Source: an uncultured bacterium
GTDB taxonomy: Bacteria; Patescibacteriota; Patescibacteriia; CAIQCM01
Length of the DNA: 64,000 nt
Assembly (NCBI GenBank): GCA_963708045.1
Contig: OY970181.1
Location: 195,740 to 259,739, forward strand
Direction: 5' to 3'
This document shows, piece by piece, positions 1-64,000 of the stretch. The translations under genes were made by a program, and so were the position numbers. The notes beneath the pieces are model-generated. The model made no database searches, was not told where the DNA came from, and was given only the letters and a program-made list of their open reading frames with translations. Within the stretch, counting starts at the first letter, position 1; each line of letters opens with the position of its first letter.

Positions 1-198
1 CCCATCCGCGTTCACAAGCTCGGTTTTAAATGACGCGAGGCTTGGCGAAAGGTCGGGTGAACGCACCATAAGCGGCGCTTCTATTTCGGTAAATCCTTCC
101 AAAGCAAAAAAATCACGGATTGTTTCCATGATCTTTTTTCTAATTTCTATGTTGCGACGATATACTTCGTCGGTTTTATAGCGCTGCCAGGTATTCAC
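1..198 (-). CDS. class II aminoacyl-tRNA-synthetase-like protein (EpmA/LysRS/AsnRS-type catalytic core), N-terminal part only; gene runs off the window start
   Basis: The minus-strand translation ...NTWQRYKTDEVYRRNIEIRKKIMETIRDFFALEGFTEIEAPLMVRSPDL... matches the motif-1 region of class II aaRS. A possible GTG start lies at 196-198. The gene is co-directional with rpsR. Confidence 0.4.
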   Translation of the reverse strand, partial: MNTWQRYKTDEVYRRNIEIRKKIMETIRDFFALEGFTEIEAPLMVRSPDLSPSLASFKTELVNADG

Positions 199-199
199 A

Positions 200-270
200 A
201 CGGGGTTTTAACTTTTAACTGTTAACTATTAAGTGACGTAGGCCTAAAAGTTAAAAGTTCACAGTTAAAA
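200..270. repeat. hairpin-forming inverted repeat of the 'agttaaaagtt' intergenic repeat family
   Basis: aacttttaactgttaac...aaaagttaaaagttcacagttaaaagtt. The same motif family recurs at 58430-58465. Confidence 0.6.
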
Positions 271-272
271 GT

Positions 273-497
273 TTATTGATTAACCACAAACGGCATGAGA
301 CCAGTAACGCGCGCGCGCTTAATGGCGGTCGCGAGTTTACGCTGGTGCCAAGCGCAGACGCCAGAGCGGCGGCGTGGCATAATTTTGCCGTACGACGAAA
401 CAAACCGGCGCAGCGTCGGCGTTTCTTTGTAGTCAATCGCGTTCTGGTTATTGGCGCAGAACGGACAAATATCAAATTTTGGTTTTCTTTCGGCCAT
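273..497 (-). CDS. rpsR: 30S ribosomal protein S18
   Basis: 74 aa with [26 protein letters not shown], the S18 signature. It is the last gene of an rpsF-ssb-rpsR arrangement. Confidence 0.85.
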
Positions 498-534
498 CTT
501 TTTAGGGGTTAGCGTTTAGGGTATAGAGTTTAGT

Positions 535-990
535 TTAGAAAGGAATGTCTTCAACTTTTATTTCGTCGTCCGGTGAATTGGTTTTTGGTGGTTGGTTGTG
601 CTGTTCATCCTCAGCTGATACAGCAGGCCCAGTGCGCGGCGTAAAGTTATTAGTGCCTTCGGGTGCGCGGTCAAGCATGATCACATTCTCGGCAACAATT
701 TCGGTGCGGTATCGCTTAACGCCGTCCTGCCCTTCCCAATCACGCGTTTGCAAACGGCCTTCGGCGTAAACCTTGCGTCCTTTTCCTAAGTATTGCTGGC
801 AAATTTCGGCGAGCTTGCCCCAAGCGACAATGTTGTGATACTCGGTCTTTTCTTGGCGAACGCCAGCGGCGTCTTTCCAAAAATGCGACGTCGCGACGCT
901 AAAATTGGCAACCGTTTGACCGTTCGGTGTGGTGCGAGTTTCTGGGTCGCGGGTCAAGTTTCCAATAATCGTGGCGCGATTGAGATTCAT
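535..990 (-). CDS. ssb: single-stranded DNA-binding protein
   Basis: MNLNRATIIGNLTRDPETRTTPNGQTVANFSVAT... is an OB-fold SSB N-terminus with an acidic C-terminal tail (DDEIKVEDIPF). It lies between rpsF and rpsR. Confidence 0.85.
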   Translation of the reverse strand: MNLNRATIIGNLTRDPETRTTPNGQTVANFSVATSHFWKDAAGVRQEKTEYHNIVAWGKLAEICQQYLGKGRKVYAEGRLQTRDWEGQDGVKRYRTEIVAENVIMLDRAPEGTNNFTPRTGPAVSAEDEQHNQPPKTNSPDDEIKVEDIPF

Positions 991-1079
991 ACTTGATTAG
1001 AGATTTGAGATTTGAGATTAGAATGAAGAAGTTGGTCGTCCGTCTTCTAACATCAAATCTCTAATCTCTTTATCTTTAT

Positions 1080-1535
1080 TTACAATTCTTTAGTAATATC
1101 TTCTTCAAGCGCAGAAAGCTTTTTGTCTATTTCTTCTTGAGTCAAAGCTGGCGCGGAAACGGTCGGCTTGGAAGAAACGGAAACAGCCACTGGTTCGCGG
1201 CGCTCATAGCGCGCTTCAGGATCAGCCAGTTTGCCAAAAGGCTTGGCACCGACGTCGGGTTTGGTAATTTGAAAGCGCAGAACATCATTTCGCAAGCTAA
1301 AGAAGCGATTTACTTTTTCCAAAATCGTCGGTTCGGCATCAAATTCAACAAAAATATAATGCCCGTGACGGATGTGCTGCATTGGATAAGCAAGTTTGAT
1401 TTTTCCGACATCTTCATTGCGCCCAAGCTTGAGGCCAAGGGCAGTGAGTTCGGCGGAAATCACGTCTTTAAGAGCCGACGTTTCTTCGTCGGTCTGTTTC
1501 GCGGGTAAGGTATAGAGTAGTTCGTATTTGGCCAT
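1080..1535 (-). CDS. rpsF: 30S ribosomal protein S6
   Basis: The start is trimmed to MAKYELLYTL. The ...KLAYPMQHIRHGHYIFVEFDA... region is S6-like. Confidence 0.8.
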   Translation of the reverse strand: MAKYELLYTLPAKQTDEETSALKDVISAELTALGLKLGRNEDVGKIKLAYPMQHIRHGHYIFVEFDAEPTILEKVNRFFSLRNDVLRFQITKPDVGAKPFGKLADPEARYERREPVAVSVSSKPTVSAPALTQEEIDKKLSALEEDITKEL

Positions 1536-1591
1536 ATTGTCCGCATAAAGTATCATACCCTTATCAACATTGCAAGTCCGAGCAAATAGCA

Positions 1592-1632
1592 TCGTTCCGA
1601 ATACCTAATATCTAATGTCTAATGTCTAATCC
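1592..1632. repeat. 'ctaatgtctaat' short-motif repeat (left inverted copy flanking the 4HB gene)
   Basis: cgaatacctaatatctaatgtctaatgtctaat. An identical 26-mer occurs at 3236-3262. Confidence 0.6.
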
Positions 1633-1984
1633 GGATAAATTCAATCTGAATGAAAGAACAGCTATTTTTGGCGAAAAAATTATTGATTTTGCGCAAACGA
1701 TTCCAAAAACGGCCGTTACTTTTCCTTTGATTAATCAATTTATAAGATCAGGAACAAGTGTTGGCGCTAATTACTGCGAAGCCGACCACGCCGAGACACA
1801 TAAAGATTTTGAACACAAATTAGGTATTTGTAAAAAAGAAGCTAGCGAGACACAATATTGGTTAAGAATTCTGGTTCGAGCCATGCCGAGCTTAAAACCC
1901 CAAGCTGTGATACTTTGGAAAGAGGCGGACGAGTTAAGACGAATATTCATCGCCAGCATAAGAACATCGCAGAAATCGGATTAG
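1622..1984 (+). CDS. four-helix-bundle protein (23S rRNA intervening-sequence protein family)
   Basis: 120 aa with ...SGTSVGANYCEADHAETHKDFEHKLGICKKEASETQYWLRIL..., typical of the 4HB / 23S-IVS family. The gene is bracketed by inverted copies of the ctaatgtctaat repeat. Confidence 0.65.
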   Translation: MSNPDKFNLNERTAIFGEKIIDFAQTIPKTAVTFPLINQFIRSGTSVGANYCEADHAETHKDFEHKLGICKKEASETQYWLRILVRAMPSLKPQAVILWKEADELRRIFIASIRTSQKSD

Positions 1985-2040
1985 ATATTAGGTATTAGAC
2001 ATTAGATATTAGTCATTCAACATTAGACATTAGTCATTAT
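1981..2040. repeat. 'tagacattag' short-motif repeat (right inverted copy)
   Basis: attagatattaggtattagacattagatattagtcattcaacattagacattagtcatt is the reverse complement of the 1592-1632 motif. Confidence 0.6.
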
Positions 2041-3234
2041 ATGAAATACATCTTCATCTTAGGTCGTGAGCCGGCGCTCTCAATTGCGGAAATAATGCGC
2101 GCTGTGCCAAACGTGGAAATAATAAACGTTTCAACCGAAACCGCGGTTTTGGAGTGCGAGCCGCTGACGCCGGGATTTTTAAATATGCTCGGCGGCACGA
2201 TAAAAATTGCCGAGGTCGTTTCAGAATTTAACGATGCGGCCGCGCTTAACGAAGAAATTTTACGCGCCGCGATTCCGCCGCGCGATGGCCGAATTATTTT
2301 TGGCCTTTCGGCGTACGGACATTTTTCGGGAATGGAACGACGGGCCATGTATATGGCTGGACTGGCCTTAAAAAAATTAATTAAGGCCGAGGGGCGACGG
2401 TGCCGGCTCGTTGTTTCGCGCGAAACTCAGTTGTCTTCGGTTGTGGTTACAAAAAATAAATTAATTGAAGAGGGTGCGGAATTTATCATCGTAAAAAATA
2501 AACAAAAAGTTACGCTTGGACGAACGATCGCGATTCAAGAATTTGAAGCCTACGGCGAACGCGACTTTGACCGACCCGGCCGCTCGGCGCGCCGCGGAAT
2601 GTTGCCGCCAAAGCTCGCGCAAATGATGATCAATATTGCCAGCGCAAACAACGAATCGCTTTTGGATCCGTTTTGCGGCTCGGGCACGGTCTTGGGCGAA
2701 GCTTTGCTAATGGGTTTTAGAAAAGTAGTCGGTGCCGACCTAAGCGAAGAAGCGGCGCACGACTCGGTCGCCTATTTAAAATGGCTGGAAGAAAAACATA
2801 ATGAGTTTCGCGGACGCTGGCGCGTTACCACGGCCGACGCGCGACTGGCTGACAAAGTTTTTTCTGATGAAAAATTTAATGCCGTTGTTGCTGAACCGTT
2901 TTTAGGCCCGCCGCAAAAAGGCAGCGAGACACACGATCAACTTTTTAAAATGATGACAAACGAACTAGTGCCGCTTTATGCCGGTGCCCTCGCCGCGACT
3001 CAAAAAATTTTAGCCGTGGACGGAACCGCAGTTTTTGCTTTTCCAGTTTTTGGCAAAAACCAAAACCGAATTTTTGTGCCACTAGAAAAAATTTCGGCGG
3101 GATTTGAAGTTGTCCCGCTTATTCCGCAAATGCTTGAAAAGGACGGCCTCTTTCTTACGCCAAACAACGGCTGTCTTTACGAACGCCCCAACCAACTACT
3201 TGGCCGCGAGATTGTTTTATTAAAGAAGATTTAA
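2041..3234 (+). CDS. putative SAM-dependent RNA methyltransferase (UPF0020/Trm11/RlmL-like) with N-terminal extension
   Basis: Motif I LLDPFCGSGTVLGEA, and an EPFLGPP motif in the position of the (D/N)PP(F/Y) catalytic motif. 397 aa. Confidence 0.5.
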   Translation: MKYIFILGREPALSIAEIMRAVPNVEIINVSTETAVLECEPLTPGFLNMLGGTIKIAEVVSEFNDAAALNEEILRAAIPPRDGRIIFGLSAYGHFSGMERRAMYMAGLALKKLIKAEGRRCRLVVSRETQLSSVVVTKNKLIEEGAEFIIVKNKQKVTLGRTIAIQEFEAYGERDFDRPGRSARRGMLPPKLAQMMINIASANNESLLDPFCGSGTVLGEALLMGFRKVVGADLSEEAAHDSVAYLKWLEEKHNEFRGRWRVTTADARLADKVFSDEKFNAVVAEPFLGPPQKGSETHDQLFKMMTNELVPLYAGALAATQKILAVDGTAVFAFPVFGKNQNRIFVPLEKISAGFEVVPLIPQMLEKDGLFLTPNNGCLYERPNQLLGREIVLLKKI

Positions 3235-3352
3235 ACGAATACCTAATATCTAATGTCTAATTTCTTCCGCCCATCTCCCGCTCCGGCGGGATTGGGCGGA
3301 TCCGCTCAACCGCCCACGCGGTAGCGATGGGTGGGATGAGCGGAAATCCGTT

Positions 3353-3458
3353 GGCGTCATCCCGAGGAGCCGAAGCGATGAGGGAACTCAAAGTCTCTAA
3401 ACCAGCTACGAGATTCCTCGCTCTGGACAAAACGACCGTACGAGCTCGGAATGACGCC
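3353..3458. repeat. MITE-like palindromic element, copy A (short form)
   Basis: ggcgtcatcccgaggagccgaagcgatgagggaactcaaagtctctaaa...gagctcggaatgacgcc. Terminal inverted repeats ggcgtcatyccgag / ctcggaatgacgcc. Other copies at 29913, 34480 (inverted) and 49222. Confidence 0.7.
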
Positions 3459-3517
3459 TATAAAAAGAGAGCCGCCACATATTCTGTGCACGGCTCTTTT
3501 GTAACGTTCTTACACTG

Positions 3518-4759
3518 TCAGTCTCCGTGAAGATTCTCTGCCTCAGTTACGGTATCATCTTGCATTATCTCAACTGGAGACTCATCCTCAACCGACGGTG
3601 GCGGTGGTGGGGCAGACGGGCAGTTCACCAACCTAAGCGCTTGCGCGTCATACTTTCCACTCGCTATAAACTGACTAACCCTTTCTTCTACAATCGGTCG
3701 CCTTCTTGATTCACACTTACTGAGGTGTTCACCATTTCTCACCATCGTGCGCAGTCGCCCAACTTCAACCACATCTGGCAAATACCTTCCGAGAGTGTTT
3801 TCATCTGCAATGTACCGATTACCCGCCAGAACACCAGCAACCGCCGCTTCCCTCTTTTGAACCCAGTAGTCCGAAGTAGTGTCGCATCCGGGAATGGAAA
3901 CGGGGGTGGGCTTTTTTTCTATCGCGTTTTTGATCCGCTCTTTTAACGCTTCCACTTTCGTTTTTCCACACTCGCTAACCGTGTCTTTGGAAAGAATGAG
4001 CCTGATCCTTTCAGCGTCGCTGTGAATCCGACCCAGAAACTTTCTGTCTCCTTTGTATTCTTTACCTTCAATCACTCGCGCCACGGCGGCTTCTTTGTCT
4101 TGCGCAATACTGTAGTCGCTCTTCAAAAGATCAACAATGGACATATTGCTGCCATAATGGGATCTAGCCATAGCAACGACAACAATGACGGATATATAGA
4201 ACATTTTGCCGACAGCAATGGCGATGGCATAGTTTGATGCCAAGCTGATCGTACCGCAAAACAATACGAACGACAGAAGCAAGACGAGATCGTTTGTGAC
4301 ACCGAGCGGATATTCCATCTCAAGCGCCAAAGAAGCGCCCATTCCAAGAACCAGCCAGAATGCCGCGCCCAAACCTCTTATCAATGCCTTTTTCAAGTCT
4401 ACATCTTCGTCGTTTCGCGAGTTGCGCGAAGCATACCGAGGATACAAGCTAGCGAATTTTCCAAAGCCCAATTGGAAACGGATGATCAAGAAACAACCCG
4501 CGACGCAAGTAATCCCCCCGTAGCACAACAATCTTCCCACGAATTTAGCAGATCGCACGACCTCGGCATAATTGTCCAAAGAAAGAAAGTTATTGTTCGC
4601 ATACCTTGTTCCAAACATGAACAATAAAAATCCAGCGACAATGCTGAGTACCCCTGCAAAAAGCGCTGTCTCGGCAAAATTATACAATTCTCCGCCGGAG
4701 ACACCCGACTTTTCGTCGGAAAAATTGTTAACAAACATTTGATACAACCTTGTGAACAT
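3518..4759 (-). CDS. hypothetical membrane protein (about 5 TM helices N-terminal, ~170-aa soluble C-terminal domain with a PPPPP/acidic tail)
   Basis: Long ORF. Hydrophobic segments are ALFAGVLSIVAGFLLFMFG, LLCYGGITCVAGCFLII, LGAAFWLVLGMGASLAL, LVLLLSFVLFCGTISLA and MFYISVIVVVAMA. No recognisable family. Flanked by MITE copy A. Confidence 0.5.
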   Translation of the reverse strand: MFTRLYQMFVNNFSDEKSGVSGGELYNFAETALFAGVLSIVAGFLLFMFGTRYANNNFLSLDNYAEVVRSAKFVGRLLCYGGITCVAGCFLIIRFQLGFGKFASLYPRYASRNSRNDEDVDLKKALIRGLGAAFWLVLGMGASLALEMEYPLGVTNDLVLLLSFVLFCGTISLASNYAIAIAVGKMFYISVIVVVAMARSHYGSNMSIVDLLKSDYSIAQDKEAAVARVIEGKEYKGDRKFLGRIHSDAERIRLILSKDTVSECGKTKVEALKERIKNAIEKKPTPVSIPGCDTTSDYWVQKREAAVAGVLAGNRYIADENTLGRYLPDVVEVGRLRTMVRNGEHLSKCESRRRPIVEERVSQFIASGKYDAQALRLVNCPSAPPPPPSVEDESPVEIMQDDTVTEAENLHGD

Positions 4760-5006
4760 GGTGTCCTCCTTCTTCTAACCTGATTGTCAGCGGACTACTA
4801 CCCAAACAATTCCACTTTCGTAAAGTTGCCCAATCGGTGGCAACACTAGAATGTATATAAATAACGGGAATAAGTCAAGAATATCATCACACGTCGTCAT
4901 TGCGAGCGACCAAATAGTGGATAGAGAAATTATTTTGATAAAAATGTTTAAAAAACTCGTAACCCCTCCTACCTCCCCTTACCCTAAGGGGAGGAAAAGA
5001 TTCTTT

Positions 5007-5042
5007 CCCTCCCTTAAAGTAAGGGAGGGTAGGGTGGGTTAT
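5007..5042. repeat. 36-bp palindromic repeat 'ccctcccttaaRgtaagggagg...gggtgggttat' (intergenic copy)
   Basis: A near-identical copy lies inside polA at 36399-36434. A second hairpin, ccccttaccctaaggggagg, sits at 4976-4995. Confidence 0.7.
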
Positions 5043-5167
5043 CGGCGAAGTGATTATTTCGGACTAAAAAAAGAGGACTCAGAACTACCATCTTTTAAAG
5101 AAAACACCGTCTCCGAAAACTGGAGACGGTGTTTTCTATTTGCCATATACCAAGCGCCACGCGCCAA

Positions 5168-6244
5168 TTAAACCCCAACTCTAAAATTGCACACGTCGCC
5201 TTCTTGCATAATGTAATCCTTGCCTTCGGTGCGCATTAGGCCTTTGTCGCGGCAGCCGGATTCGCCGTATGCTAAAAAATCTTTCCAATTAATAACCTCG
5301 GCGCGAATAAACGCTTTTTCAAAATCAGTGTGAATGACGCCGGCGGCTTGCGGTGCCTTGCTCCCCTTCTTAATCGTCCAAGCGCGTGTTTCGTCTTCGC
5401 CGGTTGTTAAAAATGTCATTAGCCCGAGCGTGTCATAGCCAACGCGAATGAGTTGGTCTAGTCCGCTTTCTTTAAGACCAAGATCGGTGAGCATTGTTTT
5501 TGATTCGTCAGCTGAAAGTTCGGAAAGTTCGGCTTCTAGTTTGGCGCAAACCGGAAGACGCGGCGAAAGATCGGTAATGCCGTCGTTCCACGAACCGTCT
5601 TTTATTTGCTCTTCGTCGCAGTTAACGACATAAAGCATCGGCTTGGCCGTAAGCAGTTGGGCGGCTTTTAAAAACGGCGCTTCGTCTTCGGTTACTTCAA
5701 CACTTCGCGCGGGTTTGCCAGCAGAAAGAGCGGTGTGTAATTTTTCTAAAAGCGGAATTTCAATTTCTAAGTCGCGATTAGTGCCGGCGCGCAATTTGCT
5801 TTTGAGTGAATCCAATTTGCGGCCGACCGATTCCAGATCAGCGATGGCCAGTTCGGTCATAATGACTTCAACGTCGTCGTGCGGGTCAACGCGATTGGCA
5901 ACGTGAATAATGTTTGGATCTTTAAATGCGCGCACAACCATCGCAATTGCGTCAGTTTCCCTTATGTTTGCAAGAAACTTGTTTCCCAAGCCTTCACCTT
6001 TGCTTGCGCCGGCGACGAGGCCGGCGATATCCAAAAATTCAACCGTCGCATGGATGATCTTTTTTGAGTGCGATTTTTCCGCAAGCAGTTCCAACCGCTC
6101 GTCCGGCACTTCAACCACGCCGACGTTCGGGTCAATTGTCGCAAACGGATAATTAGCCGCCAAAACTTGTTTGCGGGTGAGTGCCGTGAATAAAGTTGAC
6201 TTACCGACGTTCGGAAGTCCGACGATGCCGATTTGAAGAGACAC
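5168..6244 (-). CDS. ychF: ribosome-binding ATPase YchF
   Basis: MSLQIGIVGLPNVGKSTLFTALT... P-loop, with a TGS-like C-terminus. 358 aa. Confidence 0.9.
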   Translation of the reverse strand: MSLQIGIVGLPNVGKSTLFTALTRKQVLAANYPFATIDPNVGVVEVPDERLELLAEKSHSKKIIHATVEFLDIAGLVAGASKGEGLGNKFLANIRETDAIAMVVRAFKDPNIIHVANRVDPHDDVEVIMTELAIADLESVGRKLDSLKSKLRAGTNRDLEIEIPLLEKLHTALSAGKPARSVEVTEDEAPFLKAAQLLTAKPMLYVVNCDEEQIKDGSWNDGITDLSPRLPVCAKLEAELSELSADESKTMLTDLGLKESGLDQLIRVGYDTLGLMTFLTTGEDETRAWTIKKGSKAPQAAGVIHTDFEKAFIRAEVINWKDFLAYGESGCRDKGLMRTEGKDYIMQEGDVCNFRVGV

Positions 6245-6375
6245 TTTGTTTGAAAGTTAAAGATTAGACGTTGAGGTAAGAATAAGGGGTTTGAATGATT
6301 TTGTAAACAAAAGAAAAAACGGGCCACGGAGCGGACACATGATGTGTCGCGCCGTGGCCCGCCGAAGCTGGTACG

Positions 6376-7620
6376 CTACCGTCTTGCCAGATCGTCGTCA
6401 AAAAGCGGACGCCAGTCACCGCTCGTCGGCTCATAGACCAACAAGTTGTGCCGCTGATCCTCGGCGCAGAGGTTGTTCATCTCGATGAAGCGTGTTGAAT
6501 CATCGGGGTCTATCCCGGCGCGTATCCGTTCCTCGCTCGTGTCCATCCCAGAAATCCACCTGACCGGGCCGGCGTTCTGTAGATAGATCGGGGCATCAAA
6601 GACATACTCGGAACCGCACATAGTCGGAACGAAAGTCCAGCCCCAGCAACTCCCCTTGCCCCCGCGCTCTATGACGCAAGTCGTTGTACCTGATCCGCCG
6701 ACGATAATTTCCGCCTCAGTTATCCCATTGACCGTCTCAACCAAGGGCTCACATGACGACCAGTACAAATCGTCATCGGCTGATCGCTCGGAGAAGAATC
6801 TCCGCGTTGTCCAGCGCCACACCGTCCCATCGCGCAAGACAGCATTGAAGATAGCGGCGTCAGCACTTATGTCTCTTACAGGCCCGATACCTGGAACCGT
6901 AATCGGCGGATAGGCGTATGGCTTGTCCGGACCCAAATACGGCTTTTCGCAAACAGCAGGGTCGCAATCCGGATCAAGATCCGGCGTCCACTCAACCGCC
7001 CGAGCGCACGTGACCTGTCCGTTTCCGAGCAGCGCGCAGACTGCGCCGTTATTAACTGCAATCTTCTCCGCGCCGACGATTCCCGGAACAATCTTCGGTG
7101 TCAACCGATACCAATCATGCGGATGGTCAAACATGAATCCCCAGCAGCGAACATCGCCTTCCTCAGAAAGTGCACAGTACGTCTTGTCGCCGAAGGCGAG
7201 CTGGAGCGTACCGTTGAGTTCAGATACACGAAAAGGTTCGCTCTGATACGACATGCCAAAAAGTTCGTCGTCTACCCAGGTGCCAACACCGCCCGCATAC
7301 GACCAACAGCTGACCCAAGAATCTGCTCCCGCCTCCCAACTTAAACGTTCTTGAGCGCAAACCATATCACGCCCAACATGGATGTCGTAGGCATGATTCA
7401 CGCCATTAACCGTCACGGCATTTGAACGATCAATCCAGCAGTCACGGCATTCGTGATCAAGGCGACCCCAGCACTTCACCCTGCCGTCCTGAAGCACCGC
7501 GCAGGAGACGAAGTCGGTTTGGCTCACCCGGAGGTTGCGGTTGTGGTTGAGCGCGGCCGAGGCCGAACTTACGAATAAAAGAACAAAAACGATGGATGCT
7601 ACGAACGACAATGGTTTCAT
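6376..7620 (-). CDS. secreted RCC1-repeat (beta-propeller) protein
   Basis: Signal peptide MKPLSFVASIVFVLLFVSSASA. The repeated motifs CAVLQDGRVKCWG, YCALSEEGDVRCWG, VCALLGNGQVTCA and NAVLRDGTVWRW are typical of RCC1 blades. The gene is markedly GC-richer than its neighbours. Confidence 0.55.
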   Translation of the reverse strand: MKPLSFVASIVFVLLFVSSASAALNHNRNLRVSQTDFVSCAVLQDGRVKCWGRLDHECRDCWIDRSNAVTVNGVNHAYDIHVGRDMVCAQERLSWEAGADSWVSCWSYAGGVGTWVDDELFGMSYQSEPFRVSELNGTLQLAFGDKTYCALSEEGDVRCWGFMFDHPHDWYRLTPKIVPGIVGAEKIAVNNGAVCALLGNGQVTCARAVEWTPDLDPDCDPAVCEKPYLGPDKPYAYPPITVPGIGPVRDISADAAIFNAVLRDGTVWRWTTRRFFSERSADDDLYWSSCEPLVETVNGITEAEIIVGGSGTTTCVIERGGKGSCWGWTFVPTMCGSEYVFDAPIYLQNAGPVRWISGMDTSEERIRAGIDPDDSTRFIEMNNLCAEDQRHNLLVYEPTSGDWRPLFDDDLARR

Positions 7621-7949
7621 GATGATGATCCCCTTTTCTTGTTTGTGGCGACTTATGAAATGTCAGAGAGCGATGGGGCAAAGTACCCCAAAATCGCATA
7701 TTTGTCAAGATTATCAAGCCGCTTGTTCCTTCCTCGGTATCAAATGATAATCTTTCCACCTTCATCTCTATCTATGATCATACAATCATGGCGGGGTAGA
7801 GGAAGAACAATCACGAAATTAAATGGCATGCGATGTCCCGATTTGTAGAGACATAAATTTAGGGTCTAGGGTATAGGGTTTAGTCGATGCTGTAAATATG
7901 GTAGTCTTAAATACTAATCTCTAAACTCTAATTTTTAACCCCTATAAAT

Positions 7950-8258
7950 ATGTCCGTAAAACGCGTTGTTAAAGGTTTTGCTATGGGCGCAGCCTTGGGC
8001 GCCATTGCTGGAATTTTGTTTGCCCCAAAAACTGGCAAGCAAACGCAAAAAATTTTAAAAAGCAAAGCTCACGAAATAAAAGGAATGGTCGCGACCAAAG
8101 CTGCCGAACTTAAAAAACTTTCCGAGGAAGCCTATGTAAAACTGGTTGACGAAGCGATAATGTTTGCTAAACAAAAAAAGATGACCGAAAAAGAGATTGT
8201 CGCGCTTAAAAAAGATTTGCTCGCGCGATATAAAGATTTGAAAAAGAAAATTAAATAG
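7950..8258 (+). CDS. YtxH-domain (DUF948) protein
   Basis: GFAMGAALGAIAGILFAPKTGKQTQ signature followed by a coiled-coil/lysine-rich tail. 102 aa. Confidence 0.6.
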   Translation: MSVKRVVKGFAMGAALGAIAGILFAPKTGKQTQKILKSKAHEIKGMVATKAAELKKLSEEAYVKLVDEAIMFAKQKKMTEKEIVALKKDLLARYKDLKKKIK

Positions 8259-8261
8259 CTA

Positions 8262-8300
8262 TCAAAATCCCCGCCCTGATTTACATTAGGGCGGGGATTT
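8262..8300 (+). terminator. rho-independent terminator
   Basis: aaaatccccgccctgatttacattagggcggggatttt followed by a T-run. Confidence 0.75.
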
Positions 8301-9169
8301 TATTTTATATAGAAAACCGGAGGTTATTTTCAAAGTGCGTTCACCTTGATAACCTCCGGTCCGAGCTCTTGCCCGAAATGGCTTTGGCTAGCTCGTGGAC
8401 GTGGAGCGATGACTTGCGCTGGTGGTGGTCGTGTTCGTCGTCATTGTGGAACCGCGTATGTGGCCGTGTCTCATGATTGGTCTCCTTCGGACAAATCGTT
8501 ACCTACAACTCTGTGCAGATCGTTTGTCCAAAATCAATATAACAAATAATGCTTTGGAGCGAAATAGCATCTATCCACAATTTAAAAACCGGAGCGGATC
8601 ATAGTGGCGTAGCCCACGTTTGATCCGTCCGGCTTTCTCTGACCGTCCGTTTAGACAGTCTGTTGTTTGTTTCGCTTAACTACCGCGAAAGCGCGCTTTC
8701 TGCACGGACTCGTCCGTGCTCGCTGGACACACCGTTCAGCTCCTGTTGCGGCTTGGGGTGATGCGTGCTTCGCTGGCGTCAATGAGCGTGACACACACTG
8801 CGAATACGCGTTGACAGATTTGGCCGTCGTGGTCAATCGTCATACTCGTCGGTCGTCCTCGGGACTTCGTCATCGGTATCCTCCTTGGGTTATGCTTTAG
8901 CACAAACGGCCACAGCTGCACCGTTCGTACTTGGCAATACAAATATACCAAAAATACTTTTCTTGGCAAGTCCGCACAACACAACCCAAAGCAGTCCACG
9001 ATCAACAAATTTTCTTAACAACTATTTCTTCCTACTTTTACCGATCGGTAAAAGTAGGAAGAAATAGGACAAGTTTGGTCGAGGCGAAACCTCAACCAAA
9101 ACAACCCCAAAGCATCTCAACAAGTTTTTTAGTATTTGATATATTCATAACTCGGCAAGCGCCGCGTTT

Positions 9170-9219
9170 GGGCCCATAGTAAAGTGGCATTACGGTCCGA
9201 TGGACATCGGACAGGTTCG
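9170..9219 (+). pseudogene. tRNA-like 5' fragment (acceptor 5' strand + D-arm + 18-nt palindrome replacing the anticodon arm + aggttcg)
   Basis: gggcccatagtaaagtggcattacg is identical to positions 1-25 of the downstream tRNA-Ala. It is followed by gtccgatggacatcggac and aggttcg. The GIY-YIG GTG start overlaps its last 1 nt (9219). Confidence 0.6.
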
Positions 9220-9494
9220 TGAAAAATATGAGATGCTTTGTGTATATTACAGTTTGTTCTAATGGCCAATACTATATCGGAAGCAGTATTGACGTGGCGA
9301 GAAGAATTGACGAGCACAACGCTGGCAAAACAAAATCGCTAGCCAATGTCTTACCAGTAAAACTTGTCTTTAAACAAGCGTTTGAAGATGAATTGACGGC
9401 GAGACGAGTTGAGTATCGGCTTAAACAAAAAAAGAGTAGAATCATCATTGAGAAAATAGTCCAAGAAGGACAGATCAAGTTCTTGGGCCCATAG
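9219..9494 (+). CDS. small GIY-YIG nuclease-domain protein (UPF0213/YhbQ-like)
   Basis: MKNMRCFVYITVCSNGQYYIGSSIDVARRIDEHN...KLVFKQAFEDELTARRVEYRLKQ. GTG start. The TAG stop lies at tRNA-Ala positions 8-10. Confidence 0.7.
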   Translation: MKNMRCFVYITVCSNGQYYIGSSIDVARRIDEHNAGKTKSLANVLPVKLVFKQAFEDELTARRVEYRLKQKKSRIIIEKIVQEGQIKFLGP

Positions 9495-9555
9495 TAAAGT
9501 GGCATTACGCTTCCATGGCATGGAAGAGGTTCGGGTTCGATTCCCGATGGGTCCA
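9485..9555 (+). tRNA. tRNA-Ala(GGC)
   Basis: Hand-folded cloverleaf. Acceptor gggccca/tgggtcc with a G3:U70 pair and A73. D-stem gtaa/ttac. Anticodon stem cttcc/ggaag with loop atGGCat. T-arm tcggg-ttcgatt-cccga. No encoded CCA. Confidence 0.7.
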
Positions 9556-10724
9556 TAAAAAATATCCTCCAATCAAGAGGATGTTTTTTATTTGGCATTA
9601 CGGTCCGATGTCCATCGGACAGGTTCGGGTTCAATTCCCGATGGGTCCATAAAAAATATCCTCCAATCAAGAGGATGTTTTTTATTTGGCATTACGGTCC
9701 GATGTCCATCGGACAGGTTCGGGTTCGATTCCCGATGGGTCCATAAAAAATATCCTCCAATCAAGAGGATGTTTTTTATTTGGCATTACGGTCCGATGTC
9801 CATCGGACAGGTTCGGGTTCGATTCCCGATGGGTCCATAAAAAATATCCTCCAATCAAGAGGATGTTTTTTATTTGGCATTACGGTCCGATGTCCATCGG
9901 ACAGGTTCGGGTTCGATTCCCGATGGGTCCATAAAAAATATCCTCCAATCAAGAGGATGTTTTTTATTTGGCATTACGGTCCGATGTCCATCGGACAGGT
10001 TCGGGTTCGATTCCCGATGGGTCCATAAAAAATATCCTCCAATCAAGAGGATGTTTTTTATTTGGCATTACGGTCCGATGTCCATCGGACAGGTTCGGGT
10101 TCGAATTCCCGATGGGTCCATAAAAAATATCCTCCAATCAAGAGGATGTTTTTTATTTGGCATTACGGTCCGATGTCCATCGGACAGGTTCGGGTTCGAT
10201 TCCCGATGGGTCCATAAAAAATATCCTCCAATCAAGAGGATGTTTTTTATTTGGCATTACGGTCCGATGGACATCGGACAGGTTCGGGTTCGATTCCCGA
10301 TGGGTCCATAAAAAATATCCTCCAATCAAGAGGATGTTTTTTATTTGGCATTACGGTCCGATGTCCATCGGACAGGTTCGGGTTCGATTCCCGATGGGTC
10401 CATAAAAAATATCCTCCAATCAAGAGGATGTTTTTTATTTGGCATTACGGTCCGATGTCCATCGGACAGGTTCGGGTTCGATTCCCGATGGGTCCATAAA
10501 AAATATCCTCCAATCAAGAGGATGTTTTTTATTTGGCATTACGGTCCGATGGACATCGGACAGGTTCGGGTTCGATTCCCGATGGGTCCATAAAAAATAT
10601 CCTCCAATCAAGAGGATGTTTTTTATTTGGCATTACGGTCCGATGTCCATCGGACAGGTTCGGGTTCGATTCCCGATGGGTCCACCAAAAAATCATACCT
10701 ATTTGGGTATGATTTTTTGTTTTA
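9556..10724 (+). repeat. tandem array: terminator + 12 head-to-tail 94-bp copies of [tRNA 3' part (D-loop 3' half, 18-nt palindromic arm, T-arm, acceptor 3' strand) + intrinsic terminator]; last copy ends gggtccaCCA with a distinct terminator
   Basis: ggcattacggtccgatgKccatcggac starts at 9594, 9688, 9782, 9876, 9970, 10064, 10159, 10253, 10347, 10441, 10535 and 10629. Each unit ends in atcctccaatcaagaggat + T-run. Copies are near-identical. Variants: loop tgtcca vs tggaca (copies 8 and 11), ttcaattcc (copy 1), ttcgaattcc (copy 6). Confidence 0.9.
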
Positions 10725-10803
10725 TCCGGTTGGTAAATTTAAAACCCGCGTCATAACTTTTGGAAATGACGCGGGGCGGGACAAATCTTTGTCGCGCCAA
10801 TTT

Positions 10804-11223
10804 TTAGATTGGCGCTTTTTGCTGCGTTAGAAGGTGCTCGTACATCATTTCCCATTCCCACACGCCGGATCTGCGGGTCCACGTCTCCCTATCAAACTCA
10901 ATTACCGTTACCCGGTCGGTGGCGTTAGCGTCCGAAAGTGGGTGTTGCCTGATCATATCTCTACTGGAGAGAACGATGACCAGGTTGGTGCCGCTATGAG
11001 CCGCCGCGGTTGCAATCCTTATGAGCTCAGAAACGATCGTGTGATTATCGGGTCGCCTGATAATGAAAATGTTGAACGGGTCACCGTTCTCGTGACTGCT
11101 TTTCAGAGCATCACCGGCCGCAATCGTGCCATCGGCAAACTCGGATTTCCAACCTGCCGGCATTGAGTGCATCAGCGCATTGGTCTCAGGTCTATCAACA
11201 CAAAGCGTCAGTAATACTCTCAT
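10804..11223 (-). CDS. hypothetical protein (139 aa, Rossmann-like alternation, no family recognised)
   Basis: Intact ORF, GC-richer than core genes. Lies immediately beside the tRNA-derived array. Confidence 0.4.
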   Translation of the reverse strand: MRVLLTLCVDRPETNALMHSMPAGWKSEFADGTIAAGDALKSSHENGDPFNIFIIRRPDNHTIVSELIRIATAAAHSGTNLVIVLSSRDMIRQHPLSDANATDRVTVIEFDRETWTRRSGVWEWEMMYEHLLTQQKAPI

Positions 11224-11437
11224 TTGACCAAGGTCCTTTCTTGGATGTTTGTTGTCTTTCAGAGCACCGACACGCCAGCTTACACAGCCAAACGCATCAT
11301 GTCAATAAAACCATTTATACATACGGTTTGATAACCCCAACGCTTAAACCATTGACAATTTTAGAAAAAAATGATACTACAAGCTGTGAATTCTCAGAAA
11401 TTCAGAACGACCGATACAGTAGAAAGAAGGAGACCAG

Positions 11438-12466
11438 ATGAAACGAAAAATGTTCACGGCTATGTTCTTTTACACCATCATATCAACCGCCTGCGGAGGC
11501 AGATCTGCGACCATACATGAAACAGTTCCAACGGATGCCGTTGCTTCTGACGATTCGGTGGCCACACTCCCTGTGCAGTACCTGGACAAATACGTGGCAG
11601 ACGACCTCGTGAATGACCTCCGGAAGAAAATCGGAAATGAATACGTGATAAGTCGGCCAGAAGAGTCTAGTGTCAAGGCAACACGTATAGAGCTCGGCGC
11701 CGACGGCCAGCGGATGCGCGAGAACTCGGAAACTCTCGTGTTTCATAAGGACAAGGACACGTGGACCCTCGTCCCGACTCAGGTCACCCGCACCCTGCGA
11801 AATGAAACGCGCGTAAGCGACCTCATCTTGAATGAATTCCGTTTCTACGCCTCCGCGGTAGCCGACCCGATCCAACTCATCTTCACCGAAGCCGTCCTGC
11901 GCAACTCAATGTGGCGGAAATATTATCAATCTTCCGATAACATTCCTGGCCGCATTGAAAGCGAGCGCCGCCCTTATCGCAAGTATCAATACACGGCTTG
12001 GGTGAAGTGCGACGAAAACAAGGCCTGTCGCTTGCCGGTCTGGGTCTATGACGGCGTCTGGGTAAAAGAAGAGCAAGGAGAGGTGGCGCTTGTCGCCGGT
12101 GAGATCACCGTCCTCCATGACCCGTCGAATCGGCACCTTGAAAAAGACTCTTTCTTCTACGTCATGCGGCTGAACGATCGCTACGAGGCGAGCAACCGCG
12201 GTATCCTATATCCGATCTCCGAGTCCACTTATCTGAGATTCGTGGACTATAGCATAGGCAAAACCAACGACTGGACACGCGATTACGCCGCCGACGACAA
12301 AGAAAGCTACATCGACATGGCGATGCTTGATAACATAAAAAACCGCCTACACAAAGTGCCGATAAGTGAAGTCTCTAAGCGACCCGAGATCAAGGAAGCG
12401 CCAATTGAGCAGCGCCCCAAGGGTTGCTGCGTGCCGGACTTCAACGAAACCGGCCCTCTGTTCTAA
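11438..12466 (+). CDS. hypothetical lipoprotein
   Basis: MKRKMFTAMFFYTIISTACGG lipobox-like signal. 342 aa, no recognisable domain. Followed by the hairpin gaaaccgcgacgc...gcgtcgcggtttc. Confidence 0.5.
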   Translation: MKRKMFTAMFFYTIISTACGGRSATIHETVPTDAVASDDSVATLPVQYLDKYVADDLVNDLRKKIGNEYVISRPEESSVKATRIELGADGQRMRENSETLVFHKDKDTWTLVPTQVTRTLRNETRVSDLILNEFRFYASAVADPIQLIFTEAVLRNSMWRKYYQSSDNIPGRIESERRPYRKYQYTAWVKCDENKACRLPVWVYDGVWVKEEQGEVALVAGEITVLHDPSNRHLEKDSFFYVMRLNDRYEASNRGILYPISESTYLRFVDYSIGKTNDWTRDYAADDKESYIDMAMLDNIKNRLHKVPISEVSKRPEIKEAPIEQRPKGCCVPDFNETGPLF

Positions 12467-12536
12467 GGGAAACGACCCTTGGAACGCGAAACCGCGACGC
12501 ATCAGCGTCGCGGTTTCTTTGTGTCCGTTTATTAAA

Positions 12537-14960
12537 TTACAGTCGGCTTTTTTCCGGAAGCGGTGTGGGTGTTCCTTTGTCTGGCGTGGTTGGGGCTTTA
12601 CCGTTCATTTCGGCGGTGACAGCGTCAACACGAGTTTTTACCGTCGCATTTTCCGGATCAGTTTTAAGAATGGCATTTAGCTGGGTAAGCGCTTCGGAAT
12701 ATTTTTTCGCGTCTTCGTAAACCGTGGCAAGAAGCCAGCGCGCGTCGGCATAAGTCTCGTCAATCGCAATGGCGCGTGTGAGTGCGGCCTCGGCTTTGTC
12801 TTTGGTGCCAGTGAGATAATACATTAACCCGAGGCTATAAACGACGCCGGCGTCATTCGGGTTTTGAGTGGCGACCTCTTCAAGTTTTTTAATCGCCTCA
12901 TTAGCTTTTCCTTGTCGCTCATAAACAACGGCTAGTTGATAACTTGCTTGCGCGTAGTCGGATTTTAATTCAAGCGCTTTTCCAAATTCAGCTTCCGCCG
13001 CCGCGAGTTCGTCAGTTTTTACTTTTTGCGCCGCCGCTTTGGCAGCATCGTCCTTGGCCGAGGTTGCGCTTGTAGATGCGCGGTTTGCGAGAATCATATG
13101 AACGCGACCAAGACCAAGATGTTGAACGGGCGAAGCCGGCTCAAGCAACACCGCTTGATTGTAGGCGGCAATGGCATTTTCCGGAGCATCCGAGACGTAG
13201 GCCGAAATGGTTTCATAAACCGCACCAAGAAGCGACCAATTTTGTACATTTTTTGACGAAATAACCGTCGCTTGCTTGGCGGTATTAATCGCTGCCATCG
13301 TAAGGTCATTTATTTTTTTGCCGCGCGCCGTGGCGTCCATTGTCTGGTCGTATAAAAGCGCTTGGATTTTGATTAAGTAAGCCTGGGCTAGATTGCGAAG
13401 AACAAGATCAGACTGTCCGTTTGCCGAAGCGGCTTTTTCAAATTCACCCAGAGCCAGATCAATTTGCTTAGATGCGTCACGCGAGCCAGCCTTGGCGGAA
13501 AGCGTGTCAGCATAAAGTTTTGTTCCGGTAACAAACCAACCGACCGTGAACAAAATGACCGTTAACACAAAGAAAAAAGTCATTCCCAAAGCCGCCCGCG
13601 GCGAATCGCTAAAACGAATCGTGACCGAATCTTTGGAAACGGCGCGCATCAGCAGGGCAAAAACCACCCAAAAGACAAAGAGGGTGGCGAGCGACGCGCC
13701 ATAAAAAATCATCCCGGCTACCGAAGCAAGAAAAGCCGCCGTAAGACCAAGGGTGGAAAGCCAGTTGGCATCATCGCGCTCTTTGCCAAAAATAAGATAA
13801 GCGGCCGATTTCCAAAGACCGATAACCACGAGAAAAAGCCAAGCGATTAAACCGGCAAAGCCCGTCGTTGCGGCAAGGGTGAGCAAAAATGAATTAGCGC
13901 GATCAAAACGCACGTACCAGACCGAGCTTTTGTTAATGAGCGTGTCGCGGAAGCGCGAAAAATCATCGGCAAAAGTGCCAGGGCCGCTTCCTAAGATCGG
14001 ACTGCTTTTTAGCGCTTCGCCCGTAATTTTAAACGACTGCTGGGTTGAAGGGAAAATTTCAACCGGCGCGCGAACAGGAAGCGGCACATTCACAAAAAGA
14101 AACAACGCTGCTAAAACCAACACGCCCATTGGAACGGCGAGCCAAGTAAGTCGGCTAATGGAGCGAGGACGAACCAGCGCATAAGCCAGCAGAGCGACCA
14201 AACCGACGATCACCGCGACCCAGATTGGCCAAAAATTTATGACCAAAACTATGAGCAGGGAAAAAAACCCAAAAACTCCAGCAACAATCCTTTTCGCAAG
14301 CGTGTTTTTTCCAAGATCAGCAACAAGAAAATAAGTAGCGGTCGCAACCACCGCCACCGCCGAAAGCAAACCCAGCGTAACGGTTGAACCGACAAAATTA
14401 AATGATTGATTTTTGATAAACGGCAAAACATTAAGGCCAGCGTATGACAAAAATGCTTGAAGCGCGGCGAGACCGGTTACGACAATAAAAACCAGAATAA
14501 CTTTATTCGCAATCTTGACGCGGGCAGGCAAGTTAACAATGGCAAAAAACAAAAAAACAAAAAGCGCTGTTGTTGCGAGCGAGACATACTCCTCGCCCCC
14601 GTCGCCGATGCCGGAAATATATTTTGCATTGGAAAACAGCGTCGCAACAATCATCACGCCCAAAAAAATGAGCGCGCCAAGATTGGCAATGGTGCGGCGC
14701 AAAACAATCGCTTTTTCAATAAGCATTGAACCGACCCATGAAAGAAAAATGATTGTCACGAGAACAAGCAGGGCGACTTGTTTAGGAAGTTCTAGTGCCT
14801 GGCTTGTAAACGGCAAGAAAAAAAGCGGGATGAGCGCCGCGGCGACTAGCACGACCCACTCGTTTATTTTTATAAGGAAGGCACCGAACTTGTTCGGTGA
14901 CGCGAGCTTAGGCTCGTTTGCCGCGGAAACGCCGGCCGAGGAAATAAATTGTTTGGCCAT
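12537..14960 (-). CDS. polytopic membrane protein with O-antigen-ligase-like TM core and C-terminal TPR repeats
   Basis: 807 aa. About 12 TM helices in the first ~480 aa. The C-terminal ~300 aa hold TPR-like repeats (YQLAVVYERQGKANEAIKKLEEV, YSLGLMYYLTG, ARWLLATVYEDAKKYSEA). Confidence 0.5.
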   Translation of the reverse strand: MAKQFISSAGVSAANEPKLASPNKFGAFLIKINEWVVLVAAALIPLFFLPFTSQALELPKQVALLVLVTIIFLSWVGSMLIEKAIVLRRTIANLGALIFLGVMIVATLFSNAKYISGIGDGGEEYVSLATTALFVFLFFAIVNLPARVKIANKVILVFIVVTGLAALQAFLSYAGLNVLPFIKNQSFNFVGSTVTLGLLSAVAVVATATYFLVADLGKNTLAKRIVAGVFGFFSLLIVLVINFWPIWVAVIVGLVALLAYALVRPRSISRLTWLAVPMGVLVLAALFLFVNVPLPVRAPVEIFPSTQQSFKITGEALKSSPILGSGPGTFADDFSRFRDTLINKSSVWYVRFDRANSFLLTLAATTGFAGLIAWLFLVVIGLWKSAAYLIFGKERDDANWLSTLGLTAAFLASVAGMIFYGASLATLFVFWVVFALLMRAVSKDSVTIRFSDSPRAALGMTFFFVLTVILFTVGWFVTGTKLYADTLSAKAGSRDASKQIDLALGEFEKAASANGQSDLVLRNLAQAYLIKIQALLYDQTMDATARGKKINDLTMAAINTAKQATVISSKNVQNWSLLGAVYETISAYVSDAPENAIAAYNQAVLLEPASPVQHLGLGRVHMILANRASTSATSAKDDAAKAAAQKVKTDELAAAEAEFGKALELKSDYAQASYQLAVVYERQGKANEAIKKLEEVATQNPNDAGVVYSLGLMYYLTGTKDKAEAALTRAIAIDETYADARWLLATVYEDAKKYSEALTQLNAILKTDPENATVKTRVDAVTAEMNGKAPTTPDKGTPTPLPEKSRL

Positions 14961-15061
14961 ATTATATTTAATAAATTAAAGCTTGTATGATTATAACATA
15001 TTTGGCGGCAACAAAAAATGGGGACGCGTGATAAACCTACTTTGTTAAATGATGGTTTTAT

Positions 15062-15742
15062 TTATTTTTTTCTTTTTCCAAAAATTCGCGCGTAGAAAAT
15101 TATCATTATCGCCGAGAGCACACCGCCAGCTGCCGCCGCTAAAAGCGCGTGCCACCATATCTCGGCGTTATTACTAACTATTGGCACGACCATGTGAACT
15201 GGCTGATTAGTGTTAACATTCCCTTCGCTTTCCGAACCACCAATATTTAACGAAAATGTTCCGCGCGACGAAATAACGTTTGTGCCAAGTCCGTCATTTG
15301 CATAAAGTCCGGACGCCTCAGAAATATCAATCATCGCTTGCCCGGTTTTTTTTGCGTAAAACGTTATTTCGCCGACGCTATCGTTTTTTAAAATCTTGGC
15401 CGGCTCAATTCCACCCTCTATTGTTATTAACCCATTGGAAATTGTCCCCTTTGTGACATAAAGAGTTATAACCGAACGATCGGTAACGTTTTTAACTTCC
15501 AGCATATCGGTTGGATATAAAATTTCCGCGCCAATCGCGTTAACTGCAACGTCGCTTGAAGCAAGAACATTAACAACAAACGTTTGACCTTCTTTAACTG
15601 TCGTTGGATTAACGTCAAAAAAGAGCGTGCCCGAAGCAGCTTTGGCAAAATTTTCACTGGGAGCAGAAAATATTATGAGCGCCAAAAATAATCCGATTCC
15701 GATATTTTTTGACAGAATTAATTTCATATTTATTTTTTCCAA
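15062..15742 (-). CDS. cohesin-domain protein with C-terminal membrane anchor
   Basis: Signal peptide, then a beta-sandwich-like segment TLFFDVNPTTVKEGQTFVVNVLASS...AEILYPTDMLEV...GEITFYAKKTG. C-terminal TM helix + KRKK. Overlaps the upstream dockerin gene by 13 nt. Confidence 0.5.
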   Translation of the reverse strand: MEKINMKLILSKNIGIGLFLALIIFSAPSENFAKAASGTLFFDVNPTTVKEGQTFVVNVLASSDVAVNAIGAEILYPTDMLEVKNVTDRSVITLYVTKGTISNGLITIEGGIEPAKILKNDSVGEITFYAKKTGQAMIDISEASGLYANDGLGTNVISSRGTFSLNIGGSESEGNVNTNQPVHMVVPIVSNNAEIWWHALLAAAAGGVLSAIMIIFYARIFGKRKK

Positions 15743-16740
15743 TAATAAAGAAGGATGGAGAAATCAACCAAATTTATTTTCCCGTCGGCGTTTAGGTCGT
15801 AATTAATCGGAAAAGTTTTCTTTTTAAAGAAAGCGATCAGAATGGAAACGTCCTGCAAATTTACTTTGCCATCGCAATTAAAATCGCCTTTAAGCGAACA
15901 GCTTTTCACGGGCGCAGGCGCCGCCTTGGTTATTGAATCGCTTAGGGTTGAGGTGGCGCTTGCGCCCAAAAAGCTAGCCGTCGCTTCAATACTAAAAACG
16001 CCTTCGGCAAACCCGGCCGTGTCAAAAACCGTTTGCCACGCTCCGTCTATTCCCGGAACAACGACGTGAAGAATCGATCTGCCCGAACTCGGCGGCTTTA
16101 AAACGACCGAGAGGATTGAACCGGGCATGGCGCTACCGGTCACAATAATTTTGTCGCCGACCGTAACTACTACCGGCGTAGAAGAAATTGACGGCGAAAA
16201 TAAAATACCAGAAACTACGGCCGACGCTGAAAGATTTTTATCGCGAATAACCGATACCGTTCGGCCGTTTGTGTCAGTTGATAAAATTGTTGCCGTATAC
16301 GCTCCGTCACGGCTAACTGAAATCGCAAAGCTTCCGGATGAGTTGGCATACGACGAGCCAACGAGAACGTTATCAATATATATTTGCACAAGTGCCTTGG
16401 GCGAGGTTAGGCCGGAAAAAACCACCGATGGAAAATAAATACTACCGCCGCCACTACCACTCGTTCCCCCGCTCGGCACTGGCGTATTTGATAAGAGCGT
16501 CGCCGCAAAACCGTCGCTTGCGCGAAAATTTGTAGACGAGGCGGTGCCCGAAACCGCTGAGCCAAGCACGCCACCGACTTGAAAATTCGCCGATGATGAA
16601 GAAATACCGCCGTCGTTTAAACTGTCCGAGACCACACTATAGTTTGACGACGACATCGCGGCAAACGATAAGTTTGGAAATATAAATACGCCAAAAACAA
16701 TAACGACAATAATTTTATAGCAAAACTTGTTTCGGAACAT
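15730..16740 (-). CDS. dockerin-domain secreted protein
   Basis: The C-terminus GDFNCDGKVNLQDVSILIAFF...DLNADGKINLVDFSILLYYW holds two canonical Ca-binding dockerin repeats. N-terminal signal peptide. Ser/Gly/Thr-rich beta-rich body. Confidence 0.65.
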   Translation of the reverse strand: MFRNKFCYKIIVVIVFGVFIFPNLSFAAMSSSNYSVVSDSLNDGGISSSSANFQVGGVLGSAVSGTASSTNFRASDGFAATLLSNTPVPSGGTSGSGGGSIYFPSVVFSGLTSPKALVQIYIDNVLVGSSYANSSGSFAISVSRDGAYTATILSTDTNGRTVSVIRDKNLSASAVVSGILFSPSISSTPVVVTVGDKIIVTGSAMPGSILSVVLKPPSSGRSILHVVVPGIDGAWQTVFDTAGFAEGVFSIEATASFLGASATSTLSDSITKAAPAPVKSCSLKGDFNCDGKVNLQDVSILIAFFKKKTFPINYDLNADGKINLVDFSILLYYWKK

Positions 16741-16794
16741 TTGCGTATTAAAACCAAAATAAAATCTTTGATTTAAATTTTTACGGGCATTTTA

Positions 16795-19700
16795 TTATTC
16801 CTGCGACACGGGAATTGTTTCTGTCGGTGTTGGTTCAGCTTGAGGCGCCGGACTAATTTCGGCGGACGGTTCGGAAACTGTGGGCTCGGGCATTGGTTCG
16901 TCCGTCGGCGGCGCGCTTTCGGCCGCGGGTTCATTTATGGTATCGGGGTCGGTTGCTGGTTCATTCACCACGGGTTCTTCGGTTGACGGCGTTGTTGTAA
17001 CGGGTTCAACGGGTGGCGTTGGCGTATTTGTAACAGGTTCGTTAACGACCGGAACGGGAGCGGGCGGAGCGGACGGCGCGTTCACGTTTTGTTGACTATT
17101 AAGCAATTGGTCTAGTTGATCTTTGGTAATGCACGTTTCGTTTCCGGTTTTAGCATCACCCACACAAAGTTTGCGCTGGTGCGTTTCATCAAAGTAGCCA
17201 CGGATCGCAGTTACCCGTGCGGCGACAAAGTCGGCAGCAATCTTAGCACCGGCGTTTATTCGGTCAATAAGAGCAGCGATCGGGTCGTGTGGTGTTTCGG
17301 CTTGAATGTCTAGAGCAAAAGATGTAATGCCGTTCGGCAAATCCTTGGAATCAATCAAGCGACCCATAACAAGTGACAGTGCCGGTTCGTCACCAGGATA
17401 ATAAGTATTTTTTATCAACATAATCGCTTCGCTCGCGTCATCGCCATTTGCAGACGAAAGAACCTGACCAATGACGAAACCAGGCGAAGTTGCTTTCATC
17501 GCAACTCCCGGCACCGACGACAAGGTCAAATAATCTCCAGCTCCAATTGCGCCGTTTTCGTCGGAGACCTTAACTGGAACACGACCAGCAAGAGCGAGGC
17601 GAACCGAATGACCATCGTCTTTACCAAGCGTGGTATGTGGGAGAGTAGAAACAACGCCAATTAATTTTTTATTATCTGTTCCCGACGAACGGACAACGGT
17701 TACGGGATTATTAGTGTCCAGACTGACCAACTCGCCGGCAACCGGTTCGTCGCCGGAATAAGGGATCCATTCCGCCAAGTCGGCCGAGTCGGCCGTTCCC
17801 GGCGTGCCGACGACGCGCCAAGCGCCGTTTGCGCGGACAATGGTGTAGTTTTCAATGATTACCACCGAGTTGGTATTGGCGGCACCGGCAGTAACCGTAC
17901 TAACCTGCGTACCGTTTACCTGAACAATGATCGTCGCGTTTTCATTGGCGCCACCACCAACGCCAATGCGTTGAACCTGAGTTTCAATGAAAGCAAACGT
18001 ACCGTCGGTGTTTGGTAATCCAGTAATATTAAAGGTGGTGGTTGGCGCCGCGCCTTGCGTGCCATTTCCTGTTGAACAAGTAGTTGTCACATTGCAAAGG
18101 CTCAAAAAATAAACAAGCGCTTTGGTTGAGACCGTTACCGTGTCGTTGGCTGTGGTTAGGTGGACGTTGTTCAAGCTGTTGCCGCCCCAGTTGCCGGCGA
18201 CATCAATAGTGCGGCCAGTCGTAGCGCTCGGGGTCACGCCGATTGTTAAACCTTGATCCCATCCGGCACCAATGTTGATCGCCGTTTCTGTTCCGGCGCC
18301 GCCGGTGATATTAGAGATACCCAAACCGTTCAATGATCCGGCGCCGATGCCCGCGGCGGCAATCTCAACGCCGTTTGCTGTTCCGTTGGTCGTGATCGTA
18401 CCAGTGTTTACCATGACGCCACTTGCCGTGACTGCGCCGCCGGCGGATTGCGTGATTCCCGGCAGGGTGACATTGACGCCGTGCCAGAGGAATGATCCAG
18501 CTGTCCCGTTCGTGATCGCGCCAGCCGTTGTCAAATTGTAGCCGTTATAAATGGTTGCGTTAGAAGTTGTTGAGGCGGTCGGCAGTTTCAAATCAAAACC
18601 GGTGATATTTTGTCCGGCGGATGGCGCGGTCAAGTTGGCGTTCATATCAAAAGCAAGCCCGATCAAAGCGCCTGCGCCTTGATTCGTCGCTGCGCCGTAA
18701 GCGCCGTTCATGATCGTGCCGGTGGTGTTGGTAAAATTAATGTCCACGATTTTTCCGGAAGTCGAAGTTGAGTTAAGCCGCAACAAAGTTCCGGAGGTAA
18801 GCGAGGTATCGTTAAAGACAAAGGACGAAGCCGTCGTCACACCGGTCGCATTTGACGAAGTAAAAGTTTGTGCGCCCGTGCCGGAAGTAAAGCCGATAGA
18901 GGCTAAGGAAGAGTTACCGATTATGACCGTGCCGGTTGAGGTGCCAGCGTTAATTGAGGTGTTAAAGTTGGAGTTATCATTCAAACTCACCGCCGCACCG
19001 GAAACGGTGAGGCCGAGATTACCAGTAAGCAAACCCGCTGAGGTGATTGTACCGCTTCCCGTTGTTGAAATGTTGTTTGACGTTGAAATCGTGTTCGCGG
19101 TCGCAATCGTGCCAAAGCCGGAGGCGATGGATCCAGAAGTAAGAATGCCAACCGTTGTTAAAGAAGAAGTGACCACGCCCGAAGCCAGTGTCGTGCCGGA
19201 AATATCAGCGGCCGCGTTCACGGTGATGGTTGCGTTCGGGAAAGTAATTGTTTTAGAAGTAACCGTCGGATCGGTAATCGCAAAAATTGTTTTCACGGCA
19301 TCGGCGGTCGCACCGTCAAAGGAAAGTGGCGAGGCGCCGGTCACGTTGCCCGAAGAAAGCGTAATGTTTCCGTTCGCGGTAAGGGTTTGAGTGACGGTAA
19401 GCGCGCCATTATTCGTTGTCGTAATCCCCGTCTTGCCCAAGGAAACCGAGGTTGCGCCGGACGTGCCAAGGTTGAGGGCGGAGGCGGAATCAACCGTAAG
19501 CGCGCCCACCAAAGTACTCCAAGTGGAAGCAGCGCCAGCTGTGAGTGTTAAGGCGCCGGACGAAGTTGACCAAGTTGAAGCCGCACCAGCTGTGAGTGTA
19601 AGTGCGCCACCAGAAGTAAACTGTGACGCACTGGTCGGCGTAAGATTAACAGCACCAGCGCCGGTCGCATTAAAATTTCCCGAGGTTAAGGTGTAGGCGA

Positions 19701-22700
19701 TATTCGCGCCCGAGGTCGTGATTGTCGCTCCGTTATCATAAGCTTCTTGAAGCGTTGTCGCGCCCGCGGTATCGCAATCTTTCCAAGCAATATTTTCAAA
19801 ACAACGGAATTTATTCGCGTTAGCGTTATAGTACATCGCGCCAACTGATCCCGTGGGGTCGCCGGCGCTAGATTTTATGTCGGTAACCAAAAGGTCAGGT
19901 GTGGTCACGCCGGCACCAGAACCGATTTGAACATTTGCAGTCTGCCCCGCGCCCGCAACTTGCAGTGAAAGATTTCCCGCGCTCGTGCCCCAGGTAGCGG
20001 CGGCGGCAGAAGTAAGCGTTAAGGCACCGGATGATGATTGCCAAGTTGCCGCGCCGGCCGAAGTAATATTCATTGAGCCCGCAGCAGTCAAAATTGTTGA
20101 TGTACCAAGTGAAACCGTGCCCGAACCAGCTTGGAGCGTTAAATTTCCGGCTGAAGTTGACCAGGTTGAAGCCACGCCAGCGGTAACGGTAATGGCCGCG
20201 CCCGAGACAACACCAATCGCGCCAGCCGCCCCACTCCCAATTGTCACCGTTCCCGTGGACGTTCCATTATTAATATTTGTATTAAAATTTGACGAAGAGT
20301 TTAAATTAACCGCCGCGCCCGTAACATTCAAACCAAGCGAGCCAGTAAGCAGTTGACTCGCGGTTAAGGCGCCGTTTATTGTTGTGGTTATTCCGCTTCG
20401 CGAAATGGAAATTGCCGAGGCATTCGTCGTGCCAACGTTCACCGTTCCCGCCGTACCCGTCGCCGTTCCCGCGTCAATCGTGACGTTACCAGAATTTGAT
20501 GTTGCCCCACCAGCATTTCCCGTAACAAGCGACACGGCGGCGGAATTGGTAGAGCCGGCGGTTTGATTTAAAGTTTTTAATGTAAGGGTGCCGGTGCTTC
20601 CCGAAGAAATCGTTGTCGTTTGGGCAAAAGTTAGGTTGCCCAGATTATCAATCCGCGCGCGTTCAACCGGCGAACCGACATTAAGCGTTTCAAAACGGAT
20701 CGCGCCGGTTTCGGCGCCTGGCGTCACGTTGGTAAGAATTCCAGAAAGCCGCGCGGCCGGGACTTCGGTGCCAATATTATTTTGCGCGCGCAAAAGCATT
20801 CCCACGCCAAGACCGGCAGCCGGCGTGCCCGAGGTTGCATGTTCCAAAACAAGAACGTCGGAAATGTCGTTATTGATCGCGTCTTCTTGTTCCACATAAA
20901 GCTTAGTACCAGTATGCGGCGTACTAGTTCCAAGGCTAAGCTGTTTACTCGCGTTGTCCCAGTAAAATTCATTATCGCCCGTTTGCGTATTTGATCCGTT
21001 CCAAAAAGAAACTTGTCCGGACGTACCTGTACCCGACACACTCGCGCCGCCAGCGCAGTCAATCCAAGCATTATCAATGTAGCAGCGAAAAGTTTTAGTA
21101 ACCGTATTATAATAGGTGGCGCCGTTGGTTGACGGCGGGGTGGCGGGGTCGGAGGCTTTGTTTGAAAAAATTAAAAGCGACGAGTTGGCAATTTTAATAT
21201 TTCTTGTCGCCGAAAGATTAAGGTCGGTTGTTGCGTCAGAGTTTGTAATTGTGTTTGTTCCAGCAGCAAACGTAAGCGTGCCTGATGAAGAAGAAAGTGA
21301 AAGCGCCGCGCCGCCGCCAGACGAAACCGCGAGTGCCCCAGTACTTGCAAGCGAACTACCCGAGAGTGTTGTCGCGCCAGTAACTAGACTTGTGCCAAAA
21401 TAACCCGTGCGCCAGCGATTTCCACTCGCGCCAACATCCAAAGCATTATCGGTTGTACCAGGTTGAAGCGTGCCCACTTCGGTGATGCGCAATTGTTCGG
21501 TCAGAACGCCGCCGCCCACGCGCGTAAAGAAACCAAGCATTGAATCTTCGGTGCCATTTGCGGTGTTGGTTAAGACTGCAGAAATACCACCGCTATCGGC
21601 GAGCGCGCCAGCATCATTTTCATTTCTAAATAAAAGATTTGAACCAATACCGTTTCCGGCCACGGCGGTCGTGGTGTGATCAAGCACAAGAACGGTTGAT
21701 GAATTATTATTAACCGCGTCATCCAACGAAATATCGGCCTTGGTTCCGGCGGGCGGTGCAGTGGCGCCAATTTGCAACTGATCGGCGAAATTTTTCATTT
21801 GATTAATGAGCCCGACTTCGGTCCACGTTCCCAAACAATCTTGCCAAACACCGGCTTTATAGCAACGGAATTTATCATCAGCAGAATTGTAATACATCGC
21901 GCCGTTAACACCACTTGGATCGCCGGAAGTTGATTTGGCGTCCATAACCAATAGATCAGGCGTTGCCGATGGCGCACCCGTTCCAATCTGGATATTTCCC
22001 GTTCCGGAACCGGCAGCAATGAACGAAAGGTTACCTGCCAAAGTTCCCCAAGTGGCGGCCGAAGCCGAAGTTAACGTAAGCGCGCCGGCGGAAGTTGACC
22101 AGGTAGAAGTTGCACCGGCGGTGAATGTCAGCGCACCGGCGGAAGTGAATTGCGACGCGGCGGTTGGCGTAAGGTTAACAGCGCCCGTGCCGGTCGCGTT
22201 AAAGTCGCCCGAAGTTAAGGTGAAAAGAATCGGCGTTGATGACGAGGTTGTTACCGAAGCGCCAGCGTTATAAGCCGTCTGAAGCGTTGTCGTGCCGCCC
22301 GTCGTATCACAGTCTTTCCACCCTCCACCTTCGTAACAGCGAAATTTTGCGGCTATGGAATTGTAATACATGGCGCCGTTCGCGCCCCCCGCAGGATCGC
22401 CAGCGTTTGATTTCAAATCAACAACCAATAAATCAGGCGTTGTTGATCCTCCGGCGCCGATTTGAACATCGGCCGTCACTCCAGTTCCAGCCGCCTGCAA
22501 AGAAAGATTTCCAGCCGACGTTCCCCAAGTTGAAGCCGCGCCGGCGGTAAAAGTGAGCGCACCGGCCGAAGTAAATTGCGAGGCGGCTGTCGGCGTAAGG
22601 TTAACCGCGCCGGTGCCAGTGGCGTTAAAGTCGCCCGAAGTTAAGGTGAAAAGAATCGGCGTTGATGAACCGGTAATAATCGCGTTTCCATTATTATATG

Positions 22701-25700
22701 CCGTTTGTAAATTAACCGTGCCGCCTGTTGTGTCACAGTCGGACCACGAACCGTTTAAATAACAACGAAATTTATTTGTAGCTGAGCTGTAGTAAATAGC
22801 GCCATCCACGCCAGACGGATCAGCAAGCTGACTTCCCAAAACCAACAAATTTGAATCATCTATTTTTGTGTTAGCCGTTGCTTTCAAAATTATATCCGTC
22901 GTTGCGTTGGTGTTAGATATCGTATTAGTACCAGCGGCGAGTTTCAAAATTCCCGAACCCGAATCAAGCGAAAGGTCGCCACTCGTCGTTCCCCAAGTTG
23001 AGGCCGCGCCGGCGGTAAAGGTGAGTGCACCAGCCGAAGTAAATTGCGAGGCGGCGGTTGGCGTGAGATTAACAGCGCCGGTGCCGGTCGCATTAAAGTC
23101 GCCCGAGGTTAAAGTGAAAAGAATCGGCGTCGATGACGAGGTCGTAATTGAACTGCCGTTATCGTACGCACTTTGCAAAGTAGTCGCGCCTGAAGTATCG
23201 CAATCTTTCCAACTGATATTTTCATAGCAACGGAATTTATTAAGGTTAACATTATAGTACATTGCGCCAACCGATCCCGTTGGATCGCCGGCATTTGATT
23301 TTAAATCAACAACCAAAAGATCGGGCGTGACTGATCCAGCGCCAGAACCGATTTGAATATTCGCAGTTGTCCCGCTTCCGGCTGGCTGAAAAACTAGATT
23401 ACCCGTTGCCGTGGCAAGCGAACCATCAGCCAGGGTCGTGTTTGCGTTCACAATCGCGCTTGTGCCAAGATATGCTGTACGCCAAACATTTCCCGTTGCG
23501 CCGATGTCTTCGGCGTTGCTGGTCAAAGCTGGCAACAAGCCAGCGGCTGTTATACGCAGGCGTTCGGTCGCGGCCCCGCCGCCGGTTCTAGTTTCAAAAC
23601 TTATTGCCGAGGCTTCAGCGCCCGAGGCCGCGTTGGTAAGAAGGGCATTAATGTGCCCGACGTTGGTTATGGAACCGGCGTCATTTTCGCTCCTAAAATT
23701 TATTCCCAATCCAATCCCCGCCGCCGCCGTTCCGCTAGTCGTATGATCAATCGTCACGACATTTGAAATATCGTTAGCCGTCGCGTCGTCGGAAACGATC
23801 TGTAGTTTGGTGTCTGCAACTGGCGACGCCGTACCAATACCAACCTGATCAGAAATAGTGGTAAGCCGCGTAACGCCGCTCGCGCTTATAAAAGCGCCAA
23901 CTGCGCAGCCGCCCCAGACTCCGTTTAAATAACAGCGCATTTGATTTGTCGCGGTGTTGTAGTACATCGCGCCGTTTGTCGCGGGCGGCGAAGCTGGGTC
24001 AGCTGCTTTTGATGACATCACAACAAGCGACGAATCGGCGATCTTCACGTTGCGCTGACTGCCGATAATAAGGTCGGTGCCAACGTCGGTGTTTGACAAA
24101 GAATTTGATCCGGCACCCAAAGAAACCGTACCCGAGCTGGAAGCAAGGCTTAGCCCACCAGTCGCATTGACCGTAAACGAACCAGTTGAAGTTACAGAGC
24201 TGCCGGCATAAGTTGCTGAACCGATTACGACGCTCGTTCCAAAATAACCCGTGCGCCAGCGATTTACCGCCGAACCAATATCCTGACCATTGTCGCTCGC
24301 GCCAGGAATAAGAAAACCCTGATCATCTATACGCAAGCGCTCGGTGAGCGGACCGCCAGCCGTGCGTGTTTGAAAAGTAAAAGCGCTATCTTGCGCGCCC
24401 GAAGTCACATCGGTAAGAATTGAAGTTATGCGACCGCTTAAACTTGGAGTACCAACACTGTTTTCCGCGAGAAAAACCAAACCGTTGCCAATTCCGTTTG
24501 CCGCCGCTCCTGTCGTTGAATGAACAAAAGCGCCAACGTCGGTATAAGTATTATTTGCCGTGTCGTTGACGGAAACAGAAAGCGGTGCCGTTGTCGTGTT
24601 TGTTCCAATGCCTAAATGTTTGGTCGTGTTATCCCAAAACAATCCGCTATCGCCGGTTTGCGAATTTGTCCCATTCCAAAAAGCAACCTGACCAGCAGAA
24701 CCAATACCGGTTACCGTGCCGCCCGTAATGCAATCCATCCACCCGCCACCAGCAAAACAGCGAAACTTATCCGTTGCTGTATCGTAATACATTGCGCCAT
24801 TAACGCCAGTTGGATCGGTTGCTTGTGAGCCCAAAATTAAAGTGTCAGCATCGGCAATTTTTATATCGCCCTCGGCATCAAGCACAAGATTAGTGCCGAG
24901 GTCGGTATTAATAATCGTATTTGTTCCCGCGCCCAAATGTAAAAATCCAGAACCAGCGGTCAAAGAAAGGTCGTTTGCGCCGCCCGAGGCAATTTCTAGC
25001 GCGCCTGTTGCATTAAGGTTGGTAGTGGTTCCCAAAGAAATAATTCCCGACCCGGCCTGCAGAGTTAAGTTGCCAGCGGTCGTGCTCCAAGTAGAAGCAC
25101 CCGCGCCAGTAATTGTTAGCGCGCCTGTACCCGAAGACAAGTTTACCGCGCCTGTGCCAGTGTATGATTGGCCAGGCGCCACGCTTACGCTTCCAGTACC
25201 GGAGAAAGAAATTAAATCAGCGCCGCCGAAAGTTTCAAACCGAACAAGCGGCGCGGTCTGTGTTGAAAATCCTGTTACGGTAAATTGCGTTTCGTCGGCT
25301 GTAGGTACGCCAGCCGTACTTAAATCAGAAAGATAGGCGACGGTACCGGATTCATTTTTAAAAGTAATTGTTCGCGACGAAGTTGGATCGGTAATTGCAA
25401 AAGTTGTTTTGTTGGCGTTTGCCGTTGCTCCGTCAAAAACAAGCGGCGAAGCGCCGAGAATATTTCCTGAAGAAAAGACAATTCCCCCGTTTGCCGTTAA
25501 CGTCGCCGCCGTTGTTAAATCACTTTGAACCGTAGTTGTGATGCCGGTTTTTCCAAGGGTAATCGCCATTGCATTTAAAGTACCGAGGTTAAGGGTTGTT
25601 GCCGAATCCAACGTAAGTGCGCCGGCCGAAGTTGACCACACCGAAGCCGCGCCAGCCGTAAGCGTAAGGGCGCCGGACGAAGTAAATTGCGACGCGCTGG

Positions 25701-26664
25701 TCGGCGTTAAATTTATCGCTCCCGCGCCAGTCGCATTAAAATTTCCGTTTGCCAAATTAAATAAAATCGCATCTCCCCCACTCGTATTAATTGTTTGGCC
25801 ATTATTATAAACCGATTGCAGGGTTGAAGTACCGCCAGTTGTGTCACAGTCAGCCCACGAACCATTTACAAAACAACGAAATTTATTTGTTAGCGTATTG
25901 TAATATGTCTGACCATTAACACCCGACGGATCAGCGACAGCCGAGCCCAAAATTAAACCGCCGCCGATTGTCGTGAGCATTCCCGCGCTACCCAAATTTA
26001 CATTTTGCGTTAGCGTTAAATTTCCCGAGGCGTCGGTAACCGGCACAAACGCCGAGGCGCCGCCGACAGCCGACGTGCCAAATGAATTTAATTTCAAACT
26101 ATTTAACGATTGATATACCGCCGACATCCGCGTGCGCGGTGTCATTTCGGCATCGGTATTAATTTTTAAACCCAAGTAACGACTGTCGTCGGAAAATATC
26201 GCGTCTGGCAAATTATTTTGTCCGCCCGAAGTTGAGTCGCCTAAAAGTACAGAAAATAATCCATTAGTAACACCGACCGATACCGTCCCAAGCAACCCGC
26301 AATCAGTCGTATTTGCGTTTGCATCAGTATCAGCCGCTGACCAAACACAGGTGCCGCCCGAAGCAGAATCGTAAATAGCGATCTGCATATTGTAAGTTCC
26401 ATTTGCAACATTGCTTCCAGCTGTATCAGTCAACCGTCCTTGGTAATTTAAAAGTCTAACAACACCACTTGCACCAAAGGCCGGCTTAGCAATTCCAAAA
26501 AATAGTGAAGAAAAAATTAAAAACGACAAAACAAAACCAGACCAAGCCGCGCGGCGCGCACTTGGCAAAAAATGTTTCAATGTATTTTTAAAATTCATTG
26601 AATTTGTCTGTTTTTTTATAAACAACAGAACAAATAATTTCTCTGGTCGGTTTATAACAACCAA
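16795..26664 (-). CDS. giant secreted/surface repeat protein (3289 aa)
   Basis: Single uninterrupted ORF. N-terminal signal/TM. Very Gly/Thr/Ser/Ala/Asn-rich with many internal repeats (recurrent ...DPSGVNGAMYYN...KFRCY.NG.W.DCDT.GGT... modules). Globular C-terminal domain followed by a Pro/Thr/Glu-rich tail. Confidence 0.8.
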   Translation of the reverse strand: MVVINRPEKLFVLLFIKKQTNSMNFKNTLKHFLPSARRAAWSGFVLSFLIFSSLFFGIAKPAFGASGVVRLLNYQGRLTDTAGSNVANGTYNMQIAIYDSASGGTCVWSAADTDANANTTDCGLLGTVSVGVTNGLFSVLLGDSTSGGQNNLPDAIFSDDSRYLGLKINTDAEMTPRTRMSAVYQSLNSLKLNSFGTSAVGGASAFVPVTDASGNLTLTQNVNLGSAGMLTTIGGGLILGSAVADPSGVNGQTYYNTLTNKFRCFVNGSWADCDTTGGTSTLQSVYNNGQTINTSGGDAILFNLANGNFNATGAGAINLTPTSASQFTSSGALTLTAGAASVWSTSAGALTLDSATTLNLGTLNAMAITLGKTGITTTVQSDLTTAATLTANGGIVFSSGNILGASPLVFDGATANANKTTFAITDPTSSRTITFKNESGTVAYLSDLSTAGVPTADETQFTVTGFSTQTAPLVRFETFGGADLISFSGTGSVSVAPGQSYTGTGAVNLSSGTGALTITGAGASTWSTTAGNLTLQAGSGIISLGTTTNLNATGALEIASGGANDLSLTAGSGFLHLGAGTNTIINTDLGTNLVLDAEGDIKIADADTLILGSQATDPTGVNGAMYYDTATDKFRCFAGGGWMDCITGGTVTGIGSAGQVAFWNGTNSQTGDSGLFWDNTTKHLGIGTNTTTAPLSVSVNDTANNTYTDVGAFVHSTTGAAANGIGNGLVFLAENSVGTPSLSGRITSILTDVTSGAQDSAFTFQTRTAGGPLTERLRIDDQGFLIPGASDNGQDIGSAVNRWRTGYFGTSVVIGSATYAGSSVTSTGSFTVNATGGLSLASSSGTVSLGAGSNSLSNTDVGTDLIIGSQRNVKIADSSLVVMSSKAADPASPPATNGAMYYNTATNQMRCYLNGVWGGCAVGAFISASGVTRLTTISDQVGIGTASPVADTKLQIVSDDATANDISNVVTIDHTTSGTAAAGIGLGINFRSENDAGSITNVGHINALLTNAASGAEASAISFETRTGGGAATERLRITAAGLLPALTSNAEDIGATGNVWRTAYLGTSAIVNANTTLADGSLATATGNLVFQPAGSGTTANIQIGSGAGSVTPDLLVVDLKSNAGDPTGSVGAMYYNVNLNKFRCYENISWKDCDTSGATTLQSAYDNGSSITTSSSTPILFTLTSGDFNATGTGAVNLTPTAASQFTSAGALTFTAGAASTWGTTSGDLSLDSGSGILKLAAGTNTISNTNATTDIILKATANTKIDDSNLLVLGSQLADPSGVDGAIYYSSATNKFRCYLNGSWSDCDTTGGTVNLQTAYNNGNAIITGSSTPILFTLTSGDFNATGTGAVNLTPTAASQFTSAGALTFTAGAASTWGTSAGNLSLQAAGTGVTADVQIGAGGSTTPDLLVVDLKSNAGDPAGGANGAMYYNSIAAKFRCYEGGGWKDCDTTGGTTTLQTAYNAGASVTTSSSTPILFTLTSGDFNATGTGAVNLTPTAASQFTSAGALTFTAGATSTWSTSAGALTLTSASAATWGTLAGNLSFIAAGSGTGNIQIGTGAPSATPDLLVMDAKSTSGDPSGVNGAMYYNSADDKFRCYKAGVWQDCLGTWTEVGLINQMKNFADQLQIGATAPPAGTKADISLDDAVNNNSSTVLVLDHTTTAVAGNGIGSNLLFRNENDAGALADSGGISAVLTNTANGTEDSMLGFFTRVGGGVLTEQLRITEVGTLQPGTTDNALDVGASGNRWRTGYFGTSLVTGATTLSGSSLASTGALAVSSGGGAALSLSSSSGTLTFAAGTNTITNSDATTDLNLSATRNIKIANSSLLIFSNKASDPATPPSTNGATYYNTVTKTFRCYIDNAWIDCAGGASVSGTGTSGQVSFWNGSNTQTGDNEFYWDNASKQLSLGTSTPHTGTKLYVEQEDAINNDISDVLVLEHATSGTPAAGLGVGMLLRAQNNIGTEVPAARLSGILTNVTPGAETGAIRFETLNVGSPVERARIDNLGNLTFAQTTTISSGSTGTLTLKTLNQTAGSTNSAAVSLVTGNAGGATSNSGNVTIDAGTATGTAGTVNVGTTNASAISISRSGITTTINGALTASQLLTGSLGLNVTGAAVNLNSSSNFNTNINNGTSTGTVTIGSGAAGAIGVVSGAAITVTAGVASTWSTSAGNLTLQAGSGTVSLGTSTILTAAGSMNITSAGAATWQSSSGALTLTSAAAATWGTSAGNLSLQVAGAGQTANVQIGSGAGVTTPDLLVTDIKSSAGDPTGSVGAMYYNANANKFRCFENIAWKDCDTAGATTLQEAYDNGATITTSGANIAYTLTSGNFNATGAGAVNLTPTSASQFTSGGALTLTAGAASTWSTSSGALTLTAGAASTWSTLVGALTVDSASALNLGTSGATSVSLGKTGITTTNNGALTVTQTLTANGNITLSSGNVTGASPLSFDGATADAVKTIFAITDPTVTSKTITFPNATITVNAAADISGTTLASGVVTSSLTTVGILTSGSIASGFGTIATANTISTSNNISTTGSGTITSAGLLTGNLGLTVSGAAVSLNDNSNFNTSINAGTSTGTVIIGNSSLASIGFTSGTGAQTFTSSNATGVTTASSFVFNDTSLTSGTLLRLNSTSTSGKIVDINFTNTTGTIMNGAYGAATNQGAGALIGLAFDMNANLTAPSAGQNITGFDLKLPTASTTSNATIYNGYNLTTAGAITNGTAGSFLWHGVNVTLPGITQSAGGAVTASGVMVNTGTITTNGTANGVEIAAAGIGAGSLNGLGISNITGGAGTETAINIGAGWDQGLTIGVTPSATTGRTIDVAGNWGGNSLNNVHLTTANDTVTVSTKALVYFLSLCNVTTTCSTGNGTQGAAPTTTFNITGLPNTDGTFAFIETQVQRIGVGGGANENATIIVQVNGTQVSTVTAGAANTNSVVIIENYTIVRANGAWRVVGTPGTADSADLAEWIPYSGDEPVAGELVSLDTNNPVTVVRSSGTDNKKLIGVVSTLPHTTLGKDDGHSVRLALAGRVPVKVSDENGAIGAGDYLTLSSVPGVAMKATSPGFVIGQVLSSANGDDASEAIMLIKNTYYPGDEPALSLVMGRLIDSKDLPNGITSFALDIQAETPHDPIAALIDRINAGAKIAADFVAARVTAIRGYFDETHQRKLCVGDAKTGNETCITKDQLDQLLNSQQNVNAPSAPPAPVPVVNEPVTNTPTPPVEPVTTTPSTEEPVVNEPATDPDTINEPAAESAPPTDEPMPEPTVSEPSAEISPAPQAEPTPTETIPVSQE

Positions 26665-27260
26665 GACTCTTTCTCCTCATATATATTATACACCTCGCCG
26701 GACGTTTAAGAAATATATATATCCACAAATTTTTTATTTAAAAACAATAAAAAAATAGCAGGGATGGTAATGCCAACCCCGAATTGTATCTGTCTTCCTT
26801 CCTACCAACTTCCTAATTGCAGAATACTAATTTTGGTTGATAATACGATCCCTGCATGATTCCGCTTACGGCACGCCGATGACGCAATGGAATTTTTGCA
26901 GAAAACTCTGGCTAGTGATTTTTCACATCCAGTAATTTTATGCTTAGCGATGTATCCATCAAAAGATGGACTTTATAAAGAGCTATAGGTCAAACCCCTA
27001 ACGCTTAACAACATTTACGTAATTTGACGTAAATATTTGCCGAAAGTAATTTTCTGCAATTATTTGCGTAAAACTAAGCAAATTTTTAAGAACCATTTTC
27101 ACCCCTAACTTACCGTGTTTTTATAATACCATTTTTTTACAAAATTTTCAACCCCCAAAAGTGGACAACTCTGTGTATAGATTGTGTATTTGTATACACT
27201 AGCGTACACAAATACCTTATCCACCCTCTGTGTTTAACCTTATTCGTAGTTTCTTTTAGC

Positions 27261-27290
27261 TTGACAAGTAATTAACTTGTCTGATATATT
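27261..27290 (+). promoter_or_regulatory. sigma70-like promoter (TTGACA-18-TATATT) overlapping a palindrome gacaagtaattaacttgtc
   Basis: ttgacaagtaattaacttgtctgatatatt lies directly upstream of the LAGLIDADG ORF. Confidence 0.5.
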
Positions 27291-27305
27291 GTTCCACGTG
27301 GAACT

Positions 27306-27698
27306 ATGTTATCTGAAGATTTTCTCGCGGGATATATATCTGGTCAAGGCACGTTTATGAATATCAGGGTTAGAAATACTCACTACCCCGTTTTTCAAAT
27401 TAAATCGTCGGTTGATAATTATGGTTTACTGCTTAAAATTGCCAAGTCGTTAAATGCCTTTAACTGTGTTCATAAATACAAACATGGTAAACAAACTTAT
27501 TCAATCTTGATTATCAGAGACCGGCAAACGATTTTAGAAACCCTGATACCACTTTTAAACGATCGGATTGAGGGCGAGAAAAAAACTAAATTTTTTGTGT
27601 GGAGAGATGAGTTTCTAAAAAATTGTTCCACGTGGAACTATAGGGAAATAAAAAATACTAAAAATATCCAAATTGATGACGAGCCCAAAGAAGAGTAG
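27306..27698 (+). CDS. single-motif LAGLIDADG homing endonuclease-like protein
   Basis: MLSEDFLAGYISGQGTFMNIR... carries the LAGLIDADG-type motif. 130 aa, free-standing. Confidence 0.6.
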   Translation: MLSEDFLAGYISGQGTFMNIRVRNTHYPVFQIKSSVDNYGLLLKIAKSLNAFNCVHKYKHGKQTYSILIIRDRQTILETLIPLLNDRIEGEKKTKFFVWRDEFLKNCSTWNYREIKNTKNIQIDDEPKEE

Positions 27699-28116
27699 TT
27701 ATTCCGTATGGAACAATAATCTATACACATATTTGGATTTAACGGCTAATAGTAGGGGAATAATTTGGGGACACAATGTTTATAACTAAAATACACCCCG
27801 TTTATAACGGGGTGTATTTTATTGGACTCTAGGAGAATCGGACTCCTGTCTCCGCAATGCGAATGCGGCGTACTACCACTGTACGAAGAGCCCGAGCGAG
27901 GCGCAAAGTACAAAATAATATTTTGGACTTTTGCCGAGCGAGGGCTCTAAAATCGCGACTACTGTCTTTAAGAGCGATTTTCAGAGCCTACGTATGGATA
28001 TTGGTACTCCACGACTATTTGATTGAATACTAACGTTTGACTGTATATTTATACACAAGTTGACAAATATTTGCAAATGAAATATAGTACCGTACTAGAA
28101 CGAATTTATATTTCAT

Positions 28117-28746
28117 ATGCCAAAATTAATACCAGAACAAAAAATCGCGCTTATAAAGGAACTCCGTAGAACCGGTCACAGTATTCCAGAAATAAGCACT
28201 GTGACCAGTTTACCAAAATCTTCTGTTTTTAGATATATCCAAGGCGTGGATATAGATAAAGACTTTCAAGGACGATTAAATGATCGGCGCCGCGCTTCTA
28301 CCGTTAGAAAAAACAGATTAGTCAACGAATCCAACCGCCACGCAAACGATCTAATAACGAGCATATCAAAAAATGAATTACTTCTTATAACAGCTTCGTT
28401 GTATTGGGCTGAGGGAGCAAAAAAAGATTTTTCTTTTGCAAACACCGACCCAGAAATGGTTAGGTTGTTTATCAATTCGTTACGAAGAAACTTTAATGTC
28501 AAAGATGACGAATTAACGATTAGTATTAGATTATACGAAGATTTAGATGAAAAAATAGCAATAATTTTTTGGTCTAAAATTGTCGGATTCCCTTTGGAGG
28601 GAAAGGTTCATATAAATTTATTAAAGGGAAAGAAGAACGGTAAATTACCTTATGGTATGTGCCGGGTTCGAGTTCGTAAAGCTTCCAAACTGCACAAATT
28701 GATATTTTCAATCATAAATCGTATGATTGATCTTACGCTCCCATAG
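28117..28746 (+). CDS. HTH + LAGLIDADG-like homing-endonuclease-family protein
   Basis: N-terminal resolvase-type HTH (LRRTGHSIPEISTVTSLPKSSVFRY). The central ...LLLITASLYWAEGAKKDFSF... resembles the catalytic helix. The TAG stop lies at tRNA-Arg positions 8-10. Confidence 0.45.
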   Translation: MPKLIPEQKIALIKELRRTGHSIPEISTVTSLPKSSVFRYIQGVDIDKDFQGRLNDRRRASTVRKNRLVNESNRHANDLITSISKNELLLITASLYWAEGAKKDFSFANTDPEMVRLFINSLRRNFNVKDDELTISIRLYEDLDEKIAIIFWSKIVGFPLEGKVHINLLKGKKNGKLPYGMCRVRVRKASKLHKLIFSIINRMIDLTLP

Positions 28747-28808
28747 TTCAATGGATAGAACGAGAGACTCCTAAGCTCTAGATCCATGTTCGATTCATGG
28801 TGGGGGCA
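28737..28808 (+). tRNA. tRNA-Arg(CCT)
   Basis: Hand-folded. Acceptor gctccca/tgggggc (one G-U pair), A73. D-stem gttc/gaac with a GG loop. Anticodon loop ctCCTaa (one A-G mismatch at the base of the stem). T-arm ccatg-ttcgatt-catgg. No encoded CCA. Confidence 0.6.
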
Positions 28809-28821
28809 CTTAGAAAAAAAT

Positions 28822-29886
28822 ATGGACACCAGCTTACTTATAATCATCTGCGTTCTCGTCGGCGTAATTATTTTTTTGAGTTTGCGCAGTCGTAAATCCG
28901 AAAATGGCGACGAGATCGCGAGCAAACTTGGCGACGTTAGAAAAGAACTTCAAGAAAGAATGGATCGGATTGACGACCAGTTGGACAAAAAACTTCAACA
29001 CTCGCATTCAACGATTCAGGAAAACTTTAAACAGACTTCAAAAATTATTTCCGACGTCACGGAAAAATTAGTTACCTTGGACAATACCAATAAACAGGTT
29101 TTGGATTTTTCTTCACAGTTGCAAAATTTGCAAAACATTTTAAAAAATCCAAAACAGCGCGGGGTACTTGGTGAGTACTGGTTGGAAACACTGCTCGCAA
29201 ACGTTTTGCCAAAAGACGGATACAAAATGCAATACGCAATGGGCGAGGATGAAAAAACCGGTAAGGCGCTAATTGCCGACGCGGTTATTTTTATTCGCGA
29301 TTTAATTATTCCGATTGACGCAAAATTTAGTTTGGAAAACTATAACCGGATGGCGGCAGAAAACGATCTTGCCAAACACGAAGAGTTGGAAAAACAATTT
29401 AAGGCCGACGTTAAAATTCGCATTGATGAAACTTCAAAATACATCCGCCCGGAAAAGGGGACAGCCAATTTTGCCTTTATGTTTATTCCTGCCGAAGGAG
29501 TTTATTACAACCTTTTGAATGCCGAGGTTGGTTCGGGAATTAGCAGCCGCGACTTGGTAAAATATTCCGCCGACAAACACGTGATGATTGTTTCGCCGAC
29601 TTCGTTTTATGCTTACCTGCAAACGGTTTTGCTCGGACTGCGCGAACTACAATTGGAAAAATCAACAACCGAAATTATTAAAAAGGTGGGAGAACTTGGA
29701 AAACACTTTGCGGTTTATTCCGACTATCATAAAAAATTGGGAATGAATTTGGGCACGGTCGTTAATCAATTTAATTTAGCGTCTGGCGAACTGCGCAAGG
29801 TTGGCAAAGATGTTTCAAAAATTTATTCCGGCGAAACCGGCGAAGTCTTGGATACCGAAGTTGTCATAAAGCCGCTTTTGGAATAA
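28822..29886 (+). CDS. rmuC: DNA recombination protein RmuC
   Basis: N-terminal TM + coiled coil, then QRGVLGEYWLETLL and FMFIPAEGVYY. The start is trimmed to MDTSLL so the gene does not overlap the tRNA. Confidence 0.8.
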   Translation: MDTSLLIIICVLVGVIIFLSLRSRKSENGDEIASKLGDVRKELQERMDRIDDQLDKKLQHSHSTIQENFKQTSKIISDVTEKLVTLDNTNKQVLDFSSQLQNLQNILKNPKQRGVLGEYWLETLLANVLPKDGYKMQYAMGEDEKTGKALIADAVIFIRDLIIPIDAKFSLENYNRMAAENDLAKHEELEKQFKADVKIRIDETSKYIRPEKGTANFAFMFIPAEGVYYNLLNAEVGSGISSRDLVKYSADKHVMIVSPTSFYAYLQTVLLGLRELQLEKSTTEIIKKVGELGKHFAVYSDYHKKLGMNLGTVVNQFNLASGELRKVGKDVSKIYSGETGEVLDTEVVIKPLLE

Positions 29887-29912
29887 TAAAAATGGCGGAA
29901 CTTCTAGTCCCC

Positions 29913-30038
29913 GGCGTCATCCCGAAGAGCGGTAGCGATGAGGGAACTCAACGTCTCTAAATCGTCTGCGAGATTCCTCGCCGAGCTGAGCTCGGCCGAG
30001 CCCTAGCCAGATCAACCTCACGGGCTCGGAATGACGGC
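29913..30038. repeat. MITE-like palindromic element, copy B (long form, followed by a T-run)
   Basis: ggcgtcatcccgaagagcggtagcgatgagggaactcaacgtctctaaa...ccgagctgagctcggccgagccctag...ctcggaatgacggc tttttt. Confidence 0.7.
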
Positions 30039-30151
30039 TTTTTTAATAACCTCTTGTGGTAAAAAATGATAGAATGACTAACGTACAAACCCGTCAGGAT
30101 TAGACATTAGTCATTCGTTGTTTTTCCCATAAGCCATTTGCCACAAACTAC

Positions 30152-30658
30152 ATGCCAAACTCTCGTCGCGCTTTTACCTTAATTGAACTCCTTGTCGTGA
30201 TTGCAATCATTGGCTTATTGTCAACGATCGCGGTTGTTAGTTTGAGTTCGGCTCGTTCTCGGGGCAACGCCGCCAAAATGGCGGGCGATCTTCACGCGAT
30301 TAAGGTAGCTTTAGATATATATTTAAATACTAATGATACTTATCCGTGTTTTGATCATTTGTGGAGCGACACTTGGGAATCAACATGGTCAGCGCCAAAT
30401 ATTAAATGGCCAAAAACTCCCTATAATTCTCATTATCATTTTGAAGATAAAGTTGGTTGGGCAACAGACCCCTTCACATACTCAATCAGTTTAGAAAATA
30501 TTCCGCTTCGCGATGCGCAAGCCTTAGACAAACTGATAGACGACAATTCGTTGGGCACGGGCATGGTTCGTCAGACTACAGGCACCGACCCAATACGAGT
30601 TGAGTGGGGCGGAATTGACCAAAACCCTCCAACACCAAATCCTGAAACTTGCCCATAA
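30152..30658 (+). CDS. type IV pilin-like protein (class III signal peptide)
   Basis: MPNSRRAFTLIELLVVIAIIGLLSTIAVVSL is a prepilin N-terminus, with Ala rather than Gly at -1. Confidence 0.75.
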   Translation: MPNSRRAFTLIELLVVIAIIGLLSTIAVVSLSSARSRGNAAKMAGDLHAIKVALDIYLNTNDTYPCFDHLWSDTWESTWSAPNIKWPKTPYNSHYHFEDKVGWATDPFTYSISLENIPLRDAQALDKLIDDNSLGTGMVRQTTGTDPIRVEWGGIDQNPPTPNPETCP

Positions 30659-30698
30659 AATATATCTTTAAAAAACGTGGTTATAAACACAAGCATTA

Positions 30699-31226
30699 AT
30701 GTCTCGTCGCGCTTTTACTTTAATTGAACTCCTGGTTGTCATTGCGATTATTGGCCTTCTTAGCACGATCGCGGTTGTGTCATTGAGTTCAACGCGAGTA
30801 AATGCGCGCAATACGCAGCGCAAAGCCAACCTCGTGCAAATTTCAAAAGCATTGGAATTGTATTATGCCGACAACGGCTCATATCCTGATTCAGGTGGTG
30901 TAGGACATGGCGTTTGTAACTATGCTACTGGTTCCCGCCCGGATACAGGTTCTGGTGCGTGGATTCCTAACTTTTCTAATTACATGACACAATTGCCGCA
31001 CGATCCAAACACGAATCAAACCAATCCGAGTAGCGGCAATGGCACGTGTCAAACGGTGGGGTCATTCAATTGCTATATTTATCAATCAAATGGAATCGAC
31101 TATAAACTTTTGGCCCACTGTACGCCCGAGGGCCCTTTAAGCACGACTGATCCTTTTTACGACCCCCTTCGCCCCACATGGGCTTGGCAAATCACGAACA
31201 ACCCTACCGTCACAAGCGGTTGGTAA
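30699..31226 (+). CDS. type IV pilin-like protein, paralog 2
   Basis: MSRRAFTLIELLVVIAIIGLLSTIAVVSLSSTRVNARNTQRKANL..., with a Cys-containing C-terminal domain. Confidence 0.75.
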   Translation: MSRRAFTLIELLVVIAIIGLLSTIAVVSLSSTRVNARNTQRKANLVQISKALELYYADNGSYPDSGGVGHGVCNYATGSRPDTGSGAWIPNFSNYMTQLPHDPNTNQTNPSSGNGTCQTVGSFNCYIYQSNGIDYKLLAHCTPEGPLSTTDPFYDPLRPTWAWQITNNPTVTSGW

Positions 31227-31229
31227 TTT

Positions 31230-31800
31230 ATGCAAAGAAATGCCTTCACGCTTATTGAACTTCTTGTCGTGATTGCGATCATTGGACTACTTAGCACGAT
31301 CGCGGTAGTTAGTTTGAGCACAACAAGAATGAACGCGCGCAACACGCAGCGCAAAGCAAATCTTGTTCAAGTTTCAAAATCACTAGAACTATATTATTCT
31401 GATTTTGGAAAATATCCAGATACAAGCGGTGCAATGTACGGAAACTGTACCGGCGCCGGCGGTTCAACCCGATGTTGACACTCTTAACGCCAGCCCAACA
31501 AATTGCAATGATATACTTACGCCTTCGTGGATTCCCGGACTTGTGTCCTGTGGTTATATAACCAAACTTCCTCGCGACCCAAATACCGAAAAAAGTAACC
31601 CTAATAGCGCTTCTCTCTCTTGCCAAACAACACCCGCAAGTAATTGTTTTCGTTATCATTCAAACGGGACCGACTACAAACTACTTGCCGTTTGTACACC
31701 CGAAGGGACGCTTAGCGCCTCCGACCCATTCTATGATCCACCAAGACCAACCTACACTTGGCAAATTACGAACAATCTAGGTGTAACAAGTGCTTGGTAG
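31230..31800 (+). pseudogene. type IV pilin-like paralog 3, reading frame interrupted (frameshift near 31465-31490)
   Basis: The N-terminal 82 aa read in frame 1 (MQRNAFTLIELLVVIAIIG...). The C-terminal ~100 aa read in another frame and align with the pilin-2 C-terminus (...DPNTEKSNPNS...CFRYHSNGTDYKLLAVCTPEG...TWQITNN). Confidence 0.55.
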
Positions 31801-31933
31801 ACAAAGTTCTTGAGTAAAAGAAATTGACACAACTAAGCCGATATTGTAATCTTCACTTCTAACTGATATCTATTGATTCGCTCTCAATTCATTAGATACT
31901 AGTCATTAAACATTAGATATTAATTATAAAAAC

Positions 31934-32200
31934 ATGGCTATCAAACACGCCGCCGCAAAGGCGATCCGCAAGTCGGCAAAAAATCACGCCTTTAACATTA
32001 AGACGCGATCGGAATTTAAAAAACTAGTTAAGGAAGCACGCAAGCTCATTACTGCCGGTTCTGCCGACGCCAAAAAAGCCGTCGCCGCCGCCGTCAAATC
32101 TTTGGACAAATCGTCCCGAAAAGGCGTAATTGCAAAAAACACCGCCGCCCGATTAAAATCACGGCTCATGAAGGCGTTGAATAAAATTGCAAAGAAATAA
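31934..32200 (+). CDS. rpsT: 30S ribosomal protein S20
   Basis: 88 aa. MAIKHAAAKAIRKSAKNHAFNIKTRSEFKK... basic helical protein. Divergent from holA, as in many bacteria. Confidence 0.75.
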   Translation: MAIKHAAAKAIRKSAKNHAFNIKTRSEFKKLVKEARKLITAGSADAKKAVAAAVKSLDKSSRKGVIAKNTAARLKSRLMKALNKIAKK

Positions 32201-32337
32201 TTTCTATAAATAAAAACACTCCGAGTATTTCTCGGAGTGTTTTTTAATTTCACCAAAACCCTCACCCCAACTCCGCTTAAGCTCCGCTGGGCAAGCCGGC
32301 CTTCGGCCACCCTCACCCATTTTTGGGAAAGAGTTAT

Positions 32338-33300
32338 TTATCGTCCCGCAAGGACGGCGCGCGCGACAATGAGATCAAGAGCAACGCGCGGTGTTGGAAC
32401 AAGGCCGGATTTTATTTTTCGGTCAGCATCCAAAAGCGCAAAGTGCAAATTTTTTAAAATACTCATTTCAAAACCGCGTGCTTGCGCCAGCGATTTTTTT
32501 ACAGCAAACGGATGCGCGCCGATTTCGTTAGTTGCGGCGTCTGTTCCCAAACCGCGTTCCAAACAATCTTTCGCCTGAATAAGCAAACGTACCGAACGCG
32601 CGAGCATCGCTAAAATCTGCATCGGCTCCACGCCGGCGTTGATTTGATTTTCCAAAAGCTCGGCGGCGCAAGAACTGTTTTTTGTCGCGACCGCGTCCAA
32701 AAATCCAAACATATCTTCTTCGGGTTCGCCGAGCACCATTTCATAAACATCGTTCGCCTCAATCCGCCGTCCTGTTGCATACGCCGCAAGTTTGGCGACT
32801 TCGTTATACGTTCGCGCTGAATCGTTTTTAACAATCTGCGCGAGCGCGGCGACCGCTGGCGCGGAAAAGTCTGCGTTCAAACGCTTGGCTTCGGACAAAA
32901 TAAAGGCGGATGTTTCCAATTCGGTAAGCGGCGAAAATTCCCAATGATATTTGTCGGTAATAAGCAGGGGATAGAGCAGACTTTTTTTGCAGGCCGCCGC
33001 GTCAATTGTTTCATAAAAAACCGCGGTTGTTGACGACGGCATTTTTCCAAGAATATAAACCATCTGTTCTTGCTCGTCTTTGCCGCGACCGAGCATTCCG
33101 CTTATGACAACCATTCGTTTGTTTCCCAAAAACGCCGACGAAAGCATTGCCCGGCTTATTTCTTCAAGCGATGTTTTGCCTGCCTCAAGAATAGCGGTGT
33201 TAAAACCCGTCTTATCTTCGCGATTTCTAAAATTATCAACAATTTCATTTAATTTTTTCCGCGACCGAAACGCGTCCTTACCATAAAGGAAGATGATCAT
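32338..33300 (-). CDS. holA: DNA polymerase III delta subunit
   Basis: The start is trimmed to MIIFLYGKDAFRSRKKLNEI. An all-helical C-terminus matches the delta fold. Adjacent to rpsT. Confidence 0.6.
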   Translation of the reverse strand: MIIFLYGKDAFRSRKKLNEIVDNFRNREDKTGFNTAILEAGKTSLEEISRAMLSSAFLGNKRMVVISGMLGRGKDEQEQMVYILGKMPSSTTAVFYETIDAAACKKSLLYPLLITDKYHWEFSPLTELETSAFILSEAKRLNADFSAPAVAALAQIVKNDSARTYNEVAKLAAYATGRRIEANDVYEMVLGEPEEDMFGFLDAVATKNSSCAAELLENQINAGVEPMQILAMLARSVRLLIQAKDCLERGLGTDAATNEIGAHPFAVKKSLAQARGFEMSILKNLHFALLDADRKIKSGLVPTPRVALDLIVARAVLAGR

Positions 33301-33363
33301 AGGTGTGTGTATTTTAAACAGTCTAACGCGATTACGCAACAATATTGACATTTTGCCAATTTT

Positions 33364-33711
33364 ATGCTATATTTAGTCGTCCGAGTAACCCAGAAACCCA
33401 GGAGTATCCAGATGTATGACCGTTCTTTTTCAGAGTTCGCTCGTCACTACCTCAAGCAAATCGTCGCCTACCTTGTCGTCCTTGCGGGGCTAATCGTCTT
33501 CCGCAACTCCGAGGCGATCGCGGCCTGCGATACTCACATCTTTGTGGGCACGCTTACACTCGGCGTTGTTGCAGTGGCGAATCTCCATAAACTACTTGCA
33601 ACACGATGGTTTGACAGAATCATTGACTCTATCACCGACCGACTCAAGTCCCTATTCAGCGAATACGATCACCGGGAAGCTATGATCGACGAAGCCATTA
33701 ACCGGGGCTAA
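33364..33711 (+). CDS. hypothetical small membrane protein
   Basis: TM helix LKQIVAYLVVLAGLIVF. GC-rich. Followed by the hairpin aagagcc...ggctcttttt. Confidence 0.35.
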   Translation: MLYLVVRVTQKPRSIQMYDRSFSEFARHYLKQIVAYLVVLAGLIVFRNSEAIAACDTHIFVGTLTLGVVAVANLHKLLATRWFDRIIDSITDRLKSLFSEYDHREAMIDEAINRG

Positions 33712-33862
33712 CGAGCGCCGAATTTGCCCAGGGTTCGCCTGAGCAAAACAAAGAGCCAAACACTTCAGGTGCGCGGCTCTTTTTAAATATCAAGATAATA
33801 AAAATTTCAAAACCCACCAGCGGTCGTTAGACATGGTGGGTTTGCGCGGTTTCCTGGGTCGT

Positions 33863-34378
33863 TTACTCTATAAACGTTTGAGTTGTGGAGATAGCCACCC
33901 GGCCTTCATCATCCAAAAAACAACGAAAGTTCCAGTGCGGTGAGTCTGCGTTGATACGGCGACCGGTTTTGTCCAAAAGAACAACCTCAACGTTGGCAGA
34001 CTTCCACTCGCCGCCACCACTCATGCAACTCACTGCGCAGTTGACGCGGACATAGTTCCCCGACGCGATGAGGATCCGAAACACGATCATGCGCTCAAAC
34101 ATAAGCCCGCGCTCAATAGGATTCTTGATAACCATGTCCATCTGCGCCCACAATCCACAAAGGCGGACGTTCGTCGTCGGTTGACAGAGGCACGCCCGCA
34201 CGACTTCGGTTGCGAAACAAACTGCTTTGCCTTGAGAAACCCTGATCTCCTTTTTCGTCCTTTGACACTTCATCGTCATCCTCCCGTCAAGGGATTTGCT
34301 TGGAGTTTTCTCCAAACAGCTACCGTCTCGGTGGCGATTTAGCAAGAAAAAATTCTTACCAAGTCGCCGCCGAGACAA
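33863..34378 (-). CDS. hypothetical Cys-rich protein
   Basis: 171-aa ORF with no family recognised. GC-rich. Lies between holA and polA next to MITE copy C. Confidence 0.35.
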   Translation of the reverse strand: MSRRRLGKNFFLLNRHRDGSCLEKTPSKSLDGRMTMKCQRTKKEIRVSQGKAVCFATEVVRACLCQPTTNVRLCGLWAQMDMVIKNPIERGLMFERMIVFRILIASGNYVRVNCAVSCMSGGGEWKSANVEVVLLDKTGRRINADSPHWNFRCFLDDEGRVAISTTQTFIE

Positions 34379-34479
34379 ATATTTAATGAACGATTTTGAC
34401 CAATAAATATATCATTTTTTGCCAATTTTGTCAATCATCAAAAACCCGCGCCAAGCGCGGGTTTTTCTTTTATTTTAAA

Positions 34480-34585
34480 GCCGTCATTCCGAGCCCATGA
34501 GGTCGGTCTGGCCAAGGCGAGGGATCTCGCAGGCGACTTAGAGACGTTGAGTTCCCTCATCGCTCCCGCTCTTCGGGATGACGCC
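34480..34585. repeat. MITE-like palindromic element, copy C (inverted orientation, short form)
   Basis: gccgtcattccgagcccatgaggtcggtctggccaaggcgagggatctcgcaggcgacttagagacgttgagttccctcatcgctcccgctcttcgggatgacgcc. Confidence 0.7.
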
Positions 34586-34598
34586 CGAGGATTAGACA

Positions 34599-37433
34599 TT
34601 AGATATTCGGTTCATCATGTTTCTCCTCCGCATTCTCCAACTCTCCCCAACTCCGGCCAACGCGAATATCAACTTTAACCGGCACGCGTAATTTAATCGC
34701 GCTTTCCATTTTTTCACGAATAAGCGGAAGAATAATTGCCGCCATCCCGTGCTTTACTTCAAAAACTAATTCGTCGTGAACTTGTAAAATCATTTTCGCG
34801 CCAGCATCAGGTTGAAGCCCCCAGCGCTCGGCGATAATTTTATTAAGTTCAATCATCGCGAGCTTAATTGCGTCAGCGTTGGTTCCTTGAATTGGCGCGT
34901 TTACCGCCATCCGTTCGCCCGCGGCACGAAGGTAGGGGATGTTTGATTTTAATTCCGGCAAATAACGGCGGCGGCCAAAAATTGTTTCAATGTACCCTTG
35001 CGCGTAAGCGAGCGTTTTGGTGTTGTCCAAATATTCGCGCACTTTGGGAAAGGTTAAAAAATATTTTTCAATAAAGGCGCGCGCCTCGGTGCGGGGAATG
35101 CCGGCCGATTCCGCAAGCGCGTTTTCGCCCATACCATAGGCAATGCCAAAGTTGATCGCCTTAGCCGCCGAGCGTTGCTCCTTAGTAACTTTAGGGAGTG
35201 GCACGCCCCAGACTTCGGACGCCGTGCGCCGATGAATATCTTCGCCATTTTGAAAAGCGGCAGTCAGCGCCGGATCTTCCGAAAGGTGCGCGAGGATGCG
35301 CAATTCTATTTGCGAATAGTCGGCAACAATTAACTCGCTCCCGGCGGGCGCAACAAAAGCCTTTCGTATTTCGCGACCAAGCTCGGTTCTAATAGGAATA
35401 TTCTGCAAATTCGGGTCAGACGACGACAAGCGACCGGTGGCCGTAACCGTTTGGTTAAAAGTCGTGTGCACGCGATGCGTGTCTTGCCGCACCAACTTTG
35501 GCAAAGCGTCTACATAGGTAGAAACCAATTTCGCGAGTTCGCGATGTTCCAAAATAAGCGGCACAATTGGGTGGGCGTCTTTTAGTTTTTCCAATTCATC
35601 GGCCGAGGTTGAATAGCGCGAGCCGCCAGCGGTTTTGCGCACCCGGGCGTTTTGCTGAATTTGTAATTTTTCAAACAAAACTTCGGCCAGCTGTTTGGGC
35701 GAATTTACGTTGACTTCGTCGCCGGCGTATTTTTTTATCTCAAGTTCAAGCTCGCCAATCCGCGCCGTGAGTTTAACACTTAGTGTTTCCAAAAATTTTG
35801 AATCCAGATCTACCCCGTGTCGCTCCATTCCAGCAAGGACTGGCGCGAGCGGCAATTCAAACTTTTCTAAAATATGGATCAAATTTTCTTTTTGCAAACG
35901 TTCAGCTAGCTTTGGCGCCACGTCCCAAATCGCTTGCGCTTCGGCCGCATCGTGGGCATAACTGTCCGACGGCATTGGGAGGAGCGAAGCCTGCACCTTA
36001 GGGAGTTCGCGGCTAAGTTCGGAAAACGCGAGCGCTTCTATTTCGTGCGCTCGCGTTCCCGGATTTAAAACATACGACGCAAGCATCGTGTCAAAAACAA
36101 TGCCGCGCACGTCCATTCCGAGCGTGCCAAAAATTTCTATGTCCGTTTTGGCGTTATGGCAAATCTTTTTTGTTTCGTCCGAAGCCAGCCAGCTTGCTAA
36201 TTTTTTTAGATTTTCTTTTGTCGCCGGCACAATGTAAACCAAATCGGTCCAAGCAAAAACAATCGTTTCCAGTTTTCCATCCAAAAAGTAGCCATTATAA
36301 AAAGTCCGCATCGCCACTTTTTCCTGTTCCTTTAATTCTTTAACCAGCTCCACCATTTCGTTGTCTGTGGTGACTATAGAATAACCGCCGCCTTTTTTCC
36401 CTCCCTTAAGGTAAGGGAGGGGAGGGTGGGTTATGAGCGCCGCTTTTTTCTTTAAAGCAGTTTTCAATGCGCCATTGTCACTTTGAGCTTCCTCACTTCC
36501 ATTCAAAATAACGCCAGCCGCCTTTGGGAACGTTTCAACCACCCGCGGCATCAAGCTTTTAAAATCCAAATCCGCGAGCGCGGCAATAAGATCCAAATGA
36601 TCCGGTTCAACCAAACGCGCCGCGTCTAAATCAAAGTCAACGTCCACGTCGGAAACAAGTTTTACCAAACTCTTTGCTTCAAGCGCGTCATTTTTAAATT
36701 CTATTAAATTCGCTTTTTGTTTTTTGGGAATCGTTTTTGCTTTTTCGGAATCGTTTTCAATTTCTTTATACAAATTTTCCAAGGTGCCATAAGCCCCAAG
36801 CAAGGTAGCCGCGCCAACTTCGCCAATGCCGCGCACGCCAGGGATATTGTCACTTGGGTCGCCGCGCAAAGCTTTATAGTCAATCATTTGCTCGGGCTTT
36901 AAACCAAAGCGCGCGATCACTGCCGCCGGGTCGTACATGAGCGTGTCTTTAATCCCTTTTCCCGGCGTGAGCACCGAGGTTGTTTCGTCAATCAGTTGAA
37001 ACGTGTCTTTGTCGCCCGTAAGAATAACGCGCGATAAATTTTTTTTATTTTTTGTTTTAACGCACAGCGTGGCAATAATGTCGTCAGCCTCAAAACCAGC
37101 TTTTGATAAAGTCGGAATTTTTAAAACTTTTAGAATATCTTGCACGATCGGAATTTGCGTATAGAGATCGTCTGGTTTTTTTTCGCGCTGCGCTTTGTAT
37201 TTGGCAAACGCTTTGTGGCGAAAAGTTTGTTCTTTGCGGTCAAAAGCCACGGCAATATATTCTGGGTGTGTGTCTTTAATCGCTTTTAATAATATGGAAA
37301 TAAATCCGTAGACAGCATTAACCACGCGGCCGTCTTTGGTCTGGAGCGGCGGCACGGCATGAAAAGCGCGATGAATAAGCGCGAGCGCGTCAACGATTAA
37401 AAAAACTTCGGTTTTTTGTTGTTTGTCAGTCAT
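34599..37433 (-). CDS. polA: DNA polymerase I
   Basis: 944 aa. 5'-3' exonuclease N-terminus (MTDKQQKTEVFLIVDALALIHRAFHA), Klenow-like polymerase core (...RRAAKAINFGIAYGM..., ...QVHDELVFE...). Confidence 0.9.
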   Translation of the reverse strand: MTDKQQKTEVFLIVDALALIHRAFHAVPPLQTKDGRVVNAVYGFISILLKAIKDTHPEYIAVAFDRKEQTFRHKAFAKYKAQREKKPDDLYTQIPIVQDILKVLKIPTLSKAGFEADDIIATLCVKTKNKKNLSRVILTGDKDTFQLIDETTSVLTPGKGIKDTLMYDPAAVIARFGLKPEQMIDYKALRGDPSDNIPGVRGIGEVGAATLLGAYGTLENLYKEIENDSEKAKTIPKKQKANLIEFKNDALEAKSLVKLVSDVDVDFDLDAARLVEPDHLDLIAALADLDFKSLMPRVVETFPKAAGVILNGSEEAQSDNGALKTALKKKAALITHPPLPYLKGGKKGGGYSIVTTDNEMVELVKELKEQEKVAMRTFYNGYFLDGKLETIVFAWTDLVYIVPATKENLKKLASWLASDETKKICHNAKTDIEIFGTLGMDVRGIVFDTMLASYVLNPGTRAHEIEALAFSELSRELPKVQASLLPMPSDSYAHDAAEAQAIWDVAPKLAERLQKENLIHILEKFELPLAPVLAGMERHGVDLDSKFLETLSVKLTARIGELELEIKKYAGDEVNVNSPKQLAEVLFEKLQIQQNARVRKTAGGSRYSTSADELEKLKDAHPIVPLILEHRELAKLVSTYVDALPKLVRQDTHRVHTTFNQTVTATGRLSSSDPNLQNIPIRTELGREIRKAFVAPAGSELIVADYSQIELRILAHLSEDPALTAAFQNGEDIHRRTASEVWGVPLPKVTKEQRSAAKAINFGIAYGMGENALAESAGIPRTEARAFIEKYFLTFPKVREYLDNTKTLAYAQGYIETIFGRRRYLPELKSNIPYLRAAGERMAVNAPIQGTNADAIKLAMIELNKIIAERWGLQPDAGAKMILQVHDELVFEVKHGMAAIILPLIREKMESAIKLRVPVKVDIRVGRSWGELENAEEKHDEPNI
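36399..36434. repeat. 36-bp palindromic repeat inserted in frame inside polA
   Basis: ccctcccttaaggtaagggaggggagggtgggttat encodes ...THPPLPYLKGGKKGGGYS... in the PolA interdomain region. Near-identical to 5007-5042. Confidence 0.75.
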
Positions 37434-38058
37434 ATTTAAAGCTTACATTATCCCGCCCGGCATTGCGAGCCACCCCTTGAAAAAACTTTAATAATATACT
37501 AAGTTGTTTTAATAAACACTTAAACATAAATATATGGCTACCATTACCGCTATCGCCATTGCCGCTTTTGCCTGGATGCTCACCATTCTGATTCTTTTTT
37601 TACTGTTTTTCCACGAAGTAATTGAAGGTAGCGAGGGCAATATGGCCGTTAGTTTTATGCTACAAGCCGCGGTGCCGGTCGCCGTTTTTTGGTTTATGAC
37701 CCACCGCGTCGCAACGGGTTTTTAACTTTAAAAAAATTAGCGGAATAGAAAAAACGGCCAGAGCACATCTGACCGTGTTTTTCGAGGAGAGCGAGCGGCA
37801 CTCGTATAGATTAGGTGGGTAGGAGTGCGCTTTTAAAAAAGAACAAAGAAGGATTGGAGGCGTCTGACGGTAAGAGCGACATAGGAGGTGAGGGGAGGGA
37901 AAGGTAGGGAAACGCCCCTCTGAACAGTGACCGAACGGTGGTACCATTTTTCGCTCCAAATCGTCAGACGCCATAACCACCATAACACTATTCCTAAAAA
38001 AGCAAAACCCCCAAGCGATGTCGTGTCGCAAGGGGGGTTACGCGAAGAAAGGTACTTA

Positions 38059-38916
38059 CTATTGTGAAATCGTGGCGGGTGTAGTTGGAAAATACCGTAA
38101 AGAGGATCCGCCAATCCAATCACCGGAAATCAGAGAACACAGATCGGAGCAGTCCGACCACAAGAAGTAATTGAACGGGTGTGAATCAATCATTCCTCTT
38201 GTAGAGTCAAATGGGTCAGCTTGGATATTGCTAGTGACTGTTGACCCCGGATGACCGCCAGAAAACGTTGCCCTAAGATCAAACACCTTTGTGGTACCAG
38301 CCGAGATTATAATCATGTTGTCGGCGGTTACGACAATATCCAAAGATCCTGCAGGATTCTTAATCGCGCCCGTCTCAAGGTCAACACCCCACGTTCCGCC
38401 CGGCACACCGATTGATACAGGGTACGTTGGCGATCCGTTCACAAAAAGTCGTGCGTTGCCAATACTACCTACTTCCCAGAACATAGACGTCACCGTGAAC
38501 CGCTTCAAGGCAATATCTCCAGAAGAAGGAGCGCTGACGGAGAATTTGTAGAACGTTTGTTCTCCGTTTATATACTGGCCGGAGGTGGCAATGGTTGCGA
38601 CCATTGGGTGAATCAGATCAATGACCGTGTCGCTATTTGCAACAAACGAATCGGTTGTTGCCTGACTATCAGGGAGAGAAACCGAATCACTTGCAATCAT
38701 AGTGTCCGCAATCACGGACGCGGTGTCGGGCAACTGACGAACGTCAACCGCTATCTGGGTGTCCGCCGGCAGCGTATCTGGCGGCACCGACGCGTCGCGC
38801 GGGTGTATTGGATCAGGATTTTCCGCGCCGCACCTATCCAACAGGTGAAGCAGGCGAACATCGCACCCGGACAAACCGAGCAAACCGAGAACAAGAGCAA
38901 TGGTAACTGTTTTCAT
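38059..38916 (-). CDS. hypothetical lipoprotein
   Basis: The start is trimmed to MKTVTIALVLGLLGLSGC (lipobox). Ser/Thr/Asp-rich, GC-rich. No family recognised. Confidence 0.45.
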   Translation of the reverse strand: MKTVTIALVLGLLGLSGCDVRLLHLLDRCGAENPDPIHPRDASVPPDTLPADTQIAVDVRQLPDTASVIADTMIASDSVSLPDSQATTDSFVANSDTVIDLIHPMVATIATSGQYINGEQTFYKFSVSAPSSGDIALKRFTVTSMFWEVGSIGNARLFVNGSPTYPVSIGVPGGTWGVDLETGAIKNPAGSLDIVVTADNMIIISAGTTKVFDLRATFSGGHPGSTVTSNIQADPFDSTRGMIDSHPFNYFLWSDCSDLCSLISGDWIGGSSLRYFPTTPATISQ

Positions 38917-39416
38917 GAAACAATCCTTCCTCTGGGTTTTAACGATCCGAAGTTTGTAAGAGAACATTTTGTTCCCAAGAAACAAATGTCTTGCAAAAAG
39001 AGTCTTAAAACACGCATTTCTAGAGAACAAACTAAATAATAATATAGCACGAAATAGCGATTTTGTCAATCATTATAATATCAAAATACGCTTCCCAGCG
39101 AGGAAGCGCATTTGTGTGAGGATCGCTGAATTTACTAAAGAACAAAAAATAACGTGCTTGGCGAACCTGATACCGTTTTTGGTTTCGTCGGATTACCGAC
39201 AAATGAGCGCAAACCGGAGAAACGCTCCAGCCAGCCATCCGATGGATCCAGGAGAATAATCTCCTGCCGCCCCGCGCCTCGAGCGGAGCAGACGACGTCG
39301 TCGTCCGCCAAGCACGTTTTTACCCTAACACAATTAAAATATCTCGCCAAACAAAAAACTCCGTATCTTGTCGGAGTTTTTTAGGCAATAATTATATGGT
39401 AATATAGAATACTGAT

Positions 39417-40064
39417 GTGGGAATTAAATATAGTATCAACGAGACGTTTTTTACCAAATGGTCATCTAATATGGCTTATGTCTTGGGTTTCTTTTGTGCC
39501 GACGGCACAATGATTGATGACAAGATAAGCCGTGGCAAATACGTTCGTTTTATTAATACAGATAAAAATATTCTGATAAAAATTAAGGAGGCACTTAACT
39601 CCGAGCACAACATATATACAACCAAGGCTACAGCAAACCGTAAGGCTAAATACGTATTGAGTATTGGAAACAAAACTATTTATTCAAGTCTGATAGTTCT
39701 TGATTTAACGCCAAATAAATCATTGGACATTGCACCGCCGTCGGTTCCCAAACAATATATCAACGATTTTGTTCGTGGATACTGCGATGGCGATGGTTGT
39801 ATATATATTGAGAAACAGAGCAATACACTTAGGCTGATATTTACTTCTGGAAGCTCAGGTTTTCTTGTCGGTCTTGCGAAAATGATTACATTAATGAGCG
39901 GTGTTAGTATTAAAAATATATTAAACAGCCACCGAAGCTACCAATTGCGATACACACAAAACGACGCCATTACTATACTTCGTAGTATTTACAAAAATAC
40001 AAAATCTGGTCTATACTTGGAACGGAAAAGAAAAATATTCCAAAAATTTATTAAAAACAGATAA
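39417..40064 (+). CDS. double-motif LAGLIDADG homing endonuclease
   Basis: Two motifs, LGFFCADGT and RGYCDGDGC, about 100 aa apart. 215 aa. Ends 4 nt before tRNA-Cys. Confidence 0.7.
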   Translation: MGIKYSINETFFTKWSSNMAYVLGFFCADGTMIDDKISRGKYVRFINTDKNILIKIKEALNSEHNIYTTKATANRKAKYVLSIGNKTIYSSLIVLDLTPNKSLDIAPPSVPKQYINDFVRGYCDGDGCIYIEKQSNTLRLIFTSGSSGFLVGLAKMITLMSGVSIKNILNSHRSYQLRYTQNDAITILRSIYKNTKSGLYLERKRKIFQKFIKNR

Positions 40065-40068
40065 TTTC

Positions 40069-40142
40069 GGCCGCGTGGTGGAGTGGTTACACAAGGGTCT
40101 GCAAAACCCTGTACATCGGTTCAATTCCGATCGCGGCCTCCA
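40069..40142 (+). tRNA. tRNA-Cys(GCA)
   Basis: Acceptor ggccgcg/cgcggcc. U73 discriminator (a Cys identity element). Encoded CCA. Anticodon stem agggt/accct with loop ctGCAaa. T-arm atcgg-ttcaatt-ccgat. Short D-stem. Confidence 0.65.
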
Positions 40143-40320
40143 AAAAACGTCCACAACCTTCTTGTTTGGGCGTTTTTTGATACCAATTTGAAAATTAATA
40201 TCATTCCTGCAGTAAGCAGGAGACCAGAATAATCATTACGCTGGGTCCCAGCTTACCGCTGGGATGACAACTAACCAAAAACACCCCACCTAATATAAGG
40301 CAGGGTGTTTTTAAAATTCT

Positions 40321-40821
40321 TTACAAAACTTCAATCGTCAAATGGCGGAGACCAAAGGCGACGGCGTCGCCGCGTTCTTCCATCCAGATGTCTAAGCGGT
40401 CGTCAAAGCGCGTATTCATCCGGTCGGTTACGACGAACACTTTGTCGCCGAACATTTCCGGAATCCGAACGCGGGTACCAAACCTTAACCAATTAGCTGC
40501 AACAATACCGTCGCGAACATGCGTGCCGTTTGCCGTAATAAACGGCGTATCGTCGCACTGGTCAACGGTAGAAGAATAAGCCGTTACCGTCCGAATCGTC
40601 GTATAACGTTCTTCCGCTTGCGTTTGACGAGCCGGAATAAGGCGCGATTCGTTGCTTTCCGCGTCACGATCAGCACTAAAGATAATGCCATCCGCGAGCA
40701 AAACTGGAATTTCCGGGGCATTAAGCAAACCGGTCATACCCATGGCTTTAGCTGTCGCTGGATTGACGAGAAAGAGCAAAACCATTAAACTTAACGCGAT
40801 TTTTATTGAATATTGCTTCAT
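40321..40821 (-). CDS. secreted 3D-domain protein (MltA/YabE-type)
   Basis: Signal peptide, then TAYSSTVDQCDDTPFITANGTHVRDGIVAANWLRFGTRVRIPEMFGDKVFVVTDRMNTRFDDRLDIWM, the 3D-domain signature. Confidence 0.65.
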   Translation of the reverse strand: MKQYSIKIALSLMVLLFLVNPATAKAMGMTGLLNAPEIPVLLADGIIFSADRDAESNESRLIPARQTQAEERYTTIRTVTAYSSTVDQCDDTPFITANGTHVRDGIVAANWLRFGTRVRIPEMFGDKVFVVTDRMNTRFDDRLDIWMEERGDAVAFGLRHLTIEVL

Positions 40822-40921
40822 AAATCAAAGTCGCCAAAATCCATTGGCGACTGCGGGAATATATCATATTTCGCTGTTTTTGTCAATGGTCGGAAACAGG
40901 ATATAATGAGAATACAAAAAT

Positions 40922-43426
40922 ATGCCTTTTAGAAAAGATTTATACGTGCGTTGGGTTGATCGCAGTGAAAAACGTCCAAAAAAGGGGCGCGTTAAAAAAA
41001 TAATCATGGGTGTCCTCGCCGCCGGCTTTCTTTTGGCTGGAATTATCGCCGTTGGCGCGACAATTTTCTTTGCCACGACCATTCGTGACCTTCCCGACCC
41101 TAACAATATTGCGTCGCGCCAAGTTGAACAGTCAACCAAATTTTACGATCGCACCGGCACCCACCTCTTATATGAACTTCACGGCGACGAGCGCCGCACT
41201 GTTGTCCCGCTCGCCGATATTGCTAAAGATGCCGTAAACGCCACCGTTGCCGTTGAAGACAAACATTTTTACGAACACGGCGGTTTTCGCATAACCAGCT
41301 TAATTCGCGCAGTGCTGATTGATGTTGTTACCGGCAAAAAATCGCAAGGCGGCTCAACAATTACCCAGCAACTCGTTAAAAACGCCATTCTCACCAACGA
41401 AAAATCAATCGGCCGAAAAATCCGCGAACTTATTTTGGCTTCGGAAATAGAACGCCGTTTTAGCAAGGACGACATTCTTAAGATGTATTTTAACGAAATT
41501 CCTTACGGCTCAAACATTTACGGAATAGAAGCCGCGGCGCAAAATTTTTTCGGCAAAAAAGCCAAAGATTTAAATCTTGGCGAAGCCGCCCTCTTGGCCG
41601 CGCTCCCGCAAAGCCCGACATATTATTCACCGTGGGGTTCGCACCGCGAAGCTTTGCTTAATCGCTGGAAAATGATTTTGGATATGATGGTTGAACAGGG
41701 TTATGCGACCAAAGAACAAATCGCCGCCGCCGAAAGCGCTGATATTTTAAAAACGATCGTGCCGAAACGCGAAGCAATCGTGGCGCCGCATTTTATTTTT
41801 TACGTTCAGGAACAGCTGGCCGAAAAATACGGCGAACAAACGGTGGAAACTGGCGGCATGAAAATTATTACCACCATAGACTACGACAAACAGTTGGCCG
41901 CGGAAAAAGCCGTTGCCGATCACATTAAAGATATTGAAAAATTCGGCGGCTCAAACGCTTCGCTTGTTTCCATTGACCCCAAAACCGGACAAATTTTGGC
42001 AATGGTCGGATCGCGCGATTATTTTGACGCCAAAAATGACGGCGCCGTAAACGTCGCGCTTCAACCGCGCCAACCCGGCTCGTCCATTAAGCCACTTGTT
42101 TATCTGACGTCGTTTGTAAAAGGATACACGCCAAACACGGTGCTTATGGATGCCGACACGATTTTCCCAACGCCCCAAGGACCCTACGCGCCTAAAGATT
42201 ATAAGTTAAGTGAAAACGGCCCCGTGACCGTGCGCCAAGCAATCGCCGGCTCGCTAAATACGCCGGCCGTGAAAATGCTTTACCTAACAGGCATTGATAA
42301 TGTTTTTAATATGGCCGAAAAGTTTGGCTACACAACCTGGTCCGACCGCTCGCGCTTTGGTTTGTCGCTGGTGCTTGGCGGCGGTGAAGTCACACTGCTT
42401 GAACACACGGCGGCCTATGGCGTTTTTGCGACCGAAGGAATAAAACACCCAACCGTTTCTGTTCTTAAAGTTGAAGACGCCAAAGGCGCGACGCTTCAGG
42501 AATGGAAAGCCGAAGATGGCACGCGGGTTGTTGACGCCGAGATCGTCCGCAACATTACCGACATTCTTCAAGACGACGCGTCACGACAATTTGTTTTTGG
42601 CGCCGTAACTGGGCTCACCCTTCCCGACCGGCAAGTGGCAGCCAAAACCGGCACAACGAACGATGTTAAAGACGCTTGGACAATGGGCTACACGCCGTCG
42701 CTTGTGGCCGGCGTTTGGGTCGGCAATAACCACCCTAAAGCAATGCAAAAATCTTCGTCAGCCGTGATGATCTGGAACGAATATATGCGCTTGGCGCTTA
42801 AAGGCACAGCGCCCGAAGGCTTTACGCCGCCCCAGCCGATTGTCACTGGCAAACCAATTTTGGACGGCAGCAAAATGCCCGGCCAAACCGTGGTTATAGA
42901 TAAAATTTCCGGCAAACTCGCGACCGACTTTACGCCCGTGGAAATGCGCGAGGAGCGAACTTATAACGCCGTTCACGACATTCTTTACTACATAAACAAA
43001 GACGATCCGCGCGGACTTACCCCGCCCGACCCGACCGACCAAATGTATCAGCCGTTTGAAGATTCGGCCGCGCGCTGGGCAGGAAAAAACAATCTTATTC
43101 CGGCCGTGCCGCCGACCGCGTATGACGATGTGCATTTGCCCGAGGACAAACCAACAATTAGTTTTGCAAGCCCGCTAGACGGCAACGCTGTTTCCACAAA
43201 TTTTAGCGCCAGCGTCAACGCCTCCTCACGCCGCGGCGTTCGCAAAATAATTTTTGCGCTTGATGGAATAAAGATTGGCGAGACGAGCGGCTCGGGCACA
43301 GCCTTTTATGCCAACCTTATCGTTCCCACAGGAACCGAAAAAGGTTTTCACACCCTGACCGCCACCGCCGAAGACGATCTCTATAACTCCGCGTCGGTTG
43401 GTCTTAATATAAATTTCAATCCTTAA
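40922..43426 (+). CDS. penicillin-binding protein 1A (bifunctional glycosyltransferase/transpeptidase)
   Basis: GT51 motifs EDKHFYEHGGF and GGSTITQQL. TP motifs SSIKP, SLN and KTGTT. N-terminal TM anchor. Extra C-terminal beta domain. 834 aa. Confidence 0.9.
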   Translation: MPFRKDLYVRWVDRSEKRPKKGRVKKIIMGVLAAGFLLAGIIAVGATIFFATTIRDLPDPNNIASRQVEQSTKFYDRTGTHLLYELHGDERRTVVPLADIAKDAVNATVAVEDKHFYEHGGFRITSLIRAVLIDVVTGKKSQGGSTITQQLVKNAILTNEKSIGRKIRELILASEIERRFSKDDILKMYFNEIPYGSNIYGIEAAAQNFFGKKAKDLNLGEAALLAALPQSPTYYSPWGSHREALLNRWKMILDMMVEQGYATKEQIAAAESADILKTIVPKREAIVAPHFIFYVQEQLAEKYGEQTVETGGMKIITTIDYDKQLAAEKAVADHIKDIEKFGGSNASLVSIDPKTGQILAMVGSRDYFDAKNDGAVNVALQPRQPGSSIKPLVYLTSFVKGYTPNTVLMDADTIFPTPQGPYAPKDYKLSENGPVTVRQAIAGSLNTPAVKMLYLTGIDNVFNMAEKFGYTTWSDRSRFGLSLVLGGGEVTLLEHTAAYGVFATEGIKHPTVSVLKVEDAKGATLQEWKAEDGTRVVDAEIVRNITDILQDDASRQFVFGAVTGLTLPDRQVAAKTGTTNDVKDAWTMGYTPSLVAGVWVGNNHPKAMQKSSSAVMIWNEYMRLALKGTAPEGFTPPQPIVTGKPILDGSKMPGQTVVIDKISGKLATDFTPVEMREERTYNAVHDILYYINKDDPRGLTPPDPTDQMYQPFEDSAARWAGKNNLIPAVPPTAYDDVHLPEDKPTISFASPLDGNAVSTNFSASVNASSRRGVRKIIFALDGIKIGETSGSGTAFYANLIVPTGTEKGFHTLTATAEDDLYNSASVGLNINFNP

Positions 43427-43561
43427 CCAAATAACACCTTACACCAAACACCCAGCCCTCGTGCCGGGTGTTTTGCTTTATAAATTAGAAATTTAAAGAG
43501 GCCCGATTCCGCGTGCGGATTCAGACCTCTTCGTGTGCTTGAAAAAACTGTCAGGCTGTTT

Positions 43562-44371
43562 TTAGCTTACGCAAGACAAAGCTTCCAAAAGCGCCCCCCT
43601 TCGTCCCAAATCGTCAACCTTCCTAACCGATGAACCAAAGCTTTCCAAATCCTCCGAATTATGAGTCGCGGAATATACTTCCAAATAGATTAGCGCGGCC
43701 TCTTCGGCGCCAATCCCAGCCGCATGGGCGGTCTGTTTCGCGACAAACAAATCAAGCTCTTCGTGCTTTTCGCCAAAAATAGCAAGGTAGGCGCGTGCGC
43801 GAGCAAAGTGCTTTTTATGAATCCCTGGACATTTTTCCAGTCCATCGGCCATCCCGCGAACAATTGACCACGCGGGTGGGTCGTCCTGGAGCTTGGCAAC
43901 AGACAAGCCCGTCTGAAACTGCACCAGCGGCGAACCAAAGTCGACTGTGTTCAATATAGCCCACACCCTCCCCCATTGCTTAGTTTTGGCTAGATTTAGG
44001 ACAAAACCAGAGAAAATGCACGCACGCGTGAGCGAAAAATTGATTGTGCGAATGAGTGGAATAGCAAGATCTTTGTCGGAATATCCGTCCGGCAAAGACG
44101 TCTCGCAGACAACTTCTTCCAACACCCCAAGAAGACGTTTATGATGACGAACTGCCAAAAAAAGATGGCCCTTTTCTATCTCCACCATTCCTCTTCGCCA
44201 AGCCATGGCGTCACAATTACGACTATCCGCTTCATCGACTCGGACGATTGCCAAAAGAGCTTCTGCCCCTTCGGCTTCATCTTCTTGCATTGGAATGTTG
44301 TTGTAAAAACTTGCTACACTTATATCTAGAAGACTCTGCCAGGAACCTCTGATTTCTTTCAATGTACGCAT
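43562..44371 (-). CDS. hypothetical protein (GC-rich orphan)
   Basis: 269-aa ORF with no family recognised. Abuts IS copy 1. Confidence 0.4.
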   Translation of the reverse strand: MRTLKEIRGSWQSLLDISVASFYNNIPMQEDEAEGAEALLAIVRVDEADSRNCDAMAWRRGMVEIEKGHLFLAVRHHKRLLGVLEEVVCETSLPDGYSDKDLAIPLIRTINFSLTRACIFSGFVLNLAKTKQWGRVWAILNTVDFGSPLVQFQTGLSVAKLQDDPPAWSIVRGMADGLEKCPGIHKKHFARARAYLAIFGEKHEELDLFVAKQTAHAAGIGAEEAALIYLEVYSATHNSEDLESFGSSVRKVDDLGRRGALLEALSCVS

Positions 44372-44438
44372 CGGTCGCCTCCCTTGTTCTTCGTTTCCTC
44401 TAAAGCTAATTGCGTCTTATCTAAATTACGATAAAAAG

Positions 44439-45317
44439 TCAACTATTTGTACTAGACGGGTACATCGGTAACAAGTGCTCGTGCTTGTAGATGAAATTGA
44501 TCGGTGACATATACCCCAGGGTTTGGTGCGGCCGACGGAAGTTGTATTCGATCAGCCACTCAGTGAGCCGTCGGTTGAATTCGGCGCAGTCGTCGGTCAT
44601 GTTCCCGAGCTGAACAAACTCCTCTTGTAGGGTTCGGTTGAACCGTTCGTTCGTCGCGTTGTCCTTGGGTGTTTTGATCCGCGAATGATATTGGGGAATA
44701 TTTAGAGCAAGACACGCGTCAGCAAACCGTCCCTTGAACTCGCTGCCGTTGTCATGCCCAACGTTCTCTATCTTCCCATCAACGAGATGATGGAGGCGAT
44801 AAAGAAAATCGCGAGAATTTGATGAACTCTTTGACGTATACATCCGGGCAAAAGCTAGTTTAGAGTGTTTGTCGATGGCGGTGAAGATGAAACGCTTCTT
44901 GCTTTTCCAATAAATAACGACGGTATCGAGGCAGAGTAGAAACCCCGATCGTTTCTTGGTCTTGAGGTCGGTGATCTTCTTGCGTTTAACACTATTCTTT
45001 CGTTTTTTGTTGATCCTGGCTTGTTTTATTGGGTGGTAATAGAGACGGTACTTCTCAATAGTCTTCTGCACCTTCCACTCAGAAATGATCTCGTGATATT
45101 CTGTGTTATAGAGAGTGGCGATCTTCGCTTTTCCATAGCGGATATGCGTCCTCTTCAACGAAATGATTCGTTCAGCTTGGAGCGGGGTAATGGCCCGCTC
45201 TTTGCGTTTCTTGGGGGTACGATCAAGTTCTTCAAGGGTGCGGAGGTTGGCATCGTTAAAGCGTTTCTTCCATTTCCAAAAGGTCTTGGGGGCGATGCCA
45301 AAATGACGAGCCGTCAA
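44439..45317 (-). CDS. DDE (rve-family) transposase
   Basis: HTH FGIAPKTFWKWKKRF. DDE region DTV...HDNGSEF...NERFNRTL. 292 aa. The stop codon lies in the flank outside the IS end. Confidence 0.8.
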   Translation of the reverse strand: MTARHFGIAPKTFWKWKKRFNDANLRTLEELDRTPKKRKERAITPLQAERIISLKRTHIRYGKAKIATLYNTEYHEIISEWKVQKTIEKYRLYYHPIKQARINKKRKNSVKRKKITDLKTKKRSGFLLCLDTVVIYWKSKKRFIFTAIDKHSKLAFARMYTSKSSSNSRDFLYRLHHLVDGKIENVGHDNGSEFKGRFADACLALNIPQYHSRIKTPKDNATNERFNRTLQEEFVQLGNMTDDCAEFNRRLTEWLIEYNFRRPHQTLGYMSPINFIYKHEHLLPMYPSSTNS

Positions 45318-45577
45318 AAGAGCGTTGCCGCCGTGCTCCTCGTGCCAAAGGAACCAATCTAGTCAACGTCTAGCGGGAACGGAGATGCCGATCAGGTCGG
45401 CGACGGCGCGAAGGCGCGCCCGACGCGATTTAGTTAAAACGATACCGGGTTTGAAATACCCGCCGGTGTGGAACCAACGAAGCGTATGATTGCTCATAGA
45501 AAGATGAGTTAGATGGGTAACAGTCTCATTTTAACCCCATTCGAGGAGTGTTACCGATGTATCTCATCTTCTCCACT
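44448..45577 (-). mobile_element. insertion sequence copy 1 (~1.13 kb, rve/DDE transposase, IS481/IS3-like), 3-bp TSD ATT
   Basis: Near-identical to 51001-52131. Flanked by att|IS|att. Target ...gtcaact|att. Subterminal inverted repeats around tacatcggtaaca. Confidence 0.8.
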
Positions 45578-45637
45578 ATTTACCTTCCCCCAAGTGTGGG
45601 GGAAGGTGCCCGAAGGGCGGATGAGGGCTGTGAAATG

Positions 45638-45666
45638 TTGACAGAATTCAGCCAAAATGGTAGTAT
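45638..45666 (+). promoter_or_regulatory. sigma70-like promoter for rpsO (TTGACA-17-TAGTAT)
   Basis: ttgacagaattcagccaaaatggtagtat. It lies just past the IS end, preceded by the hairpin ccttcccccaagtgtgggggaagg. Confidence 0.5.
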
Positions 45667-45744
45667 TGTTTAATAATTATTTAATTAGTAGGACACTTGG
45701 TTAAACCGCCGGCGGCGATTTTACTCGGTTTCCCACACGAAAAT

Positions 45745-46014
45745 ATGTTAGACAAAAACGCCAAAGAGAAAATTATTGAAAAATTTAAGACGCACGCGAC
45801 CGACACCGGCTCGCCGAACGTCCAGGTCGCCATCCTTTCGGCTGAAATCGGCGACCTTACCAAACACCTTCAATCGCACAAAAAGGATTTTTCTTCGCGT
45901 CGCGGACTTCTTAAAAAAGTTTCCGAGCGCCGCCGTTTGCTTAAATATATGTCGCACGAAGACCCGAGCGGATACAAAAAGCTCGTGGAAGCGCTTGAAA
46001 AAACCAAATTTTAA
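45745..46014 (+). CDS. rpsO: 30S ribosomal protein S15
   Basis: ...TGSPNVQVAILSAEIGDLTKHLQSHKKDFSSRRGLLKKVSERRRLLKYM... is an S15 match. Confidence 0.85.
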   Translation: MLDKNAKEKIIEKFKTHATDTGSPNVQVAILSAEIGDLTKHLQSHKKDFSSRRGLLKKVSERRRLLKYMSHEDPSGYKKLVEALEKTKF

Positions 46015-46133
46015 TTTTTTATTTTTTAATTTAATTGGAGACAGAGAGATTAGAGATTAGAGATTTGAATGAAGAAGTCGGACGACGTTCTTCTAAAATC
46101 TAATCTCCAATCTCTAATCTCAATAATAAAACA

Positions 46134-46775
46134 ATGGCCGTCATCAAACACCCGGAGCAAAGAGTCGGAATTTTTATTGATACACAAAATATGTATCACT
46201 CGGCGCGCGATCTTTATAACGCGCGCGTTAATTTTGGCAAGTTGGTTGAAGAAGCAGTCGGCGATCGTCGCCTTGTCCGCGCTATTGCCTACGTCATCAG
46301 CACGACCGGCGGCGAAGAAAAACCGTTTTTTGAAGCGCTTAAGCATGCCGGCATTGAAACGCGCGAAAAAGATTTGCAAATTTTTTACGGCGGCGGCAAA
46401 AAAGCCGACTGGGACGTTGGTCTCGCGATTGACGCAATCCGCATCGCGCCGCTTTTGGACGTTGTCATTATCGTTTCGGGCGACGGCGACTTTTGCCCGC
46501 TCGTTGAATACTTGCGCAACCACGGACTTCAAGTTGAAGTCGCCGGCTTCCGCAAAACTACGGCTACCAAACTCGCTGAGGCGGCCGACGCCTTTACCGA
46601 TCTTTCCGAAGTCGCCGAAAATATTCTTATTCAATCAAATTCAAAACCGCAGGTTGAATTTTCCCGCCCCAAAACTGATTTCCCGAAAAAAGAATATCTC
46701 GCGCCGACCAGAGACAATCGTCCGCCTAGAAAAACCAATGTCCGTACCGAACGCAAACCAATTACTGATTTTTAA
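46134..46775 (+). CDS. NYN-domain (LabA-like) putative RNase
   Basis: IFIDTQNMY...ADWDVGLAIDA...VSGDGDF is the NYN/LabA acidic-residue pattern. Lies between rpsO and pnp. Confidence 0.65.
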   Translation: MAVIKHPEQRVGIFIDTQNMYHSARDLYNARVNFGKLVEEAVGDRRLVRAIAYVISTTGGEEKPFFEALKHAGIETREKDLQIFYGGGKKADWDVGLAIDAIRIAPLLDVVIIVSGDGDFCPLVEYLRNHGLQVEVAGFRKTTATKLAEAADAFTDLSEVAENILIQSNSKPQVEFSRPKTDFPKKEYLAPTRDNRPPRKTNVRTERKPITDF

Positions 46776-46928
46776 AAATAATTAAGAGATAAGATTTAGG
46801 AATTAAGAAAACGGTTATACGTTTCTTAATTCCTAATTCATAAATCTTAAATCTAATTAACGTGGCCCCCAAACAATATGATCTCTCGCAAGATGCGGGA
46901 AGTCAGCTGTTTGCGGGTCAAAAAATAT

Positions 46929-49172
46929 ATGACCCAGAAAGAATTTTCTATAGAGTGGGGCGGCCGAACGCTCACACTCTCTACCGGCTTACTCGCCAAA
47001 CAAGCGACCGCTTCGGTTGAAGCGCGCTATGGCGACACCGTTGTTCTCGCGACCGTCGTTCTCGGCGGCATTCGCGACGGCATTGATTATTTTCCGCTAA
47101 TGGTTGATTTTGAAGAGCGTCTTTACGCCGCCGGCAAAATCAAATCTTCCCGCTTTATTAAGCGCGAAGGCAAACCAAGCGACGAAGCGGTTTTAACCGG
47201 TCGTCTGATTGACCGTTCCATTCGTCCGCTTTTCCCGTGGGAATTAAAAAACGAAGTACAAGTAACGGTTACTTGTTTGTGCTATGACGAAGAAAACGAT
47301 CCCGCCACCTTGGGACTTATTGCCGCTTCGGCCGCGCTTCATATTTCGCGCATCCCGTGGATGGGACCGATCGGCGCTTCACGCATTAGCCGCGCCGAAG
47401 GCAAACTTATTTTAAACGCCTCGCTTATTAACCGCGACGCGGGTGATCTGGACATCGTTGTTGCTGGCACCAAAGACAAACTCATCATGGCCGAAGCGGG
47501 CGCCAAAGAAGTTTCCGAAGACGACGCCGTCGCTTCGGTTCGTTTTGGTTTAGAAGCCAACGCCGCGGTGGTTGAACTGATAGAAAAAATGCGCAAAGAA
47601 ATTGGCGTGCCTAAAGTTGACGTCAACGAATTAAATAACGAAACCGACGAAATTGTTGCCGCTAAAAAGCAAGCCTACGAAACGACGCGCGCTTTCTTAA
47701 TGCCAAAAATTGAAGAGCTTTTCTTTAACGCGCCCAAAGCCGACAAGGTTGAACGCGCCACGGCTAAAAAGAAGTTGCACGAACTTTTGGAAGCCGAACT
47801 TGAAACAAAAACTGCTGACGACGATGCGCGCAAACTCGCGCACTCGCAAGTTGAAGAAGTTATTGAAGAAGCGGTGACGACGGCGATTTTGGAAAAAAAC
47901 CGCCGCGTTGACGGACGAAAAATTGACGAGGTGCGCACGCTTGCGTCCAAAGTTGGTTTGCTTCCGCGCACGCACGGTTCGGGACTTTTTGAGCGCGGCG
48001 ACACGCAAGTTTTGTCGGTCGTTACTTTGGGCGGTCCGGGCGACGCGCAAATTTTGGACGGAATGGAACAGGCCGATCTTAAAAAGCGTTACATGCACCA
48101 CTACAACTTCCCTGGCTATTCGGTCGGCGAAGCTAAACCCAACCGCGGCCCGGGTCGCCGCGAAGTCGGCCATGGCGCTTTGGCTGAACGCGCGCTAGAG
48201 CCAGTTCTTCCGACCGTTGATAAATTTCCTTACGTCATCCGCGTTGTTTCCGAAGTCCTTGGCTCAAACGGTTCGTCCTCAATGGCCTCGGCTTGCGGTT
48301 CAACCCTCGCGCTTATGGATGCGGGCGTGCCGATTACAGCGCCGGTTGCCGGCGTCGCGATGGGCATTGCGACCCGCCACGGTTCCGATGAATACAAAAT
48401 CATTACCGACCTTCAGGATTTGGAAGACGGCATCGGCGGAATGGACTTTAAAATCTGCGGCACCAAAAAAGGCATTACCGCGATTCAAATGGACACCAAA
48501 ACGCTCGGCCTTTCAATGAAAATCGTTGAAGAAACTTTTGCCAAAGCCAAGGATGGCCGAATGAAAATTTTGGAAGTAATGGAAAAATGTTTGGCCGCGC
48601 CGCGCGCCGAACTTTCGGCTTGGGCGCCGCGCATTGAAACGATTATGATCAATCCGGAAAAAATCCGCGACGTGATCGGACCCGGCGGCAAGATGATTAA
48701 TAAAATTATTGCCGAAACCGGCGCGACAATTGACGTTGAAGATGATGGCCGCGTCACCGTTACCTGCGCCAAGCCAGAAGGAATGAAGAAGGCTGTTGAG
48801 TGGATCAAGATGCTAACGAAAGAAGTCGTGGTCGGCGAAATTTATCGCGGCAAAGTTGTCCGCACAATGGACTTTGGCGCGTTTGTGGAACTCACACCAA
48901 ACCAAGACGGCATGGTGCACATTTCCCAACTCGCCCCATGGCGCGTTAACCGCATTGAAGACGTCGTCCACATTGGCGACGAAGTGCCAGTTAAAGTAAT
49001 TGAAATTGATGAAATGGGTCGCGTTAACTTGTCGGTAAAAGCCGCGCGCGAGGAATTAAAAGAAGCACAATTCGTAATGCCGGAAGGCTACGAGTCGGCG
49101 CCGCAGGCGCCACGCAGCCCGCGCCCAAGTTTTGGCGGCGGCTCTCGCGGCGGCCACGGCGGACGAAGATAA
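46929..49172 (+). CDS. pnp: polynucleotide phosphorylase
   Basis: Two RNase PH domains, then KH (GPGGKMINKIIAETG) and S1 (GKVVRTMDFGAFVEL) domains. The start is trimmed to MTQKEF. Confidence 0.9.
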   Translation: MTQKEFSIEWGGRTLTLSTGLLAKQATASVEARYGDTVVLATVVLGGIRDGIDYFPLMVDFEERLYAAGKIKSSRFIKREGKPSDEAVLTGRLIDRSIRPLFPWELKNEVQVTVTCLCYDEENDPATLGLIAASAALHISRIPWMGPIGASRISRAEGKLILNASLINRDAGDLDIVVAGTKDKLIMAEAGAKEVSEDDAVASVRFGLEANAAVVELIEKMRKEIGVPKVDVNELNNETDEIVAAKKQAYETTRAFLMPKIEELFFNAPKADKVERATAKKKLHELLEAELETKTADDDARKLAHSQVEEVIEEAVTTAILEKNRRVDGRKIDEVRTLASKVGLLPRTHGSGLFERGDTQVLSVVTLGGPGDAQILDGMEQADLKKRYMHHYNFPGYSVGEAKPNRGPGRREVGHGALAERALEPVLPTVDKFPYVIRVVSEVLGSNGSSSMASACGSTLALMDAGVPITAPVAGVAMGIATRHGSDEYKIITDLQDLEDGIGGMDFKICGTKKGITAIQMDTKTLGLSMKIVEETFAKAKDGRMKILEVMEKCLAAPRAELSAWAPRIETIMINPEKIRDVIGPGGKMINKIIAETGATIDVEDDGRVTVTCAKPEGMKKAVEWIKMLTKEVVVGEIYRGKVVRTMDFGAFVELTPNQDGMVHISQLAPWRVNRIEDVVHIGDEVPVKVIEIDEMGRVNLSVKAAREELKEAQFVMPEGYESAPQAPRSPRPSFGGGSRGGHGGRR

Positions 49173-49221
49173 ATAATAAAATAAAAACTCGTTCTGAAAA
49201 ATCAGAGCGAGTTTTTGTTAT

Positions 49222-49346
49222 GGCGTCATCCCGAAGAGCCGAAGCGATGAGGGAACTCAAAGTCTTTAGCAAGTTTCGTGATTCCTCGCCGAGCTGAGCT
49301 CGGCCGAGCCCTAGACAAAACGTCCTTACGGGCTCGGAATGACGCC
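49222..49346. repeat. MITE-like palindromic element, copy D (long form)
   Basis: ggcgtcatcccgaagagccgaagcgatgagggaactcaaagtctttagc...ccgagctgagctcggccgagccctag...ctcggaatgacgcc. Confidence 0.7.
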
Positions 49347-49436
49347 ATAAAAATTATTATTACGCACTTTATCATAAAAAAACGACGCAGCCTGGGAATT
49401 CCAGACTGCGCGTGGTGGGCGAGATGTACGGCGGGG

Positions 49437-49940
49437 TCAGCGACTAGCGCTAGCGTATAAACGGTTATGGTGTCCAACCCATGCGCGAGCTTGTTCTTCA
49501 TCTTCGCTCGCAAAGACCCGCATCGTGTTGTTGGCGTAGCGGCCATTGTTTTGCTTCTGGCCAAACGGAAAGGCAATTCCTGGCACAAGCGCGATATAGA
49601 AGAGCGACGTGAATACAAGCGCGAAGGTGGGATCGGTCTTGCCTTCGTCTTCGGTCGGATTTTGACAAATACAAACAGGATGACCGACCAAAAAAACCTG
49701 AGTATCAACCTCCGACGAGACGCCGTAGAGTACAGCCGTTTGGCCGTCGTCAAAAGCGACAAACAGTTGCGCTGTGAGATAGGCCAAACGGTTTTGAACC
49801 AGAATAGCCTCACGCCGTAGGGTTATTGCCCAGTCCTCGTTTGATTTTCCTGCCGCCTCGCGCAAAACCCTGATCCTCGTGCGTGCCGCTTCTGGCGTAA
49901 CAATTGTTGCTGTATCAACCTTAGGAATTCCTGTCTGCAT
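49437..49940 (-). CDS. hypothetical protein (GC-rich orphan)
   Basis: 167-aa ORF. Followed (3') by the hairpin cgcagcctgggaattccagactgcg. Confidence 0.4.
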   Translation of the reverse strand: MQTGIPKVDTATIVTPEAARTRIRVLREAAGKSNEDWAITLRREAILVQNRLAYLTAQLFVAFDDGQTAVLYGVSSEVDTQVFLVGHPVCICQNPTEDEGKTDPTFALVFTSLFYIALVPGIAFPFGQKQNNGRYANNTMRVFASEDEEQARAWVGHHNRLYASASR

Positions 49941-50103
49941 CGCTGTTTCTCCTTACGTAATGAACAACGGTTTCCCGACCGTCAGGGTGAATTTTGGGGA
50001 AAAAATATTATCCTTTTAAATCCATTTTTTGTCAAACCCGCTTAAAACAGAGACACGCAGCCCGGACGAACCAGACTGCGTGTGAATACGAACGGTTGAG
50101 TGA

Positions 50104-50922
50104 TTAAATGTCCCCTTGTCTCCACCGCTGTCGTTGCGCCTCGGCCTCGGCGGCACGAAGTGCGGCTTTCTCTTTTTCTTTCTCTATTCCGCGCAAGTTA
50201 CTTCTTACCTCTTCAAACAAACGCAGAAGCAGTTCAACTCTTGGCGCGTAGTATGCTCTGGCGTCCGTTTGATCAATCGGCATTTTTTCAAGCAGCCCTA
50301 CCACCTCGCGCCTGATTGGCTGAGTTAATTCTTTGCCAAATTCCCACGGTATTTTTCTTCTGCAGCCGTGCAGGTAAACCAAAGCAATGACGAGCAGTTT
50401 TTCAACTCCAATGCGGTCGTTAAAAACACCAAGACAATCATTAGCCGCCCGCAGGTAAGCATTCAGGAAGCCAATTTGTTGAGCAAACGAAATGTCAAAA
50501 AGTCGTCGCGCAAGCTGAGCCCTTTCGCTGGTTTGATATATAGACGTTAGTTCGCCAGGAGTTCTAAAAACGAAAAACCCGGAGATGACCACGTCCATCG
50601 CAAACAGATTCGTCGCAATCTGTGTTCCACGGTTATCGGAAATCGTTTGAAAAACCTTGGGCAGAACCGGAGTGTTAACTGTCCAGGGCGGCGTTGGACG
50701 CTTCACAAGTTTTTGACGCAGTAAATTCAAACCACTTTGCGCAAAAACAATTGCACGTGTTTGAATTTTTGTGACTGGTCGCAAACCACCCAACCATTCT
50801 TTCAAGTCTGCGGCAACGTTGTCTGCAAGACCACCTTCGTCGCGCCAAACCTTTAGGATTTCCGTGATTTGAAAGGTTGTCAAAGCCAAACGGGCTCGTG
50901 AGCTTATGAATTTTCGTCTCAT
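50104..50922 (-). CDS. hypothetical protein (GC-rich orphan, Arg/Glu-rich C-terminal coiled coil)
   Basis: 272-aa ORF. Followed (3') by the hairpin cgcagcccggacgaaccagactgcg, related to the one after 49437. Confidence 0.4.
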   Translation of the reverse strand: MRRKFISSRARLALTTFQITEILKVWRDEGGLADNVAADLKEWLGGLRPVTKIQTRAIVFAQSGLNLLRQKLVKRPTPPWTVNTPVLPKVFQTISDNRGTQIATNLFAMDVVISGFFVFRTPGELTSIYQTSERAQLARRLFDISFAQQIGFLNAYLRAANDCLGVFNDRIGVEKLLVIALVYLHGCRRKIPWEFGKELTQPIRREVVGLLEKMPIDQTDARAYYAPRVELLLRLFEEVRSNLRGIEKEKEKAALRAAEAEAQRQRWRQGDI

Positions 50923-50991
50923 TTGTTCACCTCGCGTTTTCGTAAAAAGAGCTATAACCTGCTAACTGTTTAATTGTTTTCCGCACTTATG

Positions 50992-51870
50992 TCAACTCTG
51001 TGTACTAGACGGGTACATCGGTAACAAGTGCTCGTGCTTGTAGATGAAATTGATCGGTGACATATACCCCAGGGTTTGGTGCGGCCGACGGAAGTTGTAT
51101 TCGATCAGCCACTCAGTGAGCCGTCGGTTGAATTCGGCGCAGTCGTCGGTCATGTTCCCGAGCTGAACAAACTCCTCTTGTAGGGTTCGGTTGAACCGTT
51201 CGTTCGTCGCGTTGTCCTTGGGTGTTTTGATCCGCGAATGATATTGGGGAATATTTAGAGCAAGACACGCGTCAGCAAACCGTCCCTTGAACTCGCTGCC
51301 GTTGTCATGCCCAACGTTCTCTATCTTCCCATCAACGAGATGATGGAGGCGATAAAGAAAATCGCGAGAATTTGATGAACTCTTTGACGTATACATCCGG
51401 GCAAAAGCTAGTTTAGAGTGTTTGTCGATGGCGGTGAAGATGAAACGCTTCTTGCTTTTCCAATAAATAACGACGGTATCGAGGCAGAGTAGAAACCCCG
51501 ATCGTTTCTTGGTCTTGAGGTCGGTGATCTTCTTGCGTTTAACACTATTCTTTCGTTTTTTGTTGATCCTGGCTTGTTTTATTGGGTGGTAATAGAGACG
51601 GTACTTCTCAATAGTCTTCTGCACCTTCCACTCAGAAATGATCTCGTGATATTCTGTGTTATAGAGAGTGGCGATCTTCGCTTTTCCATAGCGGATATGC
51701 GTCCTCTTCAACGAAATGATTCGTTCAGCTTGGAGCGGGGTAATGGCCCGCTCTTTGCGTTTCTTGGGGGTACGATCAAGTTCTTCAAGGGTGCGGAGGT
51801 TGGCATCGTTAAAGCGTTTCTTCCATTTCCAAAAGGTCTTGGGGGCGATGCCAAAATGACGAGCCGTCAA
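50992..51870 (-). CDS. DDE (rve-family) transposase
   Basis: Identical to the copy-1 protein except the last residues (TQS vs TNS), which are flank-encoded. An upstream overlapping 80-aa HTH-like ORF (51809-52051) is intact only in this copy. Confidence 0.8.
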   Translation of the reverse strand: MTARHFGIAPKTFWKWKKRFNDANLRTLEELDRTPKKRKERAITPLQAERIISLKRTHIRYGKAKIATLYNTEYHEIISEWKVQKTIEKYRLYYHPIKQARINKKRKNSVKRKKITDLKTKKRSGFLLCLDTVVIYWKSKKRFIFTAIDKHSKLAFARMYTSKSSSNSRDFLYRLHHLVDGKIENVGHDNGSEFKGRFADACLALNIPQYHSRIKTPKDNATNERFNRTLQEEFVQLGNMTDDCAEFNRRLTEWLIEYNFRRPHQTLGYMSPINFIYKHEHLLPMYPSSTQS

Positions 51871-52131
51871 AAGAGCGTTGCCGCCGTGCTCCTCGTGCCA
51901 AAGGAACCAATCTAGTCGAACGTCTAGCGGGAACGGAGATGCCGATCAGGTCGGCGACGGCGCGAAGGCGCGCCCGACGCGATTTAGTTAAAACGATACC
52001 GGGTTTGAAATACCCGCCGGTGTGGAACCAACGAAGCGTATGATTGCTCATAGAAAGATGAGTTAGATGGGTAACAGTCTCATTTTAACCCCATTCGAGG
52101 AGTGTTACCGATGTATCTCATCTTCTCCACT
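51001..52131 (-). mobile_element. insertion sequence copy 2, 3-bp TSD CTG
   Basis: Flanked by ctg|IS|ctg. Target ...gtcaact|ctg. 1-nt indel relative to copy 1 in the region upstream of the transposase start. Confidence 0.8.
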
Positions 52132-52372
52132 CTGGCACACCCCTCCCATCTTGGCGCGGCCGCGCCAAGATGGGAGGGCAAAAAAATAATCAATTACTAA
52201 TTTAATATTAACGATCCAAAATCGGTCTATAGATTTAAAACACAGCATCACATTAAATCGCGATCGCGAATTAATGTGATGCGTGAAAAAATATTACAAA
52301 ATATAAATCAACATAGAAAATAGGGAAGCGACTGTTGGCCACTTCCCTATCATGCGCGATTGTCATTCGGAT

Positions 52373-53146
52373 CTATGGAGTCTTCGCCGATTCAGCAAGT
52401 GGTAGTTTACCAACGACGTCGCTCACGACAGTGCTAAGCACTTTCGCACCAACGCGTTGTACAATCGTGGCTAGTTCGCCAGTGACCCTTTCAAGCTCAG
52501 CACCCATGAGAGACGTGTGCGCTCTTAGTGCTATAGCAACTTGGTCGCGACATTCTTGCATTGTACCGAACGCGTGCGCCCGTTGAACGACAGCGCCTGG
52601 CCGCCAATCGGTCGGAACAACCATTCCGGCGCGTAGTCTTGGAAACAACTTGCGTCCGTAGTCCACCTGAAACCACATCCAATCGGTCGGCCGCAATTTC
52701 GCAAAACCCATAATAAGCTCTCCGACCGAACTCGTACTGATTACTCCGTACAATTTTTTTCCGGTTTGAGTAAGTTGCACTACGTTAAAAAGCGGCGTGT
52801 CAAGAAACACCCGCCATTCCGCGTCTTTCCAATACGGCGGTTGCCAACCAAGGGCAATCGGGTCGTTGCCAAAAGAAAGACCAAGCTGATTAAGTAGTCC
52901 ACCAAGCTCTTCACGATCTTCGGATATATCACGTGCGGATGCAAAGTTTAACCGACATGCTTCCCCAAGATACAGAACGCCGTACCGACGGCAGTAGTTA
53001 GCTAGCGTCGGAGTACAATTTAAACAATCAATCATTGTGGAGAGCGCCGCAAGCGCCTCTTTTTCAAGAGCGGCGGGGTTCAAACCATCATTATAAAGTG
53101 CGCGTTGTATGCTTACCATTTTTCTCCTCGTGTTTCGTGTTTCCAA
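52373..53146 (-). CDS. hypothetical protein (GC-rich orphan)
   Basis: 257-aa ORF. Followed by paired palindromes (atcacattaa...ttaatgtgat, then ccctcccatct...agatgggaggg). Confidence 0.4.
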   Translation of the reverse strand: METRNTRRKMVSIQRALYNDGLNPAALEKEALAALSTMIDCLNCTPTLANYCRRYGVLYLGEACRLNFASARDISEDREELGGLLNQLGLSFGNDPIALGWQPPYWKDAEWRVFLDTPLFNVVQLTQTGKKLYGVISTSSVGELIMGFAKLRPTDWMWFQVDYGRKLFPRLRAGMVVPTDWRPGAVVQRAHAFGTMQECRDQVAIALRAHTSLMGAELERVTGELATIVQRVGAKVLSTVVSDVVGKLPLAESAKTP

Positions 53147-53366
53147 AATGAAACTAGAACCTGTTTAAGGTTTAGTCGTTAACTGTGTCCTTGTCAACTT
53201 ACCCCACCCTCCCATCTTTCCACGATCGTGGAAAGATGGGAGGGTAAGAGATAACACCGCATCACATTTAACCGCGATCGCGAATTAATGTGATGCGAAA
53301 AAAATTTTAAAAAAACAGCCCGCCCCGATGACCATCGGAGCGGGCTTGTGACGACATTCGGATCGT

Positions 53367-54233
53367 CTAAGTGTTTGGATCGGCTTTGCACGGTGGAAAA
53401 TATTCATCAAGCAAACGTGCAAGCAAGAGCATCGCGTCGCCAAGACGAAACCATCGGAGCTGTGGCTTCCAAAATAAAAAATGACAAAGCACTGAAGGAG
53501 CAAGCAAGTCTTCCGAAAAAAGCCACTTCGCCGCCGCGCTAATCGCACGATCTTTTTCCATCCGCATTTTCAATTCGTATGCTTCACTGTCAAGGATCGC
53601 AATAAACATCCCCATTACACTGCTTTCTGCCGAGGCCAGTCTTGCTACCACCCCAGCCAAAGCAACAACAACATGGTCTGGTTCGTGGTTGCCGATGCCA
53701 TTATTCATAAGCGCGAATAGATAATCCTCAAGCAGACAGATCTCGGCGGAGTGACGATGAACCGATCGACGGCACGCGTACGAAGAAATTAGCCAATTCA
53801 TTCTGTTCACAAGAAGTTTTTTTGCGCGTTCCGCGGCGTCAATTTCGTCAGGGTGTCTAATTCCAGCCTCGACAAACTCTTGACGCCATTTTATTGTTCC
53901 GGCGCGCACTTCTTCCACAATCGGATAAAACGCCGGTTCTAATCCTGTGTTATAGCAAAGCAGTATTGAGTTAACGATTTTCTCGGGGACAGGCAAAGAC
54001 ATAATCTCACGATACGCTTTGTGGCCAACCTCGCGAACAACCGGATTTGCGGGCAACCGCCAAGCACTTATCTTCTGACCACGGAAACCCGCCAAATATG
54101 CATTGTCAAGGGTAGTCTTCTGAATGACCGAGAGTCGTCGCAAAAATTCCGTCGCTCGCCAAGAAGCGACAAAGTTTCGCTCGTTGGTCCGACCGAGGAT
54201 GGCAACGTTTTCTCTACCGTCTCTGTATGACAT
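53367..54233 (-). CDS. hypothetical protein (GC-rich orphan)
   Basis: 288-aa ORF. The same paired palindrome module follows at 53205-53300. Confidence 0.4.
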   Translation of the reverse strand: MSYRDGRENVAILGRTNERNFVASWRATEFLRRLSVIQKTTLDNAYLAGFRGQKISAWRLPANPVVREVGHKAYREIMSLPVPEKIVNSILLCYNTGLEPAFYPIVEEVRAGTIKWRQEFVEAGIRHPDEIDAAERAKKLLVNRMNWLISSYACRRSVHRHSAEICLLEDYLFALMNNGIGNHEPDHVVVALAGVVARLASAESSVMGMFIAILDSEAYELKMRMEKDRAISAAAKWLFSEDLLAPSVLCHFLFWKPQLRWFRLGDAMLLLARLLDEYFPPCKADPNT

Positions 54234-54510
54234 GCCAACCCCACAACCAAAAGCATTCTCAAAGACAAACGGCGTACACTTTATTGGCGTTTCGTCTCTA
54301 CCCGAACCCGTGCCATAAACGGTTCGTTCTTAAAATGAATTATGATTGGCTCAAACATTAGACAACCTCCTTGTTTTCAATTGTAATGTCCGTTAAAGCT
54401 CACCAAAATCCGTCGCTTTAATATCGTCTTGTATCATTAAAATATCTTCGCGTCAATAATCTTCACTGCGAACTGACTATTGAAAAACGGGGGAATGTGG
54501 TAATAATTAC

Positions 54511-55254
54511 TTGTTAACAATGTTTGACTTTGCCTCAAAAAAAGAAGCGACCATAACCGTAGCCCTGGCGGCGTTTTTTGTTTTGGTCACGATCGGGTTT
54601 ACTTTTGAACCGCTCGCGACGGTTATCTTAAAATCACGCGACCTACCGCAAGAAACTGTCCTTTTGGCGAAAATTTTAGCTGACACTAGCAACGAACAAA
54701 TATTAGCAGACGGAAAAATGCTCTTGGGCGAAAAAGGCGTGGTTTTTAAAGAGGGGGAAACATTAAAACGAAGCGTGAACGCTTTGCTTTCATCGGTTAC
54801 TGGCGAACGAACCCTGAACATTATTACTCAAAGCGCCGGCGCCTTGCCCGTCACTTTAACGCTTTCTGGAAAAACTAACGAAGAATATGCAGCAAAACCG
54901 CTAGTTAAATTGATTGCCGCCTATGAAAATCCTTCGGAAAACCGCATAACAATGCCAGATAATACAACTTACATTGAATTTGTCGCTGATCCTGACAAGG
55001 CCAATCCAACCAAGCTCCCTATTCCACTTTCAATAAACACCCACGAAGATATCACCACAATATCCACAAGCAAAAATCCGCTAGAAAAAGCAAATAAATA
55101 CTTATCACCACTTAGCTGTGAAGAACTCCCCTCAGGCACAAAAATCATAAATTTCGCTAAAAATAGGGATTATTTCTTGAGAAACGTGCTTTTTTCAACA
55201 AAGCAATATTTAGCTAATTTTGAATGTTTCCAGAGTTTTTCCACATTTCATTAA
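54511..55254 (+). CDS. hypothetical secreted/membrane-anchored protein
   Basis: N-terminal TM ITVALAAFFVLVTIGFTF. AT-rich native composition. 247 aa. Confidence 0.45.
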   Translation: MLTMFDFASKKEATITVALAAFFVLVTIGFTFEPLATVILKSRDLPQETVLLAKILADTSNEQILADGKMLLGEKGVVFKEGETLKRSVNALLSSVTGERTLNIITQSAGALPVTLTLSGKTNEEYAAKPLVKLIAAYENPSENRITMPDNTTYIEFVADPDKANPTKLPIPLSINTHEDITTISTSKNPLEKANKYLSPLSCEELPSGTKIINFAKNRDYFLRNVLFSTKQYLANFECFQSFSTFH

Positions 55255-55394
55255 ATTTCTTGAGAAAAAAGGGGGATAACCTTGGGGATAAACTATTGAT
55301 AAGTATTGCCTAACCCTGTGTTTAACTAAGTTTTTAGATTTGTTTGTTAATTTTTTCATCTATTTATAGATGATTTTAGCGCCTGTTCACAGAA

Positions 55395-55423
55395 TTGACG
55401 AAAACCGTTTTTTGTGATATTAT
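55395..55423 (+). promoter_or_regulatory. strong sigma70-like promoter (TTGACG-17-TATTAT)
   Basis: ttgacgaaaaccgttttttgtgatattat. Confidence 0.55.
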
Positions 55424-55429
55424 ATATAT

Positions 55430-55752
55430 GTACTCAAGAGAGTGCATTGTTCTTTAGAGAAGTTCCTCAGTCCCTCATAAAGAGACGGAGAAATATCTTT
55501 CACCTGTACTGATTCCATCAACGGAATACATAAGTTGATCTGGAGGCTCCCAAAAGAATCGCTTTGGCGATTCGGGAAAAACCTCCACGGATTCGGTAAA
55601 GGTGATCGCACTACGGCCTGTGCTATCATCAACGAGCATTCCCACCATAAACCTGAGCAATCGGATTTATAGTGGGGATGCCCTTGTGGGCAAGGGCCGA
55701 AAGGCCCAGCAGACTTTGAAACCATATTATAGTCCAGCTAGGGCCTTTTTTT
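55430..55752 (+). ncRNA. candidate structured non-coding RNA (~320 nt), family unidentified
   Basis: Promoter upstream. No plausible ORF on either strand. Internal perfect hairpins (gcccttg...caagggc) and a GAAA-tetraloop helix (gggccgaaaggccc). A terminal hairpin + T-run ends at 55752. Confidence 0.45.
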
Positions 55753-55944
55753 ATTGAAAAATTTTCAACTTGTTTGGGCGATTGACTATATCGCGCCCAA
55801 AGGATAATATTGAATATACCTAAGGAACGAGACAAAACTCTGTTCGCAGAGCTTTTTCGTGCGTTGCTCAGGAGTTTGTAAATAATTAATCTTAAAATCA
55901 CGTCGCGTTTTGTCTTTACTGACCTTAAACGTCGTGTTACAGCT

Positions 55945-56322
55945 ATGGCTCTTAGCGCCAAAACCTTAAAAGAAATAGAAACAAAACTTTTAGAAGAAAA
56001 AACTAAGCTTGAAAACGAGCTCGGCCAAATTTCTACAAAGAACACAAAAAACCCGACTGACTATCAGGCAAATTTTCCCGACTTCGGAAGTTCTGAAGAC
56101 GAAAACGCCGCCGAGGTCACCACCTTTACCGACAACCTTACTTTAGAGAGGACGCTTGAAGCAGCACTCCGCGACACCAACAAAGCCTTGGAAAGCATTA
56201 AGACGGGAAAATACGGCACCTGCAAATATTGCGAAAAAGAAATTGACGAAAAACGTTTGCTCGCGCGACCAGCTTCTTCTTCTTGCATTGATTGCAAAAA
56301 GCGTTTGACTTTAGAAAGTTAA
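55945..56322 (+). CDS. DksA/TraR-family C4 zinc-finger protein
   Basis: Coiled-coil N-terminus. CKYCEKEI...SSCIDCK zinc finger. Own promoter TTGACT-17-TAATAT at 55782-55810. Confidence 0.65.
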   Translation: MALSAKTLKEIETKLLEEKTKLENELGQISTKNTKNPTDYQANFPDFGSSEDENAAEVTTFTDNLTLERTLEAALRDTNKALESIKTGKYGTCKYCEKEIDEKRLLARPASSSCIDCKKRLTLES

Positions 56323-56326
56323 TTTT

Positions 56327-56815
56327 ATGTCGTGGAAACGGACACTTGCCGTTTCTTGCGCCTTGCTTGCGGTTGTTTTTGACCGCTTCCTAAAATGGCA
56401 CTCATTTGCCGCGCTCCCTGGGGAGGGCGCGGTTTTGTTTCCGGGTTTTGATTATAAATATTTTTTAAATACCGGACTAACTTTTTCCCTATTCAATAAC
56501 CCGCTCGCGATTACCGCTTCGCTCGTTGCCGCCGTCGCGCTAACTGTTTGGTTGGTTTATAAAATTAAACGCGAGCCAAACTGGTTTGCTTTGCCAACAA
56601 ATATGATCGGCGTTCTGCTTGTTGCTTTGGGCGGCGCGAGCAATTTGTTTGATCGGTTTTATTTTCACGGCGTTATTGATTACCTACTTTTCTTTTCTCG
56701 GTCTGCGTGGAATATCGCAGATATCATGATCCTCGCAGGAATTTTGTTTCTCATTCTGAAACGAGATTCCAAAGGCGGTTTTTCCGACAACGAGCGTTTA
56801 GCGGATAGCGGATAG
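56327..56815 (+). CDS. lspA: lipoprotein signal peptidase II
   Basis: Four TM helices. FDRFYFHGVIDYL and WNIADIMI motifs. Confidence 0.75.
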   Translation: MSWKRTLAVSCALLAVVFDRFLKWHSFAALPGEGAVLFPGFDYKYFLNTGLTFSLFNNPLAITASLVAAVALTVWLVYKIKREPNWFALPTNMIGVLLVALGGASNLFDRFYFHGVIDYLLFFSRSAWNIADIMILAGILFLILKRDSKGGFSDNERLADSG

Positions 56816-56884
56816 CGGATAGCGTTTAGTTTTCTAGACCCTATACGCTAAACCCTATACCCTGTTTCTGTTGTCTTCCAAAAT

Positions 56885-58393
56885 ATGGCGACAGCTATAA
56901 TGAGTGCGGCTTTGGGCGGAATTTGCGCCCGGCCGCTTCGTGTTGAAGCCGACGTCTCGTCGGGTCTTCCTTCTTTTAACGTTGTCGGTCTTCCCGACGC
57001 CGCCGTTTCCGAGTCGCGCGACCGCGTTCGCGCGGCCATTAAAAATAGTGGCTTTTCTTTTCCCGGCGGCCGCGTCACGGTTAACCTTGCGCCGGCTGAT
57101 TCAAAAAAAGCCGGTTCGTCTTATGATCTCCCCATTGCCGCGGCGATTTTGGGCGAGTGTGGTTTTTTGCGAAAGCTTCCCGAAGGCGCAATTTATGTTG
57201 GCGAGCTGTCGCTTGACGGCGCCGTGCGTCCAGTCGCGGGCGTGCTCGCCATTGCCGAACTCTGCCGCGAAACAAAAGCGTCGTGCTTGTTTGTACCGGT
57301 AGAAAACGCCGCCGAAGCGGCGCTTGTTCCTGGGATAAAAATAATTCCCATTGCTTCACTGCTTAAGTTAGTAATGCATTTGGACGAAACGGAAATAATT
57401 ATAGGAACACCACATCATCTTCCAGAAATTGACGACACGCCTTGGGAAACCGATTTTGCCGCGATCCGCGGACAACAAACAGCGAAACGCGTTCTCACCA
57501 TTGCCGCCGCTGGCGCACACAATATTATTTTGTCGGGTCCGCCCGGCTCGGGCAAAACAATGCTTTCGCATGCGCTCGCCGGAATCCTCCCATCACTGAC
57601 ATATAATGAGGCTTTAGAAATTACCCGAATTTATTCCGCCGCCGGCCTACTTGGTAGTAAGGGTCTTATTAAGACGCGACCGTTTCGTCATCCACACCAC
57701 TCGGCCTCGGCTGTCGCCATTGTCGGCGGCGGCAGTAATGCCCGGCCTGGCGAAATTTCGCTCGCGCATCGGGGCATATTATTCATGGATGAATTTCCAG
57801 AGTTTCCGCATTCGGTTTTGGAACACTTGCGCGAACCGCTTGAAGACGGCACGATTACCGTTTCGCGCGCCGCCGGAACCAATACCTATCCCGCAAAATT
57901 TTTACTTATCGCCGCAAAAAATCCGTGTCCCTGCGGCTATGCCTCTGACCCGCAAGTAAGTTGCACTTGTCCGCCGCACCGACTTGATCTCTACAAAAAG
58001 AAATTATCCGGACCGCTTTTGGATCGCATTGACCTAACCGCCGAGGTGCCGCGTCAGTCTTGGACCGAACTTGCGAAAGGTGGAGACGGCGAAAACTCGG
58101 CAACCATCCGCGCGCTGGTTACCGCGGCGCGCAGTCGGCAAACTGATCGTTTTTCACAAACAAAAATTTTGGCGAACAGCGAAATTCCACCGCGAATGTT
58201 AGAAAAATTTTGTCCGCTTACGCCCGAGGCCGCAAACATGATCGCGCTCGCCGTGGATCGCTTCCGCCTTTCCGCGCGTTCGTATCATCACTTATTAAAA
58301 GTTTCCCGCACTATTGCCGACCTAGACGCGGTAGAAATAATTTCCGAGTCACACATTACCGAAGCCTTGCAGTATCGGCCGAAGAGAGAATAG
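56885..58393 (+). CDS. ComM/YifB-family Mg-chelatase-like AAA+ ATPase
   Basis: N-terminal Lon-like domain. Walker A GPPGSGKT. ...HRGILFMDEFPEF..., C-terminal helical domain. 502 aa. Confidence 0.85.
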   Translation: MATAIMSAALGGICARPLRVEADVSSGLPSFNVVGLPDAAVSESRDRVRAAIKNSGFSFPGGRVTVNLAPADSKKAGSSYDLPIAAAILGECGFLRKLPEGAIYVGELSLDGAVRPVAGVLAIAELCRETKASCLFVPVENAAEAALVPGIKIIPIASLLKLVMHLDETEIIIGTPHHLPEIDDTPWETDFAAIRGQQTAKRVLTIAAAGAHNIILSGPPGSGKTMLSHALAGILPSLTYNEALEITRIYSAAGLLGSKGLIKTRPFRHPHHSASAVAIVGGGSNARPGEISLAHRGILFMDEFPEFPHSVLEHLREPLEDGTITVSRAAGTNTYPAKFLLIAAKNPCPCGYASDPQVSCTCPPHRLDLYKKKLSGPLLDRIDLTAEVPRQSWTELAKGGDGENSATIRALVTAARSRQTDRFSQTKILANSEIPPRMLEKFCPLTPEAANMIALAVDRFRLSARSYHHLLKVSRTIADLDAVEIISESHITEALQYRPKRE

Positions 58394-58461
58394 TCTTTAG
58401 GAAATTTAAAATATCCCAGTTGGGGATATTTTAATAAAAGTTAAAAGTTAACAGTTAAAAG

Positions 58462-59826
58462 TTATTTAATATAAGGCAACGGATTAGTAACCTTACCATT
58501 CAAGCGCACTTCAAAATGCAAATGCGAGCCCGTGGAAAAACCGGTACTACCCATAAGCATGATTGGGTCGCCGCGGTGCACCTGATCGCCGGACGAAACG
58601 AGCAAACGCGAGGCGTGGCCATAGCGCGTAATAATTCCGTTGCCGTGGTCAATGTCTACATAATATCCGTAGCCTTTTTTGCATGACACGCCACAACCAG
58701 AGTGTGTCACAATGCCGTCATCAGCCGCATAAATTGTGTCGCCGGTGTCGCCATCCAAATCCAAACCCGTGTGGCGACCCAGGCTTTTTCTTCCAAGTTC
58801 CCAAACGCCATAATATTGTGAAATACGATGCGACGCAGCCGGCCAAAGCAAATCGGTTTTGCCGGCGTCCACAGCCGCGGGCGGGGTGGTCAAAATTTTT
58901 ACCGGCGAAGCAATGGCTTTTGGTTTTGGCGCAACCGGCGCCGCAATCTGTCCGCCCGGAATAAATAACGCTTGACCCTTGGCGATCTTTTCATCGGACA
59001 AATTATTCCAAGAAATTATTTCGTCTACCGAGGCGTTAAATGTTGTGGCGATTTTGTTTACCGTGTCGCCGCTTTTTACGGTGTAGCTCACACCCGAGGA
59101 AGGTAGAATGGACAGTTCTTGCCCAGGTTTAATATAATCGCGAACAGTTAATTTATTTTCCCAAAGAATTGTCGCAATGGAGATACCAAACTTATCAGCG
59201 ATCCCCGAGAGTGTATCGCCGTTCGCAACAATATATTTCTCAACCTGCGTTCGGTGTGGCGTGCCCGGCGGAAGAACTGTACCCGGCATTAGCGCGCCAA
59301 GTTCAATTAACGCGGCCGAGCCTTCGGTTTCAGGACTTTCGCCAAAATTATTTTGCGCGTCAGCTGCTTGGTCGCCTAGCGTATTGTCGGCGATGTCCTG
59401 CTCGTCATTTAATTTTGGTGCACCCGACTCCACAACTAATTCTTCTTCGCCAGAAAGATAGCGATACAAAACCGATTGTTCGCCGGTATAAACAATATTT
59501 TTTGTTCGCGCATAAATATTACCACCCGAAACAAGCAATACGAGCGACCCCAAAACAATGTGCAAAAAACGCCGATGTGAAACAGCAAAAGTAATCTGTC
59601 GCTCGGTTGGCTCTAAAGCCTTAGAAAAACGCTTAATGATTTTATAAATTGAAATTAAAAACGGTAAAATGATTTTTTTCGCAATTATAGCCAAAATCCT
59701 ATAAAGCGTGCGCCCGACCCAAATAATCAGCTTTTTTAGCATCATTACAAGCCGGATCAAACCAACCAGAATCTTTATGAGAATTTTTTTAAGTTTGTGA
59801 GACAGATTTTGGCTAAATTTAAACAA
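58462..59826 (-). CDS. LysM-domain M23 metallopeptidase
   Basis: N-terminal TM. Two LysM motifs (GDTLSGIADKFGISIATILWENKL and GDTVNKIATTFNASVDEIISWNNL). C-terminal M23 (HTGLDLD...GSTGFSTGSHLHFEV). Confidence 0.8.
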   Translation of the reverse strand: MFKFSQNLSHKLKKILIKILVGLIRLVMMLKKLIIWVGRTLYRILAIIAKKIILPFLISIYKIIKRFSKALEPTERQITFAVSHRRFLHIVLGSLVLLVSGGNIYARTKNIVYTGEQSVLYRYLSGEEELVVESGAPKLNDEQDIADNTLGDQAADAQNNFGESPETEGSAALIELGALMPGTVLPPGTPHRTQVEKYIVANGDTLSGIADKFGISIATILWENKLTVRDYIKPGQELSILPSSGVSYTVKSGDTVNKIATTFNASVDEIISWNNLSDEKIAKGQALFIPGGQIAAPVAPKPKAIASPVKILTTPPAAVDAGKTDLLWPAASHRISQYYGVWELGRKSLGRHTGLDLDGDTGDTIYAADDGIVTHSGCGVSCKKGYGYYVDIDHGNGIITRYGHASRLLVSSGDQVHRGDPIMLMGSTGFSTGSHLHFEVRLNGKVTNPLPYIK

Positions 59827-59985
59827 TTATATACGAAAGAACGCGTCCACTCTTGATCTTCAATGTACTACTAATACGACTTCGTTTCAACCTGGCGATC
59901 CTTTTACCGATTGACCAAAAAGTCTTTTTAGCCTAAATTATGAGTATAAAAAGACCCAGCGTCTTTATTTAATTTAATAAAAATT

Positions 59986-61980
59986 ATGAATTCAACACTC
60001 ATTTTCGCACTCGTGACCGGAGTCATCGCTGTTATCTACGGCGCGGTTCTTATTAAACTGATAATGAAAATTGCCGTCCCCGAAGGAAAGGGACGGGGAA
60101 TTGCTTTGGCAATTGAAGAAGGCGCCAAAGCCTATCTCGGTCGCCAGTCTAAAATGATCGGCATCATCGGCGCGGTCGTTTTCTTAATCTTGCTTTTTGC
60201 TTTGGGTTGGAAAGTCGCTGTCGGTTTCGCAATCGGCGCGATTCTTTCCGGACTCGCCGGTTACATTGGAATGCTTGTTTCCACCAAAGCCAATATCCGC
60301 ACGGCCGAGTCGGCCAGAATTGGTTTGGCGAAAGCGCTTGAAACCGCGGTTCGCGGCGGCACGGTTACCGGGATGCTCGTTGTTGGTTTTGGTATTATCG
60401 GTGTTGCCGGTTACTACATGATCACGCGCGATCTTTCGTCGCTTGTTGGTTTGGCTTTTGGCGGATCGCTTATTTCTGTTTTCGCTCGTCTTGGTGGCGG
60501 CATCTTTACCAAAGCCGCCGACGTTGGTGCCGACCTTGTTGGAAAAGTTGAAAAAGGAATCCCCGAAGACGACCCACGAAATCCGGCCGTGATTGCGGAT
60601 AACGTTGGCGATATGGTGGGCGACGACGCTGGAATGGCCGCTGATCTTTTTGAAACTTATGCCGTCACAACCATTGCCGCGATGTTGCTTGCTAACCTCG
60701 CTTTTAACGGCAACGAGCGCGCCATTGTTTTCCCATTACTACTTGGCGGCGTTTCTATTATCGCTTCTATCATCGGTTCGTTCGCGATTCGCCTTGGCGC
60801 AAGCAAAAATATTATGGGCGCGCTTTACAAAGGACTGGTGGCCGCGGGCGTTCTTGCTTTCCTTGCTTTCTGGGTAATCATTCCACGCTTCCTTTCGGGC
60901 GTCGTAGACAAACCGCTTAATATTTTCTGGTCAGCGGCAATCGGTCTTGCGGTGACTGGCATTATTGTCGTCATCACCGATTACTACACTTCAACAAAAT
61001 ATTCTCCGGTAAAAGAAATTGCCAAGTCGTCAACCACTGGTCACGGCACCAACATCATTCAGGGTTTGGCCGTTTCTATGAAATCAACCGCCGCGCCGGT
61101 TGTCGTCATTGTCGCCGCGATTCTTGGCTCGTATTTCTTAGCCGGACTTTTCGGCATCGCGATTGCCGCTGTTGCCATGCTTTCTATGACTGGCATTATT
61201 GTCGCCATTGACGCCTATGGCCCAATCACCGACAACGCCGGCGGCATTGCCGAAATGTCGGGAATGCCCGAAGAGGTTCGCGCCATTACCGATCCTTTGG
61301 ACGCCGTTGGCAACACAACCAAAGCTGTTACCAAGGGCTATGCCATTGGCTCGGCCGCGCTTGCTTCGCTCGTTCTCTTTGCTTCATACACGCAAGAATT
61401 TGTTGCCAAGGGAATCAAAGTTGATTTCTCGCTAACCGATCCAATGCTTATGGCCGGACTTTTTCTCGGCGGCTTGCTCCCTTATCTTTTTGGCGCGCGC
61501 GCCATGGAGGCTGTCGGCAAAACTGCCGGCCGCGTTGTTGAAGAAGTTCGCCGCCAATTTAAAGAGATCCCGGGCATTATGGAAGGAACGGCCAAGCCCG
61601 ATTACGCTCGTTGCGTTGACGTTGTGACCAAAGGCGCGATTGAACAAATGATTGTCCCGGCGCTAATTCCGGTTGTCGCACCGATTGTCGTTGGTTTGGT
61701 TCTTGGTCGCGTCGCCCTTGGCGGATTACTCATTGGTTCAATTGTTACCGGCGTTTTCGTTGCCATCTCAATGACAACCGGCGGCGCCGCTTGGGACAAT
61801 GCCAAGAAATATATTGAAGCGGGAAACTACGGCGGCAAGGGTTCGTTTGCCCACCAAGCCGCAGTCACGGGCGACACCGTTGGCGATCCTTACAAAGACA
61901 CCGCTGGCCCGGCGATCAACCCGATGATCAAAATTTTGAACATCGTCGCCCTTCTCTTGGTCACCCTACTCGTCAGATAA
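59986..61980 (+). CDS. hppA: membrane-bound H+-translocating pyrophosphatase
   Basis: 664 aa, polytopic. [19 protein letters not shown] and DNVGDMVGD motifs. Confidence 0.9.
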
Positions 61981-61984
61981 ACTA

Positions 61985-62030
61985 ATATTTGATATTTAAA
62001 AAGACTCCGCGCGGAGTCTTTTTAAATATC
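61985..62030 (+). terminator. rho-independent terminator
   Basis: aaaaagactccgcgcggagtcttttt. Confidence 0.7.
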
Positions 62031-62094
62031 AAAAAAACGGCCAGGCGAACCCAACCGTTTTATTGTGACAGTATTTGCCACTAGAGAAATCTAA

Positions 62095-62592
62095 CTATTT
62101 TTCCATCGCGGCGACACCTCTTAGCATCTTTGCTAAAAGACCCGCCAGGTCTGTTACGGTGTGTTCGTTGTGGCCGCGATGGTCGCTTCCTTGACTTTTT
62201 TCACACCCACCCATTTCAATATCTAAAAAAGTGTGCACGGCCAGAACAAACCACGGCGGCGCTTCGCTGTTACAGTGTGAAACAATCTTCCAGCCTCCCT
62301 GGCTTTTGTCACAAAGAATCTTGTTGTCATTGGACAAATCAATCCTTATGAGAACTATGGCACTGCACGAAACGGTTGCCTTAGAACCGACAAAAATTTT
62401 ACCATTGCCACAGTCAACCGACTTAAGCTCGGCCATTGAAAAAGAACCCGTTTGATAAACTATCGGCTGAGAAAGACCGATACCGGCACTTGTCAAAACT
62501 TTAACAATTGGCAAGAGGTCAGGTACCGCCGCCATTAGTTCTTCGAGCGAATTGAATGTACTCATCGTTCCCTCCTGGCCAAACCCTACCAA
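62095..62592 (-). CDS. hypothetical protein
   Basis: 165-aa ORF (probably starts at MSTFNS). Cys/His-containing with no confident family. Confidence 0.35.
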   Translation of the reverse strand: MVGFGQEGTMSTFNSLEELMAAVPDLLPIVKVLTSAGIGLSQPIVYQTGSFSMAELKSVDCGNGKIFVGSKATVSCSAIVLIRIDLSNDNKILCDKSQGGWKIVSHCNSEAPPWFVLAVHTFLDIEMGGCEKSQGSDHRGHNEHTVTDLAGLLAKMLRGVAAMEK

Positions 62593-62707
62593 AACTCCGT
62601 TCTTGACGCAAATTGAAAAAATGGGTAATATCCATTGACTTATTCAAGCTGTTTTTTGCGGCAAAAAAATTATTCTGTCGCAAAAAATAAACACCTAAAT
62701 TATAAAT

Positions 62708-63988
62708 ATGAACGTCTCCACAAAAAATTTACCAAAGTCCGAAATAGAAATCACGATTGAACTTTCCGCCGAGGAAATGAAACCGTATTTGGAAAAGGCC
62801 GCCGTGCGCCTGAGTACCGATCACGCGATTGAAGGCTTCCGCCCGGGTAAAGCGCCAGCGGACGTGATTGCAAAAAAATTTGGCGACAATGTTTTAATGG
62901 AAGCGGCGGCTGAAGAAGCCGTGCGCGCGACTTATGTTAAAACCGTTGTTGACCAAAAACTTAACACCGTCGGTACGCCAGCGGTGGCCGTAAAAAAGCT
63001 GGCCAAAGACAATCCTTTTATTTTCACCGCCACCGTGCCATTGCTTCCCGAGGTTAAATTGCCGGACATTGCTTCGCTTTCCGTCGCGAAAAAAGAAGTT
63101 AAAGTTGCCGACGCCGACCTTAATCGCGCCAAAGCCGACCTCCGTGAAATGCGTGCTAAAGAAACGGTGGTTGTGCGCGAAGCAAAAAAATCCGACAAGG
63201 TTGTTGTGGATATGGATATGAAACTGGACGGCGTGCCGCTGGAAGGCGGCCAAGCAAAAAACCATTCGGTTTACACTGCCGAGGAACATTACATTCCTGG
63301 TTTTTCCGACGAACTCATCGGCCTTAAAAAGGGCGACACAAAAAATTTCACTTTAACTTTTCCAAAAGAACACTTTCAAAAACACATTGCCGGCAAGCCA
63401 GTTGAATTTTCGGTTAAGGTGAACGACGTTTTTGAACGCCAGCTTCCGGAATGGGGGGACGAGCTCGCGCTTGGCTTTGGACAAAAAACTGTTGCTGATT
63501 TGGATAAAATTTTGAACGATAATTTGCTCCACGAAGCACAGAGCAAAGAAAACCAGCGCCAAGAAATCGCCGCCATTCTTGAAATCGTACAGAAAACAAA
63601 ATTTGGCGATATTCCTGAACTGCTTGTTAACGAAGAAATCGGGAAAATGGTTCACGAACTTCAGCACGGTTTGGAAGAACGGGGAATGAATTGGAAAGAA
63701 TATTTGGAAAAAGCCGGCAAGAGCGAAAATCAAATCAAGTTAGACTTTGCCGTGCAAGCGCTTGAGCGAATCAAGTCGGCGCTTGTCGTTCGCGCCATTG
63801 CCGAAGCCAATAATATTGATGCCTCGCCCGAAGAAGTTGCCGCCGAGGTTGAGCGCGAAATGAATTTAAACGTTGACGACGCTAAGGCACAAGAACAGAT
63901 TCGCTCGCTTGAATACGCTGAGCGTGTGCAGTTTGTTTTAAAGAACCGCAAGGTTATCGCCTTTATTAAGGAAAAGATGGTAAAGTAG
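62708..63988 (+). CDS. tig: trigger factor
   Basis: N-terminal ...IEGFRPGKAPADVI... ribosome-binding domain. Central PPIase-like region (IPGFSDELIGLKKGDTKNFTLTFPKE). 426 aa. Confidence 0.85.
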   Translation: MNVSTKNLPKSEIEITIELSAEEMKPYLEKAAVRLSTDHAIEGFRPGKAPADVIAKKFGDNVLMEAAAEEAVRATYVKTVVDQKLNTVGTPAVAVKKLAKDNPFIFTATVPLLPEVKLPDIASLSVAKKEVKVADADLNRAKADLREMRAKETVVVREAKKSDKVVVDMDMKLDGVPLEGGQAKNHSVYTAEEHYIPGFSDELIGLKKGDTKNFTLTFPKEHFQKHIAGKPVEFSVKVNDVFERQLPEWGDELALGFGQKTVADLDKILNDNLLHEAQSKENQRQEIAAILEIVQKTKFGDIPELLVNEEIGKMVHELQHGLEERGMNWKEYLEKAGKSENQIKLDFAVQALERIKSALVVRAIAEANNIDASPEEVAAEVEREMNLNVDDAKAQEQIRSLEYAERVQFVLKNRKVIAFIKEKMVK

Positions 63989-64000
63989 CTATATAAAACA

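Follow-up and report, generated by a model that had tools for sequence, protein, structure and literature searches.

A small GIY-YIG nuclease gene, a conserved palindrome and partial tRNA copies as a candidate selfish cassette at Patescibacteria tRNA genes

Introduction

GIY-YIG nuclease genes embedded among tRNA genes have been described in T4/T6-like phages. Their product SegB is reported to cleave tRNA genes internally, with 2-nt 3' ends as the main outcome (PMC2330249), to drive recombination-dependent, reversible segmental amplification of the tRNA locus (PMC13096335) and to promote inheritance of its own region (PMC2330249; PMC13096335). SegB is a phage-borne protein of ~220 aa that includes a DNA-binding part, and classical GIY-YIG homing endonucleases (I-TevI, Seg) likewise carry a linker and a C-terminal DNA-binding domain. 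The UPF0213/COG2827 proteins (BH0048, 1zg2; EF2693, 1ywl) consist of a GIY-YIG domain of the size studied here. Their function is uncharacterised, and the literature searched contained no reported link between them and tRNA genes or palindromes.

Several other systems are built from comparable parts. REP/BIME sequences are short conserved palindromes in hairpin-rich intergenic DNA; they form local tandem clusters and surround the gene for the nuclease that presumably acts on them, the RAYT, which is an HUH tyrosine transposase. Integrative elements that target tRNA genes use a tyrosine or serine recombinase, carry kilobases of cargo and restore the gene that they interrupt, and a classic sign of such integrase-type elements is the presence of extra tRNA 3' parts downstream of the gene. 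Type III toxin-antitoxin systems (ToxIN) combine an endoRNase toxin (ToxN/AbiQ) with an upstream, transcribed array of tandem short repeats and terminators. In Patescibacteria, group I introns occur in tRNA genes as selfish insertions associated with the anticodon region (PMC13011429); that paper mentions neither GIY-YIG proteins nor palindromes.

Here, we analyse a locus at about positions 9170-10724 of the window, that is, of the whole 64,000-nucleotide stretch of DNA under study (all coordinates are window positions). It comprises, in order, a tRNA-Ala 5' fragment, a palindrome termed H, an 88-aa GIY-YIG gene, an intact tRNA-Ala(GGC) and 12 tandem units. As in the case of SegB, a GIY-YIG gene lies among tRNA sequences. 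However, the window protein is a bare 88-aa domain encoded on a bacterial chromosome, without the linker and C-terminal domain of the classical enzymes, and SegB has no invariant palindrome, no anticodon-arm replacement in its tRNA neighbours and no polar partial tRNA copies. In size and domain content the protein equals the UPF0213 members, to which its sequence identity is low. The palindrome copies around a nuclease gene recall REP/BIME, yet the nuclease class differs, REPs are not embedded in tRNA copies and their copy number per genome is far higher. A partial tRNA duplication beside an intact copy is shared with the integrative elements; those duplicate only the 3' part, and neither their recombinases nor their cargo are present here. 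Group I introns share the host group and the selfish insertion at the tRNA anticodon region, but they interrupt the tRNA, whereas here it is duplicated and uninterrupted, without a ribozyme (no Rfam intron match). Finally, the array of short repeats with terminators beside a nuclease gene resembles ToxIN, except that it lies downstream, contains no promoter-like site and varies from 0 to 12 units. We found no description of this tRNA/GIY-YIG/palindrome element in the literature searched.

Results

Layout of the locus

The main features of the locus are real and lie where a preliminary description, made from the sequence of the window, had placed them, all on the plus strand. A promoter-like site (TCAACA-17-TATATT with an upstream TG; 9117-9145), for which a consensus scan gives weak evidence, is located ~25 nt upstream of the tRNA 5' fragment; it is presumed to be the original tRNA promoter and would now drive the fragment, the nuclease gene and the tRNA jointly. 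The fragment itself (9170-9194) corresponds to nt 1-25 of tRNA-Ala, i.e. the acceptor 5' strand and the D arm, and is identical to 9485-9509 at 25/25 positions. In the anticodon-arm position it carries an exact 18-mer copy of H, GTCCGATG-GA-CATCGGAC (9195-9212), and it is truncated after aggttcg (9213-9219), a remnant of the variable loop and T stem that matches 9527-9533 of the tRNA. The stand-alone GIY-YIG gene (Pfam PF01541) occupies 9228-9494, and its TAG stop (9492-9494) coincides with nt 8-10 of the intact tRNA. A GTG at the truncation point, initially taken as the start codon, is indeed in frame at 9219; all close homologues are 88 aa long and start at an ATG equivalent to 9228, so the GTG is probably not the real start. 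The gene has no promoter, terminator or stop codon of its own.

The intact tRNA-Ala(GGC) (9485-9555) was called by ARAGORN and scores 61.6 bits with Rfam. It has the G3:U70 pair and A73, does not encode CCA, and its anticodon arm, CTTCCATG-G-CATGGAAG, is a perfect 8+1+8 palindrome. It is followed by terminator A (9556-9593), a bidirectional hairpin with an A-run and a T-run (fold and terminator scan), a homologue of which lies downstream of the tRNA in the related locus L185.

Tandem Repeats Finder (TRF) delimits the tandem array at 9527-10693 (period 94, 12.4 copies, 98% matches), and downstream of the tRNA we count 12 H-bearing units as assembled. Repeat analysis places eleven of them at 9594-10628, each 94 bp (one 95 bp) and each composed of ggcattacg (a D-loop/D-stem remnant), H, the tRNA 3' half and terminator A. 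The twelfth (10629-10687) is the only one to end in gggtcca-CCA and leads into a different terminator B (10686-10724; 15-bp stem, then a T-run; fold and terminator scan). Twelve is the total of H units after the tRNA, the last one included, and terminator A closes eleven of them only, its twelfth copy being the one that belongs to the intact tRNA. Comparison with relatives suggests that the twelfth unit probably represents the 3' end of the ancestral tRNA, still at its original place in the chromosome: CCA and terminator occupy the corresponding position on the intact tRNA in L187 and L003, and on the single unit in L185.

The units are 98-100% identical and have no variable spacers; a CRISPR array was rejected, since whole units repeat and unique spacers are absent. 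Point variants occur in two units (the one at 9594 has g>a, that at 10064 has +a), and the near-identity of the copies and both orientations of the H loop, already recognised in the preliminary description, were reproduced. The H centre is TC in 10 copies and GA in 3 (9195, 10262 and 10544), with nine TC and two GA among the eleven terminator-A units. Hairpin-loop inversion is a reasonable candidate route for these flips. As four distinct internal unit variants and the terminal unit are present, the array has not been fully collapsed in assembly.

With 19.3-19.4 bits against an Rfam tRNA gathering score of 29, the array units are not tRNA genes, and ARAGORN called the intact tRNA only. Joined to any unit, the 5' fragment folds as a cloverleaf, as had been proposed, in which a 7-bp arm with a GNNC tetraloop, or an 8-nt loop, replaces the anticodon arm. 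Split or permuted tRNA genes were rejected, because the joined halves lack the 7-nt anticodon loop and the locus has an intact tRNA-Ala(GGC). Between 8900 and 10900, no intron family and no family for the H-bearing pieces appeared among the Rfam matches up to E=1. A consensus scan found no promoter-like site inside the array, and a terminator closes each unit; therefore, distal units should be silent.

The GIY-YIG protein

PF01541 is the sole domain detected in the protein (E=3.1e-14; 53.5 bits against a cut-off of 22.6), and profile searches of the 88 aa revealed no DNA-binding module beyond the bare catalytic domain. The nearest solved relatives found by phmmer belong to UPF0213 (1zg2, E=8.2e-8; 1ywl, E=1.1e-5; residues 2-71), whereas the group I intron endonuclease model TIGR01453 reaches 27 bits against a cut-off of 56 and covers residues 4-38 only. 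The catalytic residues Y6, Y16, G18, R26, H30 and E62 are present in this putative nuclease and conserved in at least 95% of 50 relatives. A dN/dS of 0.07-0.13 among relatives shows purifying selection on the gene. Median amino-acid identity across the family is 51%, and synonymous sites are saturated between the window gene and its relatives. An exact-protein look-up of the window sequence returned no record.

A family of loci with a conserved palindrome

H is an 18-nt palindrome, GTCCGATG-NN-CATCGGAC, that replaces the anticodon arm in partial tRNA copies. The window holds 13 exact copies, against 0.21 expected even with 3 mismatches allowed. Searching for H followed by AGGT retrieved 54 genome stretches, almost all titled as Patescibacteria lineages, and at least 120 metagenome stretches; in total, H is found in at least 170 public loci, nearly all from Patescibacteria. 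Its position is always the same, after the D arm and before the variable loop of tRNA-like sequences, which derive from many different tRNAs. The intact tRNA bracketed by the partial copies is a Val, Ala, Ile, Asp, Thr or Arg tRNA, in most cases with a GIY-YIG gene in between, and for 78 of 93 GIY ORFs the distance to a tRNA on the same strand is at most 60 nt.

Locus maps follow a common scheme, with all parts on one strand: n copies of a 5' fragment with H, then the GIY-YIG gene and the intact tRNA in either order, then m copies of H with a 3' fragment. Of the upstream H copies, 43/97 have a complete 5' half that matches the neighbouring tRNA at 90% identity or more, and 0/97 have a complete 3' half; of the downstream copies, 23/84 have a complete 3' half and 1/84 a complete 5' half. 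Fragment junctions vary from locus to locus, and complete H-tRNAs account for 4/192 contexts. A general function as quadruplet-decoding (frameshift-suppressor) tRNAs, to which ARAGORN's 4-nt anticodons for the few complete H-tRNAs would point, was rejected on this count. Relative to the GIY gene, H lies 12-29 nt 5' of the start codon or 4 nt 3' of the stop.

An independent sample of 10 loci, found by protein similarity alone, showed a 5' duplicate, the GIY gene and an intact tRNA in 10/10 cases; nearly all carry H (13 exact and 4 variant copies). More distant GIY-YIG paralogues are likewise found between a hairpin-bearing partial tRNA copy and an intact tRNA. Conversely, in 32 of 75 well-flanked loci (43%), H fragments have no GIY gene at a distance of up to 700 nt. 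Between tRNA types, the most similar GIY pairs share 65-70% identity (best 70.6%), and we found no near-identical nuclease genes at different tRNA types that would indicate a recent jump.

H looks like the anticodon arm of tRNA-Ala(GGC), but with two central bases in place of one. Each of the 25 distinct Ala(GGC) arms forms a perfect 8+1+8 palindrome (in L059, for example, TCCCGATG-G-CATCGGGA), and the loop ATGnCAT occurs in 25/25 Ala(GGC) tRNAs and in 0/245 other tRNAs. Because this Ala(GGC)-like sequence occupies Val, Ile, Asp, Thr and Arg scaffolds, ectopic transfer is implied. GNC-anticodon tRNAs (Val GAC, Ala GGC, Asp GTC, Gly GCC) make up 96/181 host assignments; other hosts, Val(TAC), Ala(TGC), Ile(GAT) and Arg(GCG), have arms that are not palindromic. 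On inspection of the maps, the H centre dinucleotide showed no pattern with respect to the host anticodon, nor were complementary centres apparent in upstream versus downstream copies.

The H arms are all identical between the window and its relatives despite a third-codon-position identity of 0.47-0.50, which, in these sequence comparisons, shows conservation far beyond the neutral expectation; as most loci were retrieved via H itself, its apparent invariance is inflated. Compensated palindromic variants exist. Wobble variants (5 loci) and mismatch variants (4 loci), compared to separate RNA from DNA constraint, are few and about equally frequent; in L180, L086, L062 and L146, pairing is kept by G-U wobble on the sense strand only. 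Broken or half H copies, possible footprints of a central cut, are rare in the loci surveyed.

None of this wider picture (the widespread family, the invariance of the palindrome, the fixed 5'/3' polarity and the resemblance to the Ala(GGC) arm) was part of the preliminary account.

Gain and loss of modules between alleles

Near-identical alleles differ by whole modules bounded by tRNA-derived direct repeats, as sequence alignment shows. Compared with L003, L155 and L159, L157 lacks exactly one module of 5' fragment, H and GIY gene, bounded by 52-bp direct repeats. This presence/absence polymorphism bounded by homologous sequence is of the kind known for classical homing endonucleases; it may reflect a deletion in L157 rather than a gain elsewhere. 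L155 has an extra 112-bp downstream module, and L177 a tandem pair of H-GIY modules that are 100% identical. The comparison of related loci proposed in the preliminary description indeed reveals copy-number variation, with 0 downstream units in L187, 1 in L185 and 12 (as assembled) in the window, these three being closest relatives; relatives have 0-3 units.

Discussion

We propose that these loci represent a selfish, homing-endonuclease-like cassette resident at Patescibacteria tRNA genes, a reading that, on comparative sequence data, we give about an even chance of being right. The nuclease gene would be read from the tRNA promoter and end at the TAG of tRNA U8-A9-G10, and the intact host-tRNA copy would keep the cell viable. 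Around it would lie disabled partial copies, 5' fragments upstream and 3' fragments downstream, with the anticodon arm swapped for H. H itself, possibly derived from the Ala(GGC) anticodon arm plus one central nucleotide, is the candidate conserved cis site of the cassette. The nuclease might recognise H as a symmetric site and cut either side of the free 2-nt centre, giving a 2-nt 3' overhang as is typical of GIY-YIG enzymes; alternatively, it might recognise a hairpin or cruciform formed by H. The resulting breaks or nicks would be repaired via recombination between repeats. In-register repair from a nuclease-bearing allele would copy the gene into H-bearing alleles without it (homing), and out-of-register repair would duplicate modules, so that recombination could add, remove and amplify repeats, as has been demonstrated with phage SegB. 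The twelve 94-bp units would then be a segmental amplification of the downstream module rather than twelve insertions or functional genes. Among the three explanations offered in the preliminary description, homing-endonuclease-driven duplication is thus the one closest to the comparative data, and the other two fare poorly.

Several observations count against the cassette. Recognition of a 16-bp site by a bare domain is hard to picture without oligomerisation or a partner. H is intact beside the nuclease gene; in classical homing, the insertion destroys the site. The many H loci without a nearby GIY gene, the lack of a recent jump, the rarity of broken H and the variable junctions also weigh against it.

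A rival reading keeps the selfish cassette but reverses the roles, such that the nuclease cuts the DNA of the intact palindromic anticodon arm and H, with its 2-nt centre, is a cleavage-resistant mimic. Targets would be the 8+1+8 arm of Ala(GGC) and the near-palindromic arms of other GNC tRNAs; cells would survive only where an intact copy is restored, and resistant partial copies would accumulate on both sides. This would account for the unharmed H beside the nuclease gene, for H in every partial copy, for the intact copy between arrays and for the 5'/3' polarity, and it fits both the palindromy of all 25 Ala(GGC) arms, one central base shorter than H, and the share of GNC hosts. It is nevertheless unlikely, if far from negligible: a resistant sequence need not be conserved, yet the H arms are identical where the proteins are ~50% identical and synonymous sites saturated; the four non-GNC hosts named above have non-palindromic arms; and the intact tRNA of the carrier would be under permanent attack. 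Quite improbable, in our view, is passive repeat instability, in which H and a relative, H2, would be REP-like palindromes in hairpin loops of dispensable tRNA pseudo-copies, H and terminator hairpins would stall replication and yield arrays by slippage, and the GIY-YIG gene would be either a common bystander or a gene of the host that uses tRNA promoters for its expression. The core CCGATG-NN-CATCGG does occur outside the anticodon position, in T-loop positions and in non-tRNA hairpins, one of which resembles a terminator (window 53316-53347), and 1.16 Mb contain 11 sites in total where ~0.07 are expected; the H loci without a nearby GIY gene and the GA/TC flips, which fit template switching in a hairpin, agree with it too. 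Slippage leaves the sequence-specific conservation of the H arms unexplained, however, and the tight spacing between H and GIY, the duplicated tRNA fragment in all protein-found loci, nearly all with H, and the similar setting of the distant paralogues count against it.

A role of the H-bearing pieces as functional RNAs, either as a tRNA-like scaffold whose hairpin binds a protein (an antitoxin, a regulator, a processing signal or a decoy for the nuclease) or as two halves that pair through H into a split tRNA-like molecule, appears very unlikely. The cloverleaf fold, the sense-strand wobble variants and the likeness of a repeat array beside a nuclease gene to ToxI/ToxN can be cited for it, as can the nuclease stop inside the tRNA, which RNase P processing could remove and which hints at coupling at the RNA level. 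Against it, the array has no promoter-like site and a terminator ends every unit, most copies elsewhere are truncated at variable points, and wobble and mismatch variants balance. Conservation of the stem sequence with variation of the loop is the reverse of what most RNA motifs show; close relatives have anything from 0 to 12 units; and neither an Rfam family nor a significant PADLOC match was found (only a 13-bit match, E=0.008, to an unrelated candidate). The array of functional terminators or decoys suggested in the preliminary description is unlikely on the same grounds. We consider it far-fetched that transcribed H-bearing tRNA halves are handle-plus-guide RNAs for the 88-aa nuclease and the array a multi-copy guide locus, the constant hairpin being bound by the nuclease and the flanking tRNA sequence pairing with tRNA genes as homing targets. 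This would resemble in its logic the guide RNAs of TnpB/IscB, which are read out of the element into flanking DNA. Least probable of all are the scars of repeated integration and excision suggested at the outset (an attB/attL/attR array of an integrase-type element targeting the tRNA 3' half), effectively already refuted. The duplicated 3' parts do have the classic appearance. Neighbouring ORFs include no recombinase, however (matches to YtxH, RCC1 and TPR, or no Pfam match), the 94-bp units have no cargo, 5' fragments lie upstream too, the anticodon arm is swapped for a foreign palindrome, and junction positions differ between loci. Viral contigs scanned for H offered no counterpart; their two matches, in high-GC coding DNA with no tRNA or GIY-YIG gene nearby, are due to chance.

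If the cassette reading is true, the loci would constitute a widespread selfish element of Patescibacteria of which the searchable literature holds no description. It would make an essential single-copy tRNA gene habitable through an intact copy beside disabled partial ones, and would match the smallest kind of GIY-YIG nuclease with an 18-bp palindrome that does not vary, giving the UPF0213 family, long without a characterised function, a concrete and testable candidate substrate. Segmental amplification driven by a nuclease, as recently demonstrated for phage SegB, would extend to bacterial chromosomes.

That the copy number or variant order of the array is an assembly artefact seems rather improbable, and such an artefact would touch only the number 12; that the locus exists, and what it is, would stand. 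Short reads cannot resolve 94-bp units that are 98-100% identical over a 1.1-kb array, 38 of 231 public H copies lie within 120 nt of a locus end, suggesting assembly breaks, and the closest homologues sit on contigs of 693-902 bp. On the other side, the four internal unit variants are accompanied by both boundary junctions, and arrays of 2-3 units were independently assembled in 12 other loci. In practice, such loci break short-read assemblies, give rise to spurious ORFs in the repeats and to '4-base anticodon' tRNA calls, and can mislead the tRNA annotation of reduced genomes.

A GIY-YIG gene nested in a partly duplicated tRNA-Ala

The window locus opens with a tRNA 5' fragment (9170-9194), whose 25 nt all match the beginning of the tRNA at 9485-9555 and which is directly followed by an 18-nt palindrome, hereafter H, of the form GTCCGATG-GA-CATCGGAC in place of the anticodon arm. 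After the sequence aggttcg comes a GIY-YIG ORF (Pfam, E=3e-14), whose TAG stop is formed by nt 8-10 of the intact tRNA-Ala(GGC) at 9485-9555 (ARAGORN; Rfam, 61.6 bits). The final three sense codons and the TAG thus fall within the mature tRNA (9485-9494), and one may speculate that a non-stop mRNA results when RNase P cuts at the 5' end of the tRNA, conceivably a built-in brake on nuclease expression. A tandem array spans 9527-10693 (Tandem Repeats Finder: period 94 bp, 12.4 copies, 98% identity) and includes 12 H-bearing units 3' of the tRNA, counted by the anchor ggcattacg. Eleven of the 12 end in a hairpin terminator (A), while the twelfth ends in gggtcca-CCA and a different terminator (B); two units carry single point differences. 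The window contains 13 exact H copies, with 0.21 expected even if three mismatches are allowed, and their two central nucleotides are TC in ten and GA in three.

This layout had been proposed in a preliminary description and is borne out by the sequence, Pfam, ARAGORN, Rfam and Tandem Repeats Finder. The GTG at the fragment junction, there taken as the start of the ORF, is probably not the nuclease start, because close homologues are all 88 aa long and begin at an ATG equivalent to position 9228. The twelve units are fragments rather than tRNA genes, since they score only ~19 bits against the Rfam tRNA model. About 100 nt 5' of the tRNA fragment lies a perfect 46-bp palindrome (9022-9067; 23+23 nt, no spacer, centre ACCGA|TCGGT), which gave spurious microRNA and leader matches in Rfam.

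The architecture is widespread and polar

Three metagenomic relatives, with nucleases 70-78% identical to that of the window, are likewise nested at tRNA-Ala(GGC); in them another 5' fragment plus H overlaps the end of the ORF. Scanning for H followed by AGGT retrieved at least 120 stretches from metagenomes and 54 from one-genome-per-species bacteria, nearly all of the latter titled as Patescibacteria lineages (Uhr-, Shapiro-, Levy-, Davies-, Gottesman-, Ames-, Woese-, Harrison- and Kerfeldbacteria; Saccharibacteria). Several carrier MAGs bear the record titles "uncultured Gammaproteobacteria" or "Clostridia" (loci L005, L017, L018, L020, L021, L026, L027, L032, L034, L036, L037, L047 and L053); either the family extends beyond Patescibacteria or these records are mislabelled.

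In every case H occupies the anticodon-arm position, flanked by ...agagcg and aggtc..., and the surrounding tRNA-like sequence derives from many different tRNAs. Maps built with ARAGORN and a GIY-YIG profile reveal a shared single-strand layout: at least one 5' fragment with H, then an intact tRNA, usually with a GIY-YIG gene, then at least one H with a 3' fragment, sometimes followed by a terminator. Gene and intact tRNA occur in either order. Of 93 GIY-YIG ORFs, 78 have a tRNA on the same strand no more than 60 nt away; the main hosts are Val(GAC), Ala(GGC), Val(TAC), Ala(TGC), Ile(GAT), Thr(GGT), Asp(GTC) and Arg(GCG). An ORF 5' of the tRNA stops at the TAG of U8-A9-G10, with the frame shared by Ala, Asp and Val examples; an ORF 3' of the tRNA has its ATG abutting the tRNA 3' end and stops at the D-loop TAG of the next fragment. 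The mapped loci were picked via H; in a separate sample of ten loci picked by protein alone, the duplicated 5' fragment, ORF and intact tRNA were present in all ten, with 13 exact and 4 variant H copies in total. An H-bearing copy is in some cases called by ARAGORN as a tRNA of undetermined type with a 4-base anticodon (gtcc, gaac, gggc, taca), as are sequences at a few other loci (L020, L043, L064, L067, L073, L082, L088, L110 and L118), an annotation trap.

Among H copies upstream of an intact tRNA, 43/97 retain the whole 5' half with 90% identity or more to that tRNA and 0/97 the whole 3' half; downstream, the corresponding values are 1/84 and 23/84. A complete cloverleaf containing H was found in only 4 of 192 distinct contexts, so H-bearing tRNA copies hardly ever amount to genes. 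The locus resembles an H-tRNA whose halves have been parted by an intact tRNA or, equivalently, an intact tRNA between truncated duplicates whose broken sides face inward. Fragment junctions differ in position between loci, which argues against a precise site-specific recombinase. Together with the absence of a recombinase among the neighbouring ORFs, they effectively exclude the scar array of repeated integration and excision that the preliminary description had considered.

H is conserved and resembles a tRNA-Ala(GGC) anticodon arm

The arms of H, whose general form is GTCCGATG-NN-CATCGGAC, are kept while the 2-nt centre drifts: GA/TC in 82 copies, GC in 29, TA in 27 and AA/TT in 29, with others rare and AT, CG and AG/CT absent among the copies tallied. 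Arm variants are scarce; some are compensated and still palindromic (GTCCGACG..CGTCGGAC and CTCCGATG..CATCGGAG), and wobble and mismatch variants are about equally frequent, a ratio that fits RNA-level constraint as well as its absence. Conserved arms around a drifting centre are not the pattern of most RNA hairpin motifs; they would be expected of a symmetric site that a protein recognises without touching the centre.

Among 270 distinct intact tRNAs from the loci, the loop ATGnCAT occurs in 25/25 Ala(GGC) tRNAs and 0/245 others. All 25 distinct Ala(GGC) anticodon arms are perfect 8+1+8 DNA palindromes with the loop ATGGCAT, and their stems co-vary with the palindrome always retained (for example, TCCCGATG-G-CATCGGGA in locus L059). 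Because of this loop and symmetry, H and a sister palindrome, H2 (CCCCGATG-NN-CATCGGGG), are best read as Ala(GGC)-type anticodon arms with one extra anticodon base. Since the H arm also sits in Val, Ile, Asp, Thr and Arg scaffolds, it must have moved between tRNA genes. Its flanks match the local tRNA right up to the edge of H, as gene conversion stopping at heterology would produce.

H2 occurs at 11 sites in 1.16 Mb (~0.07 expected), in T-loop positions of 3' fragments and in unrelated hairpins. H2 and close variants replace, or are inserted in, the T arm of H-bearing 3' fragments (loci L057/L135/L173, L039, L050 and L185, 538-555), and in L179 it is the D loop of the 5' fragment that carries inserted palindromes; such palindromes seem to settle in stem-loops of disabled tRNA copies. 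One unrelated hairpin, cagcccgCCCCGATGACCATCGGAGcgggctt at window 53316-53347, nests the H/H2 core in a longer stem between an A-run and a T-run. It has the look of an intrinsic terminator, separates two ORFs of the minus strand and differs very little from the palindrome that the L185 unit carries in its T loop.

The nuclease is minimal and under purifying selection

The window nuclease is a bare GIY-YIG domain of 88 aa. Among proteins of solved structure it is closest to BH0048 and EF2693, uncharacterised members of UPF0213. Its score against the group I intron endonuclease model stays under the cut-off, its PHROG hits to homing endonucleases are all weak, and a defence-system search gave no match. 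Among the related loci L001-L003, dN/dS is 0.07-0.13 (dS 1.2-1.5), indicating from sequence comparison that purifying selection acts on the gene. Between the window and L001-L003 synonymous sites are saturated (third-position identity 0.47-0.50), and despite this the H arms are identical throughout. Median protein identity across the family is 51%, with the catalytic Tyr, Tyr-x-Gly, Arg, His and Glu retained in at least 95% of members.

Stand-alone GIY-YIG paralogues that are more divergent, at 30-41% identity to the H-associated proteins, occur in L008 (4700-5120), L014 (7290-7830 and 19-377), L050, L144 and L044, at tRNA-Phe in L008 and tRNA-Ser in L014. Since those at L008 4758-4994 and L014 7454-7678 are similarly nested, between an upstream partial 5' tRNA copy with other hairpins and an intact tRNA, the tRNA-adjoining habit is wider than the H subfamily.

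We rate the element as belonging with free-standing homing-type nucleases at tRNA genes. No description of the tRNA/H/GIY-YIG element was found in the searchable literature, neither GIY-YIG nor palindromes figure in a recent survey of Patescibacteria tRNA introns, and Rfam holds no family for the window units. Unusual features are the minimal nuclease, the invariant palindrome from an anticodon arm, the preservation of the host tRNA through partial duplication and the nuclease-associated tandem amplification on a bacterial chromosome.

Modules and array lengths differ between related loci

Alignment of four near-identical alleles showed that L157, with a single 5' fragment plus H, differs from L003, L155 and L159, with 5' fragment plus H, GIY-YIG gene and again 5' fragment plus H, by exactly one module between 52-bp direct repeats. 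L155 has an additional 112-bp module (tRNA 3' half, terminator, D remnant, H) absent from the other aligned alleles, and the two H-GIY modules of L177 match each other at 100% identity.

The closest relatives of the window protein differ in array length. L187 (80% aa identity to it) has no downstream H unit, its tRNA having its own CCA and terminator; L185 (81%) has a tRNA without CCA, a terminator A homologue and, after it, a single H unit that bears CCA and a B-type terminator; the window has the L185-type layout with twelve units in the present assembly. Given this series, the CCA-bearing last window unit, which ends in terminator B, resembles an ancestral tRNA 3' end still in place, and amplification of the 94-bp unit appears to have occurred between this end and the functional tRNA. 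At other loci no array exceeds three units (12 loci with arrays). That 38 of 231 H copies fall at the end of a locus suggests frequent assembly breaks at these sites.

A possible mechanism

We infer that the nuclease acts on H. A dimer would cut on either side of the free centre, leaving 2-nt 3' ends, which are typical of GIY-YIG enzymes. The resulting breaks or nicks would be repaired by recombination among tRNA-derived repeats: in register, the gene would enter H-bearing alleles without nuclease; out of register, arrays would arise. The closest experimental precedent is phage SegB, for which 2-nt 3' ends have been reported (PMC2330249). SegB cuts within tRNA genes, and laddered amplification of a tRNA segment requires SegB and the phage recombination genes uvsX and uvsY, collapsing without selection (PMC13096335).

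A serious variant reverses the roles, with the intact palindromic anticodon arm as target and H as a resistant mimic. It would account for the 5'/3' polarity, for the tolerance of H beside the nuclease gene and for the bias towards GNC anticodons (96/181 hosts), but it leaves the strong conservation of H unexplained. An RNA-level function of the H-bearing copies is less likely: the window array contains no promoter-like site and each of its units ends in a terminator, H copies at other loci are mostly truncated, and unit number ranges from 0 to 12 among close relatives.

Other ORFs in the window

A 215-aa double-LAGLIDADG endonuclease ORF (39417-40064, plus strand; Pfam PF14528, E=1e-9; phrog_4645, E=6e-42) stops 4 nt 5' of tRNA-Cys(GCA) (40069-40142) and is a second homing-endonuclease-type gene at a tRNA 5' end in the window; no partial tRNA copy is visible upstream. 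The window also contains a single 3289-aa ORF on the minus strand (16795-26664). A 209-aa ORF with only a weak HTH match (28117-28746, plus strand) runs into tRNA-Arg(CCT) (28737-28809) and stops at the TAG of tRNA nt 8-10, exactly like the GIY-YIG ORF at tRNA-Ala. An RmuC-family ORF as listed, from the first start codon after a stop (28786), begins inside the 3' part of the same tRNA-Arg, and its real start may lie further downstream.

Follow-up and report, generated by a model that had tools for sequence, protein, structure and literature searches.

Phage SegB, a GIY-YIG enzyme, is found together with tRNAs, cleaves within their genes and brings about tandem amplification (PMC13096335, PMC2330249). 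In fungal mitochondrial DNA, endonuclease ORFs are flanked by partial duplications of gene ends (PMC6279837), and introns encoding LAGLIDADG proteins lie at position 36/37 of cyanobacterial tRNA-Arg(CCU) (PMC13011429). We analysed a stretch of 64,000 nucleotides (the window) from a candidate-phyla-radiation (CPR) bacterium with a small genome, in which a homing-endonuclease-type ORF adjoins each of the four tRNA genes. As in phage SegB, a GIY-YIG gene next to a tRNA is accompanied by tandem amplification, here a 12-copy array beside the gene. The ORFs are probably free-standing selfish genes of the homing-endonuclease type that have tRNA genes as their homing sites.

Nuclease-type ORFs beside the tRNA genes of the window

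The tRNA genes and the ORFs adjoining them are as follows.

9485-9555, + strand: tRNA-Ala(GGC) (ARAGORN; Rfam RF00005, 61.6 bits; cloverleaf fold)
27823-27893, - strand: tRNA-Ala(CGC) (ARAGORN; Rfam, 59.7 bits)
28737-28809, + strand: tRNA-Arg(CCT) (ARAGORN; Rfam, 60.8 bits)
40069-40142, + strand: tRNA-Cys(GCA) (ARAGORN; Rfam, 63.5 bits)
9219-9494, + strand: small GIY-YIG nuclease gene (PF01541, 53.5 bits, E 3e-14; PHROG 314 'homing endonuclease', E 2.5e-5)
27306-27698, + strand: ORF4, single-motif LAGLIDADG, 130 aa (PF00961, 40.8 bits, E 4e-10)
28117-28746, + strand: ORF2, 209 aa (398 homologues; the TAG stop is tRNA nucleotides 8-10)
39417-40064, + strand: ORF3, double-motif LAGLIDADG endonuclease, 215 aa (PF14528, E 1e-9; PF00961, E 5e-3; PHROG 4645 'endonuclease', E 6e-42)

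A preliminary description had placed the GIY-YIG ORF, ORF2 and ORF3 directly 5' of tRNA genes, and all three pairs are present at these coordinates. As it had also reported, the GIY-YIG ORF (...GGC CCA TAG) and ORF2 (...CTC CCA TAG), when read from the sequence, both end in a TAG that is tRNA nucleotides 8-10, and ORF3 stops 4 nt 5' of tRNA-Cys. The final three codons and the stop of the GIY-YIG ORF are thus nucleotides 1-10 of tRNA-Ala(GGC). This tRNA is intact, has a G3:U70 pair and does not encode CCA.

The claim that three independent nuclease families share this configuration holds for two. Domain HMMs identified the GIY-YIG protein (PF01541) and the double LAGLIDADG protein of ORF3; the 'LAGLIDADG-like' label given to ORF2 was not confirmed, since domain and structure searches detected an HTH in it and neither a LAGLIDADG nor any other nuclease fold. 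ORF2 opens with a three-helix HTH, continues with a long helix and ends in an alpha/beta domain that carries the invariant motif LYWAEGxKxD...GKKxGKLxYGMCRVR. AlphaFold models have pLDDT values of 91 and 92.5, and beyond the HTH no assignment was obtained in Pfam, NCBIfam, PHROG or Foldseek. Residues Y9, G21, S22, H33, R62, E65 and E78 of the GIY-YIG protein are invariant in 19 homologues, as are the acidic residues D29 and D126 of ORF3 in 26 homologues. All four ORFs are low in GC, 0.34-0.39 compared with 0.475 for the window (0.39 for the GIY-YIG gene, 0.357 for ORF2, 0.349 for ORF3 and 0.34 for ORF4).

ORF4, which had gone unnoticed, lies tail-to-tail with tRNA-Ala(CGC), 125 nt from the tRNA 3' end. 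Its motif, LAGYISGQG, has Q at the position expected for the catalytic acidic residue. Three elements accompany it.

27261-27290: strong promoter-like site for ORF4 (11/12 matches)
27289-27307, + strand: 19-nt direct repeat TTGTTCCACGTGGAACTAT, copy 1, seen in the sequence between the ORF4 promoter and start codon
27623-27641: copy 2 of TTGTTCCACGTGGAACTAT, inside the 3' part of ORF4

The repeat includes a 14-bp palindrome, GTTCCACGTGGAAC, and a terminator scan flagged both palindromes.

The composite GIY-YIG locus

The GIY-YIG gene is part of a compound structure, together with a true tRNA and pseudo-tRNA halves; in these halves the anticodon arm is replaced by a conserved palindrome, CCGAT-N4-ATCGG. 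The following features surround the gene; the second and third had escaped the preliminary description.

9117-9145, + strand: candidate sigma-70-like promoter TCAACA-17-TATATT with TG (9/12 matches in a consensus scan; weak evidence)
9170-9219, + strand: 5' pseudo-tRNA fragment (H5'), read directly from the sequence
9527-10693, + strand: tandem array of 94-nt units, 12.4 copies, 98% identical (TRF, sequence, terminator scan)

The candidate promoter is upstream of both H5' and the gene. Translation from GTG 9219 gives 91 aa and from ATG 9228 gives 88 aa; the latter is the most likely start because homologues begin M(R/K)C. H5' consists of tRNA-Ala nucleotides 1-26, an 18-nt perfect hairpin, GTCCGATGGACATCGGAC (9195-9212), standing where the 17-nt anticodon arm would be, and AGGTTCG, which is the variable loop and the start of the T stem, followed by truncation. 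An alignment of the 30 nt that precede the hairpin to the local tRNA-Ala, in its 5' part, scores 52/60. The array, downstream of the ORF, is made of 5'-truncated pseudo-tRNAs, each running from the D loop through a hairpin, the T arm and the 3' acceptor strand to a terminator hairpin. The hairpin, CCGATG-TC/GA-CATCGG, occupies the place of the anticodon arm, and 2 of 12 units have its loop in inverted form (GTCC or GGAC). The final unit has CCA and a different terminator (10686-10719).

The same architecture recurs in related genomes. H5'-type fragments were found at L002, L022, L081-L083, L086 and L087, and homologous arrays at L002 and L081. A CCGAT-N3-5-ATCGG hairpin adjoins the GIY-YIG gene in 25 of 35 loci. 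The ORF and the true tRNA stand between a left and a right hairpin copy, the former flanked by the 5' part of a tRNA and the latter by the 3' part. At L095 the two pseudo-tRNA halves have mutually complementary acceptor strands (GGGCACT / AGTGCCC), which differ from those of the enclosed tRNA.

The simple homing model does not explain this palindrome. For the GIY-YIG locus only, one may instead envisage a transposon-like or recombination unit with the palindrome at its boundaries. The small nuclease would recognise or cut the palindrome, which would act as the unit's ends or att site, and the split target would be seen in the pseudo-tRNA halves. The palindrome is kept across tRNA isotypes and genomes while its flanks track the local tRNA; it stands on both sides of ORF and tRNA, and in 528 kb of loci it is essentially confined to the vicinity of the GIY-YIG gene. 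Its central 4 nt vary and are inverted in some copies, and the 88-aa protein is a bare catalytic domain with no DNA-binding module. However, 10 of the 35 loci have no palindrome (some of these end at contig ends), and self-cutting would have to be tolerated because the palindromes are intact in the element-bearing genome. We also know of no precedent for a transposase consisting of a GIY-YIG domain alone. We regard such a unit as unlikely, if worth keeping in mind.

Linkage to tRNA genes and displaced tRNA fragments

A survey of relatives for endonuclease genes abutting tRNAs, as the preliminary description had proposed, showed families linked to particular tRNAs across many genomes. The ORF2 family belongs to the Patescibacteria, and a same-strand tRNA-Arg(CCT) follows in 78 of 80 species-level CPR genomes; L011, where this tRNA is called with a shifted anticodon, adds one locus. 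tRNA-Cys(GCA) stands at the ORF end in all ORF3 homologue contexts sampled (L113-L122; four different proteins), and a regex heuristic indicates that at least 60 of 120 ORF3 homologues have C-terminal residues encoded by tRNA-Cys. GIY-YIG relatives abut tRNA-Ala(GGC or TGC), Val(GAC or TAC), Arg(GCG), Gly(GCC), His and Lys. Upstream neighbours differ between loci for ORF2 relatives and vary for those of ORF3 (rbfA, rpoZ or unannotated ORFs). ORF2 homologues are below flank GC in 54 of 54 loci. The family has 246 pattern-confirmed matches among 185,579 species genomes; its patchiness is judged from this count and from the number of Patescibacteria among those genomes.

We also compared tRNA flanks with and without the ORFs. 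The spacer between tRNA-Val(GAC) and tRNA-Ala(GGC) is 6-31 nt at the empty sites L001 and L007 and 736-750 nt at the filled sites L011 and L016, where it holds an ORF2 paralogue. Likewise, at L049 an rbfA-like ORF runs into tRNA-Cys with no endonuclease, compared with rbfA, endonuclease and tRNA-Cys in that order at L120.

For each ORF-tRNA pair, the downstream tRNA was aligned once to the 300 nt upstream of the ORF, with 100 shuffles as the null. The score exceeded the maximum of the shuffles in 8 of 86 tests, i.e. about 9% of loci have a detectable remnant. Six of the eight remnants begin at tRNA nucleotide 1 (ORF2 loci L037, L046, L053, L073, L076 and L078), as does a further one at L079, whose score equals its 95th-percentile null. 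Thus seven ORF2 loci carry a displaced tRNA 5' fragment upstream of the ORF, and six of these fragments reach the anticodon. At L118, an ORF3 locus, the upstream match is nucleotides 1-19 of tRNA-Cys. No remnant was found upstream of the window's own ORF2 and ORF3. Six remnants directly abut a -35-like box, TTGACA in three and a TTG-containing variant in three (for example ...GTCCTAG followed by TTGACA; the junctions are those of the six loci named above). In these remnant-keeping relatives the displaced tRNA-Arg anticodon is immediately followed by the -35 box, so the cassette has its left end at this box. Across genomes the remnants share a conserved anticodon-stem strand, in contrast to the differing stems of the functional tRNAs.

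Two promoter-like sites accompany ORF2 in the window.

28060-28088, + strand: candidate ORF2 promoter TTGACA-17-TATAGT (11/12 matches)
28699-28727, + strand: promoter-like site TTGATA-17-TATGAT in the 3' end of ORF2 (10/12 matches)

The -10 box of the second ends 9 nt before tRNA-Arg +1, and it is possible, on suggestive evidence only, that this is the tRNA's own promoter. Within the ORF2 family, sites scoring at least 9 occur in the last 55 nt in 14 of 80 loci, compared with 5 of 320 ORF-internal control windows. Divergence of ORF2 correlates only weakly with the 5' half of the tRNA (r = +0.10; -0.06 for the 3' half). This weak correlation, the small share of loci with a remnant and the lack of a recognisable nuclease fold in ORF2 count against homing. 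At L003 the tRNA-Arg after an ORF2 homologue has decayed to a pseudogene and an intact copy lies upstream, as would be expected of a degenerate state in a homing cycle.

Linkage of this strength, across many CPR classes, could also reflect a conserved functional operon, in which the ORFs, ORF2 especially, are vertically inherited, non-mobile and co-transcribed with their tRNA partners; ORF2 might, for example, be a transcription or processing factor for tRNA-Arg(CCU). The HTH of ORF2 with no recognisable nuclease domain would suit such a role, and the terminator scan found no terminator between ORF and tRNA. We consider this improbable. The low GC relative to flanks, the displaced tRNA 5' halves adjoining the ORF promoter, the paralogues at other tRNAs with filled and empty sites, the duplicated and decayed arrangement at L003 and the few matches among species genomes all argue against it, as does the same geometry in two unrelated bona fide endonuclease families (GIY-YIG and LAGLIDADG). 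Linkage, filled and empty sites, low GC and tRNA remnants instead support the earlier suggestion that tRNA genes are preferred landing sites for free-standing endonuclease cassettes.

Stop codons within tRNAs and the homing model

TAG occurs at tRNA positions 8-10 in 77 of 79 tRNA-Arg(CCT) genes and in 142 of the 180 tRNAs sampled (79%). ORF2 homologues stop at +8, +13, +21, +36, +37 or +43, or upstream of the tRNA, in all three frames; the stop is upstream in 29 of 77 (38%) and inside the tRNA in 62%. The +8 frame is kept consistently in the GIY-YIG family alone, at most loci and with different tRNAs. A stop codon within the tRNA is a frame-dependent by-product, and these counts do not support the view of it as a design feature.

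The preliminary description had proposed that RNase P would cut a co-transcript at +1 and yield a non-stop mRNA, a possible limit on nuclease expression; as a selected device, the stop codon inside the tRNA would then hold back a toxic nuclease. The geometry permits this for the window's GIY-YIG gene and ORF2, the lack of a terminator between ORF and tRNA is compatible with it, and the persistent GIY-YIG frame and the majority of ORF2 homologues stopping inside the tRNA speak in its favor. Against it, TAG at 8-10 is generic, ORF2-family stops fall in every frame and often ahead of the tRNA, ORF3 of the window stops before its tRNA, and promoter-like sites for tRNAs lie within ORF 3' ends. Such a device is very doubtful. 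CPR genomes are gene-dense and tRNA genes are classical integration sites, yet chance adjacency or ordinary integrase-type islands can be dismissed almost entirely: three co-oriented immediate adjacencies have a chance of about 1e-5 (a rough estimate from ~55 genes, 4 nuclease-type ORFs and 4 tRNAs), family-wide conservation of the pairing in unrelated contexts excludes chance, none of the four nuclease-type ORFs matched an integrase domain, the ORFs lie at the 5' and not the 3' end of tRNAs, and Rfam found no group I intron in the window.

We return to homing. The predicted nuclease would cut a tRNA gene that has no cassette, and repair would copy the cassette from the donor allele. The cassette would comprise the promoter of the ORF, the ORF itself and a substitute for the 5' portion of the tRNA. 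In the ORF2 family this portion would be tRNA nucleotides 1-37, with insertion in the anticodon loop. The resident 3' portion and the new 5' portion would form a working tRNA directly after the ORF, and the displaced original 5' portion would stay upstream and decay. Because the tRNA 5' end would belong to the cassette, the ORF would always reach or enter the tRNA and stop at an in-frame stop encoded there (in tRNA-Arg(CCU), U8-A9-G10 as TAG or U36-A37-A38 as TAA). Since the anticodon arm of the downstream functional tRNA is still intact, an extra assumption is needed for the cassette-bearing allele to be immune, either stem sequence differences or recognition spanning the junction. In the GIY-YIG variant, the cassette would bring a whole replacement tRNA, placed between two halves of the resident tRNA, and the conserved palindrome would have taken the place of the anticodon arm in both. 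Recombination between the resulting repeats may then have expanded one half into the 12-copy array, possibly stimulated by the nuclease as in phage SegB. Each lineage of nuclease is linked to a single tRNA gene or a small number of them, apparently because it inserts there and brings a replacement piece of that tRNA.

Nuclease-type genes beside the tRNA genes

The tRNA genes (each predicted by both ARAGORN and Rfam) and the nuclease-type ORFs of the window are as follows.

9219-9494, + strand: GIY-YIG gene, the likelier start being the ATG at 9228 (88 aa)
9485-9555, + strand: tRNA-Ala(GGC)
27306-27698, + strand: ORF4 (130 aa)
27823-27893, - strand: tRNA-Ala(CGC)
28117-28746, + strand: ORF2 (209 aa)
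28737-28809, + strand: tRNA-Arg(CCT)
39417-40064, + strand: ORF3 (215 aa)
40069-40142, + strand: tRNA-Cys(GCA)

The preliminary description had named the GIY-YIG gene, ORF2 and ORF3, and all three are present where it placed them, on the 5′ side of complete tRNAs (60-64 bits with Rfam). Two stop codons are indeed inside the tRNA, since the GIY-YIG ORF ends in ...TTG GGC CCA TAG and ORF2 in ...CTC CCA TAG, the TAG being tRNA positions 8-10 in both. The ORF3 stop lies 4 nt ahead of tRNA-Cys, again as described. Of the domain names proposed, profile searches supported GIY-YIG (PF01541) and, in ORF3, LAGLIDADG_3/_1; for ORF2 they gave weak HTH matches and no LAGLIDADG. A fourth nuclease-type gene had been overlooked. 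ORF4 matches LAGLIDADG_1 (E 4e-10) and lies on the 3′ side of tRNA-Ala(CGC) at a distance of 125 nt, so that each of the window's four tRNAs has a nuclease-type neighbour. All four ORFs are AT-rich, with a GC content of 0.34-0.39 compared with 0.475 for the window.

Two known kinds of tRNA-associated element do not fit this arrangement. A group I intron-encoded gene would lie inside a ribozyme interrupting the tRNA; none of the ORFs does so, and neither RF00028 nor any other intron was found in the window with Rfam at the gathering threshold. An integrase-type island accords no better. No integrase domain was matched in any of the four ORFs using Pfam, NCBIfam and PHROGs, and three of the pairs have the ORF on the 5′ side of the tRNA, with ORF4 alone on the 3′ side. 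Moreover, the segment duplicated beside relatives of ORF2 and ORF3 is the 5′ part of the tRNA, versus the 3′ segment expected of integrase islands.

Genes nearby in the window include rmuC and one for a class A penicillin-binding protein; together with the source organisms of homologues, the gene neighbourhood assigns the window to a Patescibacteria (CPR) genome. The mechanically called RmuC-family ORF (28786-29886) begins within tRNA-Arg. Its true start is likely the ATG at 28822, 13 nt past the tRNA, in which case ORF2, tRNA-Arg and rmuC are packed on one strand without terminators between them. On the minus strand, a single ORF of 3289 aa (16795-26664), suspected to encode a giant surface protein, stops some 640 nt short of the AT-rich cluster of endonuclease and tRNA genes. 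Two ORFs of 292 aa, also on the minus strand (44439-45317 and 50992-51870), are 99.7% identical and have an HTH- or transposase-like N-terminus (...FGIAPKTFWKWKKRF...). An insertion sequence present twice, with about 6.5 kb separating the copies, is the probable explanation.

The ORF2 and ORF3 families and signs of insertion into tRNA genes

ORF2 had been labelled LAGLIDADG-like. Its motif xASLYWAEG, common to its paralogues, does resemble LAGLIDADG, and this resemblance is all that is left of the label after negative profile and fold searches. No LAGLIDADG match was obtained for ORF2 with Pfam, NCBIfam or PHROG, hhalign against the ORF3 family gave a probability of 0.2%, and no LAGLIDADG entry was among the top 50 Foldseek hits in the PDB, using either the full model or the C-terminal domain alone (best E 5e-3). 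We therefore rejected the label. AlphaFold modelled the full-length protein with a pLDDT of 91 and the C-terminal domain alone with a pLDDT of 92.5 and a pTM of 0.84. The model consists of an N-terminal HTH resembling the DNA-binding domains of Hin, IS30 and Sleeping Beauty, followed by a long helix and an alpha/beta domain. A Foldseek search of the PDB and BFVD returned nothing convincing (TM-scores < 0.4). A profile search of PDB sequences matched HTH proteins only, Pfam matched the HTH alone in three ORF2 paralogues, and no relatives of ORF2 were found in the phage database. ORF2 acts like a homing endonuclease gene, and we infer its catalytic nature.

One genome per GTDB species was scanned for the ORF2 family. 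This yielded 246 relatives, and 80 loci from many CPR (candidate phyla radiation) classes were fetched; fetched loci bear L numbers below. In 78 of the 80, a tRNA-Arg(CCT) call follows on the same strand, and the upstream neighbours differ among loci. The tRNA following the relative in L011 is a shifted anticodon call of tRNA-Arg(CCT). All 398 homologues of ORF2, about 207 aa in length, are unannotated, and many of those aligned have C-terminal tails like SPRSSMDRTV..HS or VPIAQLDRAS, which are translated tRNA 5′ sequence. The GC content of the homologue was below that of its flanks in 54 of 54 loci. Paralogues with 24-29% identity precede other tRNAs, namely tRNA-Ala(GGC) in L011 and L016 and tRNA-Arg(TCT) in L061. 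In L003 (2780-2880 and 3600-3680), the tRNA-Arg(CCT) after the homologue is a decayed pseudogene, and an intact tRNA-Arg(CCT) lies upstream, preceded by the remnant ttacaaGCCCTCGTAGTTTAAT, which repeats the junction of the ORF end with the tRNA 5′ end. Apparently, a single unit of ORF plus tRNA was duplicated there.

ORF3 is a two-domain LAGLIDADG protein with an acidic residue conserved in each domain. PF14528 matched two stretches at 39 bits (cut-off 22.5), PF00961 covered residues 121-213 and PHROG 4645 gave an E of 6e-42; D29-G30 and D126-G127 are invariant among 26 homologues. There are 146 homologues, from CPR and Omnitrophota, and by a regex heuristic at least 60 of the best 120 carry a tRNA-Cys-encoded C-terminus (for example, ...GHVVK or ...RRSAKPLYAGSNP). 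At ten loci with four different homologues, tRNA-Cys(GCA) is at the ORF end in all contexts, and the gene upstream varies (rbfA, rpoZ or unannotated ORFs). In the Omnitrophota locus L118 (2894-2925, 3819-4581), a tRNA-Cys 5′ fragment, GGCGCGGTAGCCAAGTGGTAAG, precedes the ORF3 homologue, and tRNA-Leu(TAA) has another LAGLIDADG gene immediately beside it. Patescibacteria are thus not the limit of the phenomenon, and further tRNAs are involved.

ORF4 is a LAGLIDADG protein by domain (PF00961, 40.8 bits versus a 23.1-bit cut-off). Its motif, LAGYISGQG, has Gln in place of the expected Asp or Glu catalytic residue, and hence the protein may be catalytically dead. Its one match in the phage database is weak, in a mycobacteriophage methylase region. 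A 19-nt direct repeat brackets ORF4 (27289-27307 and 27623-27641), the first copy overlapping the start codon and the second lying 57 nt ahead of the stop. The repeat holds a 14-bp palindrome, GTTCCACGTGGAAC, a candidate for either an operator or the site recognised by a homodimeric enzyme.

We also searched for displaced tRNA 5′ fragments (remnants) by aligning the downstream tRNA to the 300 nt upstream of the ORF, with one alignment per ORF-tRNA pair and 100 shuffles. The score exceeded the maximum of the shuffles in 8 of 86 tests. Six of these eight are ORF2 loci with a match starting at tRNA position 1 (L037, with 21 of 21 nt, L046, L053, L073, L076 and L078). The match in L079 also starts at position 1, with a score equal to its 95th-percentile null. 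The remnant in the ORF3 locus L118 corresponds to tRNA-Cys nt 1-19. In six of these ORF2 loci the fragment extends to the anticodon and is fused directly to a -35-like box, which is TTGACA in three and a TTG-containing variant in three (for example, ...GAGCAGTCCCGTCCTAG|TTGACA). On its left side the insert thus begins near nt 37/38 of a tRNA-Arg(CCU) gene. The anticodon-stem strand of the remnants is alike between genomes, (T/A)CCCGTCCT(A/T)G, and the functional downstream tRNAs have diverse stems; the remnants may therefore represent the cut-sensitive allele and the functional copies resistant variants. No remnant was detectable upstream of ORF2 or ORF3 in the window itself.

Sporadic presence and absence at a fixed site was seen in three settings. 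Between tRNA-Val(GAC) and tRNA-Ala(GGC), L001 and L007 have 6 or 31 nt, and L011 and L016 have 736-750 nt that include an ORF2 paralogue. In L049 an rbfA-like ORF extends into tRNA-Cys and the endonuclease is absent; in L120 the order is rbfA, LAGLIDADG gene, tRNA-Cys. Finally, a GIY-YIG gene precedes 3 of 22 sampled tRNA-Ala(GGC) genes. Co-divergence with ORF2 gave r = +0.10 for the tRNA 5′ half and -0.06 for the 3′ half, the predicted direction and too weak for use. The survey of related genomes, with tRNA-Arg(CCT) after ORF2 relatives in 78 of 80 loci, tRNA-Cys(GCA) after ORF3 relatives in ten and GIY-YIG relatives at many tRNAs, together with the remnants, the filled and empty sites and the low GC content, supports the earlier suggestion that tRNA genes are preferred landing sites for these genes. 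Homing, in which a gene-less allele would be cleaved and the gene copied in by repair, finds indirect support in the displaced tRNA 5′ fragments and the low GC content.

The stop codon inside the tRNA had been taken as a possible built-in device, whereby RNase P cleavage would leave a non-stop mRNA and limit nuclease expression. This limiter is logically possible. A conserved design is not supported by the stops of 77 ORF2 homologues, which use the three frames roughly equally and lie upstream of the tRNA in 29.

Stop positions of ORF2 homologues (start of the stop codon relative to tRNA +1)
+8: 20 of 77
+13: 2 of 77
+21: 2 of 77
+36 (TAA from U36-A37-A38): 15 of 77
+37: 4 of 77
+43: 5 of 77
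Upstream of the tRNA: 29 of 77

The use of all three frames indicates that the overlap of ORF and tRNA is a by-product of tight abutment rather than a conserved device, and TAG at positions 8-10 is generic, being present in 77 of 79 tRNA-Arg(CCT) genes and 142 of 180 tRNAs overall in the fetched loci. The GIY-YIG family differs in that the +8 frame is kept in most loci, across various tRNAs, and the GIY-YIG ORF apparently lacks a stop codon apart from the one in the tRNA. A promoter-like site lies in the 3′ end of the window's ORF2, just before the tRNA (28699-28727). Such sites with a score of at least 9 occur in the ORF 3′ ends of 14 of 80 loci compared with 5 of 320 control windows. The tRNA could be expressed without the transcript of the ORF.

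The GIY-YIG gene and its palindrome-bearing pseudo-tRNAs

The GIY-YIG protein matches PF01541 with 53.5 bits versus a 22.6-bit cut-off (E 3e-14, model positions 2-74 of 78). Among 19 homologues, Y9, G21, R62, E65 and E78 are invariant and Y18, I20 and E32 nearly so; in a closer set of homologues, R29, Y18 and Y19 are invariant. By analogy, the conserved residues would be the catalytic Tyr/Tyr/Arg and the metal-binding Glu. At just 88-91 aa the protein does not have the I-TevI/Seg-type combination of a catalytic and a DNA-binding domain, and its match to the model for group I intron endonucleases, TIGR01453 (26.8 bits, model positions 3-38 only), is below the 56-bit cut-off. Relatives abut tRNA-Ala(GGC), Ala(TGC), Val(GAC), Val(TAC), Arg(GCG), Gly(GCC), His and Lys.

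In the window this gene is part of a composite locus with two further features.

9170-9219: 5′ pseudo-tRNA fragment upstream of the ORF, consisting of a copy of tRNA-Ala nt 1-26, a hairpin and AGGTTCG, followed by the ORF
9527-10693: array of a 94-nt unit repeated 12.4 times in tandem with 98% identity; the intact tRNA-Ala and a terminator come first

In the upstream fragment, an 18-nt perfect hairpin, GTCCGATGGACATCGGAC (9195-9212), substitutes for the 17-nt anticodon arm. Each array unit is a tRNA-Ala-like pseudo-tRNA starting from the D loop, with the same hairpin, the T arm, the 3′ acceptor strand and a terminator; the last unit alone keeps CCA and has a different terminator. Growth of the array is explained by unequal recombination, since the T-arm and trailer segments are identical. 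A similar array in L002 reaches the contig end, which suggests that short-read assemblies may break at such arrays. The window hairpin is GTCCGAT-NNNN-ATCGGAC (array examples at 9603-9620 and 10262-10279). Its loop is GTCC in most copies; the reverse complement, GGAC, is seen in three, one in the upstream fragment and two in the array (units 8 and 11 of 12). An ATG in the hairpin was rejected as the start of the gene; it is in frame in some homologues and out of frame in the window. The sole other CCGATG-NN-CATCGG in the window, CCGATGACCATCGG at 53325, was likewise rejected as an element site, being the centre of an ordinary GC-rich terminator stem (53310-53345) unrelated to the GIY-YIG element.

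The composite plan recurs in other genomes with other tRNA sequences and isotypes. CCGAT-N3-5-ATCGG adjoins the gene in 25 of 35 GIY-YIG loci and was essentially restricted to such loci in 528 kb scanned. To the left of the left copy is the tRNA 5′ part (40-52 of 60 in the clearest loci, among them the window, L002, L022, L081 and L086; lower in L083, L087 and L095), and to the right of the right copy is the tRNA 3′ part (56-66 of 72 in most loci; lower in L090, L091 and L095). Enclosed by the two copies are, in either order, the ORF and a true tRNA. In L095, the acceptor strands of the outer halves pair with each other (GGGCACT and AGTGCCC) and are unlike those of the enclosed tRNA-Val, so both halves belong to a single resident gene that the insert has split. 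The arrangement of pseudo-tRNA, tRNA, ORF and pseudo-tRNA is also found in L101-L108, from code-25 CPR lineages. Their GIY-YIG genes were considered as pseudogenes, and this was rejected since the in-frame TGA and a nearby tRNA(UCA) (called SeC by ARAGORN) indicate genetic code 25. In other genomes the hairpin loop is GTAC, GGTC, GGCC, TAGC or TGTC. Half-sites are thus conserved and the centre is free, a pattern that points to sequence-specific recognition of the palindrome, for which the nuclease itself would be the simplest candidate.

Relation to known systems and meaning for CPR tRNA genes

The phage protein SegB is about 220 aa long, with a DNA-binding region, whereas the window protein comes from a cellular CPR genome and consists of a bare catalytic domain of 88 aa. 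Both are encoded by free-standing GIY-YIG genes adjoining tRNA genes. According to PMC2330249 and PMC13096335, SegB of phages T4 and T6 cuts inside tRNA genes and is co-inherited with neighbouring tRNA genes, and segB homologues significantly co-localise with tRNAs. The latter source places the cuts in tRNA T loops and shows that SegB drives tandem amplification of tRNA-containing repeats via homologous recombination. Unlike SegB, the window ORF overlaps the tRNA 5′ end and the element is flanked by palindrome-bearing pseudo-tRNA halves, of which the available text of PMC13096335 makes no mention.

Cyanobacterial tRNA-Arg(CCU) genes carry LAGLIDADG-encoding group I introns at 36/37, and group I introns are also present in Patescibacteria tRNAs (PMC13011429). 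ORF2 resembles these intron endonucleases in its target, with a lineage specific to one tRNA, and in an essentially matching insertion point, as judged from the remnants, in the anticodon loop after nt 36-37. In contrast to group I introns, the tRNA after ORF2 is uninterrupted, and its function is kept via a duplicated 5′ half, without splicing. In fungal mitochondrial DNA, free-standing endonuclease genes lie beside partial duplications of cob and atp6 C-terminal ends (PMC6279837). As in our loci, the endonuclease ORF is between an intact gene and its duplicated terminal fragment, and we read such cases as a cassette supplying a replacement terminus and displacing the original. The fungal targets are protein genes with the 3′ (C-terminal) end duplicated in an organelle, whereas here the 5′ half of a tRNA gene is replaced in a free-living-type bacterial lineage. 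LAGLIDADG endonucleases of CPR bacteria have been described in rRNA insertion sequences or introns and in rRNA-operon spacers (PMC11270868, PMC8172020). The host phylum, the superfamily (that of ORF3 and ORF4) and the choice of stable-RNA genes as targets are shared. Those genes sit inside or between rRNA genes, unlike the families abutting tRNAs, and no mention of tRNA-specific families at tRNA 5′ ends was found in the available text of the two papers. In a full-text literature search of incomplete coverage, so that an earlier description is possible, tRNA-specific free-standing cassettes at CPR tRNA 5′ ends, tRNA 5′-half replacement and palindrome-bearing pseudo-tRNAs were undescribed.

We tentatively propose that Patescibacteria and some neighbouring phyla (e.g. 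Omnitrophota) may harbour undescribed mobile cassettes that split tRNA genes, function being kept by a carried tRNA half or whole tRNA and not by splicing. Members would include the ORF2 proteins, as new-fold endonucleases for the tRNA-Arg(CCU) anticodon loop, and minimal 88-aa GIY-YIG elements marked by a conserved palindrome in place of the resident anticodon arm. If so, the palindrome would be the recognition site of the GIY-YIG nuclease or a recombination site, and the source of the tandem pseudo-tRNA arrays.

Selfish endonuclease genes colonise stable-RNA genes via self-splicing introns or as plain intergenic free-standing genes. The cassettes, if real, would represent a third route, in which the gene inserts in a tRNA and brings its own replacement piece. 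They would also account for the recurrent hypothetical ORFs of CPR genomes with translated-tRNA C-termini. The ORF2 family, whose fold is predicted with confidence and matches no assigned one, is well conserved and may be a new site-specific nuclease; this family and the minimal GIY-YIG enzyme, with its candidate 14-18 bp palindromic site, are of possible interest to developers of genome-engineering tools. In reduced genomes, the cassettes could shape tRNA sequence evolution and the structure of tRNA clusters, through resistant stem variants, pseudo-tRNA arrays and contig breaks in metagenome-assembled genomes.

Follow-up and report, generated by a model that had tools for sequence, protein, structure and literature searches.

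A giant repeat-rich surface protein of a probable CPR bacterium with a predicted phi29 gp12-type chaperone domain

The closest described counterparts of the giant protein analysed here are the mosaic adhesive trimer (MAT) fibres of Bdellovibrio bacteriovorus (Caulton et al., 2024; PMC10769870). Like these, it is a tail-fibre-like protein of a cell and not of a virion, with a signal peptide, a beta-rich conserved N-terminal domain of ~130-150 aa (likened by layout), a long modular beta-rich stalk and exchangeable C-terminal ends. An intramolecular chaperone, autoproteolytic in the MAT fibres and predicted to be so here, closes a subset of fibres in both cases, and the best, though weak, PDB matches of a stalk model include the MAT fibres Bd1334, Bd2439 and Bd3182. 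Unlike the MAT fibres (~1,000 aa), the giant protein is about three times longer, runs on for ~330 aa after its predicted cleavage motif, including a helical module and a P/T/E-rich tail, and probably belongs to a monoderm-like CPR bacterium instead of a diderm predator. Its chaperone appears to be of the G2-like (gp12) type instead of S74, the type found in its closest relative, P0065.

The gp12 pre-neck appendage, or tail spike, of phi29 with its C-terminal auto-chaperone (MEROPS/Pfam Peptidase_G2; 3SUC, 3GQH) offers a second comparison, since the modelled fold of this domain, the D-x-A-E motif at the gp12 cleavage position and the placement of the chaperone C-terminal to a beta-rich fibre or spike are all alike. 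In contrast to gp12, sequence similarity is marginal and below the Pfam threshold, the G2-like domain is not the C-terminus, the protein is secreted and cellular, and its body is, as far as seen, not a gp12-like single beta-helix. Cleavage of phi29 gp12 depends on ATP. The S74 fibres (K1F endosialidase, T5 pb1) work by a similar principle, a self-cleaving trimerisation chaperone at the C-terminus, but with an unrelated fold and S-D-x-x-x-K chemistry where the giant protein has D-x-A-E. They also include bacterial proteins annotated as 'tail fiber domain-containing protein', and two S74-bearing relatives, P0058 and P0065, have the N-domain and a stalk module (GQVAFWNG..LFWDN..LGIGT) in common with the giant protein. 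Finally, the giant adhesins SiiE, LapA and Bap are similar in size, repeat-rich sequence and presumed adhesive surface role; unlike them, the giant protein has a Sec signal peptide and modules of tail-fibre type, and Pfam searches of all slices (E<=10) revealed no signal for type I secretion and no repeats of the Ig-like, cadherin or RTX kinds.

Gene, N-terminal part and stalk

The gene lies on the minus strand, as do its parts and the two neighbour genes located below, at positions 16795-26664 of the window (the whole 64-kb stretch of DNA analysed). The earlier note had described one unbroken ORF here, and we found the same: ~9.9 kb without an internal stop, 3289 codons from a TTG at 26664 to the stop codon at 16795-16797. 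The chance of 3289 random codons without a stop is ~(61/64)^3289, roughly e^-158. An in-frame ATG at 26598 is an alternative start, giving 3267 aa; residue numbers given here start at this ATG, and TTG-start numbering is +22. The TTG is a credible start, given two putative expression signals read from the sequence (26673-26692): a GAGGAG Shine-Dalgarno at 26678-26673, 8 nt before the TTG, and an extended -10-like box, TGTATAAT, at 26692-26685. This box is absent from the list of a consensus promoter scanner because its -35 is weak. In the independent Logan short-read assembly ERR15459707, a contig located by the exact sequence of the downstream dockerin gene carries a 1809-codon open ORF before that gene, comparable to the giant ORF by size and position alone. 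The ORF reaches the contig edge, which falls within the repeat region, and downstream gene sizes and spacing are the same as in the window.

From its N-terminus, the protein consists of a signal peptide, N-domain, stalk, beta-sandwich, DLAEW domain, helical module, Cys hairpin and P/T/E tail. The anticipated N-terminal signal or transmembrane segment (26467-26598, aa 1-44, ...FFGIAKPAFG/ASG, the slash marking the putative cleavage) is evident from Kyte-Doolittle hydrophobicity, with windows >1.6 beginning at aa 17, and is the sole strongly hydrophobic stretch. The composition is as G/T/S/A/N-rich as had been claimed (58% of residues), and all 24 Cys lie in 12 local pairs, an extracellular hallmark. 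The whole protein has no direct Pfam, NCBIfam or PDB-sequence match, and Pfam found in it no SLH or S-layer domain and neither a dockerin nor a cohesin domain. Directly behind the signal peptide lies a conserved beta-rich N-domain of ~150 aa (26029-26466, aa 45-190; YQGRLTD..NGTYNMQIAIYD..C..C..LFSVLLGD..YLGLKIN..MTPRTRM), which no Pfam or NCBIfam model matches. This domain is common to hundreds of fibre-like proteins, among them P0026, P0030 and P0058. Of 234 collected relatives, 83 have it in the same place, right behind the signal peptide, together with a C-terminal G2-like domain or S74 motif.

Self-comparison delimited a modular, G/T/S/A/N-rich stalk of ~2,650 aa (18040-26028, aa 191-2853) that contains five units of ~142-158 aa, nine joint motifs, four B modules and other solenoid-like stretches. 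Recurring modules of ~130-150 aa had been proposed for most of the chain. This holds for the five units, which are 56-72% identical at the protein level (25519-25989, aa 204-360; 22879-23343, aa 1086-1240; 22453-22878, aa 1241-1382; 21979-22452, aa 1383-1540; 19444-19917, aa 2228-2385), but not elsewhere, where joint motifs are 235-427 aa apart because other module types are inserted. The joint motif itself, ...G(A)MYYN..KFRCY..G.W.DC, had been recognised correctly and recurs nine times, each copy with a Cys pair. The first copy (A1, 25846-25950, aa 217-251) reads DP.G.NG.YYN....KFRC...G.W.DC with a C-x8-C pair; A2 (24730-24834, aa 589-623) was modelled as a small three-stranded sheet (pLDDT 83-85) and A3 (23905-24009, aa 864-898) at pLDDT 82-87. 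The remaining copies are A4 (23200-23304, aa 1099-1133), A5 (22735-22839, aa 1254-1288), A6 (22309-22413, aa 1396-1430), A7 (21835-21939, aa 1554-1588), A8 (21055-21159, aa 1814-1848) and A9 (19774-19878, aa 2241-2275).

The B module (GQVAFWNG..QTGD..LFWDN..K.LGIGT ... TTG.AA.GIG.G..F..EN ... LTERLRI ... NRWRTGY) was modelled in its first copy (24199-24711, aa 630-800) with four long strands at pLDDT 71-80; self-comparison revealed three more (23419-23901, aa 900-1060; 21349-21801, aa 1600-1750; 20599-21021, aa 1860-2000). It is also present in the S74-bearing P0058, as well as in two proteins with N-termini that look phage-like by eye, P0059 and P0061. In BFVD, a moderately confident monomer model of the stalk (pLDDT 68, pTM 0.38) matched predicted proteins of the phage tail-fibre and S74 kinds at E 4e-7 to 1e-3. 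Its top PDB matches, Bd1334, T5 pb1, Bd2439 and Bd3182, are all trimeric fibres, and the PDB matches, including MAT, T5 and T4 fibres, are not significant (E 0.01-0.3, TM 0.2-0.3).

The repeats are also visible in the DNA. The earlier note had called them long and near-identical, and the gene recombination-prone and possibly phase- or length-variable. Repeats do lie where it had seen them, but the nine families (D1-D9) are only 64-78% identical over 140-263 nt. The gene has just 40 repeated 20-mers, a single notable tandem repeat (51 nt, 2.4 copies), and no A/T run of >=8 or G/C run of >=7; no convincing invertible promoter or phase-variation signal was found at it. Given this divergence and the lack of such signals, we rejected the gene as a recombination hot-spot. 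The longest exact repeat, 47 nt at 22196 and 22622 (426 nt apart, in frame), could at most delete one 142-aa module.

The predicted C-terminal chaperone region

The stalk is followed by a modelled beta-sandwich (17782-18039, aa 2854-2939; strands E59-E136 of model ma20eca210f95, pLDDT 65-83), a region not conserved among relatives that have the G2-like domain in common. Directly downstream lies D-L-A-E (17770-17781, aa 2940-2943), a predicted autocleavage and catalytic motif that opens a domain of aa 2940-3070 (17389-17781). By sequence, cleavage is predicted between A2939 and D2940, as DLAE aligns with DFAE, residues 1-4 of the cleaved phi29 gp12 C-terminal fragment (3gqh_A); the last residue of mature phi29 gp12* is 691 (PMC6542822). 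Of 95 cellular instances, 94 keep the D, 93 the A and 94 the E, and 82/82 viral instances keep all three; D-x-A-E is intact in 176 of 177.

The AlphaFold model of the DLAEW domain is confident (pLDDT >90), and its best PDB match in Foldseek is 3suc, the pre-mature phi29 gp12 (E=1.1e-5, probability 1.0), the remaining matches being beta-tulip-like phage decoration proteins. A family profile searched against PDB reached 3gqh_A (E=0.0098), placing DLAE at residue 1 of that fragment, and hhalign gave a probability of 80% (E=1.4e-5). The sequence link to gp12 is weak, at E 0.0098 to 0.15. Pfam PF11962 matched 9 of 53 homologues (best E 1.7e-4) and did not match the giant protein itself (whole at E<=0.1; C-terminal 401 aa at E<=10). 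From the agreement of the fold search, the profile search and these transitive Pfam matches, we identify the domain, by model and sequence, as a Peptidase_G2-like intramolecular chaperone of the phi29 gp12 type. The earlier note had seen a distinct C-terminal domain, reminiscent of phage tail fibres, before a P/T/E tail; both parts of that description stand, with the domain now placed from DLAEW (aa 2940).

About 200 residues follow the G2-like domain. They comprise a post-chaperone module (17089-17388, aa 3071-3170) with a linker, three helices (..DFVAARVTAIRGYFDE..; H297-341 of the model, pLDDT 52-70) and a Cys-x10-Cys beta-hairpin (pLDDT ~90), and a P/T/E-rich low-complexity tail (16798-17088, aa 3171-3267) without LPXTG or a TM helix. 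The same module stands behind an S74 chaperone in P0065 and P0032. Nearly all cellular relatives continue for 140-700 residues behind the G2-like domain, some with an H-type lectin, whereas in viral contigs this domain is the extreme C-terminus, with 1-6 aa after it. The C-terminal fragment may therefore have a function of its own, stay attached, or be the anchored end.

Taken together, these features suggest that the giant gene encodes a MAT-like or tail-fibre-like trimeric, Sec-exported, G2-chaperoned and self-cleaving fibre of the cell surface, a reading we hold to be reasonably probable. The earlier proposal of a secreted, repeat-rich, fibre-like surface protein is supported, with weak stalk matches to phage and Bdellovibrio MAT fibres. 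In such a fibre, the signal peptide would export the chain and, by analogy with MAT fibres, the ~150-aa N-domain would hold it at the cell envelope. Shuffled beta-rich modules totalling ~2,650 residues, with small disulfide-stapled YYN..KFRCY..W.DC joints between them, would form a long stalk, of the order of 100 nm if MAT fibre dimensions are extrapolated, with the variable beta-sandwich at its far end. The G2-like chaperone would most likely nucleate trimerisation of three chains from the C-terminus and then cut itself off between Ala2939 and Asp2940 (A/DLAE), and this cleavage would leave the beta-sandwich exposed as the distal tip for binding. We infer the trimeric state, the cleavage and the N-terminal anchoring, and likewise that the fibre serves to attach a small-genome bacterium, probably an episymbiotic CPR one, to a host cell or to a surface.

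The extension behind the chaperone could also belong to the same fibre in opposite polarity, or uncleaved. Its end would then be the cell-proximal or functional one, the N-domain would be a distal adhesin, and the G2-like domain would either act permanently as a knob for trimerisation or be a point of regulated release. The near-universal extension of cellular relatives compared with viral ones, the retention of one post-chaperone module behind either G2 or S74, and the H-type lectin of some relatives all agree with this, and P/T-rich tails resemble the wall-spanning regions of Gram-positive surface proteins. However, neither an LPXTG motif nor a TM helix nor a known wall-binding domain is present at the C-terminus, and the conservation of D-x-A-E, no less strict than among viral copies, argues for retained cleavage chemistry. 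The conserved N-domain of MAT fibres, moreover, is taken as cell-proximal (PMC10769870). We consider this arrangement unlikely, though the most serious of the alternatives.

Relatives, neighbours and remaining alternatives

The C-terminal end of the giant protein and its relatives is an exchangeable mosaic with G2 or S74. P0065 (5074 aa), the closest relative, is collinear over aa 39-1288 (54% identity), 2282-2539 (74%) and 3091-3261 (49%), and has Pfam Peptidase_S74 (39.8 bits) in the slot where the giant protein has G2. Among the best 150 relatives, a G2-like domain was found in 23 and an S74 motif in six, and the 3292-aa ORF of locus L001 resembles the giant protein only over its last ~470 aa. 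Signal peptide, N-domain, stalk and then G2 or S74 make up the family architecture. There are at least 592 confirmed matches among species-representative genomes, and an exhaustive HMMER search with aa 1-1200 reached, at E<=1e-3, 6999 cluster representatives. Lengths of 2000-5000 aa are common among relatives. The family extends beyond CPR to MAGs labelled Gammaproteobacteria or Pseudomonadales, to Dokdonella and to Endomicrobiales.

This taxonomic breadth, together with the very large size, low charge and T/S/G/A/N-rich composition, would also suit a structural envelope, sheath or biofilm-matrix protein without specific recognition of a partner cell. Such a role is improbable in our view, since S-layer and SLH domains are missing from the Pfam results and the architecture, with a variable domain before the chaperone, mirrors receptor-binding fibres. 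Tip and chaperone cassettes are also exchanged between close relatives, as reported for MAT adhesive tips (PMC10769870).

We regard as very improbable a tailspike-like enzyme, in which part of the beta-rich body (e.g., aa ~2540-2800) would degrade a wall or capsule polymer of the host or prey. A chaperone of the gp12 type invites the comparison, and phi29 gp12 has wall-polymer-degrading activity. The phi29 protein is itself a beta-helical spike (PMC9710869). Searches of 400-500-aa slices at E<=10, however, gave no match to a glycosidase, lyase or beta-helix family, and no catalytic motif was identified.

The genomic context of the giant gene is cellular rather than that of a prophage. It lies on a 1.19-Mb contig among genes for PolA, PNPase, PBP1, YchF, trigger factor and H+-PPase, and those larger ORFs of the 64-kb window that were scanned fall into housekeeping, pilin-like or envelope classes, with no phage structural genes among them. 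That the gene is a tail-fibre gene of a prophage or tailocin, or several genes fused by faulty assembly, is scarcely credible given this setting, the signal peptide and cellular N-domain, the Logan ORF before the same dockerin gene and the many relatives of similar length, even though relatives of the C-terminal domain occur in 82 IMG/VR loci, some with ORFs >4000 aa, and a short-read contig breaks inside the repeats.

To our knowledge, apart from type IV pili and the recently described Pam pili, little has been learned about the means by which ultrasmall CPR/Patescibacteria find their hosts and stay attached to them. The giant-fibre family provides good candidates for host attachment. That such small genomes encode phage-tail-fibre-like fibres thousands of residues long, with a recognisable assembly domain and a predicted cleavage site, is of interest here, as is the near invisibility of a large family to annotation, the giant protein having no Pfam or NCBIfam match. 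We found no published description of G2-form fibres in cells, and the G2/S74 swap between proteins that are otherwise collinear cleanly illustrates how cassettes are exchanged between the receptor-binding machinery of phages and that of cells. More tentatively, and with greater doubt than confidence, giant surface fibres may form a large and essentially unannotated arsenal in CPR and some other bacteria, assembled by interchangeable phage-type chaperones (G2 or S74) at a conserved junction, then, unlike in phages, a conserved post-chaperone extension, and often a dedicated gene for a small membrane protein. Were the extension and its membrane partner to form a new anchoring, release or quality-control step in fibre display by wall-bearing ultrasmall bacteria, and were the variable pre-cleavage domain to decide which host is bound, the genes of this family would be what determines host range in episymbiotic CPR, a factor long sought.

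The immediate neighbours had been read as a cohesin/dockerin pair, of which the dockerin is well supported and the cohesin is not. The dockerin gene (15730-16740), 54 nt downstream of the giant ORF, encodes a 336-aa secreted protein with an Ig-like region (Big_6, below the Pfam cut-off) and a C-terminal type I dockerin (Pfam Dockerin_1, 36 bits vs a cut-off of 22.9; PDB dockerins at E ~2e-4); its NCBIfam matches to the CPR pilus proteins PamT and PamR are far below cut-off. The next gene (15062-15742, 226 aa) has a signal peptide, a C-terminal TM helix and a cohesin-like domain below threshold (Pfam Cohesin, 19.8 bits vs 24.1, E=9.8e-4), with no cohesin among its PDB sequence matches. A dockerin protein with a cohesin-like anchor lies downstream of fibre genes in only three of ~80 related loci. 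The commonest neighbour elsewhere is the gene for the small membrane protein, which comes immediately after the fibre gene at 31 of 80 related loci and is absent at the giant-gene locus. At one related locus, the gene caller had placed a string of small antisense genes over a 3,292-codon ORF.

A giant reading frame of mosaic repeats

The minus strand carries a single uninterrupted open reading frame (ORF) at window positions 16795-26664, as the earlier note had described; it comprises 3289 codons counted from a TTG and cannot be a chance product. GAGGAG lies 8 nt before this TTG, with TGTATAAT further upstream (both read from the sequence), and the TTG start proposed in that note is therefore plausible. 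The alternative is an in-frame ATG at 26598, giving 3267 aa, from which residues are numbered here. The G+C content of the gene (0.50-0.54) is higher than that of the adjoining upstream region at 26-30 kb (0.38-0.40). An exact-sequence look-up of the neighboring dockerin gene retrieved an identical copy on a contig of a short-read assembly made from another run. There, an uninterrupted ORF of 1809 codons (available as size and position only, not as DNA) precedes the dockerin gene and reaches the contig edge, and the genes downstream agree with the window in size and spacing; the contig ends within the repeat region. This argues against a gross assembly error in the 3' half of the gene.

Threonine, glycine, alanine, serine and asparagine make up 58% of the protein. 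Its 24 cysteines all fall within 12 local pairs, nine of which are C-x8-C pairs inside the motif DP.G..G.MYYN....KFRCY..G.W.DC. Successive motifs are spaced unevenly (372, 275, 235, 155, 142, 158, 260 and 427 aa), and the 130-150-aa module previously proposed therefore fits five units only (56-72% protein identity), the spacing elsewhere spanning 235-427 aa. Self-comparison also revealed four copies of a second module, B, of ~160-170 aa (GQVAFWNG..QTGD..LFWDN..LGIGT ... GIG.G..F..EN ... LTERLRI ... NRWRTGY).

The long DNA repeats noticed earlier lie where they had been placed, but their identity is 64-78% rather than near-complete. The longest exact repeat measures 47 nt, with copies at 22196 and 22622 that are 426 nt apart and hence in frame. 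Within the gene there is no A/T run of at least 8 nt and no G/C run of at least 7, and the sole tandem repeat of note is a 51-nt unit in 2.4 copies. Thus, the description of the gene as near-identically repeated, recombination-prone and phase- or length-variable is not supported. Inverted repeats upstream (26814-26836 and 27040-27062, 83% complementary) are unconvincing as an invertible switch, with no recombinase nearby, and we rejected phase or length variation.

Protein databases appear to under-record the giant fibre genes of this family. The ATG-start form of the giant protein has no entry in a collection of 15 billion proteins. At a related locus, L001, a 3292-codon ORF that shares only its last ~470 aa with the giant was missed entirely by the gene caller; at 1577-11455 the gene calls instead hold 13 small ORFs, all but one antisense.

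The C-terminal domain and its phage counterparts

Comparison of the whole protein and of slices of it with Pfam, NCBIfam, PHROGs and PDB sequences returned nothing usable. When the final ~320 structured residues served as the query, a word-indexed search yielded 52 relatives; an AlphaFold model built on their alignment reached pLDDT >90 over aa 2940-3044. Five results point to a resemblance between the predicted domain from D2940 onward and the intramolecular auto-chaperone of phage phi29 gp12. In Foldseek against the PDB, the model's first match was the pre-mature phi29 tail spike gp12 (3SUC, E=1.1e-5), followed by phage decoration proteins of related fold. The family profile matched the cleaved C-terminal fragment of gp12 (3GQH, E=0.0098); a narrower profile had the same top match, more weakly (E=0.15), and hhalign gave a probability of 80% (E=1.4e-5). 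In the 3GQH alignment, the DLAE that opens the domain stands opposite DFAE, residues 1-4 of the fragment. Since residue 691 is the last of mature gp12* (PMC6542822), the aligned aspartate is the first residue past the cleavage site. The D-x-A-E pattern is intact in 176 of 177 instances (95 cellular and 82 viral). Pfam Peptidase_G2 (PF11962) is touched by 9 of 53 relatives (best E 1.7e-4), while the giant protein itself stays below every Pfam threshold. The fold and motif are thus found without membership of the sequence family, and we therefore call the domain G2-like. The earlier note had likened this region to phage tail fibres and proposed structure prediction and profile comparison; fold, profile, hhalign and the PF11962 matches of relatives bear the likeness out, and the counterpart they identify is the gp12 auto-chaperone.

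At least 592 confirmed matches to the domain occur in species-representative genomes. The best 80 come mostly from Patescibacteria classes and also include MAGs labelled Gammaproteobacteria or Pseudomonadales and one Pseudobdellovibrionaceae; the closest to the giant among these 80 has 58% identity. The median length of ORFs bearing the domain is 1745 aa, with several longer than 3400 aa.

Relatives of the giant's N-terminal part are numerous as well. A word-indexed search with a stalk segment returned only eight weak matches because its candidate list was saturated, and an exhaustive search was therefore needed. With aa 1-1200, HMMER found 6999 cluster representatives at E<=1e-3 (110 at E<=1e-30), many of them 2000-5000 aa long. 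The closest relative, P0065 (5074 aa), is 54% identical over giant residues 39-1288, 74% over 2282-2539 and 49% over 3091-3261; exactly at the slot of the G2-like domain it carries a bona fide Peptidase_S74 (39.8 bits), a chaperone of another, unrelated type. This amounts to a swap of the chaperone cassette. Among the best 150 relatives, 23 have the G2-like domain and 6 the S74 motif. An N-terminal domain of ~150 aa directly behind the signal peptide is present in 83 of 234 collected proteins, paired with either chaperone type and also present in small proteins of 380-530 aa.

Viral relatives were recovered from IMG/VR with a hand-made degenerate pattern for ALAGRVPVK, which gave 86 stretches, with true relatives at 82 loci. 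Automatically chosen patterns found none, so that the earlier viral negatives were artefacts of pattern choice. On the viral contigs the ORFs reach >4000 aa and the G2-like domain ends the protein, with 1-6 residues beyond it, whereas cellular relatives continue for 140-700 residues, which in some include an H-type lectin. This post-chaperone extension is what chiefly sets the cellular proteins apart from their phage counterparts. In the giant it consists of a linker, three helices (..DFVAARVTAIRGYFDE..), a Cys-x10-Cys hairpin and a P/T/E tail of ~95 aa in which there is neither an LPXTG motif nor a TM helix.

A fibre-like architecture

The stalk was modelled less well, with a pLDDT of only 68 for aa 575-905. 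In this model the YYN..FRCY..W.DC joints form small three-stranded sheets (pLDDT 82-87) and the B core forms four long strands. Against BFVD it matched predicted phage proteins (E 4e-7 to 1e-3), those with names being tail fibres, S74 or 'intramolecular chaperone auto-processing' proteins and Mtd-like proteins. Its first PDB matches, none significant (E 0.01-0.3, low TM-scores), were the mosaic adhesive trimer (MAT) fibres Bd1334, Bd2439 and Bd3182 of Bdellovibrio, T5 pb1 and T4 gp34. The two sets are consistent in direction, short of proof.

Taken in order, the giant comprises a signal peptide, a conserved N-terminal domain, a long mosaic beta-rich stalk, a variable distal domain and a predicted self-cleaving intramolecular chaperone. 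This is the published architecture of Bdellovibrio MAT fibres, surface adhesins that recognize prey (PMC10769870), and is shared by phage tail fibres and tail spikes. On this basis we infer that the giant is a MAT-like trimeric surface fibre of a small-genome bacterium, probably a CPR member. The G2-like domain would drive trimerization from the C-terminus; its probable cleavage at A2939|D2940 would leave the beta-sandwich of aa 2854-2939 exposed as a binding tip. Scaled from Bd2133, in which 370 aa span 142 Å (PMC10769870), the stalk may extrapolate to the order of 100 nm. Trimerization, cleavage, polarity and function are all inferred, and a fibre of opposite polarity, or one that retains its C-terminal fragment, is a live alternative because of the large extension past the chaperone.

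That cellular fibres can bear phage-type chaperones is already known as a concept. In the literature covered, we found no description of a G2-type chaperone on giant cellular fibres, of G2/S74 interchange at a fixed junction or of a conserved post-chaperone extension; this coverage was incomplete and is weak evidence of novelty.

Genomic setting and neighboring genes

The window is chromosomal, part of a 1.19-Mb contig. Its ORFs include PolA, the Pol III delta subunit, PNPase, PBP1, YchF, trigger factor and H+-PPase, together with two pilin-like genes and one for an M23/LysM peptidase; the ORFs scanned included no phage structural genes. The pilin-like pair (30152-30658 and 30699-31226, with N-terminal methylation motifs) lies ~3.5 kb upstream of the giant on the opposite strand.

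Three genes follow the giant on its strand. The first (15730-16740), 54 nt past it, encodes a secreted Ig-like protein whose C-terminal type I dockerin is above the Pfam cut-off and matches PDB dockerins. The second (15062-15742) overlaps it and encodes a secreted protein with a C-terminal TM helix and a sub-threshold Pfam cohesin match. Of the cohesin/dockerin pair named in the earlier note, the dockerin thus holds and the cohesin falls short. The giant itself has neither domain, so that the proposed 'surface-assembly module' concerns these two neighbors, any link with the giant being one of adjacency. Homologues of both again lie downstream of G2-type fibre genes at L040, L043 and L081. The best PDB sequence match of the cohesin-like protein (aa 52-127) is not a cohesin but a 'CBS domain-containing protein' (9zni chain 6, E=0.0018). 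In its N-terminal part (SSSNY....GG..SSS.NF..GG), the dockerin protein scores 30.7 bits against NCBIfam PamT, whose cut-off is 240, and PamR is likewise far below. Both are CPR pilus proteins, the Pam pilus being described in a 2026 preprint (10.64898/2026.03.03.709456); these sub-cut-off matches hint at a CPR origin and possibly a common N-terminal element.

The third gene (12537-14960), after a 101-nt gap, encodes an 807-aa protein that has TPR repeats at its C-terminus and, at its N-terminus, a hydrophobic region without a Pfam family. Homologues lie directly downstream of G2-type fibre genes at L039 (12218-14722), L062 (2727-5291) and L077 (11668-14232) and elsewhere in the locus at ten more; that it modifies or exports the T/S-rich fibre is pure speculation.

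The commonest neighbor elsewhere, encoded immediately after the fibre gene at 31 of the 80 loci retained in the genome scan, is a protein of ~170-250 aa (e.g., L001 11509-12018 and L002 11535-12227) without a Pfam family, with a conserved ..ILYRPST..I.. core and a C-terminal half that to the eye resembles LytR_C. From its sequence it reads as a TM-anchored membrane protein and may be a partner dedicated to assembly or anchoring; tblastn and HMM searches found none in the window. At nine loci (L001 12024-13208, L002 12297-13394, L003 10224-11540 and six others), the fibre gene and this partner are followed by proteins that open with repeated YAWS.N.GWINF motifs, the L003 copy having extra SpaA_2 (prealbumin-like) domains and a weakly dockerin-like C-terminus.

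Two other elements of the window were observed. A tandem array at 9446-10780 (TRF 9527-10693; period 94 nt, ~12.4 copies, 98% identical) begins at an intact tRNA-Ala gene (9484-9556); its unit combines the 3' half of tRNA-Ala(GGC) (T-arm and acceptor end), a terminator-like hairpin and a short piece resembling a tRNA 5' end. Between the upstream region of the giant gene and tRNA-Ala(CGC) (27823-27893), a free-standing LAGLIDADG endonuclease ORF (27306-27698, plus strand; within 27287-27728) is flanked by copies of the palindrome GTTCCACGTGGAAC (27287-27310 and 27619-27642); positions 27702-27718 contain part of a third copy.
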